A DNA stretch of 64,000 nucleotides, from positions 736,001 to 800,000 of the forward strand of contig CBDBKE010000004.1 of assembly GCA_965206645.1 (NCBI GenBank). The letters are read 5' to 3'. Source of the stretch: Terriglobia bacterium. Its GTDB lineage: Bacteria > Acidobacteriota > Terriglobia > JAJPHL01 > JAPKYU01. A program made the position numbers and the translations under genes. The notes below the pieces were generated by a model, which did not search any database, had not been told where the DNA came from, and saw nothing but the letters and a program-made list of their open reading frames with translations. This document shows positions 1 to 64,000 of the stretch, piece by piece (the stretch's first letter is position 1; each line of letters starts with the position of its first letter).

Positions 1-713
1 GGGTTGGCGATGGCGGCGTGCAACAGCTCCTCGAGGCGGAAGCCGCGGCCCGGATCGTTGATGCGGTAAAGAATGAGCTGGCTCAGTCGCAGATAGCAGA
101 CAGTGATCCGCCGGTGGGCTTCGCTCTCGCAACCGTGCTCAGTGATCCGCCGGTGGGCTTCGCTCTCGCAACCGTGCTCGATGGCGTTGTTGAGCAGCTC
201 GCGGAAGGCGATGCTGATCTCGTTTCGGGTCTCGGTGTCGATCTCCGCATGCAGTTGCTCAAAAAACTTCCCTAGCCGCGCCACGACCTGAAAACTGGCC
301 GGCACGTGCAGTTCGATCCACTGGGGCGTGGCCGAGATGACCTTGATGGCCTCCTCACAGGCGAGCAGGTTGGCCACCGCCCCCCGCAGGTCGTCCATCG
401 CGAAGGGCTTGGCGAGAAAGTCGATGATATTCTCGCGGAGCGCTGCGAGCAGCCGGGCCTGAGTGTCCTGCCCGGTAATGATCAGCACGCGGGCCGCCGG
501 ATCCGTTTCCCGGATGCGCCGGATCACCTCTAAGCCCTGCATGCCCGGCAGCACCAGATCGCAGATGACGGCGTCGAAGGGCCGCGCGGCGTACAGCCCC
601 AGACCTTTTTCCGCGGAAGAGGCGGTCACTACGGAGTAGTCGCGCAGTCCGGCCTGCAACACTTTCAGGATGAGCGGGTCGTCGTCAATGATCAGCAGGC
701 GGCTGGCCATCAT
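1..713 (-). CDS. Response regulator receiver fused to an RsbW-like HATPase domain (partial, runs off the left edge)
   Basis: Manual translation, absent from the ORF track: MMASRLLIIDDDPLILKVL...DAVICDLVLPGMQGLEVI...LIITG...FLAKPF, then ...IAFRELLNNAIEHG...INDPGRGF. Contains a 39-bp in-frame tandem duplication at 101-179. Confidence 0.8.
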   Translation of the reverse strand, partial: MMASRLLIIDDDPLILKVLQAGLRDYSVVTASSAEKGLGLYAARPFDAVICDLVLPGMQGLEVIRRIRETDPAARVLIITGQDTQARLLAALRENIIDFLAKPFAMDDLRGAVANLLACEEAIKVISATPQWIELHVPASFQVVARLGKFFEQLHAEIDTETRNEISIAFRELLNNAIEHGCESEAHRRITEHGCESEAHRRITVCYLRLSQLILYRINDPGRGFRLEELLHAAIAN

Positions 714-773
714 TAAACCCGGTGGAGGATCGCGAGAGAAAGCTGCTCTCATGAGATAGAATACGCCCTGGCG

Positions 774-3700
774 ATGAAAGCGACAAAGCCTTTCCTTCGC
801 TCGATTCTGTTATTGGTACTGGTTTGGGGGCTCGCTGGTCGGGCGGGCTAGAGCCAGGGGTTAATCCTGACTCTGGCTGGCGGCGGTCCCACCGGCTTCT
901 GCGGCGACGGCGAGCGCTCGCCCGACTCCTGCCTGCGACTGCCCCGCGGGATGACGGCCGATACCAACGGCAATCTTTACATCGCCGACACGCTCAACAA
1001 GCGCGTGCGCAGGATCACCCCCGGGGGCATCATCAGTACTTTTGCCGGCAACGGGGCCACCGGCTTTTCCGGTGATGGAGGCCCGGTGCTCCAGGCGAGT
1101 TTCAGCTCGCCGACCTCGGTTGCTTTCGACCCGCTGACCGGAGACCTCTACATCATGGATTCGGGAAACAACCGAGTCCGCAAGATGGCGCCGAACGGAA
1201 TCATCACCACTATCGCCGGGGACGGTGCGACCACCTTCCGTGGCGACGGCGGGCCGGCGACGGCCGCGAGCATCAACCCCGGCGGCGGCCCGGCGGGCTT
1301 GCTGTGGACTGGGGTCGCCCTGTTTCTGACCGACATCCAAAACCAGCGCATCCGCAGAATTGATCTTAACGGCATCATCACCACGGTAGCCGGCACCGGC
1401 CAGCGTGGATTTGGCGGGGACGGCAGGCCAGCGCCCAGCGCCTCGTTGAGGGACCCAGCCGGAACGCTCGCCGCGGATGGGCTAGGCAACCTTTACTTTT
1501 CCGATACGGGCAATCACCGTGTGCGCCGCATCAACTCGTTGGGAATCATTTCCACCGTAGCGGGCAGCAGCACCGGCGGCTTTGGCGGCGATGGTGGCCC
1601 GGCGACCTCAGCCTTTCTGCGGCTCCCCGTGGGTGTGGCAGTGGACCCTGCCGGCGCTCTGTACATCGCCGACAGCGGCAACGACCGAATCCGCCGGGTC
1701 GCGCCTGATGGAATCATCAGCACCGTGGCCGGGGGAGGCATGAGCAACCTCGACGACGCCGACTTTTCCACCGACGTGATCCTGGCAGGCCCGGCCGGGA
1801 TTTTGGTCGTTCCCCGCGGCGTGTTCATTTCGGACACTGACAACAACCGTGTGCTCACAGCACCAGGAGTCTTCGCAACTCCGGGTCCGGTGACTGTGCT
1901 GCCCTCCCGCCTGGATTTCGAGGCCAAACTGGGGGGAGAGTTGCCTGCCCCCAAGGGGTTGCTTCTGTTCAGTCCGGACCTGTCGGAGTTTGCTTTCCGG
2001 GCAGAGGTATCCACGGTTTTGGGCGGAGACTGGCTGGTTGTGCGACCGCTCATTGGCTTTGCCCCCAGTGCCCTTTCCGTCTTCGTCAAATCCGGGAACC
2101 TGCCTGCCGGGTTCTACCAGGGCTCGATCACGTTTGCGGTTGCCCAGGCCACCAATTCACCCGTGACCGTCCCGGTGACCCTGACCATCACCGACGAACC
2201 GCCATCCTTGGCCGTGGCCCCCGATCGCCTGGCGTTTTCCGCCATGGAAGGCAGCAATCCCCCGCCGCAGGCGCTGCGCATCAGCAATGCGGGGGGCGGG
2301 ACCCTTGACTGGACGGCAGACGTGATTCTACCGGCGGATGTGGCGCTGGCGGGAGCATTCCCGCAGATCAACCTGTCCGCCAACACCGGCACCGGCACGA
2401 CTCCAGTTCGCGTTTCGGTAGACACTACCGGCGTCGGGCCGGGTTCTTACCGAGCCGCAATCCTTGTCAGAACTGCCAGCGGGCCCGTTGCCAGCAGCCG
2501 AATCATTCCCGTCCTGGTCCAGGTGACTCCGGCTATTGCCGTGCTCCAAACCAGCCAGTCGGGGCTGATCTTTGTGGGCGTCGAGGGATCGGGCGAGTTG
2601 CCGTCGCGCAATTTCAATGTGGTCAACGCCGGTTCAGGAGACATGATGTGGATGGTGGAGATTCGCTCCATCTCCGGCGGCAATTGGCTGACCGTGTCAC
2701 CCACCGACGGCACCAGCACCGCCGGCCAGGCGTCGCCCCAGGTGGTCTTCAGCGCCGACGCTACGGGACTGTTAGCAGGCAGCTACCACGCAGTCGTGCG
2801 CATCCGGGCGCCCGGCGCAGCCAACTCGCCGCAATTCGTACACGCGGTGCTGAACGTATTGCCGCCGGGCTCCACACCGCCGCCCCTACCCTTTCCTTCC
2901 GGGCTCCTGTTCCTAGCCAATGCAGGGGGCGCGCCCCCTGCGGCCCAGCAAGTGCGAGTGTTCACCGGCCGGGGCCCTGCCGTCAACTTCAGCGCCTCCG
3001 CCACCGCGGTAGACGATGAGGGCTGGTTGAGGGTGAATCCCAGCAACGGCACTGCCTCGGCCACGGTCCCGGGCGAACTCAACGTCCGCGTGGACCCCAG
3101 CGCGCTGGCCGCCGGATCCTATGGGGGGCAGGTGAACGTCGCGTTGTCGGATGGCAGCACACGTTCGGTCAACGTGCTGCTGGTAGTGGCGCCGCCCGGT
3201 ACCTTCACGACATCGGGCACGACATCGGGCACAACGCTTGGTAGCGCTCTTGCCCCAAAGCGTGAGCCACCCCGGACGGCCCAAGAAGCCTGTACTCCCA
3301 GCACACTGGCCCTGGTGCATACCGGGCTGGTGAGCAATTTCGCGTCCCCGGTGGGCTGGCCAGTCCCGCTGGTGGTGCAGGTCACCGATGACTGCGGAAC
3401 CGAGCAGGCAAACGCCGCTGTGATCACTACCTTTTCCAGTGGCGACCCGGCGATCGTCATGGCCAATTTGAAGAACGGCCTGTACAGCGGCACTTGGACA
3501 CCAGCCTCTGCGGCTTCCGTCGTGACTATCACCAGCACGGCCTTGGCCATCGGCCTTGAACAAGCCACAGCCCAGATCAGCGGCGAGATCGGCGCCAATG
3601 CCGTGCCCCAGGTGTTCCGTGGGGGCGCTGTGCATGCTGCCAGCTTCGACAACGGGGCGCCGCTGGCGCCGGGCTCGATTTTTCCATTTTCGGTACCAAC

Positions 3701-4309
3701 CTCGCCGCCGACCAGTTTTTCGCACAGGACGTGCCCCTGCCAAAGGAATTGGGCGGGCTTTCCGCGACACTGGGCAACTTCGACGTCCCGCTCTTCTTCA
3801 CCAGCGGCGGTCAGGTGAATGCGCAGGTGCCGTTCGACCTGCCCCCCGACAGTAGTTCGCAACTCGTGGTGAAAGTGGGCGAAGCCTTCACCGTTCCCGA
3901 GACCATCAACCTGAGCACCGTACAGCCGGGAATCTTCACCGTGAACCAGAGCGGCTCCGGGCCAAGCGCCATCCTGGACGCCAACTTCGCTCTGGTCAGT
4001 TCCAGCAACCCAGTCCGAGCGGGAGACGTGATCCAGATCTTCTGCACCGGGTTGGGCGCAACCAGCCCGCCGGTCCCGAGCGGCGAATTCTCGCCCAGCT
4101 CGCCACCTGCCACCACGGTCACCCCGGTCACCGCCACGGTGGACGGCCTCGACGCCCCGGTGTTGTTCGGCGGGCTGGCATCGGGGTTCGTCGGCCTCTA
4201 CCAGGTGAACGTGCAGATTCCCGCGGGAGTGAGCAGCGGCGAGATTGAGCTGGTACTAACCCAGCAGGGGGTGGCTAGCAACACTGTCACCATTTTCGTG
4301 ACGCAATAG
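774..4309 (+). CDS. Large secreted NHL-repeat / BACON-like repeat protein with Solibacter-type (TIGR03437-like) C-terminal domain; internal TAG at 849-851 and frameshift near 3690
   Basis: Signal peptide from ATG 774 is in frame with ORF 951; NHL repeats (LYIAD..NxRVRRI...GIISTxAG, GDGGPA); ORF 3731-4309 continues the protein and ends in ...GFVGLYQVNVQIP. Confidence 0.8.
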
Positions 4310-4422
4310 TGAAAGGGCTGGACATGACCAGTTGATGGGCCATGGAGTCACTGGAGCGCGCCGCTCGCTCCTCAGCCGTGATATCTTGTTATGAGCCACT
4401 GCCGACGAAGAATCGGCGGTTG

Positions 4423-4994
4423 GTGGGGCGCGCAGTGCCAGTGGGGCGCGCAGTGCCAGTGGGGCGCGCAGTGCCAGTGGGGCGTGCAGTGCCAGTGGGG
4501 CGTGCAGTGCCAGTGGGGCGTGCAGTGCCAGTGGGGCGTGCAGTGCCAGTGGGGCGTGCAGTGCCAGTGGGGCGTGCAGTGCCAGTGGGGCGTGCAGTGC
4601 CAGTGGGGCGTGCAGTGCCAGTGGGGCGTGCAGTGCCATGGGGCGTGCAGTGCCAGTGGGGCGTGCAGTGCCAGTGGGGCGTGCAGTGCCAGTGGGGCGT
4701 GCAGTGCCAGTGGGGCGTGCAGTGCCAGTGGGGCGTGCAGTGCCAGTGGGGCGTTGCAGTGCCAGTGGGGCGTGAAGTGGGGCGTGCAGTGCCAGTGGGG
4801 CGTTGCCAGTGGGGCGTGCAGTGCCAGTGTGGCCAGTGGGGCGTGCAGTGCCAGTGGGGCGTGCAGTGCCAGTGGGGCGTGCAGTGCCAGTGGGGCGTGC
4901 AGTGCCAGTGGGGCGTGCAGTGCCAGTGGGGCGTGCAGTGCCAGTGGGGCGTGCAGTGCCAGTGGGGCGTGCAGTGCCAGTGGGGCGTGCAGTG
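4423..4994. repeat. Tandem array of 18-bp unit GTGGGGCG(C/T)GCAGTGCCA, about 31 copies
   Basis: Read directly. No spacers. First three units have CGC and later ones CGT; a few degenerate units at about 4635 and 4750-4835. Confidence 0.95.
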
Positions 4995-5072
4995 AATGGT
5001 GAACCGTCATTACTGATCTGGAGCCAGAGTACATCCTGGCTAATTAACTGGACGAGGGTGGCAGAGGTTGCT

Positions 5073-5870
5073 ATGAAACGCATACTTTCACTTGTTGTCA
5101 TGGGGGCACTCAGCGGCGGCACGCTCTGGGCGGCCGATCCTTGGAAATCAAATAAGAAGTACACCGACTGGTCCGAGAAAGAGGTCCGCAAGGTCTTGCA
5201 AAAGTCGCCGTGGGCCAAGACCGTCACCATCACGCTCTTTTCCGGCTCGGGATCCGGCACGGGCCAAGCGGGCGGAGGGGACTATGGGTCGCCCCCAAGT
5301 GGCGAGCCCGCGCCCGGTGGTGCCGCGACAAGTGGCGGCTCGCTCACAGGTGCGGGCGGGGGCAGCAACCCTGGCCAGGGAGGGTTCGGCAATCAGGGAG
5401 GATTCGGCGGCGGGGGCAACCGCTATCTGCAAGTGCTGGTGCGCTGGCAGAACGCCCTGCCCGTCCGCCAAGCGTTTGCGCGCCGGCAAATCCAGGCCGA
5501 AAGGATAACGCCCGAACAGGCCGAACAGCTTGTCCAGCAAACCCCCGACGAGTATGTGGTGATGGTCGGTGGCATGACGAGGGCCGCGATGGGCGGCACG
5601 ACTGAAGAGAAAGTCAAGGCTAGCACCTACCTCAAGACAGGGGATAAACAGCGGATCATGGTGCAAGAAATGCGCATGTCTCAGGGCCAGGCGCCCAACA
5701 CGAGCAAGTCCGAGGCCCAGCTTCCCGACATGTTTTTTGTCTTCCCGCGGGCGATGCCCATCGAACTCCGCCACAAGTCCGTGGAATTCGTCACCGAACT
5801 CGGCCAATTTAAGATCAAGAAAAAATTTAAGCTCAAGGACATGCTGTTCGGAGGCAAACTGGAGCTTTAG
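5073..5870 (+). CDS. Secreted hypothetical protein (paralog 1)
   Basis: MKRILSLVVMGALSGGTLWA signal peptide after GAGG RBS; Gly-rich linker; clear paralog of the next gene. Confidence 0.85.
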   Translation: MKRILSLVVMGALSGGTLWAADPWKSNKKYTDWSEKEVRKVLQKSPWAKTVTITLFSGSGSGTGQAGGGDYGSPPSGEPAPGGAATSGGSLTGAGGGSNPGQGGFGNQGGFGGGGNRYLQVLVRWQNALPVRQAFARRQIQAERITPEQAEQLVQQTPDEYVVMVGGMTRAAMGGTTEEKVKASTYLKTGDKQRIMVQEMRMSQGQAPNTSKSEAQLPDMFFVFPRAMPIELRHKSVEFVTELGQFKIKKKFKLKDMLFGGKLEL

Positions 5871-5951
5871 ACACGGCATAGGGTGCAGCGCCGCCCCTTA
5901 CTGGCGGCACTACGGCAGCCAGTGGGGTCAGAGAAAGGTCAGGTGGTTGGC

Positions 5952-6686
5952 ATGAGACATATACTCTCGCTCGTTCTTCTGGGTGCGCTCAGCGGCGGCT
6001 CGATCTGGGCGGCCGATCCCTGGAAATCAAACAAAAAGTACACCGAGTGGTCCGAGAAAGAGATCCGAAAGGTCTTGGAAAAGTCGCCGTGGGCTAAGAC
6101 TGTCACGCTGACGTTCCTTGCCGAATCGGGGTCCGGTCAGGGCGCGGGGGGCAGGCAACCCCTGGATGACCAGCCCAACCAGGTCACGAGCGCTGGTAGA
6201 GGCGGCCCTCCAATCTCGGGCAGCAGCGGCGGCCCGCGTACAGCCAGCCGGCTGGTGCTGGTGCGCTGGGACAGCGCCCTACCCGTCCGCCGGGCGGTTG
6301 AGCGCCGGCAAGTCCAGGCCGAAATGATGACCCCCGAACAGGCCCAGCAGTATTTTGAGCAGGCGCCCAGCGAGTATGTGGTGGTGCTCGGCGGTATGCC
6401 GATGGTCGAGATGACCGGCGGGACTTTAGAAGAAGTCAAGGCCAGCACCTACCTGAAGACGGGTGATAAGCAGCGAATCATGGCGCAAGACGTGCGCATA
6501 TCCCAGTTGCCCGAGGAGAGCTTGGCCGCGGGACAAGTTCCCGACTTCTATTTCTCCTTTCCGCGGGCGACTCCCATCGAGCTCCGACAGAAGTCCGTGG
6601 AGTTCTTCACAGAGGTTGGCCAGTTTAAGATCAAGAAAAAGTTTAAACTCAAGGACATGCTGTTCAACGGCAATTTGGAGCTTTGA
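5952..6686 (+). CDS. Secreted hypothetical protein (paralog 2)
   Basis: MRHILSLVLLGALSGGSIWAADPWKSNKKYTEWSEKE...KFKLKDMLFNGNLEL; shares both ends with the upstream gene. Confidence 0.85.
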   Translation: MRHILSLVLLGALSGGSIWAADPWKSNKKYTEWSEKEIRKVLEKSPWAKTVTLTFLAESGSGQGAGGRQPLDDQPNQVTSAGRGGPPISGSSGGPRTASRLVLVRWDSALPVRRAVERRQVQAEMMTPEQAQQYFEQAPSEYVVVLGGMPMVEMTGGTLEEVKASTYLKTGDKQRIMAQDVRISQLPEESLAAGQVPDFYFSFPRATPIELRQKSVEFFTEVGQFKIKKKFKLKDMLFNGNLEL

Positions 6687-6741
6687 GCTCTCCTTCAAGC
6701 CGTAGAGCTGGCCCTTGAGTGTGGCAGGACGTCGAGCAGAG

Positions 6742-7803
6742 CTAGCGGAAATCGCAAGCGTCAACAAAAGGCATGCGCCGGTCGGAAAAATCGGGTTGGT
6801 AATATTCGGCCGCTTCTTCCTCCAGGGGCTGGACCCAGCCGTTCTCAAAGCCAAGTTCTTCCAGCCACTCCAGAACCCGCTCCCACTCGCGGGGCCGAAT
6901 CTTGCGGTTCAGCAAGGGAAACAACTCCTCGCCGCTAGACGACTCTGCACGGCCCACCTTGTTGGTGGGGTAGTATTGCGACATCACGCTCACGGTGACC
7001 CGCGGGGAAAGCTCCTCGCCGATCCACTCCAGCGTTTCCCGCAGCCCGCCCAAGTCGTTGGGGAGCACGAGCAGGCGAATCACCAAGCCGCGTCGCAATA
7101 ACCCCCGCTCGTCCATGACCAGCTCGTCTCCCATCTGCCGGTGCATCTCCTTGACCGCGGCCCGCGCGCTGGCCACGTAGTGTGGGACTCGGGAGTAGGT
7201 TCGCGCCGTTTCCTCGTCGCTGTACTTCAAGTCGGGCAGGTAAACGTCAACGATTCCTTCCAGCAGGCGCAGCACTTCCACGCTGTCGTAGGCGTTGGTG
7301 TTGTAGACGAGAGGGAGGCGGAGCCCGCGCCGCGCAGCGATCTCCACGGCCCGAGCGAGCTGCGGCGCAAAATGCGTGGGCGAGACCAGGCCGATGTTAT
7401 GGCAACCCTGCTGCTGGAGTTCCAGCATGATCTCGGCCAGCCGCTCCAGACTTGTTTCCCGAGTGGGTCGCTGCGTCCGCAGGTCTTGGCTGATTTGCCA
7501 GTTCTGGCAATAGACGCAGCGCATATTGCAGTGCCCCAGGAAGATGTTGCCGGCGCCGCGAGCCTCCCCGCTCGGCAGGTGCGTCCCGCTCAGGGCCGGT
7601 TCTTCCCCGAAGTGCGGCCCGTAGGAGGAAACAATCGGGAGGTAACCGGCGGCGCAGACTTTGGCCTGGTTCTCCAGACGGTTCACCCGGCAATCCCATG
7701 GGCAGACCGTACAGGAGGCCAGCAAGGCTTCCAGGTGCGCCCCGCGCTCAGCAAGCTCGCCGGTCGCTGAAAGGCGCAGATAACCCGGTGTCCACTCCGT
7801 CAT
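6742..7803 (-). CDS. Radical SAM protein, PflX-like
   Basis: CTVCPWDCRVNR, HFGEEP, CNMRCVYCQNWQIS (CxxxCxxC), YLPDLKY. Confidence 0.85.
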   Translation of the reverse strand: MTEWTPGYLRLSATGELAERGAHLEALLASCTVCPWDCRVNRLENQAKVCAAGYLPIVSSYGPHFGEEPALSGTHLPSGEARGAGNIFLGHCNMRCVYCQNWQISQDLRTQRPTRETSLERLAEIMLELQQQGCHNIGLVSPTHFAPQLARAVEIAARRGLRLPLVYNTNAYDSVEVLRLLEGIVDVYLPDLKYSDEETARTYSRVPHYVASARAAVKEMHRQMGDELVMDERGLLRRGLVIRLLVLPNDLGGLRETLEWIGEELSPRVTVSVMSQYYPTNKVGRAESSSGEELFPLLNRKIRPREWERVLEWLEELGFENGWVQPLEEEAAEYYQPDFSDRRMPFVDACDFR

Positions 7804-7831
7804 GCACTTCATTGTTACACAGCGCTGCCCT

Positions 7832-8737
7832 TCACTCATACAGCGGCGACTCGCCGGGGGGTCGGGTTTTCCAGCGCCGGTGAATCCACAGCCACTGGTC
7901 GGGATGGCGGCGGATGTGCTGCTCCAGAACGCTGGTAAGAAGCTGAGTGTTGGCCACCACGTCCTGGTCCGGGTCTGTTGTGCGCACCAGCTCCAGCGGC
8001 GGGTCAAACCGCAACCGATAGCGACCCTGGGCGGCATCCCAGAAGGCGAAGGCAGGCACCACGGCGGCCTCTGCGTGCGCTGCGATCTTTGCCAGTCCGC
8101 TCGCGGTGCAGGCCGGCACGCCAAAAAACTCGACAAAGACGCCGTCCTGCGGGGAGGCATTCTGGTCTGCCAGGATGCCCACGGCCTCGTTCTTCCTCAG
8201 CGCTTCCAGGATGCCGCGGAGGAAGTCGCGTTTCTCGAGAATGCGGTTACCAGCCAGGGTGCGGTGGCGATTCACCAGCTCGTTCAGGTAGGGATTGTCC
8301 AGCGGTCGGATCAGCACGTGAAGCGGGTGGCCGTAGACCGAGTGAGCAAACGCGCCCAGCTCCCACGCTCCCAGGTGTCCGGTCAAATAGATCACGCCGC
8401 GCCCGCGGCGCACCGCCTCCTCATAATTCTCGAAGCCATCGTAGGGGATCACCTGGGCGACATTCTGCCGGGTGTATCGCGGGAAGTGCGCGAACTCAGC
8501 CAGCATTCGTCCGAGGTTTCTATAAACACCGCGAACGATACGGCGCCGCTCGCCGGCGCTGAGCTCCGGAAGCGCCAGCCGCAGGTTGCGGTGCGCTACC
8601 CACCGGAACCGGCCCGCCAGCAAGTACACCAGGAAGGCGAGAAGCTGCGCTGCCAGGCAAGCCAGCGCCCGCGGCAGCGGTCTTAGAATCCCCAGAATGG
8701 TCCAGGCCAGCGCGTATTCAACTTTGTGTCGAAGCAA
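7832..8737 (-). CDS. Lipid A late acyltransferase (HtrB/LpxL family)
   Basis: HLGAWE, ILADQ, PDQWLWIHRRWKTRP motifs. Confidence 0.88.
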   Translation of the reverse strand: MLRHKVEYALAWTILGILRPLPRALACLAAQLLAFLVYLLAGRFRWVAHRNLRLALPELSAGERRRIVRGVYRNLGRMLAEFAHFPRYTRQNVAQVIPYDGFENYEEAVRRGRGVIYLTGHLGAWELGAFAHSVYGHPLHVLIRPLDNPYLNELVNRHRTLAGNRILEKRDFLRGILEALRKNEAVGILADQNASPQDGVFVEFFGVPACTASGLAKIAAHAEAAVVPAFAFWDAAQGRYRLRFDPPLELVRTTDPDQDVVANTQLLTSVLEQHIRRHPDQWLWIHRRWKTRPPGESPLYE

Positions 8738-8878
8738 CTACGCATTGTACACCCCGATTCTTTAGCTCCCGGTCCTCCTCTACTGCCGACCTAGCTCCCC
8801 TCGTACCATGAGCATACCCATGGCCCTTATCGGGACGCAAGTTCACCAGGCCGGGGTTCGCGATACACTCATCAGCGA

Positions 8879-10399
8879 ATGGGTTTTGCGATTTTCCTGG
8901 CGTGCGCGGTTTGGCTGCTGTTCTTCTACGGCCTGGGGGACGTGGGGCTACTGGGCCCCGATGAGCCCCGTTACGCGCAGGTGGCCCGCGAGATGCTCCG
9001 CAGCGGCGACTACATCACGCCGCACCTGAACGGAGAACCCTGGCTGGAAAAACCGCCGCTGTACTACTGGCTGGCAGCCGGCTCCTTCCGCCTCTTCGGG
9101 GTCACGGAGTGGTCCGCACGACTCCCTTCGGCATTGGCCGCTGCCGCCTTCCTGCCGCTGTTTGGGTGGGTGGTGCGTCGGCTGTTCCGCGGGGAAACGT
9201 GGCGCTATGCGCTGCTGGTGTTGGCCTCATCGCTCGGCTGGATGGGGTTTGCCCGCGGGGTCAGCCCGGACATTTGCTTCAGTGCAGCACTGGCGGGCGC
9301 GTTGGGCCTGCTGGCGGTCTGGGTTTGGCAGGGGCATGACTCGCTGCTATACGGGTTCTACGCGTTGCTGGCGATTGCCGTGCTGGCCAAGGGCCCGGTC
9401 GCCATCGTCTTGAGCGCGCTGGTGCTGCTCAGCTACTGCCTCGCCACCGGCGAATACCGATGGCTACTGCGCGTGCTGGCGCCTTGGCCGCTGCTACTAT
9501 TCCTGCTGCTCACGCTGCCCTGGTACCTCGCCGTCTACTCTTCTAATGGCGACCGGTTTGTCGAGGAGTTTATCCTCAAGCACCACTTCAGCCGCTACCT
9601 GACTTCGGAACTGAAGCACCCGGGGCCCTGGTGGTACTACCTGCCGGTGCTGCTGGCGGGGATGTTTCCCTGGAGCGCACACCTGGCCCTGATCGTGGCC
9701 AACATGGCAAGATTGGGCTGGCGAGGGCTGCGCAATGATCAGCGCCGGCTTTTCTTGCTGGCCTGGATCGTTCCCGCTGTGGTGTTCTTTTCCGCCTCGC
9801 AAGCTAAGCTGCCCGGATATGTGCTGGTGACCGTGCCAGCGATGGCTATTTGGATCGGCGAGGAACTGGCGCGCGCCCCGGCCAGCCGGCTGCGCTGGGT
9901 ATTCCTGGGGCAGGCGCTGTTGCTGCCAGCCACGGCGGTACTCGTTGGAGTGCTGCCGCTGGCGCTTGCTGAGGGAGCACGTTCCGCCCTCGCTGAGGTG
10001 GGGGCACAGCCGCTGGACCCGTTGCTGGTTGCGCTGACGCTGGTTGGAGCAATTGTGCTGGTCACCATCACCTGGCGCGGGCGGCGCCTGGGTGCAACCG
10101 TGCTGGCCACCGCGCTGACTGCGGCCACCTTCGTCCGTCTGCTTGGCCTGGTAGCGGCGCCTGTGGACCAACTGGCCTCCGCTCGACCACTGGCACGCCA
10201 GATCCAGGCCCGGGGCATTCCTGCCTCCCAGCTTACCCTCAGCCCCGGCGTGCGCCGCCACATCGAGTACGGCCTGGAGTTCTACCTGGACCACCAGCTG
10301 TCGCGGGGCACCTCGGCTCCCTACGAGCTGACCCTGGACGGACGTCTCCAGCCGCAGGCGCCGGACCACATAAGGAGTAACAACCATGGCGACAGGTGA
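8879..10399 (+). CDS. ArnT-like membrane glycosyltransferase (GT83/39 type)
   Basis: DEPRYAQVAREM, WLEKPPLYYW, LAKGPV, AKLPGYV; many TM segments. Confidence 0.88.
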   Translation: MGFAIFLACAVWLLFFYGLGDVGLLGPDEPRYAQVAREMLRSGDYITPHLNGEPWLEKPPLYYWLAAGSFRLFGVTEWSARLPSALAAAAFLPLFGWVVRRLFRGETWRYALLVLASSLGWMGFARGVSPDICFSAALAGALGLLAVWVWQGHDSLLYGFYALLAIAVLAKGPVAIVLSALVLLSYCLATGEYRWLLRVLAPWPLLLFLLLTLPWYLAVYSSNGDRFVEEFILKHHFSRYLTSELKHPGPWWYYLPVLLAGMFPWSAHLALIVANMARLGWRGLRNDQRRLFLLAWIVPAVVFFSASQAKLPGYVLVTVPAMAIWIGEELARAPASRLRWVFLGQALLLPATAVLVGVLPLALAEGARSALAEVGAQPLDPLLVALTLVGAIVLVTITWRGRRLGATVLATALTAATFVRLLGLVAAPVDQLASARPLARQIQARGIPASQLTLSPGVRRHIEYGLEFYLDHQLSRGTSAPYELTLDGRLQPQAPDHIRSNNHGDR

Positions 10400-11164
10400 G
10401 TTGCCGCCCTCCTCTCCGAAATCTCCCAAAGGGGCGAGCGACAGGCTGGAAGTGCGGGAAAAAGTCCGGAAGGCCTCCCGGAGAAGGTTGCGGTGGGCGG
10501 CTCTTGGAGTCGTGCTCGCTCTTCTGGGGATGACTGCCAGATGGTGGCTCAACCGGGCTCCACTCCAACCAGGAGGTCCGGAATTGGCGCCGGCCAACTT
10601 GCTCTTCGTCATGGGCGCACTAGAGGCGCGGGGCGCCTTGGAGAGATCGCTGCGATTAGCGCCGCATGGAGGCCGCATCGCATACAGCAAACGCGGCAGC
10701 CCCAGCATCTGGATCTCTGATTTCTCCGGGTTAGATGCTCGGAAGATTGAGCTGGGGCGAGGCGCGCATTTGTGGCCGGCGTGGTCGCCCGACGAGGCGC
10801 AACTGGTCTACGCTTCCTTCCGCGGAGGCGACCGGACGGGATTGTGGGTGACTTCTCTAAGCGACGGCGCCGAATACCAGCTTTCCCAGGGCGAAGCGGA
10901 AGCCCCGGCTTGGTCGCCCGACGGGAAATCCATCGCCTTTGTAGGACCTGACCTGCGCCTGGTCCCCTCCGCAGGAGGTACCCCGCGCTCCCTCACCGAG
11001 GCCCGGTGGACATTTTTACCCTGGACGTGCGCACAGGCGGCTTTGGGCGGCTTACTGAGGACGACGACGTTGAGTCGGAACTCCAATGGTCCCCAGACGG
11101 CAAGTCGCTCGCCTTCACCCTCAAGCGGGAAGAGCGCCAGCTCTGGCTGCTCGACAACCCGTAG
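10386..11164 (+). CDS. TolB-like PD40-repeat protein (frameshift near 11005)
   Basis: PAWSPD repeats; second frame continues ...LQWSPDGKSLAF...LLDNP to TAG at 11162-11164. Confidence 0.65.
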
Positions 11165-11206
11165 AGTGGCGCACCGGCCCGGCTATCATGTCATCCCTAG
11201 CGCCAG

Positions 11207-12448
11207 CTATTCTGCGGCCGGCACTTCGCCCGTGGCGTCGTAATGGGTGGCCACGTAGTTCTCCAGGAGGCGGATGAAGTCCGCGACGATGGTGGAGCCT
11301 TTCAGGGTCAGCAGCAGCCGGCCGTCGGCGTAGACGGGCGCCTTGGGTTCCTCGAAGGTGCCGGGCAGGGAGATGCCGATGTGCGCGTGCTTGGACTCGC
11401 CCGGCCCGTTGACTACGCAGCCCATCACCGCCACGCGCAGCTCTTCCACGCCGGAGTGCCGCTCGCGCCACACCGGCATCTGGTCGCGCAGGTAGGTCTG
11501 AATCTGGTCGGCCATCTCCTGGAAAAAGGTACTGGTGGTGCGGCCGCAGCCTGGGCAGGCGCTGACCTGCGGAGTGAAGCTGCGAAGCCCGAGCGACTGC
11601 AGGATTTGCTGGGCCACTAGCACCTCCTCGGTACGGTCGCCGCCGGGCGCCGGAGTTAGCGAGACTCGGATGGTGTCGCCGATGCCCTCCTGCAGCAGAA
11701 TGGCCAAGGCCGCGGTGCTGGCCACGATGCCTTTGACGCCCAGGCCAGCTTCGGTCAAGCCCAGGTGCAGCGGGTACTCGCAACGGGCGGCCAGCGTGCG
11801 GTAGGTGTCAATTAGGCTCTGCGCGCTGGAGACCTTGGCGCTGAGGATGATGTCGCTGTTGGGTAGCCCGTATTCCTCGGCCCGGCGGGCCGAGCGTAGC
11901 GCGCTCTCGACCATCGCCTCCTCGGTCACTTCCTCGGCGCCGCGCGGACGCGCCTGGCGCGCGTTTTCATCCATCAGCCGGGTCAGAAGCGCCTGGTCCA
12001 GCGAGCCCCAATTCACACCGATCCGCACCGGCTTGCCGTGATCGAGCGCCACTCGGATCATGGTGCGGAAATTCTCATCCTGTTTCTTGCCGATATCTAC
12101 ATTGCCGGGGTTGATGCGGTACTTGGCCAGCCGCCGGGCGCACTCCGGATAGCGGCTCAGCAGCAAGTGTCCGTTGTAATGGAAGTCGCCGATCAGGGGA
12201 ACGCTCACCCCTCTGGCTTCCAGGCCGTCGGCGATAGCGGGCACTGCCTTCGCCGCAGCCTCGGTGTTGACGGTGATCCGCACTAGCTCCGAGCCGGCCC
12301 TGGCCAGCGTCGCCGCCTGCTCGACCGTAGCGTTCACGTCGACGGTGTCGGTGTTGGTCATGGATTGCACGACGATCGGGTGCGGACCGCCGACCTTCAC
12401 GTCGCCGACCTCCGCCACTACCGATTTTCTGCGCCGGATCTCGGCCAT
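11207..12448 (-). CDS. ispG: (E)-4-hydroxy-3-methylbut-2-enyl-diphosphate synthase
   Basis: [41 protein letters not shown]. Confidence 0.97.
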
Positions 12449-12549
12449 CGCGCTATTCTAGCATGTGTCCCACGAGCCACCGGCCCGGCTGGTCCAGGCT
12501 ATGCAGATGGAACTCGATTCGGAGACAATAGTGGGACTAGACTAGTCCC

Positions 12550-14383
12550 ATGACAGGCGTTCTCGTGCGTTTGCTGAAGCGCATTCCCACTCCTACCCTG
12601 AAACGCATTCCCATTCTCTCGGTGATTTTCGCCGTGCTGCTGCTGGTCAGCGTGGCGCCCTTGCTCATCTACGGCTGAATGGTCATCGGTATAAACCGGA
12701 ACGCGCTGGAGACTAACGAGCAAGAACTACAGAACACGATCACCTATTCGGTGGCCGAGGAGATCAAGCTGTATGACTCCAGCCAGCGGCAGCAGCTCCA
12801 AACCCTGCTGAAGACGCTGGAACCGACTGATCCAAAGGCGCCGTTCTGGGATTTGCCCTACATTCGCAGCACCCTGAAGCAGTTTTACGATTCCAATCCG
12901 AATCTGCTCTACGTCACCCTGCTGAACGAGCAGGCGACCGGCATCCAGTATCCCCCAGCTACGATGCGGAACGCGATCCCTTCCTGGGCAAGGCTCTGCG
13001 GGGGGCCTTTACCGCCGCCCAGCAGAACCAGCCCATGCAGAGCGACCCAGTGCTGGTACAACGCGGGCCCATGCACCTGCCAGTAATGGTGGATTCCTTG
13101 CCGGTGATGCGACGCGACCGCTTCCGCGGGATGCTGGCGGGAGTGGTGGACCTAGAGCCGCTGGTCCAGCGCTTGGGGGCTTCCAGCAGGCACGGCCTGG
13201 ACGTGTTCGTGGTGAATTCCGCCGGGCGACTGATGCTACACCACGACCTTTCCGAGCACACCATCGGACAGGACATGTCGGGGCTGCGGATCGTGGGAGA
13301 GTTTTTGCAGAAAGATGCCCCGGAACGCGGCCCGACCATTGAGTACGAGATCAGCGAGGAGGGGAGAAAAGTGCCCATGCTGGGAACCTACTCTGCGGCG
13401 CGGAGCTTGAGTTGGGCAGTCATCGCGCAGAAGCCTCAGAAAGCCGCTTATTACTCCGCCTCGCAAATGGCGCTGGTCACCACGCTGTGGGGCGTGGTGG
13501 CGCTGGTGATTAGTCTGGTAGTGGCTTACTTCTCTGCACTGAGGATCACCACCCCCATCAACGTGCTGACCCGTTCCAGCCGGGCCATCGCCCGCGGCGA
13601 CTTCAGCCAGCGCATCCACCTCAAGAGTCGCACCGAAATCGGTGAGCTGGCCGCCACCTTCAACCAGATGACTGGCGAACTGGAGCAGTACGTGGCGCAG
13701 TTGAAGCGGGCAGCCGAGGAAAACCATGAGCTATTCCTCTCCTCGATCCGCACGATTGCCGCCGCGGTGGACGAAAAGGACCCCTATACCCATGGCCACT
13801 CCGAGCGCGTCACCCGCTACTCGGTGCTGATTGGCACCCAAATGGGCCTTACCGAGGAGGAGCTTTACAAGGTCAAGATCGCCGGGCTACTTCATGACGT
13901 GGGCAAGATCGGCATCGAGGACCGCATCCTGAAGAAACCCGGTGCCCTGACGCCGGAAGAGTTCGAGATCATGAAGCAGCACACCAGCAAGGGAGCCACC
14001 ATCTTGCGGCCGATCGAGAAGCTGCAGGAGATGATCCCCGGAGTGGAGCTGCACCATGAATCGCTGGACGGCCGCGGCTATCCGCACGGAGTGAAGGGCG
14101 ACGAGATTCCGGTGATTGCGCGCATCATCAGCGTGGCCGACACCTTCCGCACGGAGTGAAGGGCGACGAGATTCCGGTGATTGCGCGCATCATCAGCGTG
14201 GCCGACACCTTTGACGCCATGACCACCCACCGACCCTACCAGGCTGCCAAGCAGCCCGAGGTGGCACTGCAGTACATCCTCTCGCAGGTCAACAAAAGAT
14301 TTGACCCCCGCTGTGCCGAGGCGCTGCAGCAATTGATCGAAAGCGGCCAGTTGCGGGCCACCCGCGCAGCTCTGGTCGTCTAA
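12550..14383 (+). CDS. Membrane Cache/HAMP HD-GYP phosphodiesterase, broken by TGA at 12676-12678, a frameshift near 12955 and a 65-bp tandem duplication
   Basis: TM-Cache-TM-HAMP, then DPYTHGHSERV, LHDVGKIG, HHESLDGRGYP, ADTFDAMT; pieces joined across ORFs 12679, 13035 and 14156. Confidence 0.8.
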
Positions 14384-14470
14384 ATCTAACATCCAAAGTT
14401 AAACATCGGAAGTCGAGGTGGGCCGGCTCGACTGCAAGGCGCGTGCTATCATTTAGCCGGGCGGTTTTGT

Positions 14471-15442
14471 ATGCCAATCCAGACGCTGTTCGGGCCACAG
14501 CCACCTTCCGGTGTCTTCGAGCGCCTGCAGCAGGCCGTCAGCTCCACCAAGGAGAACCTGACCGGCCGGCTCGACGAGGTATTTCGTGGCCACAAGGAAA
14601 TTGATCCCGAGCTGCTGGAGCAGCTCGAAATCGCCTTGATCGGAGCCGACCTGGGTGTGACGACCACTGCCGAAGTCCTAGAAGCAGTGCGGGAGCAGGT
14701 GGACCGCAACCAGGTTGCCGACGCCGCACAGGTGAGGGAACTGGTTAAGCAGCAACTGCTGGCGATCCTGAAACGCACGGCCGTCGACGGCGTCCGCCAT
14801 CCGGCCCCGCCGACCGTGGTTCTGATCGTGGGAGTGAACGGGACCGGCAAGACAACCACGATCGGCAAGCTGGCCCACCAGCTTCGGTCCGACCAGAAAC
14901 GGGTGCTTCTGTGCGCGTCCGACACGTTCCGCGCGGCCGCCATCGAGCAACTGGAAATCTGGGCTGAGCGCACCGGCTGTGACCTGGTGAAGCAAAAGCC
15001 AGGCGCCGATCCCAGTGCCGTGCTCTTCGACGCGCTTCAGGCGGCCCGGGCTCGCGGCTTGGACTGCGTGTTGGTGGATACCGCCGGCAGGCTGCACACC
15101 AAAAGTAACCTGATGGCAGAGCTGGAAAAGATGCGCCGTACCGCCGCCCGCGTCATCCCTGGGGCGCCGCACGAAGTGTTGCTGGTTCTGGACGCCACCA
15201 CCGGCCAGAATGGCCTCCAGCAGGCGCGCCAGTTCACACGCTCGGCCGGGGTCACCGGCTTGGTGCTGGCCAAGCTGGACGGTACGGCCAAAGGCGGCGT
15301 GGCCGTGGCCATCGCCCGCGAATTGAAGCTGCCCATTCACTACGTGGGCATCGGCGAAAAAAAAGACGATCTGATACCCTTCGATCCTGAGCAGTTCATT
15401 GAGTCCTTGTTCCAGGACAAGCTTTCGGAAAAGGCGTCTTGA
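14471..15442 (+). CDS. ftsY: Signal recognition particle receptor
   Basis: GVNGTGKTTT, DTFRAAA, DTAGR, KLDGTAKGG. Confidence 0.97.
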   Translation: MPIQTLFGPQPPSGVFERLQQAVSSTKENLTGRLDEVFRGHKEIDPELLEQLEIALIGADLGVTTTAEVLEAVREQVDRNQVADAAQVRELVKQQLLAILKRTAVDGVRHPAPPTVVLIVGVNGTGKTTTIGKLAHQLRSDQKRVLLCASDTFRAAAIEQLEIWAERTGCDLVKQKPGADPSAVLFDALQAARARGLDCVLVDTAGRLHTKSNLMAELEKMRRTAARVIPGAPHEVLLVLDATTGQNGLQQARQFTRSAGVTGLVLAKLDGTAKGGVAVAIARELKLPIHYVGIGEKKDDLIPFDPEQFIESLFQDKLSEKAS

Positions 15443-16620
15443 TGGGTTTCCCATCGCAGCCTGCGTTCCCAGCCACCGTCCCTCCCGCTCCCGCTTCTCC
15501 GACCGACCTAGCGTTTCTCCGACGGGCCCTGGAGCTGGCCGGGGCCGGCGAGGGGTTGACAAGTCCAAATCCGCTGGTGGGCGCAGTTGTGGTGCGCGAT
15601 GGGCGCGTCTGCGGCGAAGGCAGCTACACTTACGACGGCCTGCGCCACGCCGAAGTACAGGCGCTGGAGCAGGCAGGCGACGCGGCACGCGGCTCCACGC
15701 TCTACGTGAATCTGGAGCCCTGCTGCCACCAGGGACGCACCGGACCCTGCACGGAAGCGCTGATCCAGGCGGGTGTGGCGCACGTGGTGGGGGGCATGCG
15801 CGACCCCAACCCGCAGGTGTGCGGAAAAGGATTCGCCCGGCTGCGGGCGGCCGGCATCGCGGTCGAGGAGGCCGTGCTCGCCGAGCAGTGCCAGGGCCTG
15901 AATGAACACTTCGCTCGATACATCCGAGGCGGCGTATTCGTCACCCTGAAAGGGGCGATGACGCTGGACGGTCGGATCGCCGCTCCCGAAGCCGGCGACA
16001 AGCGGCCCGGCTGGATCACCGGCGGGGAAGCGCGCGCCTGCGTACAGCAGCTGCGCCACCGCCACGATGCGCTGGTGACCGGCGTGGGCACGGTACTGGC
16101 CGACGACCCGCTCCTGACCGACCGCAGCGGCCGGCACCGGCGCCGCACACTGCTGCGGGTGGTGCTGGACTCGGCGCTGCGCCTGCCGCCCGAAAGCCAG
16201 CTGGCTCAATCGGCGCGGGACGATGTGCTGGTCGTCTGCGCAACCGATCCGCCCCAGGCTCGCGCTCAGGCGCTCGAGCAGCGCGGGGTGGAAATCCTTC
16301 GGCTCGGCAGCAGCGGAAGCAGCGCACGGCCGGCCTGGGCAGCCGTGCTGGCTGCGTTGCGTCAACGCGAGGTCACCAGCGTGTTGCTTGAAGCCGGCGC
16401 AACCCTGAACGCCACCGCCTTGGAAAGCGGCGTTGTGGACAAGGTGATGCTCTTCTACGCGCCAAAGCTGCTGGGCGGCCAGGATGCCGTGTCACTCTTT
16501 GGCGGCCGTGGCCTCCGCTCGCTGCGGGACGCCCTGCCCGTTCGTGTCACCGATCTGCGGCCTGTCGGCGAGGATTTCCTGGTAGAAGGCTACCTGCGCC
16601 CGATCTTCGACGAGGATTGA
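15439..16620 (+). CDS. ribD: Riboflavin deaminase/reductase
   Basis: PNPLVGAV, HAE, LEPCCHQGRTGPC, DDPLLT. Confidence 0.95.
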   Translation: MMGFPSQPAFPATVPPAPASPTDLAFLRRALELAGAGEGLTSPNPLVGAVVVRDGRVCGEGSYTYDGLRHAEVQALEQAGDAARGSTLYVNLEPCCHQGRTGPCTEALIQAGVAHVVGGMRDPNPQVCGKGFARLRAAGIAVEEAVLAEQCQGLNEHFARYIRGGVFVTLKGAMTLDGRIAAPEAGDKRPGWITGGEARACVQQLRHRHDALVTGVGTVLADDPLLTDRSGRHRRRTLLRVVLDSALRLPPESQLAQSARDDVLVVCATDPPQARAQALEQRGVEILRLGSSGSSARPAWAAVLAALRQREVTSVLLEAGATLNATALESGVVDKVMLFYAPKLLGGQDAVSLFGGRGLRSLRDALPVRVTDLRPVGEDFLVEGYLRPIFDED

Positions 16621-16622
16621 CG

Positions 16623-17285
16623 ATGTTTACAGGCATCATTGAAGCAGCCGGACAGGTGGCGGAGTTGACCGCCCCGGCTGGCCCTGTTTTGGAAGCGGCC
16701 GGGCGCCGGCTCGTGGTGCGCGCGCCGCTGGCGTCAGAATTGCATACCTCCGACAGCATTGCTGTCAATGGAGTCTGCCTCACCGTGCTTGCCGCTGACA
16801 GCAAGTCGTTCCGCTGCGACCTGTCGCCGGAAACCGTAGACCGCACCAACCTGGGCGCGCTGGTGCCCGGTTCATTGGTGAATTTAGAGCGCCCGCTGAC
16901 GCTAAACTCGCCTCTGGGCGGGCATCTGGTCCAGGGACACGTGGACGGCGTGGCCGAAGTGCTCTCCTACCGATCTCTGGACGCTGAAGACAACTACTGG
17001 TTAGAAGCGCGTGTGCCAGCGGAGCTGCTCCGCTACGTGGCCTGGAAGGGCTCTGCGGCCCTGAATGGCATCAGCCTCACGGTAGCCTCGCTCGAAGAGG
17101 ATGTGCTGGGGTTGGCTGTTGTCCCCTACACGCACAAGCACACCAACCTGCACGCCTGCCAGCCGGGCGACCAGCTTAACCTGGAGTGTGATCTGCTGGC
17201 CCGCCACCTGGAACGCCTGCTGGCAAACGTTGAGCGCCCCGCCGAAACCCTCACCCTGGATCGCCTGGTCCAGGAAGGCTTCTAA
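16623..17285 (+). CDS. ribE: Riboflavin synthase alpha chain
   Basis: MFTGIIE, SIAVNGVCLTV, GGHLVQGHVDG. Confidence 0.95.
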   Translation: MFTGIIEAAGQVAELTAPAGPVLEAAGRRLVVRAPLASELHTSDSIAVNGVCLTVLAADSKSFRCDLSPETVDRTNLGALVPGSLVNLERPLTLNSPLGGHLVQGHVDGVAEVLSYRSLDAEDNYWLEARVPAELLRYVAWKGSAALNGISLTVASLEEDVLGLAVVPYTHKHTNLHACQPGDQLNLECDLLARHLERLLANVERPAETLTLDRLVQEGF

Positions 17286-17391
17286 TTAAAGTTGCAAATT
17301 CTCAGATCGCTCACTATACAAAGCAGGAGATTGCAGGTCGTAATCTAAGGGATATACCTCATGTAAGATGTGGCCCAGTTAGGAGGCTCAT

Positions 17392-18785
17392 TTGAAAATT
17401 TTAGCCAAACGGTCGGTCTCTCACACCGAGCATGATCAGGTGATACATCCTAAGCTTCGCATGATGCGCAACAGCAGCGGGCGCGTAAATTTGGCTCGGT
17501 CGCAACAGTGCGCTTGCGTGGCTACCGATCAGGTCAAATTGCTGGATGAAACGCCACTCGTGCAGGCGGCCCCAGAAATCCTGCTCACGCAGAAAAGGCG
17601 GAAGAAGCGACCAAAATCCCTGGATGAGGTGGAGAGCCAGACAAGGGTAAACGTCTTTGTCGAGTTTGATGGCCGCATCAAATCCCCGGCGAAACTTGGT
17701 CTTGAAACAGGACGATTAGGCAACATTGTTACAGCGCAGGTGCCCCTGGCAGAAATCGGAGAGATCGCAGGACGTAGTGATGTCAGTTTTGTTAGTCGGG
17801 GCGATCCTCTACGCCGACCCAGATTCGCGACCTCCTTTGTTAGCGGAGTTGCCGGGAATTCCCACTCGGAAATCACTGTCCAGGCTCTTGCGGAGACCCG
17901 CAATCTGCACCGAGACGGGCTCCTAGACAACGGGAAGCCTGTTCTAATTGGTGTGATCGATGTAGATGGTTTCGACTTCAGCCGTCCGGATTTTCTCGAC
18001 CAACAAGGGCATACGCGGTTCTTTCGCATATGGGATCAAGGAGGAACCCACCGCTCGACGCCAAAAGCCAATGAAAACGCCCCCTACGACTATGGCTCCG
18101 AGCTGACTGCGGACCATTTGAACGCCGCTTTGACGGCTAACGTCGGCGTTTCTCCCGTTGATCTCGAACCTCAGTCGCAGAGTTTTGCCGGGTCGCACGG
18201 GACTCACGTAGCAAGCATTGCCGGTGGGAACAGCGGGGTCTGTCCCAGAGCGATTCTTGCGGCGGTCTTGATCGATCTACCACCTGAGGACAATGATCGT
18301 AGAAGGTCGTTCTACGATTCTACGAGGCTTGCACACGCCATTGACTATCTGTTCCGCATCGCAGACGAGTTGGGCGTTCCGGCCTCGATCAACATCAGCC
18401 TCGGGACGAATTCGCATGCGCACGACGCCAGCAGCGCGATGAGTCGCTGGGCCGACTCCGCGCTCGCGGTTCCTGGACGCAGTATTTGCGTAGCCGCTGG
18501 CAACTCAGGTCAAGAGGGTCCAATGGAAGAGGGGGATTTGGGCTTCATCATGGGCCGCATTCATACCAGCGGGCGGATTCAGGCAGCGGGCCTGGATCAC
18601 GATATCCGATGGCTCGTGGTGGGTGACGGCCTGGAAGACATTTCTGAGAACGAACTCGAGATTTGGTACGAAGCGCAAGACCGTATCTCCATATCGATCA
18701 GGACGCCCGGCGGGGACTGGATTGGACCGATCAAGCCACAAGAGTTTCTAGAGAATCATATTCTCGACGACGGGAGTCTGGTTAG
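17392..18785 (+). pseudogene. S8 (subtilase) peptidase truncated by IS3
   Basis: IGVIDVDGFD (Asp), HGTHVASIAGG (His), AAGN (oxyanion). No GTSMA Ser motif before the IS end at 18786. Confidence 0.8.
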
Positions 18786-18823
18786 TGACCAGACCGATTT
18801 TTTGTACCAACCGTAGTGAGAGT

Positions 18824-19777
18824 TTACATCGCAGCCTGGGGCTGTGAAACTGGTTTCAGTGGCAGGGGAGGGCTATAGGCCCCCGGCGCCGGGGGCCTAT
18901 AGCCGAGCGCCGAGTGCGGCCGCACCGTGTTGTATTGCACCCTCCACTGTTCAATCACCACCTGTGCCTCCTTCAACGAGTAGAAGATCTCTCCATTCAG
19001 GCATTCGTCCCGCAGCTTCCCATTGAAACTCTCGCAGTACCCGTTCTCCCAGGGACTGCCCGGTTCGATGTACAGTGTCCCGGTCCCTAGATTTGCCAAC
19101 CACTGGCGCAGTTGTTTGGCGATGAACTCGGGACCATTGTCGGATCGAATCTGTTCCGGTATCCCTCGCCACAACATCACGTCCGACAACGCCTCAATGA
19201 TTTGTTGGCTGCCCATCCTCCGCTCCACCCGGATCTGTTCCGGTATCCCTCGCCACAACATCACGTCCGACAACGCCTCAATGATTTGTTGGCTGCCCAT
19301 CCTCCGCTCCACCCGGATCGCCAGGCATTCCCGCGTGTACTCATCCAGCAAGGTCAGCAGCCGCAGCGTTCTCCCCTCGTGCGTTCTGGCACTCATGAAG
19401 TCGTAGCTCCACACGTGGTTCGGTCGCTCCGGCCTCAGTCGTACACAGGAACCGTCGTTCAGCCACAGCCGTCCTCGCGGCCTTTGTTTTTGCGGCACTT
19501 TCAGCCCTTCCCGCCGCCAAATCCGCTGCACCCGGTCCTTGCCCACTTCCCAGCCCGCACTCCGCAGCAACGCTGTGATCCTCCGGTAGCCATATCGCCC
19601 GTACTTCGCTCCCAGGGCAATGATCGCTCGGGTCAGAGCATCCTCGTCCACCCGATGAATCGGCTCGTATCGTTGTGTCCCTCGCCATTGCCCCAGCAGC
19701 CGGCAGGCATGCCGTTCCGACAACCCGTGTTGCTCCCACGCACGCTCCACCGCACAACGCCGCCGCTCAGGGCTCAG
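18824..19777 (-). CDS. IS3 transposase OrfB (DDE), with an 84-bp in-frame duplication
   Basis: YGYRRI, WSYDF, SDNGPEF, PGSPWENGYCESFNG; duplication at 19149-19319. Confidence 0.9.
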   Translation of the reverse strand: MSPERRRCAVERAWEQHGLSERHACRLLGQWRGTQRYEPIHRVDEDALTRAIIALGAKYGRYGYRRITALLRSAGWEVGKDRVQRIWRREGLKVPQKQRPRGRLWLNDGSCVRLRPERPNHVWSYDFMSARTHEGRTLRLLTLLDEYTRECLAIRVERRMGSQQIIEALSDVMLWRGIPEQIRVERRMGSQQIIEALSDVMLWRGIPEQIRSDNGPEFIAKQLRQWLANLGTGTLYIEPGSPWENGYCESFNGKLRDECLNGEIFYSLKEAQVVIEQWRVQYNTVRPHSALGYRPPAPGAYSPPLPLKPVSQPQAAM

Positions 19778-20052
19778 AAGTTTCCCTGTGCCACATCCCG
19801 CAGTACCTGCTTCTCCAGAGAAAGCTCCGCTACCAACCGCTTCAGCCGCGTGTTTTCCTTCTCCAACTCCTTTAGCCGTTTTGCCTGCACCACCTTCAGC
19901 CCGCCGTATTCCTTCCGCCACCGGTAGTAGGTTTGGGTGTGGATTCCAGCTTCTTTGCAGGCTTGGGGCGCAGTCTTCCCGTTCCCCATCTGCACTTCTA
20001 TCTGCCGTAGCACCGCTACAATCTGCTCCGGCTTGTAACTCCTTGTCGGCAT
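19774..20052 (-). CDS. IS3 transposase OrfA (HTH)
   Basis: TYYRWRKEYGGL...LKELEKENTRLKRLVAELSL. Confidence 0.9.
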   Translation of the reverse strand: MPTRSYKPEQIVAVLRQIEVQMGNGKTAPQACKEAGIHTQTYYRWRKEYGGLKVVQAKRLKELEKENTRLKRLVAELSLEKQVLRDVAQGNF

Positions 20053-20144
20053 GACCTCACTTCCTCCTCAAGTGGATTCTCTCTCTTTCCACTTGGTACA
20101 AAAAGTGCCGGTCAGGTCACTGTTCATCTGCAAATCCCTGCAGC

Positions 20145-22067
20145 TCAGTACCGGTCGCCGGCGCCGTTGCCCAACGGAAGCGCCAGCGTAAATTTCGAGC
20201 CGCGGCCCGGCCCGCTCTCCACCAGCACCGTGCCGCCGTGGTGGCTGGCAATTTCTTTCACGATGGAAAGCCCCAGCCCCAACCCCGGCTGCCCGGAGCC
20301 CTGGGCGTTTTCGCTGCGATAAAAACGATCGAAGATGCGAGCCTGATCAGCAGCCGCGATTCCGGGGCCCTGATCGCTCACCTCCAGGAAGGCCATACCC
20401 AGGTCCGCGTTCGCGCGAACCGTCACCTCGACCGCGCTGCTTTCCGGTGAATACTTGATGGCGTTGCTCAGCAGATTATACAGTGCGAATTCCAGCAACT
20501 CGGAATCGCCCACGGTCTCTAGTTCCCCGCTGGTCACCGCCCGGACTTGGATGTTCTTGCGTTCGGCCAACGGCTGGACCCTTTCCATGGTTCGTTCCAC
20601 CAAGGACCGCAGCGGCACCGATTGACGGCGCAACTCCATTTCGCCCGCCGAGAGACGCTCGACGTCCAGAAACCGTTCCACCAGCGTGGCCAGGCGTCGC
20701 GACTCGCGGTGGATGAGCTCGGTCAACTGCTGCCGCCGGGCCTCATTCAACGGGTATCGACTCATGACTTCGCTGGAGCCCTGGATGGCAGTCAGCGGCG
20801 AGCGCATCTCGTGGGCGACCAGATCCAGGTGGTCCCGGAAGCGCCGGCTGGTCGCGTCGGCGGCCACAAGACGACGCCAGACGGTCAGGTACTGGAAGAT
20901 GCCACCGACCAGCAATGGTCCCCACAAGGCCAGCGAGAAGGAGAAGGCGGGCGCGAGCAGTTGCCGGCTGGTGAACAAAACGTAAGGCACGGTGTGCGCG
21001 GCAACGGCAACGACCGTCAGGGCCACAGCCAGCCAGACGCCCGTGAGCGTCCGCAGCGCCGCCGCCACCACGGCGGCGATGCCCGCCATGATGGCAAGCG
21101 ACGTTGTCGCGCGCAGCGGCTCGAGGAAGCTGTCGGTCATCAACATGTGGAGAATATGGGCGTGGATTTCCACGCCCGGCATGCCACGGCCCGGACTGGA
21201 AAACGGCGTGAACAGGCGGTCGCCTGCCCCCTGCGCCGTCACCCCGAGTAGTACTGCCCGGCCGGCAAAAGTGTCCGGCGTCAGTTCTCCCGTCACTACC
21301 TGACCGAGGCTGTAGCGGGGAAAAACTCCCTCGCCACCGGCGTAGTTGATCAGCAGCGCGCGCCGGCGCTCACGCGAAGCGGGAATCATATGGCTGCTCA
21401 CCGCCAGCGTGCGCTCGTCTTCGACGACCGGCCCGCTCTGGCCGGTTTGGATGCGTAGCGCTTCCAAGGCAAGCGCCCAGCGCCTCTCGCCCGCGACGGA
21501 CTTGGCCAGCAGGATCCGCCGGCTGACCCCATCCAGGTCAGGATCCGCATGCACATGCCCGATCGCTGCGGCCGCCTCCGCAAAGGATGGGAGCGGGTGG
21601 AGCCAGCGCGCCGGGCGCGGATCGGCAGGATCTTTCTTAACCAGTGGCTTGACCGGTGGCTTGACCAGTGGCTTAACCAAGCCGCCGGCCAGGACCGTCT
21701 GCGGGCAAGCCTGCAGGGCGGCAAGCAGCGCCTGGTCTCCTTCCGGGTTGGAGGGCTCGGGAAACAACAGGTCCAGTGCGATCACATTGGGACGGCCGCT
21801 ACAAATGCGCGTCAAAGCAGCCGCCACCAGACTGCGGTCCAGCGGGAGATTCCCGAAGCGCGCCAGGGTTTCGTCATCAATGGCCACAATGGCAATGCGC
21901 TCGACACCCGCCTTCTGTTCGCCCCGCAGGCGAAACAACAGGTCGGCGGCGTACTGGTTCATTTGCGCTCCGTAGGCGCTCCAGCCTAGCGCGGTTACCG
22001 CGAGCAGGCTGAGCGTAACCAGCACCGTGAAACCCAGCAGTTGAGATAAAGAATGCTTCGAACGCAT
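20145..22067 (-). CDS. CHASE2-domain sensor histidine kinase
   Basis: IVAIDDETL, MPGVEIHA, HEMRSPL, NLLSNAIKYS, DQGPGI, GLGLGL. Confidence 0.92.
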   Translation of the reverse strand: MRSKHSLSQLLGFTVLVTLSLLAVTALGWSAYGAQMNQYAADLLFRLRGEQKAGVERIAIVAIDDETLARFGNLPLDRSLVAAALTRICSGRPNVIALDLLFPEPSNPEGDQALLAALQACPQTVLAGGLVKPLVKPPVKPLVKKDPADPRPARWLHPLPSFAEAAAAIGHVHADPDLDGVSRRILLAKSVAGERRWALALEALRIQTGQSGPVVEDERTLAVSSHMIPASRERRRALLINYAGGEGVFPRYSLGQVVTGELTPDTFAGRAVLLGVTAQGAGDRLFTPFSSPGRGMPGVEIHAHILHMLMTDSFLEPLRATTSLAIMAGIAAVVAAALRTLTGVWLAVALTVVAVAAHTVPYVLFTSRQLLAPAFSFSLALWGPLLVGGIFQYLTVWRRLVAADATSRRFRDHLDLVAHEMRSPLTAIQGSSEVMSRYPLNEARRQQLTELIHRESRRLATLVERFLDVERLSAGEMELRRQSVPLRSLVERTMERVQPLAERKNIQVRAVTSGELETVGDSELLEFALYNLLSNAIKYSPESSAVEVTVRANADLGMAFLEVSDQGPGIAAADQARIFDRFYRSENAQGSGQPGLGLGLSIVKEIASHHGGTVLVESGPGRGSKFTLALPLGNGAGDRY

Positions 22068-22314
22068 GCAGGCTGATCTGGAATCGCCCTAATTCGTCTT
22101 CATTGTACCAGAGGCGCCAGGTTGGTAGCAGACGCTGGTCTATCGGGCGCAAAGACTACAAGACCGCCCAGTTCGGCGAAAGCAGGCACCGTGGAGACCA
22201 AACCTTCCAAGCCTGAACAGGCAGGGATGCCTGTCCCCAAGATTAGGCAGTGCGCCAGTTTCCGGTATGCCGACTATTCGCCCAACTGAAGCCGGGCCAA
22301 CTGAAGCCGGGATT

Positions 22315-22342
22315 GATAAACGCTAGCCCGTTAGTAGGGACT
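22315..22342 (+). other. Putative recombination site A (class 1)
   Basis: GATAAACGCTA-GCCCGT-TAGTAGGGACT followed by TATCCGGCA. Confidence 0.7.
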
Positions 22343-22412
22343 TATCCGGCATTCCTGGACATGCGACCCGGCAGGCTGTAGCCTTGGTCAATCGCTTTCC
22401 AGGAGGGCAGCC

Positions 22413-25351
22413 ATGCGCAGGTCCTTGATTCGTAGCGTGGGGCCGGGAATGGCGCTGCTAGCGCTCGGGCTGCTAGCCATCGCGGTGCTGGAGCTGGGTT
22501 CCGACCCTAGCCTTGCCGACAAGCCATACTTCCCAGCAAGAACTCCCGCGGCCAACAAGCCGCAGGTTGTGGAGAACTACGGCAAGCTGCCGCTGAGCTT
22601 TGAAGCCAATCAGGGCCAGACCGACAGCTGGGTGGACTTCCTGTCGCGGGGAAGTGGCTACACGTTGTTCTTGACCCCTACTGAGGCCGTGCTTGCTTTG
22701 CGCAAACCCACTGCGTCTGAGGTTGGCGCTGCGTCTGAGGTTAGCAAGGTTGAGGTGGCAAGGTTGAGAGCAACTCGGACACGGAGGAAGCGGTGCTGCG
22801 CATGAAGTTGGTTGGCGCCAATCCATCGTCTCGGGTATCAGGGCTTGAGGAGCTTCCCGGCAAGAGCAACTACTTCCTGGGAAACGACCCAAAGAAATGG
22901 CGCACCAACGTCCCACATTACGCCAAGATTCAGTACAAGGACGTCTACCCGGGCGTGGACTTGGTTTATTACGGCAACCAGCGGCAGCTGGAGTACGACC
23001 TGATTGTCACCCCCGGAGCCAATCCTGAGGCTATCCAGCTCGCCTTTGAGGGTGAAGATGACCTGGAAATAGATGCCCAAGGCGACCTGGTGCTCGACAG
23101 CGACGGTGGTCAAGTCCGCCTGCACAAGCCGTTTGTCTATCAGCAGGTAGACGGTGTTCGGCAGGAAATCTCCGGGGCCTACGTGCTCAACGGCGGCCGC
23201 CAGGTCAGCTTCGAGGTGGCCGCGCATGATGTCGGCAAGCCTCTCATTATTGATCCTGTGCTGAGCTACTCCACCTACCTCGGCGGCAGTGCCAGCGGCA
23301 CCAACGAGACTGGCTTCGGCATCGCCGTGGACGTCTCCGGTAACGCTTACGTGACAGGGCAGACAGCTTCGACTGACTTCCCGACGGCGAGTCCCCTCCA
23401 GGCCGCTCACGGCGGCGGCTCTGACGACCTCTTCGTAACCAAGCTCAACGCCGCAGGTTCCGCCCTCCTCTACTCCACCTACCTCGGCGGCAGTGGCCGT
23501 GACGAAGGCCTCAGCATCGCGGTGGACGCCGCCGGCAACGCCTATGTGACAGGCTTTACCAGGTCGACCAACTTCCCCACTGCCAGCCCCTTCCAGGCCG
23601 CTCATAGCGGTGGCGTCAATGATGTCTTCGTGACAAAGCTAAATCCCGACGGCTCTGCTCTCGTCTATTCCACCTACCTCGGCGGCACTTCAAGTGAGGA
23701 AGGCACCGGCATAGCGGTAGACGTGACCGGCAACGCCTACGTGATAGGCTCGACGAGATCGGCGAACTTCCCCACGGCGAATCCCTTTCAGGCCACAATT
23801 GGCAGCACCTTCGATAACTTCGTAACGAAGCTGAACGCTGCCGGCTCCGCCCTGGTCTACTCCACCTACCTGGGCGGCACCGACTTTGAAACGGACGCCG
23901 CCATCACCGTAGACTCCTCCGGTAACGCCTACGTGACGGGCACCACCATGTCGACCGACTTCCCCACGAGCTTCGGAGCTTTTGACACAACCTTAGGCAC
24001 AGATGGCAGTGGTAATGGTGGCATCGCCGACGCTTTCGTAGCGAAGTTCAATGCCGCCGGCTCCGCTCTCGTTTACTCCACATACCTTGGGGGCAGCAGC
24101 CTAGACGAAGGCCTCGACATTGCCGTGGACGCCGCCGGCAACGCCTATGTGACAGGCTCTACCAGGTCGACCAACTTCCCCACTGCCAGCCCCTTCCAAG
24201 TAGTTTTTAACGGCCCCATCGACGCATTCGTGACGAAGTTGAATGTTGCCGGCTCCGCCCTGGTCTACTCCACCTACTTGGAAGGTGCTGGGTCTCGCAC
24301 CCGCATCGCAGTAGACGCCTCCGGCAACGCCTACGTGACGGGCATTACCCCCGGGGGCCTCCCCACGGCGAATCCCTTTCAGGCCACTCACGCCGGCTTC
24401 GGCGACGCCTTCGTAATGAAGTTCAATGCTGCCGGCTCCGATCTGATCTACTTGAGCTACCTCGGCGGCAGCAACCAAGATTCAGGCCGTGGCATCGCTG
24501 TGGACTCCCTGGGCAACGCGTACGTGACAGGTACCACCGATTCGACCGACTTCCCGACGGCGAGTCCCCTCCAGGCAGCTCACGGCGGCGGCCAGTTCGA
24601 CGCATTCGTGGCCAAGATCACCATCCCCCCAACCCTGCCAACCAACTCCGTGGTCAACGGCGCCAGCTTCCGGCCGGCCGCGGAGGCGAATTCGGTCATC
24701 GCTCCGGGCGCGATAGTGGCCATTTTCGGGACGGACCTGGCGGGCGGTATCGAGGTAGCAACGGACGTACCACTTCCCACCACGCTGGGAGATACCAGCG
24801 TGACCTTCGATGATATTGCGGCCCCGCTGTTTTTCGTGTCGCCTACGCAGATCAATGCGCAGGTCCCGTTTGAGCTGATGACCGGGACGGGGATGGTCAT
24901 GGTGCAGGTGAGGCGGGGCAGTGAAACGAGCGAGGCGCAGCCGATCGGGATCGCGGCCGTATCGCCGGGCATTTTTACGCTGAACGAGCAGGGCACCGGC
25001 GCCGGGGCAATCCTTCACGCGGAAGACTTCCAGCCGGTGAACGACAGCGCCCCGGCACAGCCGGGCGAGTTCATCCTCATCTTTTGCACTGGGCTCGGTT
25101 CGGTACAGCCCGAAGTCCCATCCGGCGATGTTGCCCCCAGTACGGAGCCTCTGGCGCGAACCGTTACCCTACCAATGGTGAACATCGCTGGCATAGCCGC
25201 CGACGTGGCCTTCTCCGGCCTGGCCCCAGGGTTTGTGGGGCTCTACCAGGTGAACGCGCAGGTGCCGGCGGGTGTCCCGGCGGGTACGCAGGAGGTGGAA
25301 ATCCTCGTTAACAACGTGCCGGGTAACACCGTCACCATCGCCGTGCAGTAG
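22413..25351 (+). CDS. Secreted SBBP beta-propeller repeat protein with Solibacter-type C-terminal domain (frameshift near 22770)
   Basis: AGGAGG RBS; PLSFEANQGQ; repeated YSTYLGGS..D.G.GIAVD..GNAYVTG; C-terminal GFVGLYQVNAQVP. Confidence 0.88.
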
Positions 25352-25411
25352 CCTGCTCCGCCTCGGTCCAAGTCTCTAAGTACAAGACGCTTGCCTCAGA
25401 TTCAGCGGATA

Positions 25412-25439
25412 GGTCCCCACTAGTCGGTTAGCGTCTTCC
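25412..25439 (-). other. Putative recombination site B (class 2)
   Basis: Minus strand GGAAGACGCTA-ACCGAC-TAGTGGGGACC then TATCCGCTGAATCTGAGGCAA. Confidence 0.7.
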
Positions 25440-25465
25440 CGCTCTCTGTTCGTTCTCAAGAAACG

Positions 25466-25495
25466 AAAAGCCGCACCCCTTTGGGGATGCGGCTT
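25466..25495 (-). terminator. Rho-independent terminator downstream of the aldo/keto reductase
   Basis: AAGCCGCACCCC-TTT-GGGGATGCGGCTT hairpin followed by a T run on the minus strand. Confidence 0.6.
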
Positions 25496-25558
25496 CATGA
25501 TCTGACTCAACTTGAAAGCGATCCAGGCAAACAAGCCCGCGCAGGTCCGCAGCTGCCG

Positions 25559-26524
25559 CTAGTCGCCCTGATAGGCGGGGCGCGGCGGCCGGTAGTCCGC
25601 GGTCTTGATATTACGCTTCCAGGTTTCCAGGTGCGGGCCGGCGATCGGCTCGGCGCGCTTGCGCAGCGCGCTCATCTGGGTATCGCCGATGGGCTTGAAC
25701 CGCTGAGCAAAGCGCACGTCGTCTTCGATCTGGCCAACCGTTGTCGCGCCCAAAGTCACGCAGTGGATCGGCAGGCTCAGCACGTAGGCCAGACAGTCGT
25801 TCAGGCTCATGGTCTGCAACAGCTGGGCATTCGCCGTGCTCTTCATGGCCTGGATGCCCAAGCCTTGCTTGATCGCCTCGGGCAGGACTTTGGTCTCGAA
25901 GCTGAGGTAGGAGGGGTCGGCCGGGTGGAGCGGCATCAAGATCGTGTCGAAGTTCTTGTAACTCCGCAGCATCTCCAGGTGCGCAGCGGGGTCGTTGTGG
26001 CCGGTGAATCCGATAAAGCGGCACTTGCCGGCCTTCTTCGCCGCCTCGAACGCCTCGATGGCGCCGCCCGGAGCGAAGATCTTCTGCAAGTCTTCGTCGC
26101 TTTCGACCGAGTGAATCTGCCAGAGATCCACGTAGTCGGTCTTGAGCCGCTTGAGCGAGAGGTGCAGCTCTTCCTCGGCTTCTTTGCGCGTGCGCTTGTT
26201 TGACTTCGTGGTGATGAAGATTTCTTTGCGGAACGGCGGCATGACCGCCCCATAAACTTCTTCCGAGCGGCCATCCCAATAGCCGTGCGCGTTATCGAAG
26301 TAGTTGATGCCCAACTCGTAGGCTCGCAGAGTGACTTGCTTGGCCTCCTCGAACGAGATCAGCGGGAAACGTCCCCCGGCCTGGCCGACGATGGTGAGCT
26401 TTTCGCCGGTTTTGCCAAAGACCCTGGTCGGAATGTCGCCCGCTTCGAGCTTGCTCGCCCGAGCCGAAGTCCCGAGGACGGCGACGCCAGCCAGCGCGCT
26501 ACCCACAAAAGTTCTGCGATTCAT
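25559..26524 (-). CDS. Tat-exported aldo/keto reductase
   Basis: MNRRTFVG twin-arginine signal; GINYFDNAHGY, SLKRLKTDYVDLWQIH, RFIGFTGH. Confidence 0.9.
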   Translation of the reverse strand: MNRRTFVGSALAGVAVLGTSARASKLEAGDIPTRVFGKTGEKLTIVGQAGGRFPLISFEEAKQVTLRAYELGINYFDNAHGYWDGRSEEVYGAVMPPFRKEIFITTKSNKRTRKEAEEELHLSLKRLKTDYVDLWQIHSVESDEDLQKIFAPGGAIEAFEAAKKAGKCRFIGFTGHNDPAAHLEMLRSYKNFDTILMPLHPADPSYLSFETKVLPEAIKQGLGIQAMKSTANAQLLQTMSLNDCLAYVLSLPIHCVTLGATTVGQIEDDVRFAQRFKPIGDTQMSALRKRAEPIAGPHLETWKRNIKTADYRPPRPAYQGD

Positions 26525-26658
26525 AAATCCTCCCGTGAACAAGACTGCATGGGGACCATGCTGCCGCATCTGGCAACGAATTGATTCGTCTGTTTGTCAG
26601 GCGCCATAGCGGCTTCAAGTGTATCAGCCGGAGACAGTTGGCCAAGTGTCGCTGAACA

Positions 26659-26686
26659 AGTCCCCACTAATCGGTTAGCGTTTACT
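26659..26686 (-). other. Putative recombination site C (class 2 variant)
   Basis: Minus strand AGTAAACGCTA-ACCGAT-TAGTGGGGACT. Confidence 0.7.
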
Positions 26687-26721
26687 TATCCACGTCGCAC
26701 CGCCCAGGCAGGCAGAACATT

Positions 26722-26749
26722 GGTAAACGCTAGCCCGTTAGTGTGGACC
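26722..26749 (+). other. Putative recombination site D (class 1)
   Basis: GGTAAACGCTA-GCCCGT-TAGTGTGGACC then TATCCGGCAACGCTGGTGACAAGGCGG. Confidence 0.72.
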
Positions 26750-26780
26750 TATCCGGCAACGCTGGTGACAAGGCGGCAGG

Positions 26781-27266
26781 TCACTTCGGCGGGTTCTCTT
26801 CAACGATGTCCGGCTTGAGCTTGCCGATGATCGTGAGCAGCTCCTCCTTCTCCTTGGCGGGCACCTTGAATTTGTCCAGCGTATCCACCAGGTGGTCCAC
26901 AACGACGTTGAACTCTTTCTCTGTGATGCCCAGCCCTGCGTGAACGGTCTTGGCATCTCGGCTGATGACCTTGCACGGCCCACCCGTGACGTTGCACACA
27001 AGATTGATGTTCTTCTGGATGAACGACTTCCGGGTGTCCGTACCCATCCCCTTGAAAAAAGGTCCGACCTTGGGATCGGTAAAGAGCTTCTCGGCGAAGT
27101 CGTTCACCACCGCTGAGATCGCTCCGTAGCCGCCGAGTCTCTCGTAGAGCGACTTCGTGTGGCTCTCAGCTTTTGTCAAAACCGGTACCGCGAGCAGCAA
27201 GAAAAGCGCCGCCACCGTCACGCCGAAAAAAGCAGAGTTCCTTGATTGTTCTCGAATGGTGTGCAT
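26781..27266 (-). CDS. Group I truncated hemoglobin with signal peptide
   Basis: SLYERLGG, VTGGP, HAGLGITEKEFN; hydrophobic N-terminal signal. Confidence 0.88.
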   Translation of the reverse strand: MHTIREQSRNSAFFGVTVAALFLLLAVPVLTKAESHTKSLYERLGGYGAISAVVNDFAEKLFTDPKVGPFFKGMGTDTRKSFIQKNINLVCNVTGGPCKVISRDAKTVHAGLGITEKEFNVVVDHLVDTLDKFKVPAKEKEELLTIIGKLKPDIVEENPPK

Positions 27267-28522
27267 GTCTTTCTCCTTGTCCAAGATTTCCTTTTTGGCC
27301 GTTTCTGATTTTCCGTTTCCTGCTGGCACGATTGTACGCTATCTACTTCGGTTCTTGCTACTGAAGCGGGTAGGCGCTCAGCACAAAATCCTTGCCTGGA
27401 AAATGGCAGCCAAAGCAGAGCGGGACGCCGTTACCAGCCGCCACCGGATTGGCACCAGAGGTAGTGCTGACGACCTCGTACCAAAACCAACCCTTGCCCC
27501 TGTCACTCTCGGCTTGCGTTTTTACCATGACCGCCCAGCCCTGAAGCTTGCCATTCCCGTCGTACATTTCCTTCACAGAGGCGGAGCCAACGGGGTGGGA
27601 GGTGCTACCCGCCCTCAGCGACGCATCGAGCTTGGGGTCCAAGAACACCCGGACCGGCCAGCCAAACTTCGTGTGCGGGCCACGCGTGGGGTGCGCGGCT
27701 GATTCCTTAGCGAATTGCTTGTATGAGCCGTCCCGCAAGTACTTGAACAGACGGTCTTTGTCGGTCGGAATCAGGCTATCCACACTGGCGCCCTCCGCGG
27801 TGGGCTCCAGGGCGGTAGCCATTGCACCGGACATGGCGCCTGCCATCTTCTTGAATTCCTCCGAGCGGCTGTCCATGGCCCGACCGCTCTTTGCCCCCTT
27901 GGCTGCTCGGAGCACCGGGTAGTATTGTGTGAAGACAAAATCCTCCGCAGCGCTGGCTGCGTGACAGGCGTTGCAAGCCCCCGCGGGAAACTTTTCTGCG
28001 GTGTCGGCCAGCGGATAGGAGTGACCAAAGCTGAAGTAGGCCCAGTTGCCGGGCTCATCCGGGAAGCGTTTGGAGTCCTTGATGGTGGCCTCCAATCCGA
28101 TGAACTCGCCCATGAAATAGCCCTTGCGCTGGTGGCCGCCTTCGAGCCCACACTGACCAACTCCTTGACCAGAATGGTGCCCTGGGGGAATTTCCCTGTC
28201 TTTTTGTAAGCTGCAAAATCGTCGGGATGGATGTATACACCAGGATGCGGTATCGCCCGAGCGGCCGGCCGACCATGGGCGAGAAGCCTCCCTCTTGGGA
28301 GCCATGCTACGCCCCACCCCCAGGCAAGTCAATGCGGCGACGGGGTAGGCTATACGAAGGGGCAAAGTGCTACACCCCCGCCACCCCGAGGAGCGCCACC
28401 CGTCACGGGCGCGTGCGCTCTCGGGACCGGAGACAGGAGCTTCCAAAAGTGCCCCCCCTGGCGCGCCTCCAGGTGTACCCCTGGACTCTAAGGCAAAGGA
28501 TCAAATATACTTTAAGTCCCCC

Positions 28523-28620
28523 ATGGGACGATTGAAGGCGATTTCCCTGTTCAGCGGCTGCGGAGGAAGTGACCTTGCACTCGAACGCGCGGGTTTCAAG
28601 ATCGTTTGGTCAAATGATAT
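28523..28620 (+). pseudogene. 5' fragment of a DNA cytosine-C5 methyltransferase
   Basis: MGRLKAISLFSGCGGSDLALERAGFKIVWSNDI (motif I FxGxGG), cut at the IS end. Confidence 0.8.
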
Positions 28621-30268
28621 CCGGAATTTCCTTTTGGGCCTTCCGGCGATTAAAAATATACACGCATCTGCGTCCCAGCGAGTACAATGTTTTCTCCGAG
28701 AGGACCATCGGCTCCGAGCGTCCCTTTCGGGGTCCCCTAAAACCGTCCAATCAGCATCCAAACCCAGCTTTTTCAGACAACTCTCCATACCTGGGGGATA
28801 GCGGCATCGTTTTCTTGTGTGCCGTAGCCCAGGCTATCCCGACGGGAGTGCCCATCCATCGATCCGCCCCAGCATGCTGGCAAACAGCCGTCGGGTCAAA
28901 TGGCCCTCGGCCAGCAGGAGCCAGTAGTACCGTGAGTGTTTTAGGAGCCGTCCTCCGGTTTTCACCAGCCGCTGCTGGAGGCTCGTCAAGGACCACTTCT
29001 CGATTCTCTGTGGCAGCACTAGCCGTCGCCATAGGTTGCCCAGGTTGTAGGCGATGATCGTCAGCCAAAGCCGTACCTCGTTAGATCGGAACTTGTGGCA
29101 ACTGAGCCGCGTCATCTTCACCGCCTGCTTGCCTTCCTTGATCCACTGTTCTGCGGTGCCGCGCTTGTTATAGAATCGCACCACCGCCCGATTCGGCAGC
29201 GTCAGATTCGTTACAATGAACCCCACTCGCGGGAACAACTCCCCGGAATGATGCTCTACTTTCGCCACCACCCTTCGAGCCGTCTTCCAACTGGCTGCCT
29301 GGTACAAGAACCCCTTGTACTCGACCAGCGGTTTCTTGGTGGGCCTTCCCACGGGGCGTTTCAGTAGCTCTTCGATGTCTCGCTGCAGAATATCGTTGGC
29401 CGGGATGCGAATTGCGTACTTCACACCCCGTTCCTCCAATGCCTCGTACACCTCCGGCTTGGCAAAGGCCGCGTCCGCCCGAAACGCAATCTCTTTTCCC
29501 ATTCTTTCCTGGCGCTCAATCTCGGGTAACAGGAGTTTCTCCCAACCCTCGGCACTGTGCACGTTGCCCGGACGCAGCTGGGCCGCCAGACAGTTGCCGT
29601 CTCGATTGAACAAAAGCAGCGGGTGATAGCAAGTGGACTCGAAGTGCCCGTTGTAGGCGCTCTGTTCCTGCTCCCCGTAGACCGGAATCTCGGTTGAGTC
29701 CATATCCAGCACCGCTCGGTAGTGCCACTGGAAGGCTTCGACCTTTCCGATCAGTTCCCGGTTGATCCGGGCTAACCCGACGAAGTTCTCCACCTTCGCC
29801 AGCATCTCCGTCTCGAAAGTTTGCAACCTGGAGGTCAGCGCCGCGCCTCGTTCCCAAGTCTTCTCTGAACCAATCAGCTGAAAGGTCGGGTCTTGCGACA
29901 GCCGCTCGGCATCATTTACATCCTCGTATCCAGCTAGGCGACTGTAGACCGACTGCCGCAGCAAGTCCGCGAAAGAAAACCGAGCATTGTTTGCCCGCGA
30001 ATCGGTCAAGTGCTCGTCAATGAGTTCGCTGAATCCCAGACGCTCATCCAACTCCCGGACCAGAATCAGTCCACCATTGGAAGTCACCCGTGATCCCTGA
30101 AACCCGACTCGCAGAAATCGGTTGAACGACAGCTGAAATCCCTGTTTTCCGCTCTCACCCATTGAGTTTACGCCTCCGAACGCTCCGATTGATGCTGCAA
30201 CCAGTATCAATATTGACGTTGGAGGTTAGCTGAAGGTTGCCGCTGCGTTTTCAAAAAGGAAATCCGGG
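28621..30268 (-). mobile_element. IS1380-family insertion sequence
   Basis: Inverted repeats CCGGAATTTCCTTTTG (28621) and CAAAAAGGAAATCCGGG (ending 30268). Confidence 0.9.
28834..30162 (-). CDS. IS1380 DDE transposase
   Basis: TSNGGLILVRELDERLG, AGYEDVND, LDMDST, RADAAF, YNKRGTAEQWIKEGK. Confidence 0.93.
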   Translation of the reverse strand: MGESGKQGFQLSFNRFLRVGFQGSRVTSNGGLILVRELDERLGFSELIDEHLTDSRANNARFSFADLLRQSVYSRLAGYEDVNDAERLSQDPTFQLIGSEKTWERGAALTSRLQTFETEMLAKVENFVGLARINRELIGKVEAFQWHYRAVLDMDSTEIPVYGEQEQSAYNGHFESTCYHPLLLFNRDGNCLAAQLRPGNVHSAEGWEKLLLPEIERQERMGKEIAFRADAAFAKPEVYEALEERGVKYAIRIPANDILQRDIEELLKRPVGRPTKKPLVEYKGFLYQAASWKTARRVVAKVEHHSGELFPRVGFIVTNLTLPNRAVVRFYNKRGTAEQWIKEGKQAVKMTRLSCHKFRSNEVRLWLTIIAYNLGNLWRRLVLPQRIEKWSLTSLQQRLVKTGGRLLKHSRYYWLLLAEGHLTRRLFASMLGRIDGWALPSG

Positions 30269-30772
30269 ATACATTGTGGAAATCGGGGAAAGCAGCTTCA
30301 GGTGGATTCATGTCGTTCGGGGTAATCGGCGTACCGATATAGACCCACTCCCGGTAGCCTGTGGGTCGCATGAGTTTACCGTCCGCAGTGAAGCTGGGTT
30401 TCGACTTCCCACCATGCGAACTGGGCGGGGTCGCCGCAAATGTCGTCACAAACAGGGACACGACCATAACCAACGCTACGATGCTGGCGAAGGTGCGAGT
30501 GATACGACGGGACCTAATCGAACGACTCATTCCGTGCCTCCTCTAACCAGGACTTCCGACCTGAGCTTCCTCTTCGCCCGAAGCCTACGGTAGCTGCCCT
30601 GCCGCATCAAGCTCGAATGCGCCAGCCTCTTTTGGAGGCGCCAGGGCCGTTTGGGGCCATTCAGCGGATTTGTCCGGTCCGTTTTCCCGCCTCCAACCTG
30701 CCTCGCTGCCAATGCTTTCTCAGGCGGCAGTAATTCTCTGAAACGGCAAAAGTTGCCTCAGATTCGGCAGAT

Positions 30773-30800
30773 AGGTCCCACTAGTCGGTTAGCGTTTACC
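30773..30800 (-). other. Putative recombination site E (class 2)
   Basis: Minus strand GGTAAACGCTA-ACCGAC-TAGTGGGACCT then ATCTGCCGAATCTGAGGCAA. Confidence 0.72.
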
Positions 30801-30889
30801 TATGCTGCCACGCAGCCCACATGGCCGTAAAACGCCCTTGCCGGAAACTGACCCACTACTCAAAATTAGGAAAGCGGTACCATGAGAGC

Positions 30890-31483
30890 ATGGCGCTCCC
30901 AGAGCGGGTGCGTGTGAAGCTGATGTCGGACGCAGCCGAGGACATCAGCATGACACGCGTGATGCAGCGCGACTTTCCCATGGCGGAGCTGCTGGAGGCG
31001 GTGGTGGCTGTGGGCGGCAAGAATCCCGAGCGCCTGCACCAAATCCTGCGGGCAGGCAGCATGGTGCTGGGCCAGTATCGCTACCGCTGGGAGCCACTAG
31101 AGGCTGACGCCACAGACCTGGCGCCGTTGCTGGCCCGCTTCCCCGACCCTGAGCCGGACCGGCCCTTTCAGGTTGAACGATGCGTCTATGCTACCGTCCA
31201 CGCAGGCGTAGAAACGATCGAACTGCGGCGCGAGCAGGTGGCCCGCCGCCGCTGGCTCCAGAAGAGAAGCTTTTGGGAAACACTCATGGAAGTGGCGGCA
31301 GCGCGCGCGCCGCGCTACCAGTCCTACTCCTACCGCAACCGCGCCGACGTCTACGCGTTCGAGCCCACGCAGGAGGATGTCGAGCGCCTGCGCGGAGCAG
31401 CGACCTTGCTGCACGCGCCCCGCACTGAAGAGCGCATCCGCATCTTGCCTCTAGAGAAGGTGACGCTGCTGGTCAACCGATAA
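30890..31483 (+). CDS. Hypothetical protein
   Basis: Clean ORF with host-like codon usage, upstream of the GTPase. Confidence 0.7.
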   Translation: MALPERVRVKLMSDAAEDISMTRVMQRDFPMAELLEAVVAVGGKNPERLHQILRAGSMVLGQYRYRWEPLEADATDLAPLLARFPDPEPDRPFQVERCVYATVHAGVETIELRREQVARRRWLQKRSFWETLMEVAAARAPRYQSYSYRNRADVYAFEPTQEDVERLRGAATLLHAPRTEERIRILPLEKVTLLVNR

Positions 31484-31547
31484 GGCATGAGGCTTACGAC
31501 CTATAAGACTGAAGACTGGAGATTGAAAACCTGACCCCTGTCTTGTC

Positions 31548-32552
31548 ATGCCGGCCAATCTGACCCCTGAATACCTGGCAGCCGAACAGCGGTTCAAAGC
31601 GGCCAGGAGCATCCCGGAGAAAATTGAGGCGTTGGAGGAGATGCTGTCCGCCATCCCCAAGCACAAGGGGACGGAAAAGATGCAGGCCGACCTGAAACGG
31701 CGCCTCTCCAAGCTCCGGGGCGAGGCGCAGAAAAAGGGCGGCACAGCGCGAACGCTGCCGATTTACCACGTCGAGCGAGAGGGCGCCGGCCAGGTCGCCC
31801 TGGTCGGTGCGCCTAACGTAGGCAAGTCACAGCTGGTGCGCCGGCTGACCCACGCCCGGCCCGAGGTGGCTGATTACCCGTTCACCACGCGTCTGCCCAC
31901 CCCCGGCATGATGCCGTTTGAAAACGTGCAGTTCCAACTGGTGGACCTGCCTCCGGTGTCGGACCAGTTCATGGAGAGCTGGGTGCCTACGCTGGTGCGG
32001 CAGTCCGACGCAACGGCTCTGGTAGTGGACTTGTCCGCCGACGACCTGCTGGAGGAGGTGGAAACCACGCAACTGCTTCTAGGGAAGCAAAACGTCCGTA
32101 TTGGAGTGCCGACCACGGCCGCCCCCGCGTTGGGAGCGGCCGTGAAGCGCACGCTGTTGGTGGGCAACAAGGTCGACCAACCCGGTGCTGAGGGAAATTT
32201 CGCCGCGCTGCGCGACCTGCTGGAGGAAAGTTCAACCGGCTGGTGTGCGGTCACCATGGTGGCGATATCGGCGGAAACAGGCGCCGGACTGGAGACGTTC
32301 AAGCGCGCCGTGTTCGACCTGCTGGAAGTGATCCGCGTCTTCACCAAGGCTCCCGGGAAGAAGCCCGACCTTGCGGCGCCTTATGTACTGAAGCGCGGCT
32401 CCACTGTGTTCGAAGCCGCCCAGCACGTGCACAAGGATTTTGCTTCCCAGCTCAAATTCGCCCGCATCTGGGGACACGGCAAGTTCGGAGGTCAGATGGT
32501 CCAGCGGGACTACGTGCTGGCTGACGGAGACATCCTCGAGCTCCACATCTAG
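31548..32552 (+). CDS. DRG/OBG-family GTPase with TGS domain
   Basis: GAPNVGKS, YPFTT, DLPP, NKVD, C-terminal TGS (LADGDILE). Confidence 0.9.
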   Translation: MPANLTPEYLAAEQRFKAARSIPEKIEALEEMLSAIPKHKGTEKMQADLKRRLSKLRGEAQKKGGTARTLPIYHVEREGAGQVALVGAPNVGKSQLVRRLTHARPEVADYPFTTRLPTPGMMPFENVQFQLVDLPPVSDQFMESWVPTLVRQSDATALVVDLSADDLLEEVETTQLLLGKQNVRIGVPTTAAPALGAAVKRTLLVGNKVDQPGAEGNFAALRDLLEESSTGWCAVTMVAISAETGAGLETFKRAVFDLLEVIRVFTKAPGKKPDLAAPYVLKRGSTVFEAAQHVHKDFASQLKFARIWGHGKFGGQMVQRDYVLADGDILELHI

Positions 32553-32680
32553 GTTGGTATGCAGTCCCAGACATTCGTCACTTGAATCAGCGACTTTTTC
32601 AAAAGAGTCATCAGAAACCAGGATTAAGAAAATGTATGTGCGCGCCAGGAGATCAGCCGGCGGAGCAGGCATCGCTTGGG

Positions 32681-32860
32681 CTAGCCGTGGCCGAACCTCA
32701 TCAACCAGCCCAGGACGAACACCACACCCAGGAAAGCGGCAAAGCACAAAGCTCCGTAGGTCAGGCGTTCGCGGATCGTGTCCTTGCTGATCACCGCGAA
32801 CACGACGGAGGTGAAGAAGGCGAAAATCGTCGCTGCCTGAAGATGAGTCAGGTTGAGCAT
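32681..32860 (-). CDS. Small two-TM membrane protein (59 aa)
   Basis: Manual translation MLNLTHLQAATIFAFFTSVVFAVISKD...GWLMRFGHG*; continues the minus-strand operon. Confidence 0.65.
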   Translation of the reverse strand: MLNLTHLQAATIFAFFTSVVFAVISKDTIRERLTYGALCFAAFLGVVFVLGWLMRFGHG

Positions 32861-32892
32861 CGGCCAGCTTCCATCAAACGTTTACCGGCAGG

Positions 32893-33300
32893 TCAATCCT
32901 TTCTCCTCATCGCGATGTCATAGGCGTCAAGCATAGCCAGGGCGTTGAGCAAGCCTGCCGTCAACAGGAACTTGGTGCCGTAGTCGGCAGCGGCAGAGGG
33001 TGGTTCCGGCATGTCATAGCTGAAGAATTTGGCCACCAGGTAGAGACCGCCGGCACCCAGGTCCGCCAGCCAGGCCAGCGTGTCCACGATGTCGCCGGGG
33101 TTATAGCGATACATCTTGCCGCGCATCGCCAGTCCCAGCAAGAACATTGTGACGACCGAAACCAGCAGCAGCGCGCCGCGTCCCCATTTCCGCTGCCAGA
33201 AGTGCCCGCCGCCGGGCACGAGCCAGCCCGCCAACACTGGCAAATAAGCGGCATAGTTTCTTTTTGCGCGCTCCGTTGTTTCAGATTTCTTGCTCATCAT
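32893..33300 (-). CDS. Hypothetical membrane protein
   Basis: AGWLVPGGGHF...AGLLNALAMLDAYD; overlaps the upstream stop. Confidence 0.75.
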   Translation of the reverse strand: MMSKKSETTERAKRNYAAYLPVLAGWLVPGGGHFWQRKWGRGALLLVSVVTMFLLGLAMRGKMYRYNPGDIVDTLAWLADLGAGGLYLVAKFFSYDMPEPPSAAADYGTKFLLTAGLLNALAMLDAYDIAMRRKD

Positions 33301-34493
33301 GACCCGGGCGTAATCCAGACAATTTCCCGCTGGATGGCGCCAGTCACTCGGGCATCTTGCTCATCCACGTACACGTTGACCTCGCTACGCACGCCGAATT
33401 CAGGCAGGTAGATGCCCGGCTCGACAGAAAAACAGGTTCGCAGGAAGATTTCGCGTTCGTCTTTCGTCTCCAAATTGTCGAGGTTAGCACCGTTGCCGTG
33501 CACCGACTCTCCCAGGGAGTGGCCGGTGCGGTGGAGAAAATATTCACCGTAGCCCCGCGCGGCGATGAAGCTCCGGACGGCCTGGTCCACCTCCCAGCCG
33601 CGTACCGGACGTTTCTGGCGGACCGCTGAAACGACGAATTCCACCCCCAGGTCGCGCGCCTCACGGACGATCTCGAAAATCCGGCGAAACTTTTCCGGCG
33701 GCTCGTTGTCCGCCGAGCTGCGGCCCACATACCCCACCCAGGTGACATCGTAATAGACGGCCCCGGGCCGGTTCTGCTTGCCCCACACATCGAGCAGCAC
33801 GAAATCGCCGCGGCGGATCGTCGCCGAGCCCTCGCGGCGCGGCTCGTAGTGCGGGTTGCCGCTGTTCTGGTTCACGGCCACAATCGGCACCTCACCCGTA
33901 ACCAACCCGGCGACCTGGAATTTCTCAAGAATGTATTGCTGGATGGCGAACTCGTCGGTGGGAACGCGGCGGCCGATTTCGGCGAAAGCAAGCGGCACAA
34001 TCTCGTCAATGGCGCGTCCAGCCGACAGGTGTGATTCCAGCGCTTCCGGAGTCCAACACGCTTCGAACATCTGCACCAGGTCCGCGGAGGAGACCACCTC
34101 TGTGCCAAAGCTGCGCACCATCTCTACTGTGCCTGCATCCACCAGCCCCACCAAGGGCAGCAGGTTGTTGGGAGAATACTGCATCGCCACCCGGCGCCGC
34201 CCGCGCACCATCTCCTCCACGCCGCTGCCCAGTTCCTGCCAGGAGGAGTAGGACCGCGCGCGTCCGGGCAGCGCGTCCAGTTGTGCGGCCTCGATACGGT
34301 GAACCAGCTTGAGAGGCTCACCCTCGCCCGGCACCAGGTAGAACCAGCGCCGGGTAGCCAGAGCGTTTTCATCCAGCCCCAGCACCCGGTAGGCGATCGG
34401 GTCGCGGTGATGGTGGTCGTAGAAGAGCCAGCCGTCCAGTTTCCGCTCCCGCAGCGCCTGCTGGATGAGCGCCATCCGGTTGAGATCAGTCAT
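33297..34493 (-). CDS. M24 (Xaa-Pro) aminopeptidase
   Basis: PHY, DVW, YDVTW, HRTGHSLG, SVEPGIY, GVRSE. Confidence 0.9.
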   Translation of the reverse strand: MTDLNRMALIQQALRERKLDGWLFYDHHHRDPIAYRVLGLDENALATRRWFYLVPGEGEPLKLVHRIEAAQLDALPGRARSYSSWQELGSGVEEMVRGRRRVAMQYSPNNLLPLVGLVDAGTVEMVRSFGTEVVSSADLVQMFEACWTPEALESHLSAGRAIDEIVPLAFAEIGRRVPTDEFAIQQYILEKFQVAGLVTGEVPIVAVNQNSGNPHYEPRREGSATIRRGDFVLLDVWGKQNRPGAVYYDVTWVGYVGRSSADNEPPEKFRRIFEIVREARDLGVEFVVSAVRQKRPVRGWEVDQAVRSFIAARGYGEYFLHRTGHSLGESVHGNGANLDNLETKDEREIFLRTCFSVEPGIYLPEFGVRSEVNVYVDEQDARVTGAIQREIVWITPGS

Positions 34494-35953
34494 GCGCTCG
34501 CACCCTCCGCGGCCTGGAAGAACGGCCGCCACTGCTCCTCGCGCGGGGGCGGCGTCGCCAAGCTGACCAGCACCAGGCAAAGCAGCGAGCCGAGCAACGC
34601 GGGATAGATCGCCTCGATGCCGGCCACGAACTGCGCTACCGCCTGTAAACCCTCGGCGGCCGCGGCCGGGTTGGCCAGCCGCGCCGTCAGGTTCCAGCCC
34701 ACCGTGATGACGGTGCCAACCGCTATGGAGGAGACCGCGCCGGCCCCATTGGCCCGCTTCCAGAAAAATACAGCCATCACCACCGGAGTAATGCCGGCGC
34801 TGTAGACAGTGTACGCATAGAGGGCCATGGCCAGGATTGAGGGCAAGAAACTCTGCAAGCCTACAGCGAAAAGACCCAGCAGGAGAACCATTGCGCGCGA
34901 CACCCAGATGAGCCGCGCCTGTCCCGCGCTGGGGTTGATAAAGCGCTGGTAAATATCGTGCACCAGGTTGGTGGCTGGAGAAAACAGGTAGTTGTTGGCC
35001 GTCGCCATGACCTTGGCGAAAATACCGCCCAGCATCACCGCCCCCAGCAGCGCCGGCAGGCCTCGCCGGACGGTGACCGGGATGATGTCGTGCGGGTTGA
35101 CGTCGCGGTACAGGGCGCTGCCCACCACGGCAATCAGCAGGATGATCGTCTCCAGCAAGACCGTGCCCACGATCCAGCCCACCACCGAGAGCCGGGCATC
35201 GCGCTCGCTTCGGGCCGAGAAGAACTTCTGGTACATGCTCTGGTTGCCAAGCAACAGCAGCATGCTGGGCAGGAAGAACCCCAGCGCGTTGCGCAACGAC
35301 AGCCGTCCCATGGGCGTGAAGTGCTCGGCAGGCAGAGCCGCCTGCAGGCCCTCCCAACCGCCGACCCGGCCCAGCAGCAACGGGAGAGCAATGACTGCCG
35401 AAATGCTCACGAGCAGGCCGATCACCAGGTCCAGATAGGCTACCGAGGACATCCCGGCCAGCGCGGTGAACAGAATCACGAAGCCAGCGACAATATACAT
35501 CCCGGTGCGCGCCGGCACCTCAGGGAAGATCAGGTGCAGCACCTCGCCCCCGCCTCGGAACTGGTAGCTGGTGATGGCCGTGTAAGCCAGCAGGATGGCG
35601 ATCGTGGCCGCGACCCGCGCCGTGACATTGAAGCGCGTCTCCAGCAGGTCCGGCACGGTGAATTGAGCGAAGCGGCGGGCGCGTCCGGCAATCATCGCGA
35701 TCACCAGCAACCCGGCCCAGCCACCGGCCGGCAGCCATAGCGCGGATAGCCCGTTGCGAAAGGCGTTTTCCCCGCCGGCAAACAGCGTACCCGCCCCAAT
35801 CCAGGACGACAGCAGCGTGAAGACCAACACTGGCCACGCCAGACTGCGCCCAGCCACCGTGAAATCGGCCTGCGTCTTCACCGTGCGCGCCCGCGCCAAG
35901 CTGACCACCAGCATGGTGGCTACGATCAGGACCAGGACAATGATGTAGAGCAC
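34490..35953 (-). CDS. Sodium:solute symporter family protein
   Basis: DFTVAGRSL, TVPDLLETRF, YQKFFSARS; many TM helices. Confidence 0.9.
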   Translation of the reverse strand: MLYIIVLVLIVATMLVVSLARARTVKTQADFTVAGRSLAWPVLVFTLLSSWIGAGTLFAGGENAFRNGLSALWLPAGGWAGLLVIAMIAGRARRFAQFTVPDLLETRFNVTARVAATIAILLAYTAITSYQFRGGGEVLHLIFPEVPARTGMYIVAGFVILFTALAGMSSVAYLDLVIGLLVSISAVIALPLLLGRVGGWEGLQAALPAEHFTPMGRLSLRNALGFFLPSMLLLLGNQSMYQKFFSARSERDARLSVVGWIVGTVLLETIILLIAVVGSALYRDVNPHDIIPVTVRRGLPALLGAVMLGGIFAKVMATANNYLFSPATNLVHDIYQRFINPSAGQARLIWVSRAMVLLLGLFAVGLQSFLPSILAMALYAYTVYSAGITPVVMAVFFWKRANGAGAVSSIAVGTVITVGWNLTARLANPAAAAEGLQAVAQFVAGIEAIYPALLGSLLCLVLVSLATPPPREEQWRPFFQAAEGASA

Positions 35954-35955
35954 AA

Positions 35956-36237
35956 CTAGGTCTTCTTGTTCTCGATTTCCTGGAACAGCAGTGACTCTTC
36001 GCCTCCCGCTGCCTCCACTTCCACGACTTTATGCGGCGAACGGTGCCCGGAGACGATCTGGACGGCCGAGCGTGGCACACGCCACATGGTAGCGAGAAAC
36101 TCGATGAGTGCGCGGTTGGCTTTGCCCTCCACTGCCGGCGTGGCGATCTCCACTTTCCACTCCTCTCCCAGTTTTCCCGCCACGCGCGAGCGCCGCGCGC
36201 CAGCGCGAACTTTGACGCGCAGCCGCATCACGTTCAT
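35956..36237 (-). CDS. DUF167 (YggU) family protein
   Basis: PAVEGKANRALIEFLA...SGHRSPHK. Confidence 0.85.
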   Translation of the reverse strand: MNVMRLRVKVRAGARRSRVAGKLGEEWKVEIATPAVEGKANRALIEFLATMWRVPRSAVQIVSGHRSPHKVVEVEAAGGEESLLFQEIENKKT

Positions 36238-36953
36238 CCCGGAGCCGGCCGCGCGGGGCGTGGGCGTTCTCCGAAAATCGCAGTGCCCACACGCAGGACC
36301 GTCGCCCCCTCTTCGACTGCCACTTCCAAGTCGTGGCTCATGCCCATAGACAGCTCTTCGAGGCTCAGCCGCTCGGCCCACTGGCGCAGCCGCCGGAAGT
36401 AAGGCCGTGCCGCTTCCGGATCCTCAGTGAAAGGCGGCATAGTCATCAGCCCGCGCAGTTCCAGGTGGGGCAGCGCCGCCACCTCACGCGCCAGTTCCGG
36501 CAGTGCCTCCTCCGGACAGCCAGCCTTAGCGAGCTCCGGGCTCAGCTTCACCTGAAGGAACACCGGAAGTGCACCCACCTCGTCGGCATTCGAGCTGCCG
36601 CTCGCCACCGCCTCGTTCAAGCGGTGTGCCAGGTGCGTGCTGTCCACGGTCTCAATGACGCGGAACAGCTGGACCGCGCGCCGGGCTTTGTTCGATTGCA
36701 GGTGCCCCACCAGGTGCCACTCGGCACCGGCGAGTTCCAGCAGTGGCCGCTTCTGCTCGAACTCCTGGATGCGATTTTCGCCGAAATGCCGCTGGCCGGC
36801 CTCATAGGCCTCGCGGATGCGCTCAGGTGGCTGGGTCTTGGTCACCGCCAACAGCAGCACCTCCCGGCGCGGCACGCCGGCGCGCACGGCGCCCCCCAGC
36901 GCGCGCTCGACGCGCGCCCGCACCGCAGCCAGGTTTTCACGGATGGAAGACAC
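36234..36953 (-). CDS. yggS: PLP homeostasis protein
   Basis: AVTK, FGENRIQE, HLVGHLQSNK, GLMTMPP, LSMGMSHD, RVGTAIFG. Confidence 0.93.
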   Translation of the reverse strand: MSSIRENLAAVRARVERALGGAVRAGVPRREVLLLAVTKTQPPERIREAYEAGQRHFGENRIQEFEQKRPLLELAGAEWHLVGHLQSNKARRAVQLFRVIETVDSTHLAHRLNEAVASGSSNADEVGALPVFLQVKLSPELAKAGCPEEALPELAREVAALPHLELRGLMTMPPFTEDPEAARPYFRRLRQWAERLSLEELSMGMSHDLEVAVEEGATVLRVGTAIFGERPRPARPAPG

Positions 36954-37003
36954 GCCTGCCCGGCAAACTGAAAATTCTATCATGCTATGATGAGCGCTCT
37001 GCC

Positions 37004-37669
37004 ATGTCGGATCGTCGCGGTAAATTCATTACCTTCGAAGGCATTGACGGCTCAGGAAAGACCACTCAACTGGAGATGCTGGCCGAACGCTTGCGGGACC
37101 GCGGCATTGCGGTGACCACGGCGAAGGAGCCGGGAGGTACGCCGGTCGGCGCGGCCATACGTCGCATCCTGCTGGATTCAGCGACAGCGCGCCTGTCGCC
37201 TTTAGCCGAGCTGCTGCTCTATTTCGCCTCCAGGACGCAGAACCTGGAGGAAATCATCCGGCCGGCGCTCGAGGAGAGGCGAGTGGTACTCTGTGACCGT
37301 TACGTGGATGCCTCGGCTGCTTATCAGGGGTGTGGGCGCGGCCTGGGCACGGAACTGGTCTCCGAGGTGGAGCGGATTGCCTGCGGCGGCCTGAAGCCCG
37401 ACCTGACCTTCCTGCTGGACATCGAGCCCGCCACCAGCGTGGCGCGGGCGTTGGAGCGAAATCGCAGCAGCACGGCGGCCGGCCAGCAAGATGAGAGCCG
37501 GTTCGAGCAGGAAAGCCCGGAGTTTTTTGAGCGCGTCCGCCGCGGCTACCTGGACATCGCCGCCCACGAGCCCGGCCGCGTGGTGGTGGTCCCCGGCGAG
37601 CGCACCCGCCAGGCGATTCACGCTGACATCTGGCAGCAGGCGAGGCGGCTGCTAGGAATTTCAGATTGA
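37004..37669 (+). CDS. tmk: Thymidylate kinase
   Basis: FITFEGIDGSGKTTQ, EPGGT, CDRY, AYQG. Confidence 0.95.
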   Translation: MSDRRGKFITFEGIDGSGKTTQLEMLAERLRDRGIAVTTAKEPGGTPVGAAIRRILLDSATARLSPLAELLLYFASRTQNLEEIIRPALEERRVVLCDRYVDASAAYQGCGRGLGTELVSEVERIACGGLKPDLTFLLDIEPATSVARALERNRSSTAAGQQDESRFEQESPEFFERVRRGYLDIAAHEPGRVVVVPGERTRQAIHADIWQQARRLLGISD

Positions 37670-37786
37670 AGGGTGTGAAACCGGCTCGGGCGTTGTGTTT
37701 TGGAACTGACGGCGTTGGGGGCTGATCTCCCACCGGCAGGTGTTCTTCAATCGTAAATCCGAAATCTGAAATCCGAAGTCACTGAG

Positions 37787-38905
37787 ATGGGTTGGGAACG
37801 CTTTCGTGGTAACAGCGCCATCGTGGCCTCCGTGCGGCGGATGATCCGCAGCCGACGGCTGCCCCACAGCTTGGCCCTGGCGGGTCCGCCCGGCGTGGGC
37901 AAGCACACGATGGCGACCATGGTGGCGCGGACGATCAACTGTTTGGATAAAACCGCCTACGAGCGGGCCGACTTCTGCGGCGAATGCTGGAATTGCAAGG
38001 CCATTGCTGAACTGGAAACTTACGAGGACCACCCGGAGTTGGGCAAAATCGTGGCCGAACGGCCGCGGCTGTCGCTGCAGGAACGCAAAGAGAACCCGCT
38101 GCTGCTAAGTACTCACCCGGACATCTTCGTGTTGCCGCCGGACGGCAAGGCGCAGCAAATCTCCATTCACCAGGTGCGCCGGATGATCGCGCTGGCGCAA
38201 TACCGGCCTTCCCGGGCACGGCAGCGCGTGTTCATTTTGGACAATGTCGACCGCACCGACGAAGTTGCAACCAGCGCCATGCTGAAAATCCTGGAAGAGC
38301 CGCCGGCGGATACTCTGCTGCTGCTGACTGCAGTCTCCTACTTCCGGCTGCTCCCGACGGTGCGGTCGCGGGCCTTTCCCCTGCATCTGGCGCCGCTCGG
38401 AAGCGAGGAAGTGGAGCGGCTGCTGGAGGCGCTGCCGTGGAGCCCGGCCGAGAAACGGCTGGCGGCCCGGCTCTCCGAGGGCAGCCCCGGGATTGCCCGC
38501 CGAATGGATCTGGAGGAATCGCGGCGCCTGCGCGGAGAACTGCTGGCGCTGCTCCGCGACGGGCTCGAAAGCCGCAACTTCGGCGGCTTGTTCGCGCGCA
38601 CACAAAGCCTGGCGCAAGCCCGGGAAGAAAAACTTGAAAAACTGCTTGGTCTCTTTTATAGTCTGTTCCACGACGTTTTGTACCTCGTCGTGAGCCGGGA
38701 AACCGGAGCTCCGAGTCGCCCCCTGCGCAACCTGGATCTGGAGAAAGAACTGGCTGGGATCGCGCGCCATGTGGACTGGGAGTGGATCAGGCGTGCCACA
38801 GGGCGGCTCGATCGCCTGGATCGCCTGCTCCGGAGAAACATTAACAAGCAGGTAGCCCTGGAAGCATTGGCGGTATCGCTCCGCCGGGAGCGGACAGGTC
38901 TGTGA
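37787..38905 (+). CDS. holB: DNA polymerase III delta' subunit
   Basis: GPPGVGK, CGECWNC, HPD, LKILEEPP, TVRSR; follows tmk. Confidence 0.88.
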   Translation: MGWERFRGNSAIVASVRRMIRSRRLPHSLALAGPPGVGKHTMATMVARTINCLDKTAYERADFCGECWNCKAIAELETYEDHPELGKIVAERPRLSLQERKENPLLLSTHPDIFVLPPDGKAQQISIHQVRRMIALAQYRPSRARQRVFILDNVDRTDEVATSAMLKILEEPPADTLLLLTAVSYFRLLPTVRSRAFPLHLAPLGSEEVERLLEALPWSPAEKRLAARLSEGSPGIARRMDLEESRRLRGELLALLRDGLESRNFGGLFARTQSLAQAREEKLEKLLGLFYSLFHDVLYLVVSRETGAPSRPLRNLDLEKELAGIARHVDWEWIRRATGRLDRLDRLLRRNINKQVALEALAVSLRRERTGL

Positions 38906-39074
38906 GCTGCGGCGCCGCGACTCGTTCCTGTTGCACGGCGGCGGCCGACTGTGATAGGTTGGCTTTAACGACATCCCAAGTTCTGCAATCTAGTATGGAG
39001 TCCGGGTTGGTCCCCTCCGAGCCGGTCAGTGGCGGGATGCGGAGTGCAAAAGGAAACCAGCAAGGAGCAATAGG

Positions 39075-39398
39075 GTGAATCGCAAACTTATCCGCCCATC
39101 CCTGACGGAGATCAAGGAGCAGTCTCCGGACCGCCCCCCGCGTAAGAAGCCCACGCCTCCGGAAACCACCAACGCTGAAAATTTTTACTATGTCAAGCAG
39201 ATGCAGGCCCACACATCAATGGTGGTGGTGTTGCAAGACGGCGAACAGATTCGAGGTGTGATCGAGTGGTACGACAAGAACTGCATTAAAGTGAATCGAG
39301 TGACGGGGCCGAACCTGCTCATCTACAAGCCGACCATCAAGTATCTCTTCAAGGAGCAAGATCAGCAGAACAACACGGAAGAAAATACAGGCGCCTGA
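39075..39398 (+). CDS. Hfq/Sm-like RNA chaperone
   Basis: VVVLQDGEQIRGVIEWYDK...LLIYKPTIKY Sm1/Sm2 pattern. Confidence 0.75.
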   Translation: MNRKLIRPSLTEIKEQSPDRPPRKKPTPPETTNAENFYYVKQMQAHTSMVVVLQDGEQIRGVIEWYDKNCIKVNRVTGPNLLIYKPTIKYLFKEQDQQNNTEENTGA

Positions 39399-39448
39399 AC
39401 GGCATTCGTCTGGTGACCTGGCGGAGCCTGTTCCCTGTTCGCTTAGGG

Positions 39449-39925
39449 CTAGCTCTGCCTGTCCCGCTGCTCCAGCCGGTAGCGGCGGCGAGCTTCAGCT
39501 TGCTGGTAACGCCGCTTTTGTTCCTCGGTTTCGGGAATCACCGGCGGGATGGCCGTCGGCTTCCCTTCCCTGTCCAAAGCCACCATCGTCACGTAGGCCG
39601 AGCTGGTCGGCCGGCGCTCTCCGGTTAGCGGGTTCTCGCTGAACACTTTTACGCCTACTTCCATCGAACTGCGGAAGACGCGGTTCACGGAGGCTTTCAG
39701 CAGGACCAGCTCGCCGACCCGGATCGGATGGCGGAAATCCACGTGGTCCAGCGACGCGGTGACCACGAAGCGGCCGGCGTGGCGCTGGGCGGCAATGGCT
39801 GCCGCGATGTCTACCAAGTGGAGAACCTTGCCTCCCAGGATGTCTCCCAACGGATTGGCATCGTTGGGCAGCACCATCTCGACCATCTCTGTCTGGGACT
39901 CGCAAACGGGCTTGCCTTCGTGCAT
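39449..39925 (-). CDS. Acyl-CoA thioesterase (hotdog fold)
   Basis: PNDANPLGDILGG, VTAS, SSMEVGVKV. Confidence 0.92.
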   Translation of the reverse strand: MHEGKPVCESQTEMVEMVLPNDANPLGDILGGKVLHLVDIAAAIAAQRHAGRFVVTASLDHVDFRHPIRVGELVLLKASVNRVFRSSMEVGVKVFSENPLTGERRPTSSAYVTMVALDREGKPTAIPPVIPETEEQKRRYQQAEARRRYRLEQRDRQS

Positions 39926-40029
39926 AGGCTTGGGATTTCAGTATCTCTCAGTTCCGGTCAGCCCCGCCAGACCAGGCTACTAGGCCAGGCTACCAGACCA
40001 GACTATTGGTTGGACCACCTGTCCCGACA

Positions 40030-40470
40030 TCAACTGCTGGCCGCTGAAGCTTTGCGCCTTCGGTAAGCACCCAGGTATACCAGCGCTTGCCGGCGAAGGT
40101 TGCGGTCGGCGGGAGGTGTCGCCCAGCCCTGCCGGGCCGGCAAATACTCCAGCGTACCGTGGCTGAAGGGGCGGTAGTCACGCTCCTGCACGTAGGTGAT
40201 CGCCACGCGGTCGGGTGTGTCCCGGCTCAGAGCAAACCGCGCTGCGTCAACTTGGCAGCCCTGGGGAAAGCGCGGGCATTTGCCGCGCACGTAGCCCAGG
40301 TTGCACAGGTTCTTCAGTTCCTCGGCCTTGGGATGATAAGGCACGGCTTTAGCGCGACACTCCCCCTGAAAGGGATCCCCGAGCGGCATGGGCCGATCGG
40401 TTCGCCAGCGTTGCTCAACTAAGTGTTGCCCAACTACAGGCTCGGTCGGATAGAAGAACGGGCAAGCCAT
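40030..40470 (-). CDS. Hypothetical Cys-containing protein
   Basis: MACPFFYP...CNLGYVRGKCPRFP. Confidence 0.65.
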   Translation of the reverse strand: MACPFFYPTEPVVGQHLVEQRWRTDRPMPLGDPFQGECRAKAVPYHPKAEELKNLCNLGYVRGKCPRFPQGCQVDAARFALSRDTPDRVAITYVQERDYRPFSHGTLEYLPARQGWATPPADRNLRRQALVYLGAYRRRKASAASS

Positions 40471-40593
40471 CAGACTGCTCTCCGTCCAAAGTCGCCAAAG
40501 TCGCCCGAAGTCGAAAGTCGCAAGCCTGAAGTGGCCCTTGCTGTCAGCCACCCCGTGTGGACCCTGGACCGGGTATGATATGCTGGCTGGCCC

Positions 40594-40962
40594 ATGAGTT
40601 CAAAGCCAGAACCCCCGATCACGAAACCACGACTGGAACTGTTGCAGGAGATGGCCGCGCAGGACCCGCAAAATACTTTCCTGCGCTATGGCCTGGCCCA
40701 AGAGTACGCGAACAGCGGGTGCCTCCAAGAAGCCATCGCGGAGTTCGGCCGATTGCTGGAGGTCAACCCTGACTATGAGGCAGCCTACTTCCACGGCGGC
40801 CGGGCTCTTGAGAACTTGGAGCGCCTGGAAGAGGCGCGCCAGATGTACCAGCGCGGCATCGAGGTTTGCGGGCGCACAGGAAACCAGCATACTGGCTCCG
40901 AGATGCAGGCGGCACTGGACGAACTCCTCCAGCGATTGAACCGACCTGCTGGCAGCGGTTGA
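40594..40962 (+). CDS. TPR protein
   Basis: DPQNTFLRYGLAQEY...PDYEAAYFHGG. Confidence 0.85.
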   Translation: MSSKPEPPITKPRLELLQEMAAQDPQNTFLRYGLAQEYANSGCLQEAIAEFGRLLEVNPDYEAAYFHGGRALENLERLEEARQMYQRGIEVCGRTGNQHTGSEMQAALDELLQRLNRPAGSG

Positions 40963-41004
40963 ACCGACCCGCTGGCAGCGGGTAGGTCCACCCCACATCC
41001 TCTC

Positions 41005-41787
41005 CTAGGAATCACGGAACAGCCGGGCCAGCAGCCGGTCTGTGGTGCCGGGAAACCAGCGAGAAAGACCAATGAAGGCGCGCAGCGCGCCCGGCACCAT
41101 GATTTCCCGCTTCTCCTTGCGGGAACCCGCCACGATGGCTCGCGCACAACGCTCGGCCGAGATGCCGCCCCTCCGGCTGCGATACCCCTGCGGCACCGTA
41201 CCCCAGTAGGCATTGTCAGCGAACGGAGTACGGATCCGGCCGGGATAGACGCCCAGCACGTGGATGCCGAAGGGTTTCACCTCCACGCGCAGCGAATCGG
41301 TCAAGGCCCGCAACGAGAACTTGCTAGCCGCATAGGCGCCCATTGCCGGCATTGCCACATACCCCGCGACCGAGGAGACGTTGATGATCTGCCCCTGACG
41401 CCGATACTTCATCTGGGGCAGTACGGTTTGGATCAGGTGGATCGGCGCAAATACGTTGAGCGCAAACAGGCGCTGGAACTGCACGCGGTCCATGTCGCTC
41501 AGCGTCGAGAATAATCCCACACCAGCGTTGTTCACCAGGACGTCGACGCGGCCGAAGCGCTGCAGGCCGCGGTCCACGAGCTCGGCGATCTGGCGGGGAT
41601 CCGTCAGGTCGGTGGGCACGGCCAGCGCCCGGCCTTGTGGCAACCTGGAGACCACCTGCTCGAGCCGCTCGGTCGAGCGGGCCGCTAGCACCAGCTGCGC
41701 TCCTTCGTCGGCGTAGGCGCGGGCCAGCGCTTCGCCGATCCCCATCGAGGCTCCCGTAATCAACACCACGCGCTCTGCCAATTCCAT
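41005..41787 (-). CDS. Short-chain dehydrogenase/reductase
   Basis: TGASMGIG, NNAG, YAASK. Confidence 0.93.
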   Translation of the reverse strand: MELAERVVLITGASMGIGEALARAYADEGAQLVLAARSTERLEQVVSRLPQGRALAVPTDLTDPRQIAELVDRGLQRFGRVDVLVNNAGVGLFSTLSDMDRVQFQRLFALNVFAPIHLIQTVLPQMKYRRQGQIINVSSVAGYVAMPAMGAYAASKFSLRALTDSLRVEVKPFGIHVLGVYPGRIRTPFADNAYWGTVPQGYRSRRGGISAERCARAIVAGSRKEKREIMVPGALRAFIGLSRWFPGTTDRLLARLFRDS

Positions 41788-41844
41788 GTCGTCTATTGTG
41801 CCTCAACTGCGGTGCTCCGCGCCCGGTGATACCATGGAGCAGGC

Positions 41845-42477
41845 ATGCAGGACTCGCTGATCCCGCTATTCCCGCTGGAGGTGGTGTTATTTCCCGGACA
41901 GCCGCTGCCGCTGCATATCTTTGAGGAGCGCTATAAGGTCATGATCCGCGAGTGCCTGGCCGCGAAGGAGCAAGGGGAATTCGGCGTTGTCCTGGCCAAG
42001 CCGAATGGCATTGCCAAGGTGGGCTGCACCGCCGAGGTGGTCGAGCTCGTCCGCTCCTACGCCGACGGCCGCATGGACATCGTCACCGCAGGCAGGCGCC
42101 GCTTCGAGGTGCTGTTCGTAGACCAGAGCAAGGAGTACCTGCGCGGCGCGCCCCAGTTCTTCCAGGATGAAGAAAGTTCGGCGTCCGATGCCCTGCGCGA
42201 CCGCGTACTGGAACTCCACCGGCAGGTGGTTGAATTGCTCCCCGATCGTGAGCAAGAGCATGAAGCGCCGGGCGCCGAGGCGGATCCGGCGCCGCTGTCG
42301 TTTCGCCTGACGGGCACGCTCCCGCTCGAACTGGATTTCAAGCAGTCGTTGCTCGCGCTGCGTTCAGAGACTCAGCGGCTGGAACGAATGGCGCAATACT
42401 TCGAGCGCTTGCCCTCCCAGCTGCGCCGGGCCGGCTGGGTGCGCACGAAGTCTGGGGGCAACGGCCATTGCAGATAG
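41845..42477 (+). CDS. Lon protease N-terminal substrate-binding domain protein
   Basis: PLFPLEVVLFPG.PLPLHIFEERY. Confidence 0.9.
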   Translation: MQDSLIPLFPLEVVLFPGQPLPLHIFEERYKVMIRECLAAKEQGEFGVVLAKPNGIAKVGCTAEVVELVRSYADGRMDIVTAGRRRFEVLFVDQSKEYLRGAPQFFQDEESSASDALRDRVLELHRQVVELLPDREQEHEAPGAEADPAPLSFRLTGTLPLELDFKQSLLALRSETQRLERMAQYFERLPSQLRRAGWVRTKSGGNGHCR

Positions 42478-42613
42478 CTGCACGGCATGGCTTCAGGAAT
42501 CTCTGGAAACGTCGAAGGTATCCTGCTGTTATAATCAACTTTTCGTACAAGAATCGGACTACGGGAAGATTTTTCTTCGCCCGCGCTGGAAGTTTCGGGG
42601 GAGCCATCGCACC

Positions 42614-44083
42614 ATGAACAAACCGACGACTCTGGGGGAACTGCGCCGCAGCGAATACTGGCACACGCAACTGCGCTCCGTGAAGGACGAGATGCGAGAG
42701 AACTTGATCTGCAAGGTCAAGCGCAAGGTTCCGTTGTTTCCCGGCATCATTGGGTATGAAGATTCCGTCCTACCCCGGCTGGCCAACGCCATTCTCTCCC
42801 GGCACAATTTCATCCTGCTCGGCCTGCGTGGACAGGCCAAGAGCCGCCTGCTGCGGGCCTTGACGGGATTACTGGAGGAGGAAATCCCCGTCGTGGCCGG
42901 CTGCGAGATCAATGACAGTCCCTCCCGGCCCATCTGCCGAGCGTGCCGCCAGAAAATTCATGAACTGGGGGACCAGACCCCCCTGACATGGCTGGGCAGC
43001 GAGCAACGGTTCGTGGAGAAGCTGGCGACTCCCGATGTCACCATCGCCGACATGATCGGCGACGTAGACCCCATCAAGGCAGCCCGCGGCGGGCACCAGC
43101 TCTCCGACGAGCTGACCATTCACTACGGCCTGCTCCCCCGCGCCAACCGCTGCATCTTCGCCATCAACGAGCTGCCGGATCTGGCCGGCAAGATCCAGGT
43201 GGGCCTGTTCAACATCATGGAAGAAGGCGACGTCCAGATTAAAGGCTACCCAGTGCGCCTTCCGGTGGACGTGCTGTTGGTGTTTAGCGCCAATCCGGAG
43301 GACTACACGGCACGCGGTAAGATCGTCACCCCGTTGAAAGACCGCATCGGGTCGGAGATCCGCACCCACTACCCGGCCAGTCTGGACCACGGCATGGCTA
43401 TCACCGCCCAGGAGTCCTTCACCGAGCGCGACGGGATGCCCCTGCACGTCCCGCACTATATCCGCGAGATCGTGGAGGAGATCGCTTTCCAGGCACGCGG
43501 TGACAAGAGGATTGATCAGCGTTCCGGGGTATCCCAACGCATACCCATCACCTACCTGGAAAACGTCGTTTCCAACGCCGAGCGGCGCGCCATCCGCAAC
43601 GGCGAAGCCCGCACCTTACCCCGGATCTGCGATATCTATGCCGCCTTGCCCGCCCTCACCGGAAAACTGGAGCTGGAGTATGAGGGCGAACTGAAGGGCG
43701 CCGAGCAAGTGGCGCGCGATCTGATCCGCGCCGCCGTCAGCAAGGTCTACGGGCGCTACTTTGAAGGCGCCGATATGCAACAGATCGTCCAGTGGTTCGA
43801 TTTGGGGGGAACGCTGAAGATTACGGAAACGGCGCCGACAGGCGAGGTCTTGCCGCAGCTCCGTTCCATTCAGGGCCTGCTGGAGCGGGTGGCCGCCCTG
43901 GGCATCCGGCCCAAGAAGGATCCGGCGCTGGCAGTTTCGGCCGCCGAATTCTTGCTGGAAGGCCTCTACGCCCAACGCCGCATCAGCCGCTCAGAAGAGC
44001 GCGGCTACGTGGCAGAGGAAAAGAAGAGGGAAATGCCGACGCGCGAGGATTTCAGCAACCGCTACCGCAAGCCCTATAACTGA
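42614..44083 (+). CDS. Magnesium-chelatase-like AAA+ ATPase
   Basis: GLRGQAKS, INELPDL, SANPEDYT; paired with a VWA gene. Confidence 0.87.
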   Translation: MNKPTTLGELRRSEYWHTQLRSVKDEMRENLICKVKRKVPLFPGIIGYEDSVLPRLANAILSRHNFILLGLRGQAKSRLLRALTGLLEEEIPVVAGCEINDSPSRPICRACRQKIHELGDQTPLTWLGSEQRFVEKLATPDVTIADMIGDVDPIKAARGGHQLSDELTIHYGLLPRANRCIFAINELPDLAGKIQVGLFNIMEEGDVQIKGYPVRLPVDVLLVFSANPEDYTARGKIVTPLKDRIGSEIRTHYPASLDHGMAITAQESFTERDGMPLHVPHYIREIVEEIAFQARGDKRIDQRSGVSQRIPITYLENVVSNAERRAIRNGEARTLPRICDIYAALPALTGKLELEYEGELKGAEQVARDLIRAAVSKVYGRYFEGADMQQIVQWFDLGGTLKITETAPTGEVLPQLRSIQGLLERVAALGIRPKKDPALAVSAAEFLLEGLYAQRRISRSEERGYVAEEKKREMPTREDFSNRYRKPYN

Positions 44084-44142
44084 ATTGCGAATTTAGGGAT
44101 TTGCCCGGGGATTCTTTAGCCGACGCAGATTTCTAGCAGCCT

Positions 44143-45414
44143 ATGAAATTTATCAAGTACTCGAAATTTACCGGGGAGGAACTGGAGGGCATTGACCTCG
44201 ACAGCCTGATGAAGGCGCTGGCGGGCTTCCTGCTGCAAAGCGGCTTCCAGATGCAGAATTACTACCCCTTCGAGAACGACTCCGAGCGCTCGATGGATCA
44301 GCTCAAGGAGGCCATCCGGGAAGCGCTCGAGAGCGGCGGCGCCTTCTCCGACGACCAGCTCCAGGAGTGGATGGAGCGGCTGGAGAACATGACGCCGGAA
44401 CAGATGCAGCAGTTGGTGGAGCAACTTGCCGAGCGTCTCCAGCAGGAAGGCTACATCACCGTCAGTGAGCCTTTCGACCCCGAGCAATCCCCCAATCAAT
44501 CTCCCACACAGATGTCCAACGCCGCTGGCCACATGGACTCGCGGTCCCAGGTCAAGTTCGAACTGACCGACAAGAGCCTGGACTTCCTCGGCTACCGCAC
44601 CCTGAAAGACCTGCTCGCCTCGCTGGGCAAATCCAGCTTCGGCCGCCACGACACGCGCGATCTGGCTACCGGAATCGAAGCCTGCGGGGCCTCGAAACTC
44701 TATGAGTTTGGCGACACGATGAATCTGGACATCAGCGGAACCCTGTTCAGCGCCATGAAGCGCGCGGGGATGAAGCTGCCGTTGGACCTGGATTACCCGG
44801 ACCTGCAGGTCCAGCAGGCCGAGTACCAGTCCTCTTGCGCCACCGTTCTGATGCTGGACTGCAGCCACAGCATGATCCTCTACGGCGAGGACCGCTTCAC
44901 TCCTGCCAAGCAGGTGGCCCTGGCGCTGGCGCACCTGATTCACATGCAATATGCCGGCGACAGTCTGCAGTTAGTGCTGTTCCACGACTCGGCCGAGGAG
45001 GTGCCTCTGACGCAACTGGCCCGCGTGCAGGTGGGACCCCATTACACCAACACCCGCGAGGGCCTGCGCCTGTCCCAGCGCCTGCTGGCCCGCCAGGGCA
45101 AGGACATGCGCCAAATCATCATGATCACCGACGGCAAGCCGTCGGCGCTGACATTGGAAGACGGGCGCATCTACAAGAATGCCTTTGGTCTGGACCCCCT
45201 GGTGGTCAGCGAAACATTGAAAGAAGTGGCCAAGTGCCGGCGTAGTGGAATCCTGATCAACACCTTCATGCTGGCCAGCGACTACGGCCTGGTTAATTTC
45301 GTGCGGAAGGTTACCGAAATCTGCCGCGGCAAAGCCTACTTCACCACCCCCTTCAACCTGGGCCAGTACCTGCTGATGGATTACATGTCGCGCAAGACCC
45401 GCACCGTCCACTGA
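44143..45414 (+). CDS. VWA-domain protein
   Basis: MIDAS DCSHSM, YTNT, ITDGKP. Confidence 0.88.
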
Positions 45415-45470
45415 GTGTATAAGAGCTGAGAGGGTGGTTGGAACCTACGCTTGATGCCAAAGGAGGAGCT

Positions 45471-45902
45471 GTGACAATCAGCAAAGACGCAAAAGAGTTG
45501 GAGATGCCGTGGGAGAAGGGGTGCGGCTACTCGCAGGCTGTGAAAGTTGGGGACACCATCTATGTATCCGGGCAGCTGAGCCACGACGACAAGGGGAATA
45601 TGGTCGGCCCTGCGCCGCTTGACGACAAAGGAAATATCACCGACTACGGGAACATGGAGATCCAGATGCGCCAAATCTACGTCAACGCCAAGAAGGTGCT
45701 CGCGCAGTATGGCGCAACGCTGGACAATGCGGTCGATGAAGTCGTGTACGTGAGGGACATGGATGCTGCTTTCGCCGTAGTGGGAGAGGTTCGGGCGGAA
45801 GCTTATTCCGGCACGCCAGTCGTGGCGAGCACCATACTGGTGACTCCGCGTCTCGCGTTTCCGAACCAACTGATCGAGATCAAGTTGATCGCCAAAGTGT
45901 AA
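45471..45902 (+). CDS. RidA/YjgF family protein
   Basis: AGGAGG RBS; GYSQAVKVGDTIYVSGQ, LIEI. Confidence 0.88.
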   Translation: MTISKDAKELEMPWEKGCGYSQAVKVGDTIYVSGQLSHDDKGNMVGPAPLDDKGNITDYGNMEIQMRQIYVNAKKVLAQYGATLDNAVDEVVYVRDMDAAFAVVGEVRAEAYSGTPVVASTILVTPRLAFPNQLIEIKLIAKV

Positions 45903-45988
45903 GCCAAACTGTAAGACAGTAGCTTCGAGGAAGACAGCAGTGGAGCAGTAGTCGCGGTCGAGGATAGCTACCGCCGACTGGTCACTGC

Positions 45989-46783
45989 TTAGCGCTTGCG
46001 ACGGCGCGGTTCGGTGCGCTCCGGGCCAGGCGGGCGCTGGAACAGCGAGTCTGGTGGCTCCGTATTGTAGGCGGCGGAGGTGAGGAAGACTTCGAAGATT
46101 TTCTGCCCGTTACGCTCGCGGAGCCGGTAGTAGGGAGTGAAAATTCCGCTTACATTTCGGTACTTGCCCAGCACTTCCACTTCGATCTCCCGCACTCGGG
46201 TCCGGGGATTACGACGCGACCACTGGCGCCGCACCGGCAGTTTGCTGGCGCGCTCGACCGCAATGGTCACAGCGCGATTCTCGGCGTCCACCACCTCCAC
46301 CAGGTCCACCGGGCGCCGCGCGATCATGCCCCCGCCCGCGTAGCGCACCAGTAATCCCGGCTCCTTCATCCGGGAGCGCAGGATATGCTCCACGCTGAGC
46401 AGATTGTTCTCCCGGATTCGCTGCATCTCTTCGGGGGGATACTCCCGCACGCCGCGAAAGTTCTTGTCCCAGCCCTTGTCGCCATTGAAGACCACGATGC
46501 GGTCCTTGTCCTTACCCAATTCCTGGCGTTCCTTGTCGGGGAACTTTTCGTAGACGACGAAGCGCGCCAGCCCGGAAAGCCGTTCATCGCGTCCGAACTG
46601 GAAGGCGCGGCCCTCGGCGCGTAAATCCCGGGCGTCAAGGAAGGCTGCTCCGCCCAGTTTCTCAATGGTCGCCTCTAAGATCGCCCGCCCCTTGTCCGCC
46701 GGGCTGGTTTCTTGCGCGGGTAGCGCCCTGGGATGTAGGAGTAGAATCAGAAAAGAAGCGATCAAAAGCCGCAAGCGATTCAT
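45989..46783 (-). CDS. Secreted hypothetical protein (LolA-like fold possible)
   Basis: Signal peptide; EKLGG...FNGDKGW...DSLF. Confidence 0.7.
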   Translation of the reverse strand: MNRLRLLIASFLILLLHPRALPAQETSPADKGRAILEATIEKLGGAAFLDARDLRAEGRAFQFGRDERLSGLARFVVYEKFPDKERQELGKDKDRIVVFNGDKGWDKNFRGVREYPPEEMQRIRENNLLSVEHILRSRMKEPGLLVRYAGGGMIARRPVDLVEVVDAENRAVTIAVERASKLPVRRQWSRRNPRTRVREIEVEVLGKYRNVSGIFTPYYRLRERNGQKIFEVFLTSAAYNTEPPDSLFQRPPGPERTEPRRRKR

Positions 46784-46862
46784 CTTAACTCACCGATTGG
46801 CTCACTGAAATCCCAAGGTCCGAATCCCTTCCCCTGCCCGCCTGCTGCCTACGGCCTGCCGT

Positions 46863-47558
46863 CTACTGTCCCACTGCGCGGCGGACCAGTTCCTCAAACA
46901 AGGCGCGGGAAATCGGACTCTTCTGCCAGATGCGCTCCGGGTGCCACTGCACACCCAGCAAGAAGCGGTCAGGCTCGGTCGTCTCCACCGCCTCGATGAC
47001 GCCGTCGGGTGTACGCGCCGTGATTCGCAGCGCTGCCGACACGCGCTCCAGGGCCTGGTGGTGGCTGGTATTGACCTCATGGTCGCCAGCCCCGCCCAGC
47101 CGCGCCAGCAACGACCCAGCCTCGACCCGCACAGTGTGGGGCACCTTGCGGTCACTGTGCGCAATGTCGGTTTCCAGATGCTGCACCAGGCTGCCGCCCA
47201 TCGCCACGTTCAGCATCTGGGTACCGAAGCAGATGCCCAGCAGCGGTTTGTGCCGTTCCAATGCTTGGTGGATTAGCGCCGCGTCCAGCTGGTCCCGCTC
47301 GCGGTGCACCGGGCCCAGCTTGGGATGCGGGCTGGCGCCGTAGAGCTCGGGGTCCACATCGCTGCGACTGCCGGGCAGCACGATAGCGTCAAGCCGCTCC
47401 ACGAGCGCCAGCGCATATTCCGGCTCGGCCAGTAGTGGCAGCATGACCGGGACGCCACCGGCGGCCAGCACCGCTTCGCTGTACTCGCGCTGCAAATAGA
47501 ACCAGTCGCCTTCGGCCTTCTTCTCCAGCCGGCAACTGATGCCAATCAATGGTCGCAC
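46863..47558 (-). CDS. Peptidase C26 / class I glutamine amidotransferase
   Basis: GICFGTQMLNVAMGG, HHQA, GVQWHPE. Confidence 0.92.
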   Translation of the reverse strand: MRPLIGISCRLEKKAEGDWFYLQREYSEAVLAAGGVPVMLPLLAEPEYALALVERLDAIVLPGSRSDVDPELYGASPHPKLGPVHRERDQLDAALIHQALERHKPLLGICFGTQMLNVAMGGSLVQHLETDIAHSDRKVPHTVRVEAGSLLARLGGAGDHEVNTSHHQALERVSAALRITARTPDGVIEAVETTEPDRFLLGVQWHPERIWQKSPISRALFEELVRRAVGQ

Positions 47559-47597
47559 CGCCCCTCCGGAAAGCCAACGGCGATTAGCCGTGACCTC

Positions 47598-48389
47598 TCA
47601 GCCCTCGGCTTCTCCTGCGCTCACTACGGATAAGCCGTGTCCCGCTTCATCTGCTCCCTCCCCAGGCAGAGAGCGCGCAATTTGCTCGCGAACTTCGGTT
47701 GCCAGTCGGTCTGCATCCTTGCGCGTCGTGCCGGCGGTCGGGATGGGCTGCTTCACCACCACTTCGACCTGGCCTGGCCGAATGTTGATGGAACCGATTG
47801 GCAACACCTCACGTGTTCCTAAAATCACTACCGGCACCACCGGGACGCCTGCCTTGATGGCCAGCAGGAACGGCCCAGCCCGGAACGGCCGCAAGCGCAA
47901 GTCGCGACTGCGTCCACCCTCGGGGAAAAAGAACAGCGAGGAGCCGGTGCGGAGTTTCTGCGCTGCCTGCTCGAAACTGCGTCGGGCTGCGCGGGGATTC
48001 TCATAATCCACTGGCAAGTGTCCCGAACGGCGGAGGTGCCAACCCATAAACGGAATCCGAAACAGGCTTTTCTTGGCCAGGATGGTGAACTGCACCGGCA
48101 GTTTTCCGAAAATCACCGGGGTATCAATCAAGCTCATGTGGTTGGCGCAAAAGATGTAGGCGTGGCCCGGCTCAACGTTCTCCCAGCCCCGCACGCGGAC
48201 CCTAACACGGCCGGTGGCCAGGATCATGCGCGACCAGATCTGCGCGCAACGGTGCTGAAAGGCTCCCCGCGGGTCCACCAGGGAACTGGCCACCGAGATC
48301 GTTCCCATGACGATGGTATAGAGGCAAATCAGCGGGTTGGTGACGAGCACCGAACGCAACCACCCCAGGGCGTTGCGAGCCGCACTCAT
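47598..48389 (-). CDS. plsC: 1-acyl-sn-glycerol-3-phosphate acyltransferase
   Basis: NHMSLID, FFPEGGRS. Confidence 0.88.
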   Translation of the reverse strand: MSAARNALGWLRSVLVTNPLICLYTIVMGTISVASSLVDPRGAFQHRCAQIWSRMILATGRVRVRVRGWENVEPGHAYIFCANHMSLIDTPVIFGKLPVQFTILAKKSLFRIPFMGWHLRRSGHLPVDYENPRAARRSFEQAAQKLRTGSSLFFFPEGGRSRDLRLRPFRAGPFLLAIKAGVPVVPVVILGTREVLPIGSINIRPGQVEVVVKQPIPTAGTTRKDADRLATEVREQIARSLPGEGADEAGHGLSVVSAGEAEG

Positions 48390-49663
48390 GGGCCGCGTCC
48401 CAGCACGAGCTGGCGGATTTCTCCCACCAGGTAGAGTGAGCCGGTGACTACTACGACACCGTCTGGCCCCGCCAGCTCGCGCGCCAGTTCCAGCGCCTTG
48501 CCTGGCTCCTCGCGCTCGAGCACGCACGCGTTTAGGTGGCTGGTCAGCTCTGCAATGCCTTGCGGTGTGGCTGCGCGCCTCTGCTGCGGTCGGGTGAGGA
48601 CGACTCCGGCCGCCAGCGGAAAAAGCAGGTCAGCGATCTCCGCCACAGCCTTGTCCCGCATGCTGCCAAACACCAGCACCAGCCGCCGAGCGGTTGCTCC
48701 CGGGTCAGAGGCGAACAGCGACTCGCGAAGGTAGGCACCGAGGGCGCGGGCAGCGGCCGGGTTGTGGGCGCCGTCCAGTAACAGCGCCGGCCTGCCCTGT
48801 ATCCATTCCAACCGCCCCGGCCAGCGCACTGTGGCCAGACCCTCGGCCAGCGCCGCGAGCGAAACCTCGACACCGAGGCGGCGCAATTCTTCGATCGCGG
48901 TCGTCACCACGGCGGCGTTGGCCGCCTGGTGGCGGCCAGGCAGGGCCAGCCGCAACTGCCCATTCAGCCGGAGCAGGTTGTTCTGCTGAGCGTAGACCAG
49001 GCGTGCACCGCGCTCCCGCGCGACTCGTTCCAGCACCGCCGCCGCCTCCGGATGTTGCACCGCGCTCACCACCACGCCACCTTCCTTGATAATGCCGGCC
49101 TTCTCGAACGCGATCTGCTCCAGGGTGTGGCCCAGGTAAGGTTCGTGGTCGAACTCCACCGGCATGATGATGGAGAGCAGCGGAGTGAGCGCGCTGGTGG
49201 CATCCAGCCGGCCGCCCATGCCCACTTCGACTGCGGCAATCTCGCAGCGGGCTCGACGAAAGTGTTCGAACGCGATTGCTGTGAGGGACTCGAAGAAACT
49301 GGGATGCGCCGGCAGCTCGTGGCGCGCGAGCAGACGCTCCACAGCAGCCACCACGTCGGCTGAGACGGCAGCGAAATCGAGGTCGGCAATCTCCTCGCCC
49401 GCAACTTGAATGCGCTCGTTGACGCGTACCAGGTGCGGCGAGGTGTACAGGCCCGTGCGGTAGCCGGCCGAGCGCAGCACCGCCTCCAGCATCGCCGCCG
49501 CTGACCCTTTGCCATTGGTGCCGGCGATTTGCACCGCCCTCCAGGCTTGCTCGGGATGGCCGAGTTCCTCCAACAGGCGGCGAATGTTGGCCAGATCGAA
49601 CTTGACCCCGTGCAGCTCCTGGCCCACTGAAAGCAAGTAGGAAACGGCAGCCCCGTAGGTCAT
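48386..49663 (-). CDS. folC: Folylpolyglutamate/dihydrofolate synthase
   Basis: AGTNGKGS, YTSPHL, EVGMGGRLDAT, DGAHNP. Confidence 0.95.
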   Translation of the reverse strand: MTYGAAVSYLLSVGQELHGVKFDLANIRRLLEELGHPEQAWRAVQIAGTNGKGSAAAMLEAVLRSAGYRTGLYTSPHLVRVNERIQVAGEEIADLDFAAVSADVVAAVERLLARHELPAHPSFFESLTAIAFEHFRRARCEIAAVEVGMGGRLDATSALTPLLSIIMPVEFDHEPYLGHTLEQIAFEKAGIIKEGGVVVSAVQHPEAAAVLERVARERGARLVYAQQNNLLRLNGQLRLALPGRHQAANAAVVTTAIEELRRLGVEVSLAALAEGLATVRWPGRLEWIQGRPALLLDGAHNPAAARALGAYLRESLFASDPGATARRLVLVFGSMRDKAVAEIADLLFPLAAGVVLTRPQQRRAATPQGIAELTSHLNACVLEREEPGKALELARELAGPDGVVVVTGSLYLVGEIRQLVLGRGP

Positions 49664-49672
49664 GGCGGCATC

Positions 49673-50572
49673 TTATCCGGAGATGGCAGGTCCGGAACTG
49701 GCAGGTCCGCTCGGGCCGCTGCTGGTGGAACCGGACGGAAGGCAAAACTCCAGGGCCCGCGCAATGTAGTGTTTCAGGTCCCTGCGGTGCACGACCGCAT
49801 CCAGCATGCCGTGCTCCAGCAGGAATTCGCTGCGCTGGAAACCTTCGGGCAACTTCTGGCGAATTGTCTGCTCAATCACGCGAGGCCCGGCAAAGCCGAT
49901 CAAGGCGCCGGGCTCAGCGATGTTCAGGTCGCCCAGCATGGCGAAACTGGCGGTGACGCCGCCGGTGGTGGGGTCGGTGAGCACGCTGATGTAGGGGATA
50001 CGCTCCTCATCGAGGCGGACCAGGACGGCGCTGATCTTGGCCATCTGCATCAGACTCACCACCCCTTCCATCATGCGCGCGCCCCCGGAGGCCGAGACGA
50101 TGATCAGCGGCAGGCGGCTGGCCAGGCTGCGCTCGACGGCGCGAGCAATTTTTTCACCGACCACTGCCCCCATGCTTCCTCCGATGAAACTATATTCCAT
50201 CGAGCAAAGCACCACCCGGCGGTTTTCTAGCGCGCCCTCGGCGGTGATCATGGCGTCCTTGAGCTGGGTTTGTTTCTGCATCTGGGCCAGGCGGTTCCGG
50301 TAGCTTTTCAGGTCCACGAACTTGAGTGGGTCAGTGGAGGCCAGGTTGGCATCGTGCTCCGCCCAATCGCCGTCCAGCAGCAGACGGAGGCGCGTCCTGG
50401 CGTCAACACGAAAATGGAACTCGCAGCGGGGGCAGACATTCCAACCGGCTTCCAGGTCTTTCTTCCAGATAATCTGTCGGCAGTTGCTGCACTTGGTCCA
50501 CAACCCCTCGGTGCGGACGTGCTTCTCGTCCGACGCTTCCAGAGGCTTCTTTTCTCTCTTGAACCAAGCCAT
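49673..50572 (-). CDS. accD: Acetyl-CoA carboxylase carboxyltransferase beta
   Basis: Zn finger CSNC/CPRC, GGSMG, SGGARM, PTTGGVTASFA. Confidence 0.97.
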   Translation of the reverse strand: MAWFKREKKPLEASDEKHVRTEGLWTKCSNCRQIIWKKDLEAGWNVCPRCEFHFRVDARTRLRLLLDGDWAEHDANLASTDPLKFVDLKSYRNRLAQMQKQTQLKDAMITAEGALENRRVVLCSMEYSFIGGSMGAVVGEKIARAVERSLASRLPLIIVSASGGARMMEGVVSLMQMAKISAVLVRLDEERIPYISVLTDPTTGGVTASFAMLGDLNIAEPGALIGFAGPRVIEQTIRQKLPEGFQRSEFLLEHGMLDAVVHRRDLKHYIARALEFCLPSGSTSSGPSGPASSGPAISG

Positions 50573-50619
50573 GCAGTTTTCCGGGCTTGCAGCGGCGCTT
50601 CCTCGTCGACAATCCCTCG

Positions 50620-51150
50620 TTAATAATCAATGCCGCGTTGCGCCAGGATGCCTTTCTGGAACGGGTGCTTGACCTCTTTCATTTCCGTGACCAGGTCAGC
50701 GACCTCGACCAGGCTGGGGTGGGCGTTACGCCCGGTCAGGATGACGTGGACGTCCTCGGGCCGTTGCGCCAGCGCTTCAGCTACTCTTTCGGCAGCGAGC
50801 ATGCCATAGTGAATAGCGTAGTTGATCTCGTCGAAAATCACCAACTGGTACTCACCCGAAAAGACCTTTTGCCTGCCAAGTTCCCAGGCTTTTTCCACCA
50901 GCTCCACATCTGCCGGGTCCGGCTTCTCCGTACCCACCTTGACGAAACCGCGCCCCATGGGCAGCAGCCGGAAGCGCTCTTCGCCCAGCAGCTCGGCTGT
51001 GTCCAGCTCGCCGTAGTGCCAGGACCCTTTCAGGAACTGCACCATCAGCACCTTCAGTCCCTGGCCGATGGCGCGCAAGGCAGTGCCCAGCGCGGCGCTG
51101 GTCTTGCCCTTTCCGTTGCCGGTGTAAATGATCAGCAGCCCCATATCCAA
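50620..51150 (-). CDS. cobO: Cob(I)alamin adenosyltransferase
   Basis: YTGNGKGKT, QFLKG, DEI, LTGR, KHPF. Confidence 0.92.
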   Translation of the reverse strand: MDMGLLIIYTGNGKGKTSAALGTALRAIGQGLKVLMVQFLKGSWHYGELDTAELLGEERFRLLPMGRGFVKVGTEKPDPADVELVEKAWELGRQKVFSGEYQLVIFDEINYAIHYGMLAAERVAEALAQRPEDVHVILTGRNAHPSLVEVADLVTEMKEVKHPFQKGILAQRGIDY

Positions 51151-51173
51151 GAAAACATTCTAGCGGAGGACCG

Positions 51174-51596
51174 TCATCGGGGATAGGGGTGATTGTGGAG
51201 CGTGGCAAAAGCGCGGTAGATCTGCTCCAGCAGGACCACGCGGGCCAACTCGTGGGGCAGGGTGAGGGGGGAAAGCGACAGTAATTCGCACTCGGCGCGC
51301 AGGGCCGGTGGTAGGCCGTCGGCGCCTCCCACCAGGATCACCAACTCGCGCGTGCCGCCGTTGCGTAACCGCTCCAGCCAGCGCGTGAAAGCGGCTGAGT
51401 CCATTCGCCGGCCCGCAGCATCCAAGGCAACCAGCGTGGCCCGCGAGAATTTTTGGTGCACCCGGGCCAAGTCGGCTTCGCGCAGTTCCCGCTGCTCGAA
51501 ATCGCAGAAATGCCCCAGGCGCCGCGCATACTCAGCCGCCGCCTCATTCAGCGCACGGTTGCGCGACCGGCCCACATAAGCAATGCGAATTTTCAT
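51174..51596 (-). CDS. rlmH: 23S rRNA m3Psi1915 methyltransferase
   Basis: GGADG, SLSPLTLPH, LLEQIYRA, HPY. Confidence 0.93.
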   Translation of the reverse strand: MKIRIAYVGRSRNRALNEAAAEYARRLGHFCDFEQRELREADLARVHQKFSRATLVALDAAGRRMDSAAFTRWLERLRNGGTRELVILVGGADGLPPALRAECELLSLSPLTLPHELARVVLLEQIYRAFATLHNHPYPR

Positions 51597-51730
51597 GCCA
51601 GAACTTGGCAGTCAAGACTCTGCATTCGGGCCAAAGCAACCGCCGGCAGAGCAAAGCAACCACCGGAAACTCGCGGCTCGTCACTGCAAGGATGAACCCG
51701 CCGGATAGGTCCAGCCGCCCCAGCGCGATC

Positions 51731-52045
51731 TCACGTTGACCTGCCACGCCTTCTCTTCAACAGTTTCCACACAGCTCGTGCGCCTATGCCCAATCCTGCA
51801 TAGAATAGGAAGTTGATCGGAGTAGAGACAGCTAACATTGCGGCAAGCGGTCCGCCTCCATGTGCAGTTCCGAGCAAGGTGCCCAACAGCACCACCGCGA
51901 TCAGAATTCCCGGGAAACCGAGGAGGGCAATCTGACTGCAAAACGAGTAGCTCCAAGATGGGCCCAACCACATGCACGCGTAAGCCCCTGAGGTAATGCA
52001 ACTGAGCAGCACCGCAACTAAGAGAATCTTCTTATTGGACAGCAT
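51731..52045 (-). CDS. Small orphan membrane protein, visibly more AT-rich
   Basis: 104 aa, about three hydrophobic segments, basic C-terminus. Confidence 0.6.
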   Translation of the reverse strand: MLSNKKILLVAVLLSCITSGAYACMWLGPSWSYSFCSQIALLGFPGILIAVVLLGTLLGTAHGGGPLAAMLAVSTPINFLFYAGLGIGARAVWKLLKRRRGRST

Positions 52046-52183
52046 CTTTTTACCCCATGCCCGCAGCCCCCACGAGTTATTTCAGCTTCATTGCCCGCAT
52101 GGATTCGGACCCACGTAACGACCTGGATCCATTGCGCCCTTCGGGGATTGCGTTATGTCCCTCAAGAATTGATCCGAAAATGC

Positions 52184-53191
52184 TCAGTCCAGGTCGTAGC
52201 GCTTGCGCTTCTTGAGCAGCGGCTTGCGGCTGATACCCAGGATTTGGGCGGCGCGGGACTTGCGGCCGCGGGTGTAATCCAGCACCTCGGCGATGTACTG
52301 CCGCTCAAGTTCAGCTAGCGTCGGCTTGCCTTCGACTGACGACTTGCCTTCGGACAGGTGGGCGGGCAGCTGCTCCAGACCAATCTCCTGGCCAGACGCG
52401 AAGATGAGGGCGCGCTCCAGCAGGTTCTTCAGCTCGCGGACGTTGCCCGGGAAGTCGTATTGCTCGAGCGCCGCGGCGGCCTTGGGCGCAAGACGAACCG
52501 GGCGTCTGCGGTGCACTTCGGCCAGGGCGGCCAGCAGGTGCTCGGCCAGCGGCAGAATATCGCCGCGCCGCTCGCGCAGCGGCGGCAGGACGATGGGGAA
52601 GACGTTCAGCCGAAAGTACAGGTCTTCGCGAAAGTCCCCTCGCCCGATCGCCTGCTCCAGGTCCGCATTGGTCAGCGCGATCAATCGGGCACGAATGCGC
52701 ACGGCGGCGGCTCCCCCCAGCCGCTCGAACTGCTTTTCTTCGATCACACGCAGCAGCTTGGCCTGCATGGGCGTGGTCAACGCCGCCACCTCGTCGAGCA
52801 CAATCGTGCCGCCGCCGGCCAGTTCGAGACGCCCGCGCTTCTGGGCGTCGGCCCCCGTGAAGGCCCCGCGCTCGTGCCCGAACAGTTCGCTTTCGACCAG
52901 CTCGGGCGGCAGGCTGGCGCAGTCAATCTTCAACATCGGCTCATCGTGAGTTGGCCCCAGGTAGTGGATCATCTGGGCCAGCCGGTCCTTGCCGGTGCCG
53001 CTTTCGCCGCGGATCAGGACGGTAGTGGAGGTGAGGGCCACCTTGTGGGCGATCTCGGCAACCTTGCAGGACTGCGGGTCTTGGGCCACCCACAGTTTTA
53101 GCAGGACGGCATCTGCGTCCGTGTGCGCGTTGGTGCCGTGGCCGGCTGACCCCGTTGCTCTTCCCACCGCAGCCTCCTCAGCGCCGCCCAA
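52184..53191 (-). CDS. Sigma-54 enhancer-binding protein (AAA+ and HTH, no clear regulatory domain)
   Basis: GESGTGK, ESELFGHERGAFTGA, FREDLYFRL, PGNVREL; start uncertain. Confidence 0.88.
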   Translation of the reverse strand: MGGAEEAAVGRATGSAGHGTNAHTDADAVLLKLWVAQDPQSCKVAEIAHKVALTSTTVLIRGESGTGKDRLAQMIHYLGPTHDEPMLKIDCASLPPELVESELFGHERGAFTGADAQKRGRLELAGGGTIVLDEVAALTTPMQAKLLRVIEEKQFERLGGAAAVRIRARLIALTNADLEQAIGRGDFREDLYFRLNVFPIVLPPLRERRGDILPLAEHLLAALAEVHRRRPVRLAPKAAAALEQYDFPGNVRELKNLLERALIFASGQEIGLEQLPAHLSEGKSSVEGKPTLAELERQYIAEVLDYTRGRKSRAAQILGISRKPLLKKRKRYDLD

Positions 53192-53242
53192 AGATCAGAG
53201 ACTTCCCGAAGAAACCAAATGAGCCGGTCACGGTGCTGGCCA

Positions 53243-53587
53243 TCAGCCGGCTTCCTCCAAACGAATGCGGGGAGCCATCCGCCAGAGCCGCTCCAGGTCG
53301 TAATACAGGCGGGCTTTAGGAGAGAAAACATGGACCATGAAATCTACATAGTCCATCAGGATCCACTCCGCCTGAGGGTAGCCTTCGATGTGGTAGGGCC
53401 GCAGACCGCCGCGCTTCAAGCAGAGCTCGATTTCTTCGCTGATGGCTTGCACCTGTCGGGAACTGGCGCCAGTGCAGATCAGAAAGTAGTCGGTGAACGA
53501 GCAAACATCCCTCAACTCCAGCGCGACCAGGTCCATGGCTTTCTTGTCCAGTGCCGCGGTAACCGCAGCTTGGAGTTCAGGCTTCAT
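53243..53587 (-). CDS. rsfS: Ribosome silencing factor
   Basis: DKKA, DYFLICTG, WILMDY, YYDLERLW. Confidence 0.93.
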   Translation of the reverse strand: MKPELQAAVTAALDKKAMDLVALELRDVCSFTDYFLICTGASSRQVQAISEEIELCLKRGGLRPYHIEGYPQAEWILMDYVDFMVHVFSPKARLYYDLERLWRMAPRIRLEEAG

Positions 53588-53607
53588 TGCCGGGTTCGTT
53601 GCCGAGT

Positions 53608-54273
53608 TCACTGATAGAGGCGCTGCTCCAGGATGTATTCGGCGACTGCCGGCGGCACCAACCTCAGCAGACTCCCCCCGTCGCGCGCCCGCCGACGCAC
53701 CTCGGTGGCCGAGATTGGTTCCCGGACGTTGGACAGCACCCAGGCCGTAGTCCGGCGCAGGCGAAACTCCTCCACCAGTTCCGGCTCCGGCTCCGGCCCC
53801 CGTGCGGTGCGCCGCTTCCGGAGCAGGTCCTTGGGGAAGACTTTTGCGACCTGCTCCAGGGGACAGCCGGGCCGGCTGACAATCAGAAAATCCGCTCCAT
53901 TGAGCAAGGCGCGCCACTGGTGCCAGCTCGGCAATTCCAGAAAGGCGTCAACGCCAATGAGGAAAAAGAGCCGGTCGGCCGGACCAAGCTGGCGGCGAAA
54001 CCGGCGCACCAGGTGGACCGAATATTGGACTCCACGGCGCGAGGGTGCCTCGGCTAACGAGGGAACAAGACCGCGCTCTCCGGCACAGGCCAGCGCCACC
54101 ATGGCGTAGCGGTGCTCGAAGGCGCTCATGCGATCGTGGGAGCGGTGCGGGGGACGTCCTGCTGGAACAAAATAGATACGGTCCAGACCGAAGCGCTCGC
54201 GAGCGGCCCGAGCGGCCGAAAGGTGGCCACAGTGAACGGGATCAAACGTTCCGCCGAACAGAGCGACGTTCAT
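53608..54273 (-). CDS. nadD: Nicotinate-nucleotide adenylyltransferase
   Basis: FGGTFDPVHCGH, PPH, ISATEVR. Confidence 0.95.
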   Translation of the reverse strand: MNVALFGGTFDPVHCGHLSAARAARERFGLDRIYFVPAGRPPHRSHDRMSAFEHRYAMVALACAGERGLVPSLAEAPSRRGVQYSVHLVRRFRRQLGPADRLFFLIGVDAFLELPSWHQWRALLNGADFLIVSRPGCPLEQVAKVFPKDLLRKRRTARGPEPEPELVEEFRLRRTTAWVLSNVREPISATEVRRRARDGGSLLRLVPPAVAEYILEQRLYQ

Positions 54274-54289
54274 CGGCCGGCGGGCATCC

Positions 54290-55450
<1,161 letters not shown>

Positions 55451-55554
55451 TCAAGTTCCTGATCAAGGAATAGATCTTAAGTTACTGATTAAAAAATAAT
55501 TGCCTGACTTCGTTTCGTAAGAATAGGGGACCCATTTTTCCGCCCAGGCGCCAC

Positions 55555-55824
55555 CTAGGAGGGCGGCTCCGCGACGGGATGAACGTGGACGAATTTGCCA
55601 AACCGGCCTCGCCTCGCGAACTCGACTTGCCCGGAAACCCTGGCGAACAGGGTATGATCCCTGCCCAAGCCCACATTCTCTCCGGCCTTGAAGAGAGTCC
55701 CGCGCTGCCGGACCAGGATGGAACCACCGGAGACCAGTTGGCCACCGAACTTCTTGACCCCCAGCCGCTGTGCCTGCGAATCCCGTCCGTTACGAGAACT
55801 GCCCAGCCCTTTCTTGTGTGCCAT
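55555..55824 (-). CDS. rpmA: 50S ribosomal protein L27
   Basis: [16 protein letters not shown]. Confidence 0.98.
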
Positions 55825-55848
55825 AACTGTGTTTCCTCCTGCTCACTG

Positions 55849-56154
55849 CTAGACCAGGATCTCCTGGATGCGAATGCGGGTCAGCGACTGGCGGTGTCCG
55901 GTCAGCCGCTTGAAGTGCTTCCGCCGCTTGTACTTGAATACCAGCACCTTCGGCGCGCGGACGGTCCCGAGGATCGAAGCTTGCACCCGCGCACTCAAAT
56001 CCTTGCCGGCGCGAAGCGGTTCCCCGTCGGTCGCCACCGCCACAGCAGGCAGCTCAAGGGTCTCGCCCGGCTCGCCCTTAAGTTTCTCTACTTGAAGCAC
56101 GTCTCCGGGCGCGACCCGGTATTGCTTTCCCCCCGTCTGAATGATCGCATACAT
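55849..56154 (-). CDS. rplU: 50S ribosomal protein L21
   Basis: MYAIIQTGGKQY...GHRQ. Confidence 0.97.
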   Translation of the reverse strand: MYAIIQTGGKQYRVAPGDVLQVEKLKGEPGETLELPAVAVATDGEPLRAGKDLSARVQASILGTVRAPKVLVFKYKRRKHFKRLTGHRQSLTRIRIQEILV

Positions 56155-56290
56155 GCTCTGCCCAGCCTCCTGATAAACGAACCTCCAGTATAGCGGAAAA
56201 CCCCCTGGTTTCGCTACGCTCCCGGGCGCGTAGTGGGTCAATTTACGGTAAGGGCGTTATACCGGCCAAGTGGGGCTGCGTGGCAGCATA

Positions 56291-56318
56291 GGTAAACACT
56301 AACCGACGAGCGGAAACC
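56291..56318 (+). other. Putative recombination site F (class 2, degenerate right arm)
   Basis: GGTAAACACTA-ACCGAC-GAGCGGAAACC then TATCTGTCGAATCCGACGCAA. Confidence 0.62.
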
Positions 56319-56543
56319 TATCTGTCGAATCCGACGCAAATCCTTTCGTTCCAGAGAGCTGGGTTAGTGGGGCCCCGATAGCTTGGGGACGCGGCGGCAT
56401 GTTGATCGCGGTGGAAGCCGCCGCCGCTCCCCGCTTCGGAACAAGCGCTGCGGGAGGCAGCGATCCGCGCCGCCATCATTGGCCGCATCCGCCGGGCAAA
56501 ATTCGCCGAAGTGCTGAACTGGCTCCGCCCTTGGTGTGGCTGC

Positions 56544-56804
56544 CTAAACCGCTGCCGGCTCAACAGAACCGCTTGGCGCATGCGGTGGCACAGAAGCGGG
56601 GGATTTTTTCGTGCGGCGCTTTGGAGGTGCAGGCTTGGAGGGAGCTCCTCCGGGCAATAGTTCGACCATCATGAGACTGGTGACGAACTTCTTGATGCCG
56701 TGGAGATCGAAGTCTATGATGGTGCGTTCGGGATTAGCTTCAGTGACTACACCGAGGCCGTACTGTCCATGCTTAAGATACTGAGCTTTCCGGAGAACTT
56801 GCAC
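56544..56804 (-). CDS. Small protein resembling a stand-alone UvrD/PcrA C-terminal Tudor-like domain
   Basis: GTG start after AGGAGG; LKHGQYGLGVV...IDFDLHGIKKF; basic Pro-rich tail. Confidence 0.6.
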   Translation of the reverse strand: MQVLRKAQYLKHGQYGLGVVTEANPERTIIDFDLHGIKKFVTSLMMVELLPGGAPSKPAPPKRRTKKSPASVPPHAPSGSVEPAAV

Positions 56805-57051
56805 GAAACCTCCTTGACCAACCCGGACACCGGCCGGCCTGAGAACAGCCGAATCGTAGCTTAGAGACGCCGGCTGGTGGTTCAGTATTAGGGCCTAGCG
56901 AAGTTGCAGTCAGCGCCCTACGATGGGAATTCCTTACCTTGTAAGTATACCAGGGATGTCTCGAAAACGGGTACTGAAAAAGACGATTTGTTGAGTCCGA
57001 AAGCACGTGGATTCTAGACGTATAGTTTTTCTCCACATCCTTGTCGTACTG

Positions 57052-57060
57052 TGTTATACT
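57052..57060 (+). promoter_or_regulatory. Extended -10 promoter element for the RRM gene
   Basis: TGtTATACT; a divergent TGgTATACT lies on the minus strand at 56944-56952. Confidence 0.4.
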
Positions 57061-57234
57061 GCCACGCGTATTTGAAGAAGTCGGTTTGTCTGAAAGCATT
57101 TACCTCTATCGTTTGCTTCCTGCCCAATTGACTCCATCAAATTCCAGATAGCCGGTCTCCAGCAATGTGCTGACGGCCGGGTACGCGACCGCTCCGCACG
57201 GGCGCAGCGGCAACTTTCAAGGAGACAAAGAGAA

Positions 57235-57534
57235 ATGAAAAGCTTGTATGTCGGCAACATGAGTTTTAACACCACGGAGAGTGATCTGCGGGCTATCTTT
57301 GAGCCGCTCGGAGAGATCACGCGCATCAATGTAATCACGGACCGGGACACAGGCCGGGCTCGTGGCTTCGCTTTTGTTGAGATGTCCAATGACGAGGAAG
57401 CGGCCAAGGCAATTGGGGCAGTGAATGGAAAAGAGCTGGACGGCCGCGCCCTGAACGTGAACGAAGCGCGCCCCAAGACGGAGGGGGGCGGGTCCCGGAA
57501 CAGAAGTGGAGGATATAACCGAGGCGGCTATTAA
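57235..57534 (+). CDS. RRM (RNP-1) RNA-binding protein with Gly-rich tail
   Basis: LYVGNM (RNP2), RGFAFVEM (RNP1), VNEARPK. Confidence 0.95.
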   Translation: MKSLYVGNMSFNTTESDLRAIFEPLGEITRINVITDRDTGRARGFAFVEMSNDEEAAKAIGAVNGKELDGRALNVNEARPKTEGGGSRNRSGGYNRGGY

Positions 57535-57722
57535 CCCGCGTACTAATTTACCGCACGACGCGCCAGGCCAGGGTGCTTGAACGGGTGGACACCCCCATCT
57601 ACTGACGTCGATGGGCGAGTCACCGTAGCAACCCGGCCCGTCGCGCCGGTGGTCTTCCGCTGCCCAATTGACGGAGTCCAAGCGGCAGGAGAACACCGCC
57701 TTGTCACCAGCGATGCCGGATA

Positions 57723-57750
57723 GGTCCACACTAACGGGCTAGCGTTTACA
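57723..57750 (-). other. Putative recombination site G (class 1)
   Basis: Minus strand TGTAAACGCTA-GCCCGT-TAGTGTGGACC then TATCCGGCATCGCTGGTGACAAGGCGG; near-identical to site D. Confidence 0.72.
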
Positions 57751-57877
57751 ATCCCGGTTTCCGTTGGGCCCGGTTTCCGTTGGGCGAATAGTCGGCTTCT
57801 CGGAAACTGACCCACTGTCGAGCGCTTCAACGCCGAGGGGCACAGGCTTCGGCACCGGCCAGATGCCCGAAACGGCT

Positions 57878-58777
57878 TCAATAGAAATACGCGACCTCCT
57901 CAGAAGAAAACATCTGGCAGGAGGGTCGCGCGGCGAAAACTACTTCGGGGATCACCGCCGGGTCATCCGACCGATGGTAGATACACACGGCCAGTCGGGG
58001 GCCGAAGCGGGCGAGGCTCCGCCGAGCTCCGCGCAGCGCATGCCTCTCTGCCCCTTCAATGTCCATCTTGATGAAATCCACCCGGTCGAGATTCAAATGA
58101 GAAACAGTTTCATCAATAGAGGTAGCGGGCACCTTTGCACCAGGGCAGTCATCCTCCGGGGGTCGCACGATGCCTGTCCCGCTGTTGTCCAGCTTCGCGT
58201 CGGAGAAGCTGAGCGTGCCCGGAGTCTCCCAGACGGCGGCCTCCACCAGGATCACGCGCCCTTCCTCGATTTCCTGTTGGAAAGTTTGCTTATAACAGGT
58301 GATATTCGTCGATTCCGGTTCGAAAGCGACTACGAGCTGGGCCCCCCGATTCAGCGCAAACCTGGAAAAGGTGCCCAGATGGGATCCAACATCCAAAACA
58401 ACATCTCCACTTCGAATCACCACGGCTCCGCGCTGGTATATTCCCCAGAAAAGCTGTTCTATTGACATAGCAGCCAACAAGTTACCGTCGTTACTCCGGC
58501 CCCAGAAGACACCTATAGGCGTTTCCCACAAAACTGGACAAGGTTCTTCGCCATTTCGCTTTGCTCTCGCCAATGGCGGCTGAAGCCCCAGTCGCTTAGG
58601 CGTCATCAGGAGAAGCAAGTCCGACCACTCCATGTGCGGGAGCAAACCCCGGAACTCGAGACTTAAGATGTGCGCTCTCCATTGGAGGCTGCGCGAAGAG
58701 GCTGCTCGCCAAGCAGCGAGGGGCAAGACAACCAACAGGAACAGACTCGCTAAGACCTTCTCCCTCCGGCTCTGCAT
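57878..58777 (-). CDS. FkbM-family methyltransferase
   Basis: VLDVGSHLG, AFEP, IKMDIEGAE. Confidence 0.88.
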   Translation of the reverse strand: MQSRREKVLASLFLLVVLPLAAWRAASSRSLQWRAHILSLEFRGLLPHMEWSDLLLLMTPKRLGLQPPLARAKRNGEEPCPVLWETPIGVFWGRSNDGNLLAAMSIEQLFWGIYQRGAVVIRSGDVVLDVGSHLGTFSRFALNRGAQLVVAFEPESTNITCYKQTFQQEIEEGRVILVEAAVWETPGTLSFSDAKLDNSGTGIVRPPEDDCPGAKVPATSIDETVSHLNLDRVDFIKMDIEGAERHALRGARRSLARFGPRLAVCIYHRSDDPAVIPEVVFAARPSCQMFSSEEVAYFY

Positions 58778-58873
58778 CGCCCTCATTCTAACAGGTAGCG
58801 GGAAGAGTCCTTGCCCTGAAAGCGGCACGGGCTGCAGACTGTGGGGCCCTTTGGGAGGTCCGCCCGGCAGGGC

Positions 58874-59161
58874 TCAGCGGCGCAGGCGCTGGAAATGGCT
58901 GCGGATCACCTGGACGCTGAAGATCACGAAAGCGATTGTGGCGACGGCGAAAGCGAAGGCCGGCAGCCAGATCAACGAGAAGCTATTGGTCCACAGCAGA
59001 GGCAGCACGGCAAAGGCGCAGGCGACCACCAGGGCCAGCGTCAGGCGGAACCAGCGGGTAGTCTCCGGGTAGGGAAAGCGCAGGCTGAGCAACAGAGCCA
59101 GGCCCGCCAGCACCGAAGTCCACAACAGGTGAAAGTAGACTACCAGGTGGACGTTGGGCAC
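58874..59161 (-). CDS. Small membrane protein
   Basis: Three hydrophobic segments; lies in the operon after the TPR gene. Confidence 0.6.
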   Translation of the reverse strand: MPNVHLVVYFHLLWTSVLAGLALLLSLRFPYPETTRWFRLTLALVVACAFAVLPLLWTNSFSLIWLPAFAFAVATIAFVIFSVQVIRSHFQRLRR

Positions 59162-59162
59162 G

Positions 59163-59663
59163 TTAGTTCCATCGCGATTGCAGGCGGCGGAGGGCCTGGT
59201 GGGCGAGCAGGTACTGGGGATTCTGCTCGAGCGCGTGCCTGTAGCACTGGGCCGCGTCGGGCCAGCGATGGAAGTGCTCGTGCACGCGCCCGCTATTCAG
59301 GTGCGCAAAGAAGTAGCTCTCATAGCGGGACGCCTTCAGCGCCTTCTCGAACCAGGGCAGGGCCTCCTCCCAACGACTCAGTTCAATTAAATAGGCGCCG
59401 ATGTCGTTGTAAGGGTTGCCGAAGGTGGGATCAACCTCGATGGCGCGCTGGCACTCCTGGATCGCTTCTTCGTAGCGGCGTTGGAAGCTGTAGGTCCACC
59501 CCAGGAAGGTGTGTGCCTCTGCGGTGGGCAGAATTTCGATCGAGCGCTTATACAGCGCAATGGCTTCTTCCAGTTCGCCCTTCATCTGGTGAGCGTAGGC
59601 GCGCTGGAAGTATTCCTGCGCCAGTTGCTCGCCGTCTTCCTTTTGTTCGTTGGGGTCAGCCAT
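59163..59663 (-). CDS. TPR protein
   Basis: AEAHTFLGW, DPTFGNPYNDIG. Confidence 0.88.
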   Translation of the reverse strand: MADPNEQKEDGEQLAQEYFQRAYAHQMKGELEEAIALYKRSIEILPTAEAHTFLGWTYSFQRRYEEAIQECQRAIEVDPTFGNPYNDIGAYLIELSRWEEALPWFEKALKASRYESYFFAHLNSGRVHEHFHRWPDAAQCYRHALEQNPQYLLAHQALRRLQSRWN

Positions 59664-60603
59664 AGGCGCTGCTGGCGTTCCAAACGTAGGCGGAGAACTC
59701 CTTCAGAGTTTGGAAGCCCATCCGTTCGTAAAGTTGGAGGGCCTGCTGGTTGGCCGAGGTCACCGTTAAGCTGAGGCCGGCGAATTCTGCCCGCCGGAAC
59801 ACTTCCGCGCTTCGCCGGACCAACTCAAAGCCAATCCCGGCGCCGTGAAATTCGGGGGCCACGCAGACCTGGGTGATATGGCCGATATCAGGATGCACCA
59901 CCGAGCCCAGGACCAGGCCGCATACCTGTCCCGCCTCTTGGTGGACAGCCAGAAACGAGGCTGGTGCATAGAAGGCTCCACAGCCCGGGTACTTTATGAT
60001 GTTCTTCAGGAAGCGGGCAGCCCCGGCGTTGCTGCAGTACTGGTCGTTAATCTGGCTGTCGATGTGCCCATGATAGGCCCGTGCAATCAGGCTGGTGGCT
60101 CCCGCCAAGTGACGCTCCTTCCAGTCGATCAGCGCCACCCCGGCCAGAGGGCGTGGCTCTAGGGTCGGCACCCCGTCCAACTCTAGCAACATGAATTGGC
60201 GCGGAAACACCTGGAAATGCTCGCGCCGAAAAGTTGGCTCCAGCGAGTCAGCGTTGAAGGCCAACAGCTGCGCCTCAATCCGGCGAATGCCTGGCGTCTG
60301 CTGCATGGTCTCAATCACGTGGTCCAGCAACTGCCCCTCGGTGCCACCGCTGTACGCGTGAGAAACAAACAGGTCGCCAATCAGTCCTTTGTGGTCCTCG
60401 TAGACGAAGAACGCGTAGCCGACAGGGCGGCCCTGCTCCAGCGCCGCGTAACCGGTTAGGGCGCGGGCGTCCAGAAACCGCCGGACCAGGTCGACCGAAC
60501 TCGAGTAATCCCAGCGCAGTTGCTCGTGCCACAAGCGGCTTTCTTCTTGCAGCACAGCTTCCAGGTCGCGCGACCGTATTTGCCGCAGATCCAGGATCTC
60601 CAT
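59656..60603 (-). CDS. Tandem GNAT acetyltransferase
   Basis: VAPEFHGAGIG, N..A.QLYERMGF. Confidence 0.85.
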   Translation of the reverse strand: MEILDLRQIRSRDLEAVLQEESRLWHEQLRWDYSSSVDLVRRFLDARALTGYAALEQGRPVGYAFFVYEDHKGLIGDLFVSHAYSGGTEGQLLDHVIETMQQTPGIRRIEAQLLAFNADSLEPTFRREHFQVFPRQFMLLELDGVPTLEPRPLAGVALIDWKERHLAGATSLIARAYHGHIDSQINDQYCSNAGAARFLKNIIKYPGCGAFYAPASFLAVHQEAGQVCGLVLGSVVHPDIGHITQVCVAPEFHGAGIGFELVRRSAEVFRRAEFAGLSLTVTSANQQALQLYERMGFQTLKEFSAYVWNASSAYG

Positions 60604-60769
60604 CCAGGCGCGCTCCCACCCCCACCGAATATCTTACTCCTTCCCCGACGGACACGCTACAGACCCAACCGGCTACGCTCGGCGTAAGCCGGGCATGAGC
60701 AACTCCGCATGCGAGCGCACCCGCCCTGCGCCACGTACAACTGCTGCAGGACTGTGCTAGGGTGAGTCC

Positions 60770-61102
60770 ATGAACACCTACTACCATCCGGACGACCTGG
60801 CCAAGTTCCCTTCTATCGGGCGAAACGCAGGCGAGCTGTGGGACAAATTCAGCCAGTGGTATGGGGCGGTATTCGCCGAAGGCGCCCTGTCGGAAAGGGA
60901 GAAGGCGCTGATCGCCCTGGCGGTGGCCCACACGGTGCAGTGTCCCTACTGCATTGACGCCTACACCCAAACCTGCCTGGAGAAGGGTTCTAACCTGGAG
61001 CAGATGACCGAGGCGGTGCACGTGGCGGCCGCCATCCGCGGCGGTTCCTCGCTGGTGCACGGCGTGCAGATGCGCAACGTGGCCGACAAGCTCAGCATGT
61101 AG
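60770..61102 (+). CDS. AhpD/CMD-family peroxidase-like protein
   Basis: LSEREKALIALAVA, QCPYCIDAY, SLVHGVQM. Confidence 0.88.
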   Translation: MNTYYHPDDLAKFPSIGRNAGELWDKFSQWYGAVFAEGALSEREKALIALAVAHTVQCPYCIDAYTQTCLEKGSNLEQMTEAVHVAAAIRGGSSLVHGVQMRNVADKLSM

Positions 61103-61126
61103 CTCGCAAGACAGCCCCTCGAAACC

Positions 61127-61200
61127 GTCATCCAGAACGGAGCGAGGGACCTGCTGTTCGCGCCTGGGAAAAGCAGATTCCTCGCTGCGCTCGGAATGAC
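61127..61200. repeat. REP-like palindromic element between convergent genes
   Basis: GTCATCCAGAACGGAGCGAGGGACCTGCT ... AGCAGATTCCTCGCTGCGCTCGGAATGAC imperfect stem-loop. Confidence 0.7.
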
Positions 61201-61290
61201 AAGTGGCCGGCTTCCTGATTCCCAGGACGTATCCCGCCGGAGCCCCCCGGCGCATTGCACAATCCTTCGAAGATTCGGCTCCAGCGGGCG

Positions 61291-62655
61291 CTAAGGCTTC
61301 GGAGGGAGCGGGAATTGGCGGCGCGCCAGGGTCAGCGCTTCGTCCTTGCTCTTCACTTCGCCCTCCAGTTGGGCGTCTTCGATCGCCTGCAGAATTTCCT
61401 TGAAGCGCGGCCCCGGCCGATATCCCAGCGCAATCAGGTCATCGCCGGTGACCAGCGGCCGGGGACGAATTTCCTCCGGGGGCGTTGCGGCTAGCTGCTG
61501 CCGGACGAATTCCCAATTTTCCAGGTTGCTGTGGCTGCTGAGGCAATCCAGCCGGTGCAGCTCCAGGTGTTCCTCGAAGCGCTCCATCTGGAGAAAGCGC
61601 TTCAACTTTGCAGGCCGCATCTGCGTCACGTCCTTGAACCGCAAGTGGTGCTCGACCAGCGCCACCACCTGTTCAGTGTCCCGCCGGGAGAGGCGAAGCC
61701 GCTCGCAAATTCGCTCGGTCATCCGCGCACCCACCGAGGCGTGGTTGTCGAAGCGGATCCGTTCGGCCAGCCGGAAGGTGGGCGGCTTGCCCACGTCGTG
61801 CAGCAGCACTCCCAAGGCCAGCGTGAGCGAGGGCCTGGCCAGCTTTTCCAGCATCAGCAGCGTGTGCGTCCAGACGTCGCCTTCGGGATGGAACTGGGGC
61901 GGTTGCGCCACCCCTTTCATGGCTGCTACCTCAGGCAGCAGATCGGCCAGCAGGCCGCTTTCATCCAGCAGCTGGAAGCCTCGGTGGGCACCGCCCCCGG
62001 TGAGGATCTTCAGCAACTCGTCGCGGACACGCTCCCGGCTCACCTGCCCAATAGCCGCATGCGAGCCGCAGATTGCCTCCCAGGTGGCGTCCTCGATGTG
62101 AAAGCCGAAGCGGGCGGCAAAGCGGACGGCGCGCAGCATGCGCAGCCGGTCTTCGGCGAAGCGCGCAGCGGGGTTGCCGATAGTGCGGATGAGGCCAGCG
62201 CGCAGGTCGGCTTCGCCGCTCACGAAGTCCAGCAGCCGGTGTTGCTCCGGAGCAGCGGGCAGCGGATCGTAGAGCAGGCCGTTGATAGTGAAGTCGCGCC
62301 GCAGCACGTCTTCGCGCGGGTCGCGCGTATAGCTGACCTGCTGCGGATGCCGGCCGTCCGGGTACGGGCCGTCGTTGCGGAAGGTGGCCACGGCGATCTG
62401 CTGGCCGTCCTCCACGACCAGCACCACGCCGAACTGCGCGCCCACCGCCAGCGTGCGCGGGAACAGGCCGAGCACCGTCTCGGGTGTCGCGTCGGTGGCC
62501 ACGTCGTAGTCGGCGGGCTCGCGCTCCAGCAGCAGGTCGCGCACACAGCCGCCGACAAAGTAGGCCTGATAGCCCCGCTCACGCAGATGCTGAACCACGC
62601 CGACGGCTCGTTCGCGGCGCGTGCTCAAGGGTGGAGTCACAGACGGAGGTATCAC
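61291..62655 (-). CDS. cca: CCA tRNA nucleotidyltransferase with HD domain
   Basis: VGGCVRD, DYDVAT, RRDFTING, EDRLRMLRAVRF, HPEGDVWTHT, LHDVGK. Confidence 0.9.
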   Translation of the reverse strand: MIPPSVTPPLSTRRERAVGVVQHLRERGYQAYFVGGCVRDLLLEREPADYDVATDATPETVLGLFPRTLAVGAQFGVVLVVEDGQQIAVATFRNDGPYPDGRHPQQVSYTRDPREDVLRRDFTINGLLYDPLPAAPEQHRLLDFVSGEADLRAGLIRTIGNPAARFAEDRLRMLRAVRFAARFGFHIEDATWEAICGSHAAIGQVSRERVRDELLKILTGGGAHRGFQLLDESGLLADLLPEVAAMKGVAQPPQFHPEGDVWTHTLLMLEKLARPSLTLALGVLLHDVGKPPTFRLAERIRFDNHASVGARMTERICERLRLSRRDTEQVVALVEHHLRFKDVTQMRPAKLKRFLQMERFEEHLELHRLDCLSSHSNLENWEFVRQQLAATPPEEIRPRPLVTGDDLIALGYRPGPRFKEILQAIEDAQLEGEVKSKDEALTLARRQFPLPPKP

Positions 62656-63896
62656 GGAGATTCTGAGCGGGAGCGCTTCCTGCCCCGCAGGCCACCGGCA
62701 AGCTGGACAGCGTCGAAGCCGAAGCGATCACGCACCCGGTCGGCTGCTTCCAGCGCCTGCTCCCATTTCCGCCGCCGATCCGCATCCAGCAAGCTCATTT
62801 GCCCCGGGCGATGGTCCAAGGCGCTGGCCTGCACCCCGAGCAGCCGCACCGGCCGCCCATTCCAGGCGGCGCGGAACAGCTCCGAAGTGGTGCGAAACAG
62901 GTCGCCGTCCAGGTCGGTGGCTTGCGGCAGGGTGCGCGCCCGGGTCAGGGTGCGAAAATCGGAATAGCGCAGTTTCAGCGTCACCGTCCGGGCGAACAGT
63001 TGGTTCTCCCGCAAGCGGTGGCACACCATTTGCGAAAGCTCGGAAAGCGTGGCCAGCAGCCGCTCGCGGTCAGCGGTGTCCTCCGAGAAGGTCGTCTCAT
63101 GGCCGATGGACTTGGCATCTTCCAATTCGCCAACCTCACCCTCAAACCAGCCGCCGGCATCCTGCCCGGACGACTGGCGGAACAGCGCGGCTCCATGCTT
63201 GCCCAAAACTTCCTCCAGTAACTCGGCACCGGCCCGAGCCACATCGGACACGGTAGCCAGTCCCAGTTGCCGCAAGCGCTTCTCGGTCACCTTGCCGACA
63301 CCGGGAATTTTGCGCACCGGCAAGGGAGCCAGGAAACGCGCCTCTTTCCCGGGATGGATCGCCAACAGCCCTTTGGGCTTCGCCAGCTCGGAGGCAACTT
63401 TGGCTACCAGCCGCGACGTGGCCACCCCGATTGAGCAAGGGAGCCGGGTCTCGCGCCACACCTGCTGGTGCAACTTTGCCGCAGCTTCGAGCGGCTGTCC
63501 CCAGAGGCGCTCGCTCCCGCTCAGGTCCAGGTAGGCTTCGTCAATGGAGACCATCTCCACCCGCGGCGAGAAGGTTTGGAAGATGCGCTGGATCTTCTCG
63601 GAAGCCTCCCTGTAGCGCTCCGGGTGCCCGGGAAGAAAAGTCGCCTGCGGACAGAGCCGAAAGGCACGCGCCAGCGGCATTGCCGAATGGATCCCGAAGG
63701 GGCGCGCGGCGTAGGAGGCAGCTGCCACCACGCCACGCGGCGCCGTCCAGCGGCGGTTACGCCACACCAGTTCGCCACCCACGACCACCGCCTTGCCTTT
63801 CAGGCTGGGGTCGAACAGTTCTTCCACCGAGACGAAGAAGGCGTCCATGTCCACGTGGAGAATGGTACGGGGAGACAGACCGGTTACGGCTGGCAT
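62652..63896 (-). CDS. dinB: DNA polymerase IV
   Basis: HVDMDAFFVSVE, SYAAR, SIDEAYLD, KVASELAKPKG. Confidence 0.95.
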   Translation of the reverse strand: MPAVTGLSPRTILHVDMDAFFVSVEELFDPSLKGKAVVVGGELVWRNRRWTAPRGVVAAASYAARPFGIHSAMPLARAFRLCPQATFLPGHPERYREASEKIQRIFQTFSPRVEMVSIDEAYLDLSGSERLWGQPLEAAAKLHQQVWRETRLPCSIGVATSRLVAKVASELAKPKGLLAIHPGKEARFLAPLPVRKIPGVGKVTEKRLRQLGLATVSDVARAGAELLEEVLGKHGAALFRQSSGQDAGGWFEGEVGELEDAKSIGHETTFSEDTADRERLLATLSELSQMVCHRLRENQLFARTVTLKLRYSDFRTLTRARTLPQATDLDGDLFRTTSELFRAAWNGRPVRLLGVQASALDHRPGQMSLLDADRRRKWEQALEAADRVRDRFGFDAVQLAGGLRGRKRSRSESP

Positions 63897-64000
63897 GGTT
63901 CACCTTGCCCGGCGCGCGGAGATGACTCGGAGGTTTCCAGCTAAGTCTCGCTGGAACTGCACCTGGTCCCACTCCGCGCTCAGCAGCGAGCCAACTGCGT

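What the first reader, a model, noticed from the sequence alone, without database searches (positions are those of the whole stretch)
22246..30860. Transposon shell carrying a recombination-site-delimited gene cassette array (candidate new gene-capture system)
Seen: ~20-bp terminal inverted repeats (consensus GGYAGTGGGTCAGTTTCCGG) bound an 8.6-kb region flanked by an 8-bp near-duplication (CAAGATTA / CAAAATTA). Inside are five copies of one 28-bp site, ordered A(+,22315), B(-,25412), C(-,26659), D(+,26722), E(-,30773). All five lie between genes and separate the cargo: SBBP protein (A-B), aldo/keto reductase (B-C), globin plus P460 (D-E). The only transposase present belongs to the nested IS1380, and no recombinase is encoded. 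Knowledge: TIRs with 8-9 bp duplications are typical of Mutator-like DDE elements (IS256/ISKra4/ISLre2 type); 11+6+11 sites typify tyrosine recombinases (dif/pdif modules). Inference: a non-autonomous element moved in trans by a DDE transposase, with cargo loaded or exchanged by a tyrosine recombinase, analogous to integrons or pdif arrays but using a different site. I do not recognise it as a described system.
Basis: partly seen in the sequence, partly recalled or inferred. Interest (0 to 1): 0.92.

Follow-up and report, generated by a model that had tools for sequence, protein, structure and literature searches.

The report
Transposase-less IS1-type multi-cargo transposon
This 8.6-kb block is a real jumping-gene shell of the IS1 family that has no transposase of its own and carries several unrelated genes, one of about forty such shells in this soil bacterium; the repeated 34-base sites inside it are a shared end-module of that family, not shown to be a new recombination system.

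Summary
Observation confirmed. The 20-bp inverted ends, the 8-bp near-duplication and five copies of one site are at the stated places. A sister species (G003) has the empty target with a single CAAAATTA.

Interpretation partly supported. The shell is a non-autonomous transposon, but of the IS1 family, not Mutator/IS256. In G000 and G032, elements with near-identical ends (GGTAGTG...CAGTTT) and 8-bp duplications encode IS1-type transposases. The IS256-like IS of this genome has different ends.

The site is a 34-bp 14-6-14 dyad in two classes, present about 80 times in G000 and found in 4 of 4 genomes of the genus. It is the inner part of the family's 120-150-bp conserved ends. It also occurs without the outer repeats, and back to back between cargo genes.

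I found no link to tyrosine recombinases (5 of 36 within 5 kb, 4.4 expected) or to RAYT genes. No cassette gain or loss was seen exactly at a site.

Best reading: a mobile insertion cassette (MIC) made by fusing units, with cargo probably swapped through the long homologous ends. What the sites do remains unresolved. The scan has found IS1-type cargo cassettes before in other genomes. I rate it a new variant of a known kind.

The parts
22238..22245 (.). Left copy of the 8-bp target duplication (CAAGATTA)
   Evidence: G003 has one CAAAATTA between the same flanks.
22246..22311 (+). L-end outer module: TIR-L (22246-22265), conserved AAGCCGACTATTCGCCCAACTGAA spacer, and a 15-bp tandem duplication
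22312..22351 (+). Site A, class t1 (spacer GCCCGT), followed by a conserved tail to about 22365
22413..25351 (+). DUF7948/SBBP/TIG secreted-type protein gene, read in two frames (22413-22805 and 22793-25351)
   Evidence: Some contigs of runs X22 and X23 have an extra G behind 22756.
25405..25438 (-). Site B, class t2 (spacer ACCGAC), with no TIR beside it
25559..26569 (-). Aldo/keto reductase gene
26652..26758 (.). Back-to-back junction J1: site C (t2, minus, 26652-26689), spacer of about 30 bp, site D (t1, plus, 26719-26758)
   Evidence: The same junction type occurs at 6 loci of G000.
26781..27329 (-). Bacterial-like globin gene. Its stop codon lies in the conserved tail of site D.
27358..28239 (-). 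3' part of the cytochrome P460 gene, cut by the IS
   Evidence: The G001 gene is intact at 379 aa.
28240..30268 (-). Nested IS1380-family IS (transposase 28834-30210) with a 5-bp duplication ATACA
   Evidence: The IS-less joint 28234>30269 is seen in runs X22 and X23.
30269..30530 (-). 5' part of the P460 gene
30766..30803 (-). Site E, class t2
30804..30860 (-). R-end outer module: spacer plus TIR-R (30841-30860)
30861..30868 (.). Right copy of the target duplication (CAAAATTA)
56229..57816 (-). Second element of the same family in the window: TIR-R 56229, t2 56288-56326, RRM-type RNA-binding cargo gene 57235-57534, t1 57714-57749, TIR-L to 57816

Best explanation
The region 22246-30860 is a composite, transposase-less member of a genus-specific swarm of IS1-family derived cargo transposons (mobile insertion cassettes, MICs).

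How it moved. An IS1-type DDE transposase supplied in trans recognised the two ends (GGTAGTGGGTCAGTTTCCGG type). It inserted the block at CAAAATTA with an 8-bp duplication. This happened after the lineage split from G003.

What the sites are. The five 34-bp sites are not a private recombination system of this element. They are the inner module of the family's long ends. The left end is TIR-L, about 50 bp, then t1 and its tail (about 120 bp in all). The right end is TIR-R, about 40 bp, then t2 and its tail (about 130-150 bp).

Inferred steps:
- The internal copies B and C/D are seams where single-cargo units were joined: SBBP; AKR; globin plus P460. The joining would be by tandem arrangement with loss of the internal outer repeats, or by recombination between the long homologous ends.
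- Exchange of cargo between shells runs through these 120-150-bp homologies, or through transposase acting on them. No dedicated tyrosine recombinase is involved.
- The 14-6-14 dyad most likely binds a protein of the transposition machinery.

Later event (shown). An IS1380 element landed in the P460 gene.
For: Insertion:
- G003 joins the two flanks with one CAAAATTA.
- G001 has the same right end at the same place.

Family size and grammar:
- G000 has 78 TIR-end hits and about 80 sites.
- The order is fixed: TIR-L, t1 51-67 bp further in, cargo, t2, TIR-R 57 bp further out. There are 17 TIR-bounded pairs, 11 TIR-R/8-bp/TIR-L junctions and 6 t2/t1 junctions.
- The end probe hit 4 of 4 genomes of the genus and 1 of 37 other relatives searched.

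Cargo:
- It is diverse and mostly one gene per unit: hydrolase, methyltransferases, kinase, RRM, S4, TPR, FHA, GNAT, cNMP-binding, HNH.
- In 9 of the 14 units searched no second near-identical stretch turned up. In 2 the hits were nested ISs. One hit a further repeat (57 places). Two had part of their cargo in a second copy at 91-95% identity.

IS1 assignment. Autonomous relatives have like ends:
- G000 C4:1910685-1912760: TIR GGTAGTGGGCTACTTT, duplication GCCCGCCT 8 of 8.
- G000 C4:1596644-1600092: TIR GGTAGTGTCTCAGTTT, duplication 7 of 8.
- G000 C2:14855-19502: TIR identical over 17 of 17 bases, transposase broken by an IS1380 copy.
- G032 L094:185-2368: TIR GGTAGTGGGCCAGTTT, duplication CCCCGCTG 8 of 8.
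- Their transposases hit PF03400 DDE_Tnp_IS1 above its cut-off (35.3, 30.5 and 26.5 bits against 24.1). NF033558 IS1 is the best NCBIfam hit.

Mobility of a whole unit: the RRM unit of the window lies at another locus in G003. C2:777119-778525 has an 8 of 8 duplication, AAAGCGAG.

Ends conserved as one block: conservation stays high from the TIR through the site and drops at the cargo.

Sites as boundaries rather than expression signals: 59 of 62 are intergenic. Cargo points away from the site in 35 cases and towards it in 27.

No recombinase link.

Published background: IS1 is listed among families with circular intermediates whose abutted ends are highly active (passages of bioRxiv 10.1101/2023.06.07.543989). 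MICs are named as IS derivatives that a cognate transposase can activate (passages of PMC3129680).
Against: - No intact transposase whose element has exactly these ends was found in G000-G003. The only element that matches 17 of 17 is broken.
- NF033558 scores (54-87 bits) are below its 100-bit cut-off.
- About half of the TIR ends have no t site, and about 25 sites have no TIR. The two modules are therefore separable, and the sites may have a life of their own.
- The resemblance of the site's right arm to the TIR is not significant. The median best TIR-matrix score is -8.9, and 24% of random 70-nt windows do as well.
- Of the 10 elements whose flanks I read, 3 have an 8 of 8 duplication, 2 have 7 of 8, 1 has 6 of 8 and 4 have none.
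- The fusion of units and the homologous exchange are inferred, not observed.
- At the same target, G002 has a different interior and a TIR only 80% alike. That genome is 62% complete and fragmented.
Confidence: 0.55

Rival explanations
1. The 34-bp dyads are sites of a site-specific recombinase (a pdif-like or new system). It loads, excises or inverts cargo modules inside a transposon shell.
For: - The site is a 14-6-14 dyad in two spacer classes (GCCCGT and ACCGAC) with class-specific flanks.
- Modules are flanked by inversely oriented sites, as in pdif modules (pdif layout recalled).
- Sites occur without TIRs and back to back between cargo genes.
- Sites are intergenic regardless of cargo direction.
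- Shells with like ends carry different cargo. G002 C209 is 91.8% alike over TIR-L plus t1, with homology ending 7 bp behind the site.
Against: - No recombinase is encoded in the element.
- 5 of 36 PF00589 hits lie within 5 kb of a TIR or site, against 4.4 expected.
- The 2 Y1_Tnp hits are not next to sites.
- Inverted sites give inversion, not excision or integration of circles.
- The two classes differ at 4 of 6 spacer positions, which should block strand exchange between t1 and t2 by a tyrosine recombinase (general knowledge).
- Differences between genomes that I could resolve did not break at sites. G001 breaks inside the AKR gene and inside the cargo gene of C2:144948-147938.
- Serine recombinases were not searched.
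Confidence: 0.15
2. The sites are the terminal repeats of a second, separate family of non-autonomous transposons (t1...cargo...t2 units). These units are nested in, or sit beside, the IS1-type shells and are moved by an unidentified transposase.
For: - t1...t2 units without outer TIRs exist: C2:144948-147938, C1:264437-265327, C4:1928352-1928995 and C4:2194201-2195644.
- The inverted orientation around cargo is the hallmark of transposon ends.
- Tandem units give J1 junctions, just as tandem shells give J2 junctions.
- The best TIR-matrix hit falls at one fixed place and direction in 24 of 59 sites.
Against: - No target duplication is seen next to the sites. The sequence outside the sites is itself conserved.
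- I found no empty site for a t-unit.
- No transposase gene is bounded by t sites in the four genomes searched. The strict site pattern gave 0 hits in the metagenome collection.
- In the full ends, the TIR and the site are conserved as one block.
Confidence: 0.15
3. The sites are operators or structural sites for a host DNA-binding protein, for example a regulator or silencer of accessory genes. They travel with the elements but have no role in mobility.
For: - The t1 core holds a 5-6-5 palindrome, AAACG-CTAGCC-CGTTT.
- One unrelated metagenome sequence, seen in two contigs (L111 and L113), has 30 of 31 bases of the left and centre part of t1 without the right arm. It lies about 75 bases upstream of a possible start codon behind a GGAGG.
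Against: - Distances from sites to the next start codon range from 27 to 1294 bp with no peak. 27 of 62 sites face gene ends.
- The sites sit at both ends of cargo units at fixed distances from the TIRs.
- There is only one independent outside match. The loose pattern's 4 hits are within what chance could give in a collection of that size (my estimate, not computed by a tool).
Confidence: 0.08

Closest known systems
Mobile insertion cassettes (MICs), e.g. MIC231 of the Bacillus cereus group, and 'transporter IS' (tIS)
   Same: - IS-type inverted ends and a target duplication, with passenger genes.
- No cognate transposase inside; mobilisation in trans by a related IS.
- MICs and tIS are named in PMC3129680 and PMC9330008 (passages). 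The MIC231 example is recalled.
   Different: - The ends come from the IS1 family.
- The family is unusually large (17 TIR-bounded pairs and 78 end hits in one 4.4-Mb genome).
- The ends are long (120-150 bp) and in two parts.
- Units form arrays with conserved junctions.
- One shell can hold several cargo units separated by internal copies of the inner end module.
IS1 family insertion sequences (single-ORF, passenger-carrying members)
   Same: - The transposases of the autonomous relatives hit PF03400 and NF033558.
- The ends start GGTAGTG, which fits the family's GGnnnTG (recalled from ISfinder).
- The duplication is 8 bp.
- The autonomous relatives here carry passengers: an HTH plus peptidase M78 protein, and a Bro-N protein.
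   Different: - The window's element has no transposase.
- The transposases fall below NCBIfam's IS1 cut-off, so they are distant members.
- I do not know of the 34-bp dyad module in IS1 elements (recall; no paper found).
Mosaic non-autonomous transposons built by Tn3-derived miniature elements (TIMEs), PMC4133298
   Same: Transposase-less elements with conserved ends mobilise neighbouring DNA. They give composite, mosaic cargo elements that shuffle modules (abstract read).
   Different: - A different transposase family (Tn3) with 5-6-bp duplications and 38-bp ends.
- There the composites are bounded by whole miniature elements. Here the seams are a 34-bp dyad module.
pdif modules of Acinetobacter plasmids (XerC/XerD sites)
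   Same: Modules flanked by inversely oriented copies of a short dyad site with a 6-bp centre. How the modules move is unclear (recalled).
   Different: - The sites are not shown to be Xer sites.
- They are chromosomal and tied at fixed distances to transposon ends.
- Neighbouring modules have two sites about 30 bp apart rather than one shared site.
- No enrichment of tyrosine recombinases.
Tandem IS dimers and IR-IR junctions of copy-out-paste-in elements (IS30, IS21, IS1 circles)
   Same: The J2 junctions (TIR-R, 8 bp, TIR-L) look like abutted-end junctions, which are reactive transposition substrates (abstract of PMC9333248 in the listing; passages of the preprint).
   Different: - Here the junctions sit stably in the chromosome at 11 or more loci with a conserved spacer (CTGGCGGG type).
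- They lie between transposase-less units.

Membership tests
IS1-family derived element | Ends like those of elements that encode an IS1-type DDE transposase | tested here: met
   Four TIR-bounded elements have GGTAGTG...(C/T)AGTTT ends and encode proteins that hit PF03400 above its cut-off. NF033558 is their best NCBIfam hit, though below its cut-off. One of them shares 17 of 17 end bases with the cargo elements.
IS1-family derived element | Target duplication of 8-9 bp (family figure recalled) | tested here: met
   The window has 7 of 8, with the single target in G003. 8 of 8 was seen at C2:777119-778525, C4:1910685-1912760 and the G032 element. 4 of the 10 elements read have none.
IS1-family derived element | Terminal bases GGnnnTG (recalled from ISfinder) | tested here: met
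   The left end is GGCAGTG. The right end reads AGTAGTG, so its first base deviates. The family consensus is GGTAGTG.
Mobile insertion cassette | No cognate transposase inside, with passenger genes between IS ends | tested here: met
   Pfam scan of 8 ORFs of the element. The only transposase is the nested IS1380 type, PF13701.
Mobile insertion cassette | Mobilised in trans by a related IS | not testable with these tools
   Only insertion polymorphism between species is seen.
   G000 has 10 PF00872 hits, and G001, G003 and G032 have 17. The two IS types have ends GAGAGTGTCTCACC... and GAGTCAAGCCC.... No TIR of this family was found in the 12 loci scanned.
Integron cassette array | intI integrase with attI next to the array, and cassettes in one orientation each with one attC | tested here: not met
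   No integrase in the element. Cargo direction is mixed, 35 against 27. Sites flank cargo in inverted pairs.
pdif / Xer module system | Sites recognisable as XerC-6-XerD dif-like sites acted on by Xer recombinases | not tested
   I made no comparison with this genome's dif site. I tested only the lack of recombinase enrichment.
pdif / Xer module system | Modules bounded by inversely oriented sites | tested here: met
   A(+)...B(-) and D(+)...E(-) in the window, and t1(+)...t2(-) genome-wide.
REP/BIME with RAYT | Repeats flank a Y1 (RAYT) transposase gene | tested here: not met
   There are 2 PF01797 hits, at C4:710078 and C4:115872. The nearest site listed is 9 kb away.

The most novel reading that the evidence does not exclude
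The 34-bp 14-6-14 dyads in two spacer classes are working recombination sites of an undescribed cassette system that lives inside IS1-type shells. Single-gene units bounded by t1 and t2 would be exchanged, stacked and inverted at these sites, by the IS1-type transposase acting on junction-like dyads or by an unlinked recombinase. That would give this genus an integron-like pool of about forty portable genes per genome.
Probability: 0.17. Interest if true: 0.85.

Novelty: new variant of a known kind. Interest (0 to 1): 0.5.

Why it matters
Transposase-less cargo transposons are known but little studied. In this genus one IS1-derived family carries dozens of different single genes per genome. 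It forms arrays and multi-cargo composites with a fixed grammar, which makes it a compact natural system of gene shuffling in a soil phylum whose mobile elements are poorly known.

If the inner dyad module proves to be a working site, it would show a second way, beside integrons and pdif modules, to assemble gene cassettes. If not, the case still shows how long homologous ends can turn simple cassettes into composite elements. It also corrects the family assignment and separates what is shown (transposition) from what is not (site-specific cargo loading).

Tried and rejected
- **Rfam scan of 20000-33000:** only one weak sub-threshold hit outside the element. No known RNA explains the sites.
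- **RNA or single-strand hairpin idea:** t2(-)/t1(+) pairs give three G.T wobbles on one strand. This rests on three transitions only, so the chance that they fall on one strand is 0.25 (my arithmetic). Dropped, and no fold was run.
- **TIR-likeness of the site's right arm:** not significant with a position matrix.
- **IS256-like and IS1595-type transposases:** present in G000. The Mutator-type ISs have ends of their own. The one end of this family near an IS1595 gene (C2:894507) is the outer end of a neighbouring cargo unit, and the gene lies outside that unit.
- **IS1380 ends** (CCAGGATGCGG / CCCGGATTTCC, 5-bp duplication) are unrelated to the sites.
- **Empty sites for TIR-less t-units:**
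  - The C2:144000-149000 and C4:1926000-1931000 queries gave only untidy differences: a deletion inside the cargo gene in G001, and a different join in the fragmented G002.
  - The G002 contig C92 join could be read as a large rearrangement ending at two sites, but it comes from a 62%-complete assembly. I do not count it.
- **Reads:** only Logan contigs were available.
  - The joints 22355>26766 (A to D) and 25404>30777 or 25256>30807 (B to E) have 30 bases or fewer on one side and lie in repeats. They may come from paralogous elements and are not evidence.
  - No raw reads were available, so circles could not be sought.
- **Metagenome scans:** the strict site pattern gave 0 hits and the loose pattern 4 hits. 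Only one sequence (L111 = L113) goes beyond the pattern.
- **The second element of the window** has no clean duplication or empty site. G003 lacks it together with 1047 further bases.
- **Papers:**
  - The ISfinder-type review I wanted for the IS1 family figures was not held, and 'ISMhu11' gave 0 papers. GGnnnTG, the 8-9-bp duplication and the 6-9-bp spacer of IS1 circles are therefore recalled.
  - Supplements were not opened.
  - I found no paper on such arrays in Acidobacteria in the searches. That does not show that none exists.
- **Not done:** serine recombinases (PF00239), the dif site of this genome, structure prediction, and complex prediction.

Full report
**1. The observation**

- TIR-L is at 22246-22265 and TIR-R at 30841-30860. 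They match at 16 of 20 positions.
- They are flanked by CAAGATTA and CAAAATTA.
- Five copies of one site lie at 22312-22351 (+), 25405-25438 (-), 26652-26689 (-), 26719-26758 (+) and 30766-30803 (-).
- A 34-base consensus with up to 3 mismatches finds 3 places in the window and none in 100 shuffles.

Pfam confirms the cargo: a DUF7948/SBBP/TIG protein read in two frames, an aldo/keto reductase, a globin, a cytochrome P460, and a nested IS1380-type transposase. No other transposase or recombinase is encoded.

In G001 the IS is absent and the P460 gene is whole at 379 aa. The IS therefore splits P460 in the window. The weak PAP2 hit of the 107-aa ORF was spurious. The IS-less joint is also present in contigs of two public runs.

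**2. It is a real insertion**

The window lies in a 4.41-Mb genome of four contigs.
- In the sister species G003 the two flanks are joined, with a single CAAAATTA.
- G001 has the same right end at the same place.
- G002 has a left end at the same target, read there as CAAAATCA.

So the 8.6-kb block was inserted as a unit with an 8-bp duplication.

**3. The repeats belong to a large family**

The site is not private to this element. nhmmer finds 100 rows at E<=10 in G000, about 80 after weak and overlapping opposite-strand rows are removed. It finds 78 terminal-repeat hits.

The site comes in two classes:
- t1: ...AAACRCTA GCCCGT TAGTGGGG...
- t2: ...AAACRCTA ACCGAC TAGTGGGG...

The grammar is strict. 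TIR-L is followed 51-67 bp further in by t1. The cargo comes next, then t2, and TIR-R lies 57 bp further out.

Counts in G000:
- 17 TIR-bounded pairs.
- 11 junctions in which a right and a left end abut across a conserved 8-10 bp (CTGGCGGG type).
- 6 back-to-back t2/t1 junctions without TIRs, of which C/D is one.

Roughly half of the TIR ends lack a site, and about 25 sites lack a TIR.

In ends that have both, conservation runs unbroken from the TIR through the site and its tail. This covers about 120 bp on the left and 130-150 bp on the right, and conservation falls at the cargo.

The end probe hit all 4 genomes of the genus and 1 of 37 other relatives searched. In G001 and G003 the 18-base TIR pattern has 25 and 29 matches, against 0 for the control pattern.

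**4. Cargo**

The units carry unrelated genes, mostly one each: alpha/beta hydrolase, methyltransferases, Ser/Thr kinase with TPR, RRM and S4 RNA-binding proteins, TPR, FHA, GNAT, cNMP-binding and HNH proteins, and proteins of no family.

Second copies are few. In 9 of the 14 units searched no second near-identical stretch turned up. In 2 units the hits were nested ISs, and one unit hit a further repeat at 57 places. Two units have part of their cargo in a second copy. The RRM gene has a 95% copy outside any element, which looks like a captured or donated resident gene. Part of the cargo of C2:144948-147938 has a 91% copy at C4:2165358-2166365.

The RRM unit of the window (56229-57816) lies at a different locus in G003.

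**5. Which transposase**

All PF00872 genes of G000, G001 and G003 belong to two IS types with ends of their own.

The trail to the right family came from a broken gene in C2:14855-19502. The ends of that element equal the family's TIR over 17 of 17 bases. Its relatives in G000 (C4:1596644-1600092 and C4:1910685-1912760) and in G032 (L094:185-2368) share four features:
- They are complete elements with ends of the GGTAGTG...(C/T)AGTTT type.
- They have 8-bp duplications (7 of 8, 8 of 8 and 8 of 8).
- They carry passenger genes.
- Their single-ORF transposases hit PF03400 above its cut-off, and NF033558 (IS1 family) is their best NCBIfam model, although below its cut-off.

The ends fit the IS1 family's GGnnnTG and its 8-9-bp duplication. 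Both figures are recalled, because the review I wanted was not held.

The shell is therefore an IS1-family mobile insertion cassette. MICs and transporter ISs are in print (passages of PMC3129680 and PMC9330008). This scan has met IS1-type cargo cassettes in several other genomes.

No intact transposase with exactly these ends was found in the four genomes.

**6. What the 34-bp sites are**

The tests gave mostly negative answers.
- They are boundaries rather than expression signals. 59 of 62 are intergenic. Cargo faces away from the site in 35 cases and towards it in 27. Distances to start codons are scattered.
- Tyrosine recombinases are not enriched near them: 5 of 36 within 5 kb, against 4.4 expected.
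- The two Y1 transposase genes are not flanked by them.
- The right arm of the dyad looks like the TIR by eye (16 of 22), but a TIR matrix does not score it above chance.
- I found no target duplication next to the sites and no empty site for a TIR-less unit.
- Where genomes differ, the breakpoints I could resolve lie inside genes, not at sites.
- At the window's own target, G002 has a left end only 80% alike, against 95% for the flank. It has a different interior that starts about 10 bp before the place where t1 begins in G000. Another G002 element (C209) has ends 92% and 83% like the window's, but other cargo.

This pattern fits exchange between elements through their long homologous ends. 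It does not prove that, and G002 is a fragmented assembly.

Contig joints A>D and B>E in public runs rest on 30 bases or fewer and are not evidence.

**7. Reading**

The best-supported account has two parts.

Shown: an IS1-type transposase acting in trans moved a shell.

Inferred:
- The shell's long ends include the dyad module.
- The shell in the window is a composite of two or three single-cargo units, and the internal sites are the seams.
- Arrays and composites arise from tandem units, loss of internal outer repeats, and recombination between the ends.
- The abutted-end junctions resemble the reactive junctions of copy-out-paste-in elements, among which IS1 is listed (passages of the preprint; abstract of PMC9333248 in the listing).
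- Mosaic non-autonomous transposons built by miniature elements are a published parallel for another family (abstract of PMC4133298).

The rival readings are not excluded: true recombination sites, ends of a second element family, or a host-protein operator.

**8. Verdict**

The outer element is an ordinary kind, a MIC of the IS1 family, in an unusually rich and regular genus-wide swarm. The inner dyad module and the multi-cargo arrays are not described as far as my searches show. I rate it a new variant of a known kind, of moderate interest. There is a modest chance (about one in six) that the sites mark a real cassette-exchange mechanism.

Noticed in passing
window 28240-30268; genome-wide: An IS1380-family IS splits the cytochrome P460 gene here. 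It is absent in G001 and in contigs of runs X22 and X23. Its terminal region has 50 matches in G000. Copies sit inside at least 7 of the cargo elements listed.
   Followed up: partly
window 22756-22805: The SBBP/DUF7948 gene reads in two frames. Some contigs of runs X22 and X23 have an extra G behind 22756, so the gene may be whole in related strains. Here it is either frameshifted or mis-assembled.
   Followed up: no
window 56229-57816; G000 C4:1187872-1188465; G003 C1:969720-971192: The second element of the family carries an RRM-type RNA-binding gene. That gene has a 95% copy elsewhere in G000 outside any element. The whole unit sits at another locus in G003.
   Followed up: partly
G000 C4:428762-430199 and 8 other places: A 1.44-kb IS256-family IS (ends GAGAGTGTCTCACC... 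/ GAGGGTGTCC...) is present in 9 copies at about 99.8% identity. One copy is nested in a cargo element. Another interrupts a second Mutator-type gene at C4:1542111.
   Followed up: partly
G000 C4:1596644-1600092 and C2:14855-19502: The autonomous IS1-type elements carry passengers typical of defence or phage contexts: an HTH_3 plus peptidase M78 (IrrE-like) protein with a HigA-type hit, and a Bro-N domain protein.
   Followed up: no
G000 C3:900512-913689 against C3:182829-196006; C1:260684-270085 against C4:1-9400: Two large near-identical duplications reach contig ends (99.985% inverted over 13.2 kb; 99.55% over 9.4 kb). They may be true repeats or assembly artefacts, and they inflate some counts by one or two.
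   Followed up: no
L111 and L113 (metagenome contigs), around L113:2935-2959: An unrelated sequence of 54-57% G+C holds 30 of 31 bases of the left and centre part of the t1 site, without the right arm. It lies about 75 bases upstream of a possible start codon behind a GGAGG.
   Followed up: partly
G003 C1:1128954-1131282 (L019:2955-5270): Next to the empty target, G003 has its own insertion of an IS1380 relative (78% like the window's copy). This intergenic spot has been hit by different elements in different species.
   Followed up: no
G001 C2 (L018:4725-15640): G001 has replaced window 18786-26286 (histidine kinase, left end, SBBP and part of the AKR gene) with about 10.9 kb. Most of that DNA has no counterpart in G000.
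   Followed up: partly

Follow-up and report, generated by a model that had tools for sequence, protein, structure and literature searches.

Integron cassettes all point in the same direction and are separated by imperfect palindromes of the attC type, and tyrosine-recombinase elements such as Tn916, CTnDOT and the Xer-exploiting phages can cope with overlap or coupling sequences that differ. Two further systems carry genes as modules: mobile insertion cassettes (MICs), described as passenger genes between IS-derived inverted repeats with a related transposase acting in trans (PMC4337579), and the pdif or dif modules described from Acinetobacter plasmids (PMC6449649, PMC13141974, PMC7399989). 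The window analysed here, a stretch of 64,000 nucleotides, contains blocks of genes bounded by short inverted sites, which an earlier note had described as seven 28-base units of two 11-base arms and a 6-base spacer. We show that these blocks are transposons of the MIC kind, which carry cargo but no transposase and have 45-bp IS1-type terminal inverted repeats and 8-bp target duplications. We further propose, with about an even chance of being right, a two-layer mobile system in which the IS1-type ends move whole units and the inner sites act as points where cargo is cut and rejoined.

Seven sites in two spacer classes

With up to 3 mismatches allowed, a search of the window for the 28-mer gave six matches (sites A to E and G; Table 1), compared with a mean of 0.00 after shuffling, with 0 of 100 shuffles reaching six. 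The seventh site, F, is degenerate and differs from an 18-nt core at 3 positions and from the 28-mer at 5. All seven lie where the earlier note had placed them, and its division into two spacer classes with class-specific flanks is borne out throughout. The class 1 spacer GCCCGT occurs in A, D and G, and the class 2 spacer is ACCGAC in B, E and F and ACCGAT in C. Class 1 sites are followed by the inner flank TATCCGGCA, which is longer in D and G and runs to CGCTGGTGACAAGGCGG, while TATCYG..AATCYGA.GCAA follows B, E and F and is degenerate in C. The pairs A/B, D/E and F/G are each inverted, with one site of either class and the right arms facing inward. Joints of the kind formed by C and D number five in G000, and the variant outer left arm of site B moves together with the aldo-keto reductase module.

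Table 1. Sites, transposon ends and cargo in the window
Feature	Position	Strand	Remarks
Target duplication, left copy	22238..22245	.	8 bp, CAAGATTA
O(L), left IS1-type terminal inverted repeat, 8.6-kb element	22246..22290	+	starts GGCAGTGCGCCAGTTTCCGG
Site A, class 1, spacer GCCCGT	22315..22342	+	28-mer match
DUF7948 / SBBP beta-propeller / TIG protein	22413..25351	+	two overlapping ORFs, 22413-22805 and 22793-25351
Site B, class 2	25412..25439	-	28-mer match; outer left arm is variant TCTTCC
Aldo-keto reductase module	25559..26569	-	flanked by two directly repeated class 2 sites
Short joint	26659..26749	.	site C 26659-26686 (-, class 2; 28-mer match), 35-bp spacer and site D
Site D, class 1	26722-26749	+	right part of short joint; 28-mer match
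Globin (bacterial-like), 26781-27329, and cytochrome P460-domain protein, 27358-28446	26781..28446	-	P460 ORF interrupted by IS
Secondary IS1380-family unit	28240..30268	-	transposase ORF 28834-30210
Site E, class 2	30773..30800	-	28-mer match
O(R), right IS1-type terminal inverted repeat, 8.6-kb element	30816..30860	-	
Target duplication, right copy	30861..30868	.	8 bp, CAAAATTA
O(R) terminal repeat, second element	56229..56273	+	
Site F, class 2, right arm degenerate	56291..56318	+	core search
Site G, class 1	57723..57750	-	28-mer match
O(L) terminal repeat, second element	57775..57819	-	

Acidobacteria are abundant soil bacteria whose mobile DNA has been little studied, and the gene-carrying element family is so far known from one genus of them, in which some 50 sites per genome arrange accessory genes as portable blocks. 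The core matches this genome 56 times and its reversed control 0 times; the site family is present in each of the genus's 4 genomes and in 1 of 37 other relatives, there as one lone match. Neighbouring modules are parted by two sites plus either a short stretch (31-42 or 35-50 bp) or about 120 bp, and three direct class 2/class 2 pairs each bound one gene-sized module. No recombinant of class 1 with class 2 occurs among the copies, as expected from the prediction that recombination between the classes is blocked. The apparent hybrid spacers GCCGAC and ACCCGT have flanks all of a single class, and for that reason look like point mutations.

Carrier transposons with IS1-type ends

Conservation extends outward of the sites, up to 45-bp terminal inverted repeats (family consensus GGTAGTGGGTCAGTTTCCGG) on which the earlier note was silent and about 70 bases inside which the sites lie. 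Sites A to E belong to one single transposable unit of 8.6 kb (window 22246-30860) with an 8-bp target duplication, and F and G to a second, inverted element of 1591 bp (window 56229-57819). In the sister species G003 the target of the A-E element is empty, the sequence at locus L044 running without interruption through a single CAAAATTA; the F-G element is missing from the orthologous G003 locus, yet is found at another locus of that genome. Among 12 complete elements the flanking 8-mers agree at 8/8 positions in two, 7/8 in four and 6/8 in one, with no clear match in five. Some blocks are 97% identical between species whose flanking genes share just 84-87% identity.

Pfam searches of 30 cargo ORFs found transposases solely of secondary insertion sequences (IS1380, IS3, IS21-like) and no IS1-type gene; an IS256 copy was also seen. 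A complete IS1-like element is present in the same genome (C4:1910685-1912760), with an inverted repeat that starts GGTAGTGGG and an 8-bp duplication GCCCGCCT. IS1-family ends have GG at the start and TG some bases inward; the termini compare as GGTAGTGGGTCAGTTT in the element family versus GGTAGTGGGCTACTTT in the complete IS1-like element, and the ends of a disrupted IS1-like copy (C2:14856-19501) match at 16/16 positions. For the IS1-like transposases the best NCBIfam family is IS1, with E-values of 2.6e-20 and 1.9e-24 and scores of 73 and 87 bits, below the 100-bit cut-off.

Cargo across the family includes globin/cytochrome P460, aldo-keto reductase, sugar dehydrogenases, kinases and peroxiredoxin. 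The IS1380-family unit is missing from G001 and from contigs of the X22 and X23 runs, in which 28234 is followed directly by 30269; those contigs have an additional G after 22756, in the DUF7948/SBBP/TIG cargo.

Breaks at the spacer edges and how they may be read

Across the four genomes, about 10 independent rearrangement end points coincide with one or other edge of the 6-bp spacer, so that the 11-6-11 unit behaves, as the earlier note had supposed, like a place of DNA breakage and rejoining. Left-arm probes gave 110 matches, 12 of them flagged, in a survey that detects breaks in the first ~10 positions past the left arm and in which the calls of true breaks are our own reading. We take five flagged rows for true breaks, located at spacer positions 4, 4, 5-6, 6 and 6, one of them doubtful (C2 ~504.7 kb); the remaining 7 are single-base indels or variants plus one duplicate. 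Right-arm probes gave 74 matches with 7 flagged: three retain the spacer and right arm and have lost the left arm, two belong to an insertion of 54 bp exactly between spacer and right arm, and the last two are an indel variant and what looks like a chance match. No break inside an arm was found among the flagged rows of the survey. The spacer is thus kept by either arm, as expected of a tyrosine-type recombinase.

In the second layer that we propose, the 28-bp sites would be core sites at which a distinct site-specific reaction breaks and joins DNA in the manner of a tyrosine recombinase, with cleavage at both edges of the spacer. Class 1 would mark the left and class 2 the right junction of a docked cassette, each junction having a putative "carrier" arm GGTAAACGCTA outside and a "cassette" arm TAGTGGGGACC inside, and the unlike spacers would stop the two junctions from recombining in inverted alignment. 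An empty docking site should then read carrier arm, spacer, carrier arm. Such a site is found at C4:2196791, orthologous in G001, where two carrier arms enclose GCCCGT between class 1 and class 2 outer flanks, and it is the predicted empty docking site; among the 4 genomes there was no further one, nor any arm-swapped "circle" junction. A resident class 2 site may also take up a cassette that has a single site. The apparent case is the aldo-keto reductase module flanked by B and C, which is found with the same left boundary at two different sites of this resident kind, one of them in G001.

A cassette system on the chromosome, working with neither Xer nor an integron integrase, is a more tentative reading. 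The IS1-type carrier transposon would supply a docking site that is itself a palindrome, with two carrier arms around 6 bp, and circular cassettes would enter there, the cassette site having palindromic cassette arms and strands being exchanged at one spacer edge only. The left junction would then retain the carrier spacer GCCCGT and the right the cassette spacer GTCGGT (same strand), which would account for there being two spacer classes. As for the recombinase, it would either belong to a kind not yet recognised or have its gene outside the chromosome.

Alternatively, and in our view rather improbably, the sites could be subterminal binding sites of the IS1-family transposase or of an accessory protein, forming bipartite ends with no separate recombination, and the internal copies (B, C-D) would be left over as fossil junctions from elements that had fused or lain in tandem. 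The sites do stand at a fixed distance from the ends (35-50 nt at the left terminus, 41 nt at the right), and the right arm with its flank, TAGTGGGGACCTATCCGG, agrees with the terminal TAGTGGGTCAGTTTCCGG at 13/18 positions in the same orientation (own count). Within G000 the ends are about 80-95% conserved over their full 100-130 bp, not at the site alone, and tandem elements with one common 8-bp spacer are frequent, at 10 loci. The 54-bp split variant, moreover, is present at at least three diverged loci with different cargo, so an intact 11-6-11 geometry was unnecessary for the spread of the split copies. That spread could be due to IS1-type transposition. However, 5 of the 12 complete elements have no sites, some of these with near-perfect target duplications, so the sites are dispensable for IS1-type transposition, and the complete IS1-like element has no such motif inside its ends. 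Sites are also found where terminal repeats are absent, in 87-98-bp joints and beside another repeated flank; with the site-less elements, this makes the 28-bp sites a separable module. The clustering of breaks at the spacer edges, with the spacer retained on either side, also speaks against this reading: cutting at the arm tips by a transposase should yield right arms without a spacer, and none occurs in the 74 right-arm matches.

It is unlikely that the sites have no present function and are conserved merely because all ends descend from a recent ancestor, with cargo turning over by homologous recombination in the conserved ends and, at the level of the transposon, by tandem insertion and later deletion, the break clustering being microhomology or chance. 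At one orthologous locus with different cargo and the same duplication AAAGCGAG the whole element differs, the stretch from site to terminus included, so this swap took place at the level of the transposon. Such a history would also account for the frequent tandem junctions and the uniform conservation of ends within G000, and it is in keeping with the microhomology GTTAG at the spacer edge, between class 1 and reverse-complemented class 2 sites, and with the failure to find an enzyme. Yet the five left-arm breaks fall within 3 of ~11 detectable positions, for which a uniform spread has a probability of about 0.0015 (own calculation), and the opposite spacer edge has three more. When two element lineages are compared, ~25 of the site's 28 positions agree, versus ~65% in the adjoining 40-nt linker (own count), and both spacer classes are retained across species, in each of the four genomes.

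The earlier note had inferred natural recombinase-mediated cassette exchange. As a pdif-like system, with a double like-class exchange carried out by host XerC/XerD or another tyrosine recombinase, we regard this as very unlikely. The 11-6-11 geometry with palindromic inner arm parts is that described for pdif sites (PMC6449649), Xer-like genes are found in G000, G001 and G003, identical inner flanks stand behind unlike outer contexts (for example at D and G), and hybrids between the classes are absent. The comparison with the chromosomal dif nevertheless went against it. The dif candidate TCGTCTGATAAGAGATATTATGTCAACT at C4:400159, near the cumulative GC-skew maximum, is the sole match at up to 4 mismatches, and the site arms agree with it at 5/11 and 3/11 positions (own count). 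Neighbouring modules do not share a single site, whereas those of pdif arrays do and so alternate in orientation, and the four genomes showed no exchange or inversion that had a like-class site at either end. The enzyme of the proposed second layer is probably not XerCD acting as at dif. No recombinase gene was found consistently near the sites: the genus-restricted families of 390 and 399 aa that were checked adjoin tRNA genes, like island integrases; a recombinase near one G003 cassette lacks an orthologue in both G000 and G001; and 0 of 12 matches to the integron integrase (IntI) profile TIGR02249 pass its 265-bit cut-off (best 86.9 bits). Finally, an operator of a dimeric transcription factor controlling the cargo genes is hardly credible: the dyad symmetry GGT..CTA-N6-TAG..ACC and the closeness of sites to gene starts in some cassettes would suit one, but cargo genes lie in either orientation relative to the sites, the sites are homology boundaries and break points, and a block is always bounded by two of them whatever its gene content.

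The proposed two-layer system among known mobile elements

Like MICs, the elements have no transposase, IS-type (here IS1-type) ends, target duplications and varied cargo, with related IS copies in the same genome. Unlike MICs, their ends are 100-130 bp long with a second, inner 28-bp inverted repeat in two spacer classes, a carrier can hold several cassettes, and tandem carriers share one 8-bp spacer. Even if the inner sites do not recombine, bipartite ends of this length and the replacement of whole elements at the same site are unusual among IS1 relatives.

With pdif modules the two-layer system shares 28-bp sites of two 11-bp arms and a 6-bp centre with palindromic inner arms, as well as gene modules between inversely oriented sites and module arrays. 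It differs in that the arms are dissimilar to the host dif candidate, the elements lie on contigs of 0.38-2.2 Mb inside IS1-type transposons, adjacent modules are parted by more than one site and some are flanked by direct class 2 pairs, and the two fixed spacer classes are tied to left and right. The 87-98-bp joints are imperfect palindromes of two inverted simple sites, comparable in form with the attC sites of integrons, and single-site cassettes appear to have entered a site already in place, as integron cassettes do; an exchange confined to one edge would fit the unlike spacers of the two junctions. Unlike integrons, there is no integrase above the cut-off and no attI/Pc platform, arrays are short and dispersed, and cassettes face both ways. 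Should the inner sites recombine, this would be a third natural cassette-exchange design alongside integrons and pdif modules, and the first seen within transposase-less IS-ended carriers.

As in Tn916, CTnDOT and the Xer-exploiting phages, left and right junctions have different 6-bp sequences between inverted arms; here, unlike there, the two 6-mers are constant in all copies and the element encodes no integrase. If the proposal holds, such a fixed incompatible spacer pair would parallel in nature the heterospecific site pairs used in engineering.

The 28-bp sites and their distribution

The earlier note had claimed seven copies of an 11-6-11 site in two spacer classes. A search of the window with the 28-mer, leaving the 6-bp spacer free and allowing up to 3 mismatches, returned six of them (A-E and G); the seventh, F, is real but degenerate, differing from the 18-nt core at 3 positions and from the 28-mer at 5. 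Inspection of the sites bore out the claimed spacers (GCCCGT in class 1; ACCGAC or ACCGAT in class 2), inner flanks and inward-facing right arms, and both classes are present in each of the four genomes of the genus, namely the source genome (G000) and G001-G003. The 28-mer pattern was absent from 100 dinucleotide-preserving shuffles of the window, and the 18-nt core has 56 copies in the 4.4-Mb source genome (up to 2 mismatches), 28 per strand, compared to 0 for a reversed control. When up to 1 mismatch is allowed, a 20-nt pattern has 46, 30, 8 and 30 matches in the four genomes; outside the genus, 37 genomes from the same family, order and class contributed a single match, in one of them. Species-representative genomes yielded 8 stretches with the pattern, all from two Terriglobia bacterium MAG records, and a metagenome scan yielded 6, five of them without arms and flanks and one ending at a contig edge. 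The site family is carried by four genomes only, one of them 62% complete, and the comparisons with G001-G003 cover selected regions.

Coordinates of sites, junctions, flanks and terminus pairs (plain numbers are window positions; C1-C4, contigs of G000; L numbers, fetched loci)
Feature	Location	Remark
Class 1 sites A, D, G	22315+, 26722+, 57723-	
Class 2 sites B, C, E	25412-, 26659-, 30773-	
Class 2 site F	56291-56318+	
Target duplication of A-E element	CAAGATTA at 22238-22245; CAAAATTA at 30861-30868	flanks of A-E element
True breaks after left arm	G001 L064:4835; G000 C4:1947353; G001 L062:5782; G001 L047; G000 C2 ~504.7 kb	last doubtful
54-bp insert in class 2 sites	G000 C2:100733, C3:194417, C4:2091862; G001 L073, L060	C3:194417 has duplicate C3:902074
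GGGTCCTGACACCTG flank	G000 C2:147959, C2:364511, C2:443819, C3:310373, C4:83109, C4:2114863	and others
Doublets	G000 C2:529745-529896, C2:95749, C1:360629; G001 L059:9871-10020, L064:9954-10156, L065:8000-8152	
Tail-to-head terminus pairs	G000 C2:436222-436269, C2:477999-478046, C2:522179-522226, C3:302461-302508	same 8 bp, CCCGCCAG; six more loci

Carrier transposons and their separation from the sites

Outward of both site classes, conservation extends to a common terminus, GGTAGTGGGTCAGTTTCCGG, with which a 45-bp inverted repeat begins. In an element the class 1 site lies 35-50 nt from the left terminus and the inverted class 2 site 41 nt from the right one, with the cargo in between. The 8-mers flanking 12 complete terminus pairs agree at 8/8 positions in two, 7/8 in four and 6/8 in one, with no clear match in five; directly beside the 28-bp sites, no target duplication was found in 16 site pairs. 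The A-E block is flanked by a target duplication, and in the sister species G003 this locus is uninterrupted, with one copy of CAAAATTA, so 22246-30860 is one 8615-bp insertion, which is also found in G001 and G002. The F-G block (56229-57819) is missing at the orthologous G003 locus, and an 89% identical copy lies elsewhere in that genome. A complete IS in the source genome (C4:1910685-1912760) has inverted repeats beginning GGTAGTGGG and an 8-bp duplication, GCCCGCCT; the best NCBIfam match of its transposase is IS1, with a score below the cut-off, and the ends of a disrupted IS1-like copy match at 16/16. Judged by these likenesses the element termini are IS1-type, and the blocks are IS1-type carrier transposons. 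We rejected IS256 as the mobilising transposase, as the Mutator-type gene in C4:428150-430435, the one element that combines the family's ends with such a gene, is a passenger copy of a 6-copy IS256 with unrelated inverted repeats.

At 10 loci two elements lie tail to head with one 8-bp spacer between them (long joints). The shared octamer, CCCGCCAG, resembles GCCCGCCT of the complete IS1-like IS, which could point to a preferred target or to insertion beside a resident element.

The 28-bp sites are a layer separate from these carriers. They are absent from five of the 12 complete elements, and one more has a class 2 site alone. There are also sites that lack termini. Five short joints in the source genome, among them C-D of the window, consist of an inverted class 1 site, 31-42 bp and a class 2 site; some terminus-less sites adjoin a different repeated flank, and others stand as directly repeated class 2 pairs with one gene between them, three of which are found in the same genome, B-C with its aldo-keto reductase being one. 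We rejected short joints as deletion derivatives of long ones, the alignment showing no homology. The repeated flank, ~80 nt with core GGGTCCTGACACCTG, precedes class 2 sites lacking an IS1-type terminus and is perhaps the end of another carrier type. There is also a recurrent doublet of a class 1 site and, 95-150 nt further on, a degenerate right terminus with a class 2 site in the same orientation.

Junctions at the spacer and possible exchange of cassettes

We searched the source genome and the fetched parts of G001-G003 with a probe made of the outer linker and the left (carrier) arm. Twelve of its 110 matches were flagged as not running on into a normal site; five we read as true breaks, at spacer positions 4, 4, 5-6, 6 and 6, these calls being our own reading of the flagged rows, and the remaining seven comprise one duplicate and otherwise single-base indels or variants. 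The survey sees roughly the first ten positions only, and five of five breaks within three positions has P ~0.0015 under a uniform spread over that detectable range (own calculation). A second probe, the right (cassette) arm with its inner flank, gave 74 matches with 7 flagged. Three of these lose the left arm and retain spacer and right arm (G003 L126, G001 L064:17828, G001 L070), two come from a family in which 54 extra bp lie precisely between the spacer and the right arm, and the last two are an indel variant and a chance-like match. The 54-bp insert, seen in class 2 sites, holds two small hairpins, and its loci are diverged with differing cargo. In G001 and G003 the aldo-keto reductase module abuts unrelated DNA on its left, exactly at the spacer. 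At C4:2196791 a left arm, GCCCGT and an inverted left arm stand together, with outer flanks of class 1 on one side and class 2 on the other, an arrangement conserved in G001. Altogether some ten independent junctions fall at one or other edge of the spacer, which is kept with either partner.

At C2:777120-778525 the source genome and its G001 orthologue share the duplication AAAGCGAG and flanks ~95% identical around unrelated cargo, and the 40 nt between class 2 site and terminus are only ~65% alike; this replacement is one of the whole element, which tandem insertion beside a resident element followed by deletion would yield. The aldo-keto reductase module is cassette-level evidence: its copy at a short-joint class 2 site (G000, G003 and G001 L043) and that at a terminus-adjacent one (G001 L047) are 94.5% identical, and a variant left arm moves together with it. 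Class 1 x class 2 recombinants were not seen, sites with GCCGAC or ACCCGT spacers having both flanks of one class. Four public sequencing runs, present as short contigs that end at the repeats, do not bear on excision: apparent junctions, for instance 25404 to 30777 and 22355 to 26766, have 30-base sides at 90% likeness and may stem from paralogous copies. A scan of high-identity pairs for homology end points had 27 qualifying pairs, too few for use.

With moderate confidence we take the 28-bp unit to be the core site of a tyrosine-type recombination, at which cassettes would dock and fuse, with class 1 sites as the left and class 2 sites as the right junctions. Circle-type junctions (a site with two cassette arms) were found in none of the 4 genomes. 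The reading is weakened because no enzyme was found, there is one empty site only, the split variant persists, the ends are uniformly conserved and the right arm resembles the terminus. The last three of these points also favour the main rival, that the sites are subterminal binding sites of the transposase. However, none of the 74 right-arm matches is a right arm without its spacer, which counts against a transposase cutting at the arm tip because such cutting would leave junctions of that kind, and we regard this explanation as possible at best. That the sites are passive relics, with homologous recombination at work, seems unlikely to us. Strict Xer-driven exchange is improbable. The unique canonical dif candidate, TCGTCTGATAAGAGATATTATGTCAACT (C4:400159-400186, ~80 kb from the contig's cumulative GC-skew maximum), is matched by the site arms at 5/11 and 3/11 positions. 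An operator function for the site is scarcely credible.

The search for an enzyme of the favoured core-site recombination gave 36 tyrosine-recombinase matches in the source genome and only 12 in G001; those examined are all truncated, species-specific or tRNA-adjacent island integrases. Genes near sites in G000 are truncated integrase remnants, a G003 gene lying 1.3 kb from a cassette lacks orthologues in both G000 and G001, the genus-restricted 390-aa and 399/385-aa families adjoin tRNA genes, and the 391/415-aa family has no intact member in G003. A 596-aa integrase adjoins a truncated terminus in G001. Integron integrases gave no match above cut-off, and the 3 serine-recombinase matches lie away from sites. 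At C4:495500-504500 (L134) a tRNA-Val gene stands between two paralogous integrase genes, of 399 and 385 aa, within a 2.2-kb inverted duplication, 93% complementary.

Cargo and known systems

The cargo is diverse, its genes encoding among others a DUF7948/SBBP protein, aldo-keto reductase, globin, cytochrome P460, glucose/sorbosone dehydrogenase, planctomycete-type cytochrome proteins, a Ser/Thr kinase, an outer-membrane barrel, DUF1552/DUF1592 proteins, a trypsin-like protease, rhodanese, MerB and peroxiredoxin. Cargo blocks also hold secondary IS insertions. For instance, an IS1380-family unit (28240-30268) splits the cytochrome P460 gene; it is missing from G001, and contigs of two public runs (X22 and X23) run from 28234 straight on to 30269 without it. 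The DUF7948/SBBP gene (22413-25351) is present as two overlapping ORFs, 22413-22805 and 22793-25351; because contigs of two public runs have an extra G after 22756, this copy may be frameshifted or reflect an assembly error. Left of the flanking gene lies a 1.3-kb multi-copy element (18786-20120), of which G003 has at least 10 copies, 91% identical; the G001 locus lacks it. The stretch spanning aldo-keto reductase, joint and globin (25434-27854) is 97% identical to G003 C2:1868595-1871015, whereas identity between the two genomes is only 84-87% in the chromosomal flanks of the element, which suggests a recent transfer between species. No Rfam family was found in 20000-60000, nor a consensus fold of the class 2 inner flank in 12 copies.

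We found no paper on ISMhu11, and no description of the site family in the literature listed on Acidobacteria mobile elements and cassettes and on IS1 reviews. Integron attC sites are one of three close known kinds, and the family fails the integron-integrase test. From pdif modules, with site anatomy as given in PMC6449649, it differs in two defining features. Mobile insertion cassettes, as defined in PMC4337579, are matched by elements of this family in the testable features. On these three comparisons we class the site family with neither the pdif nor the integron systems, its elements having the testable features of mobile insertion cassettes.
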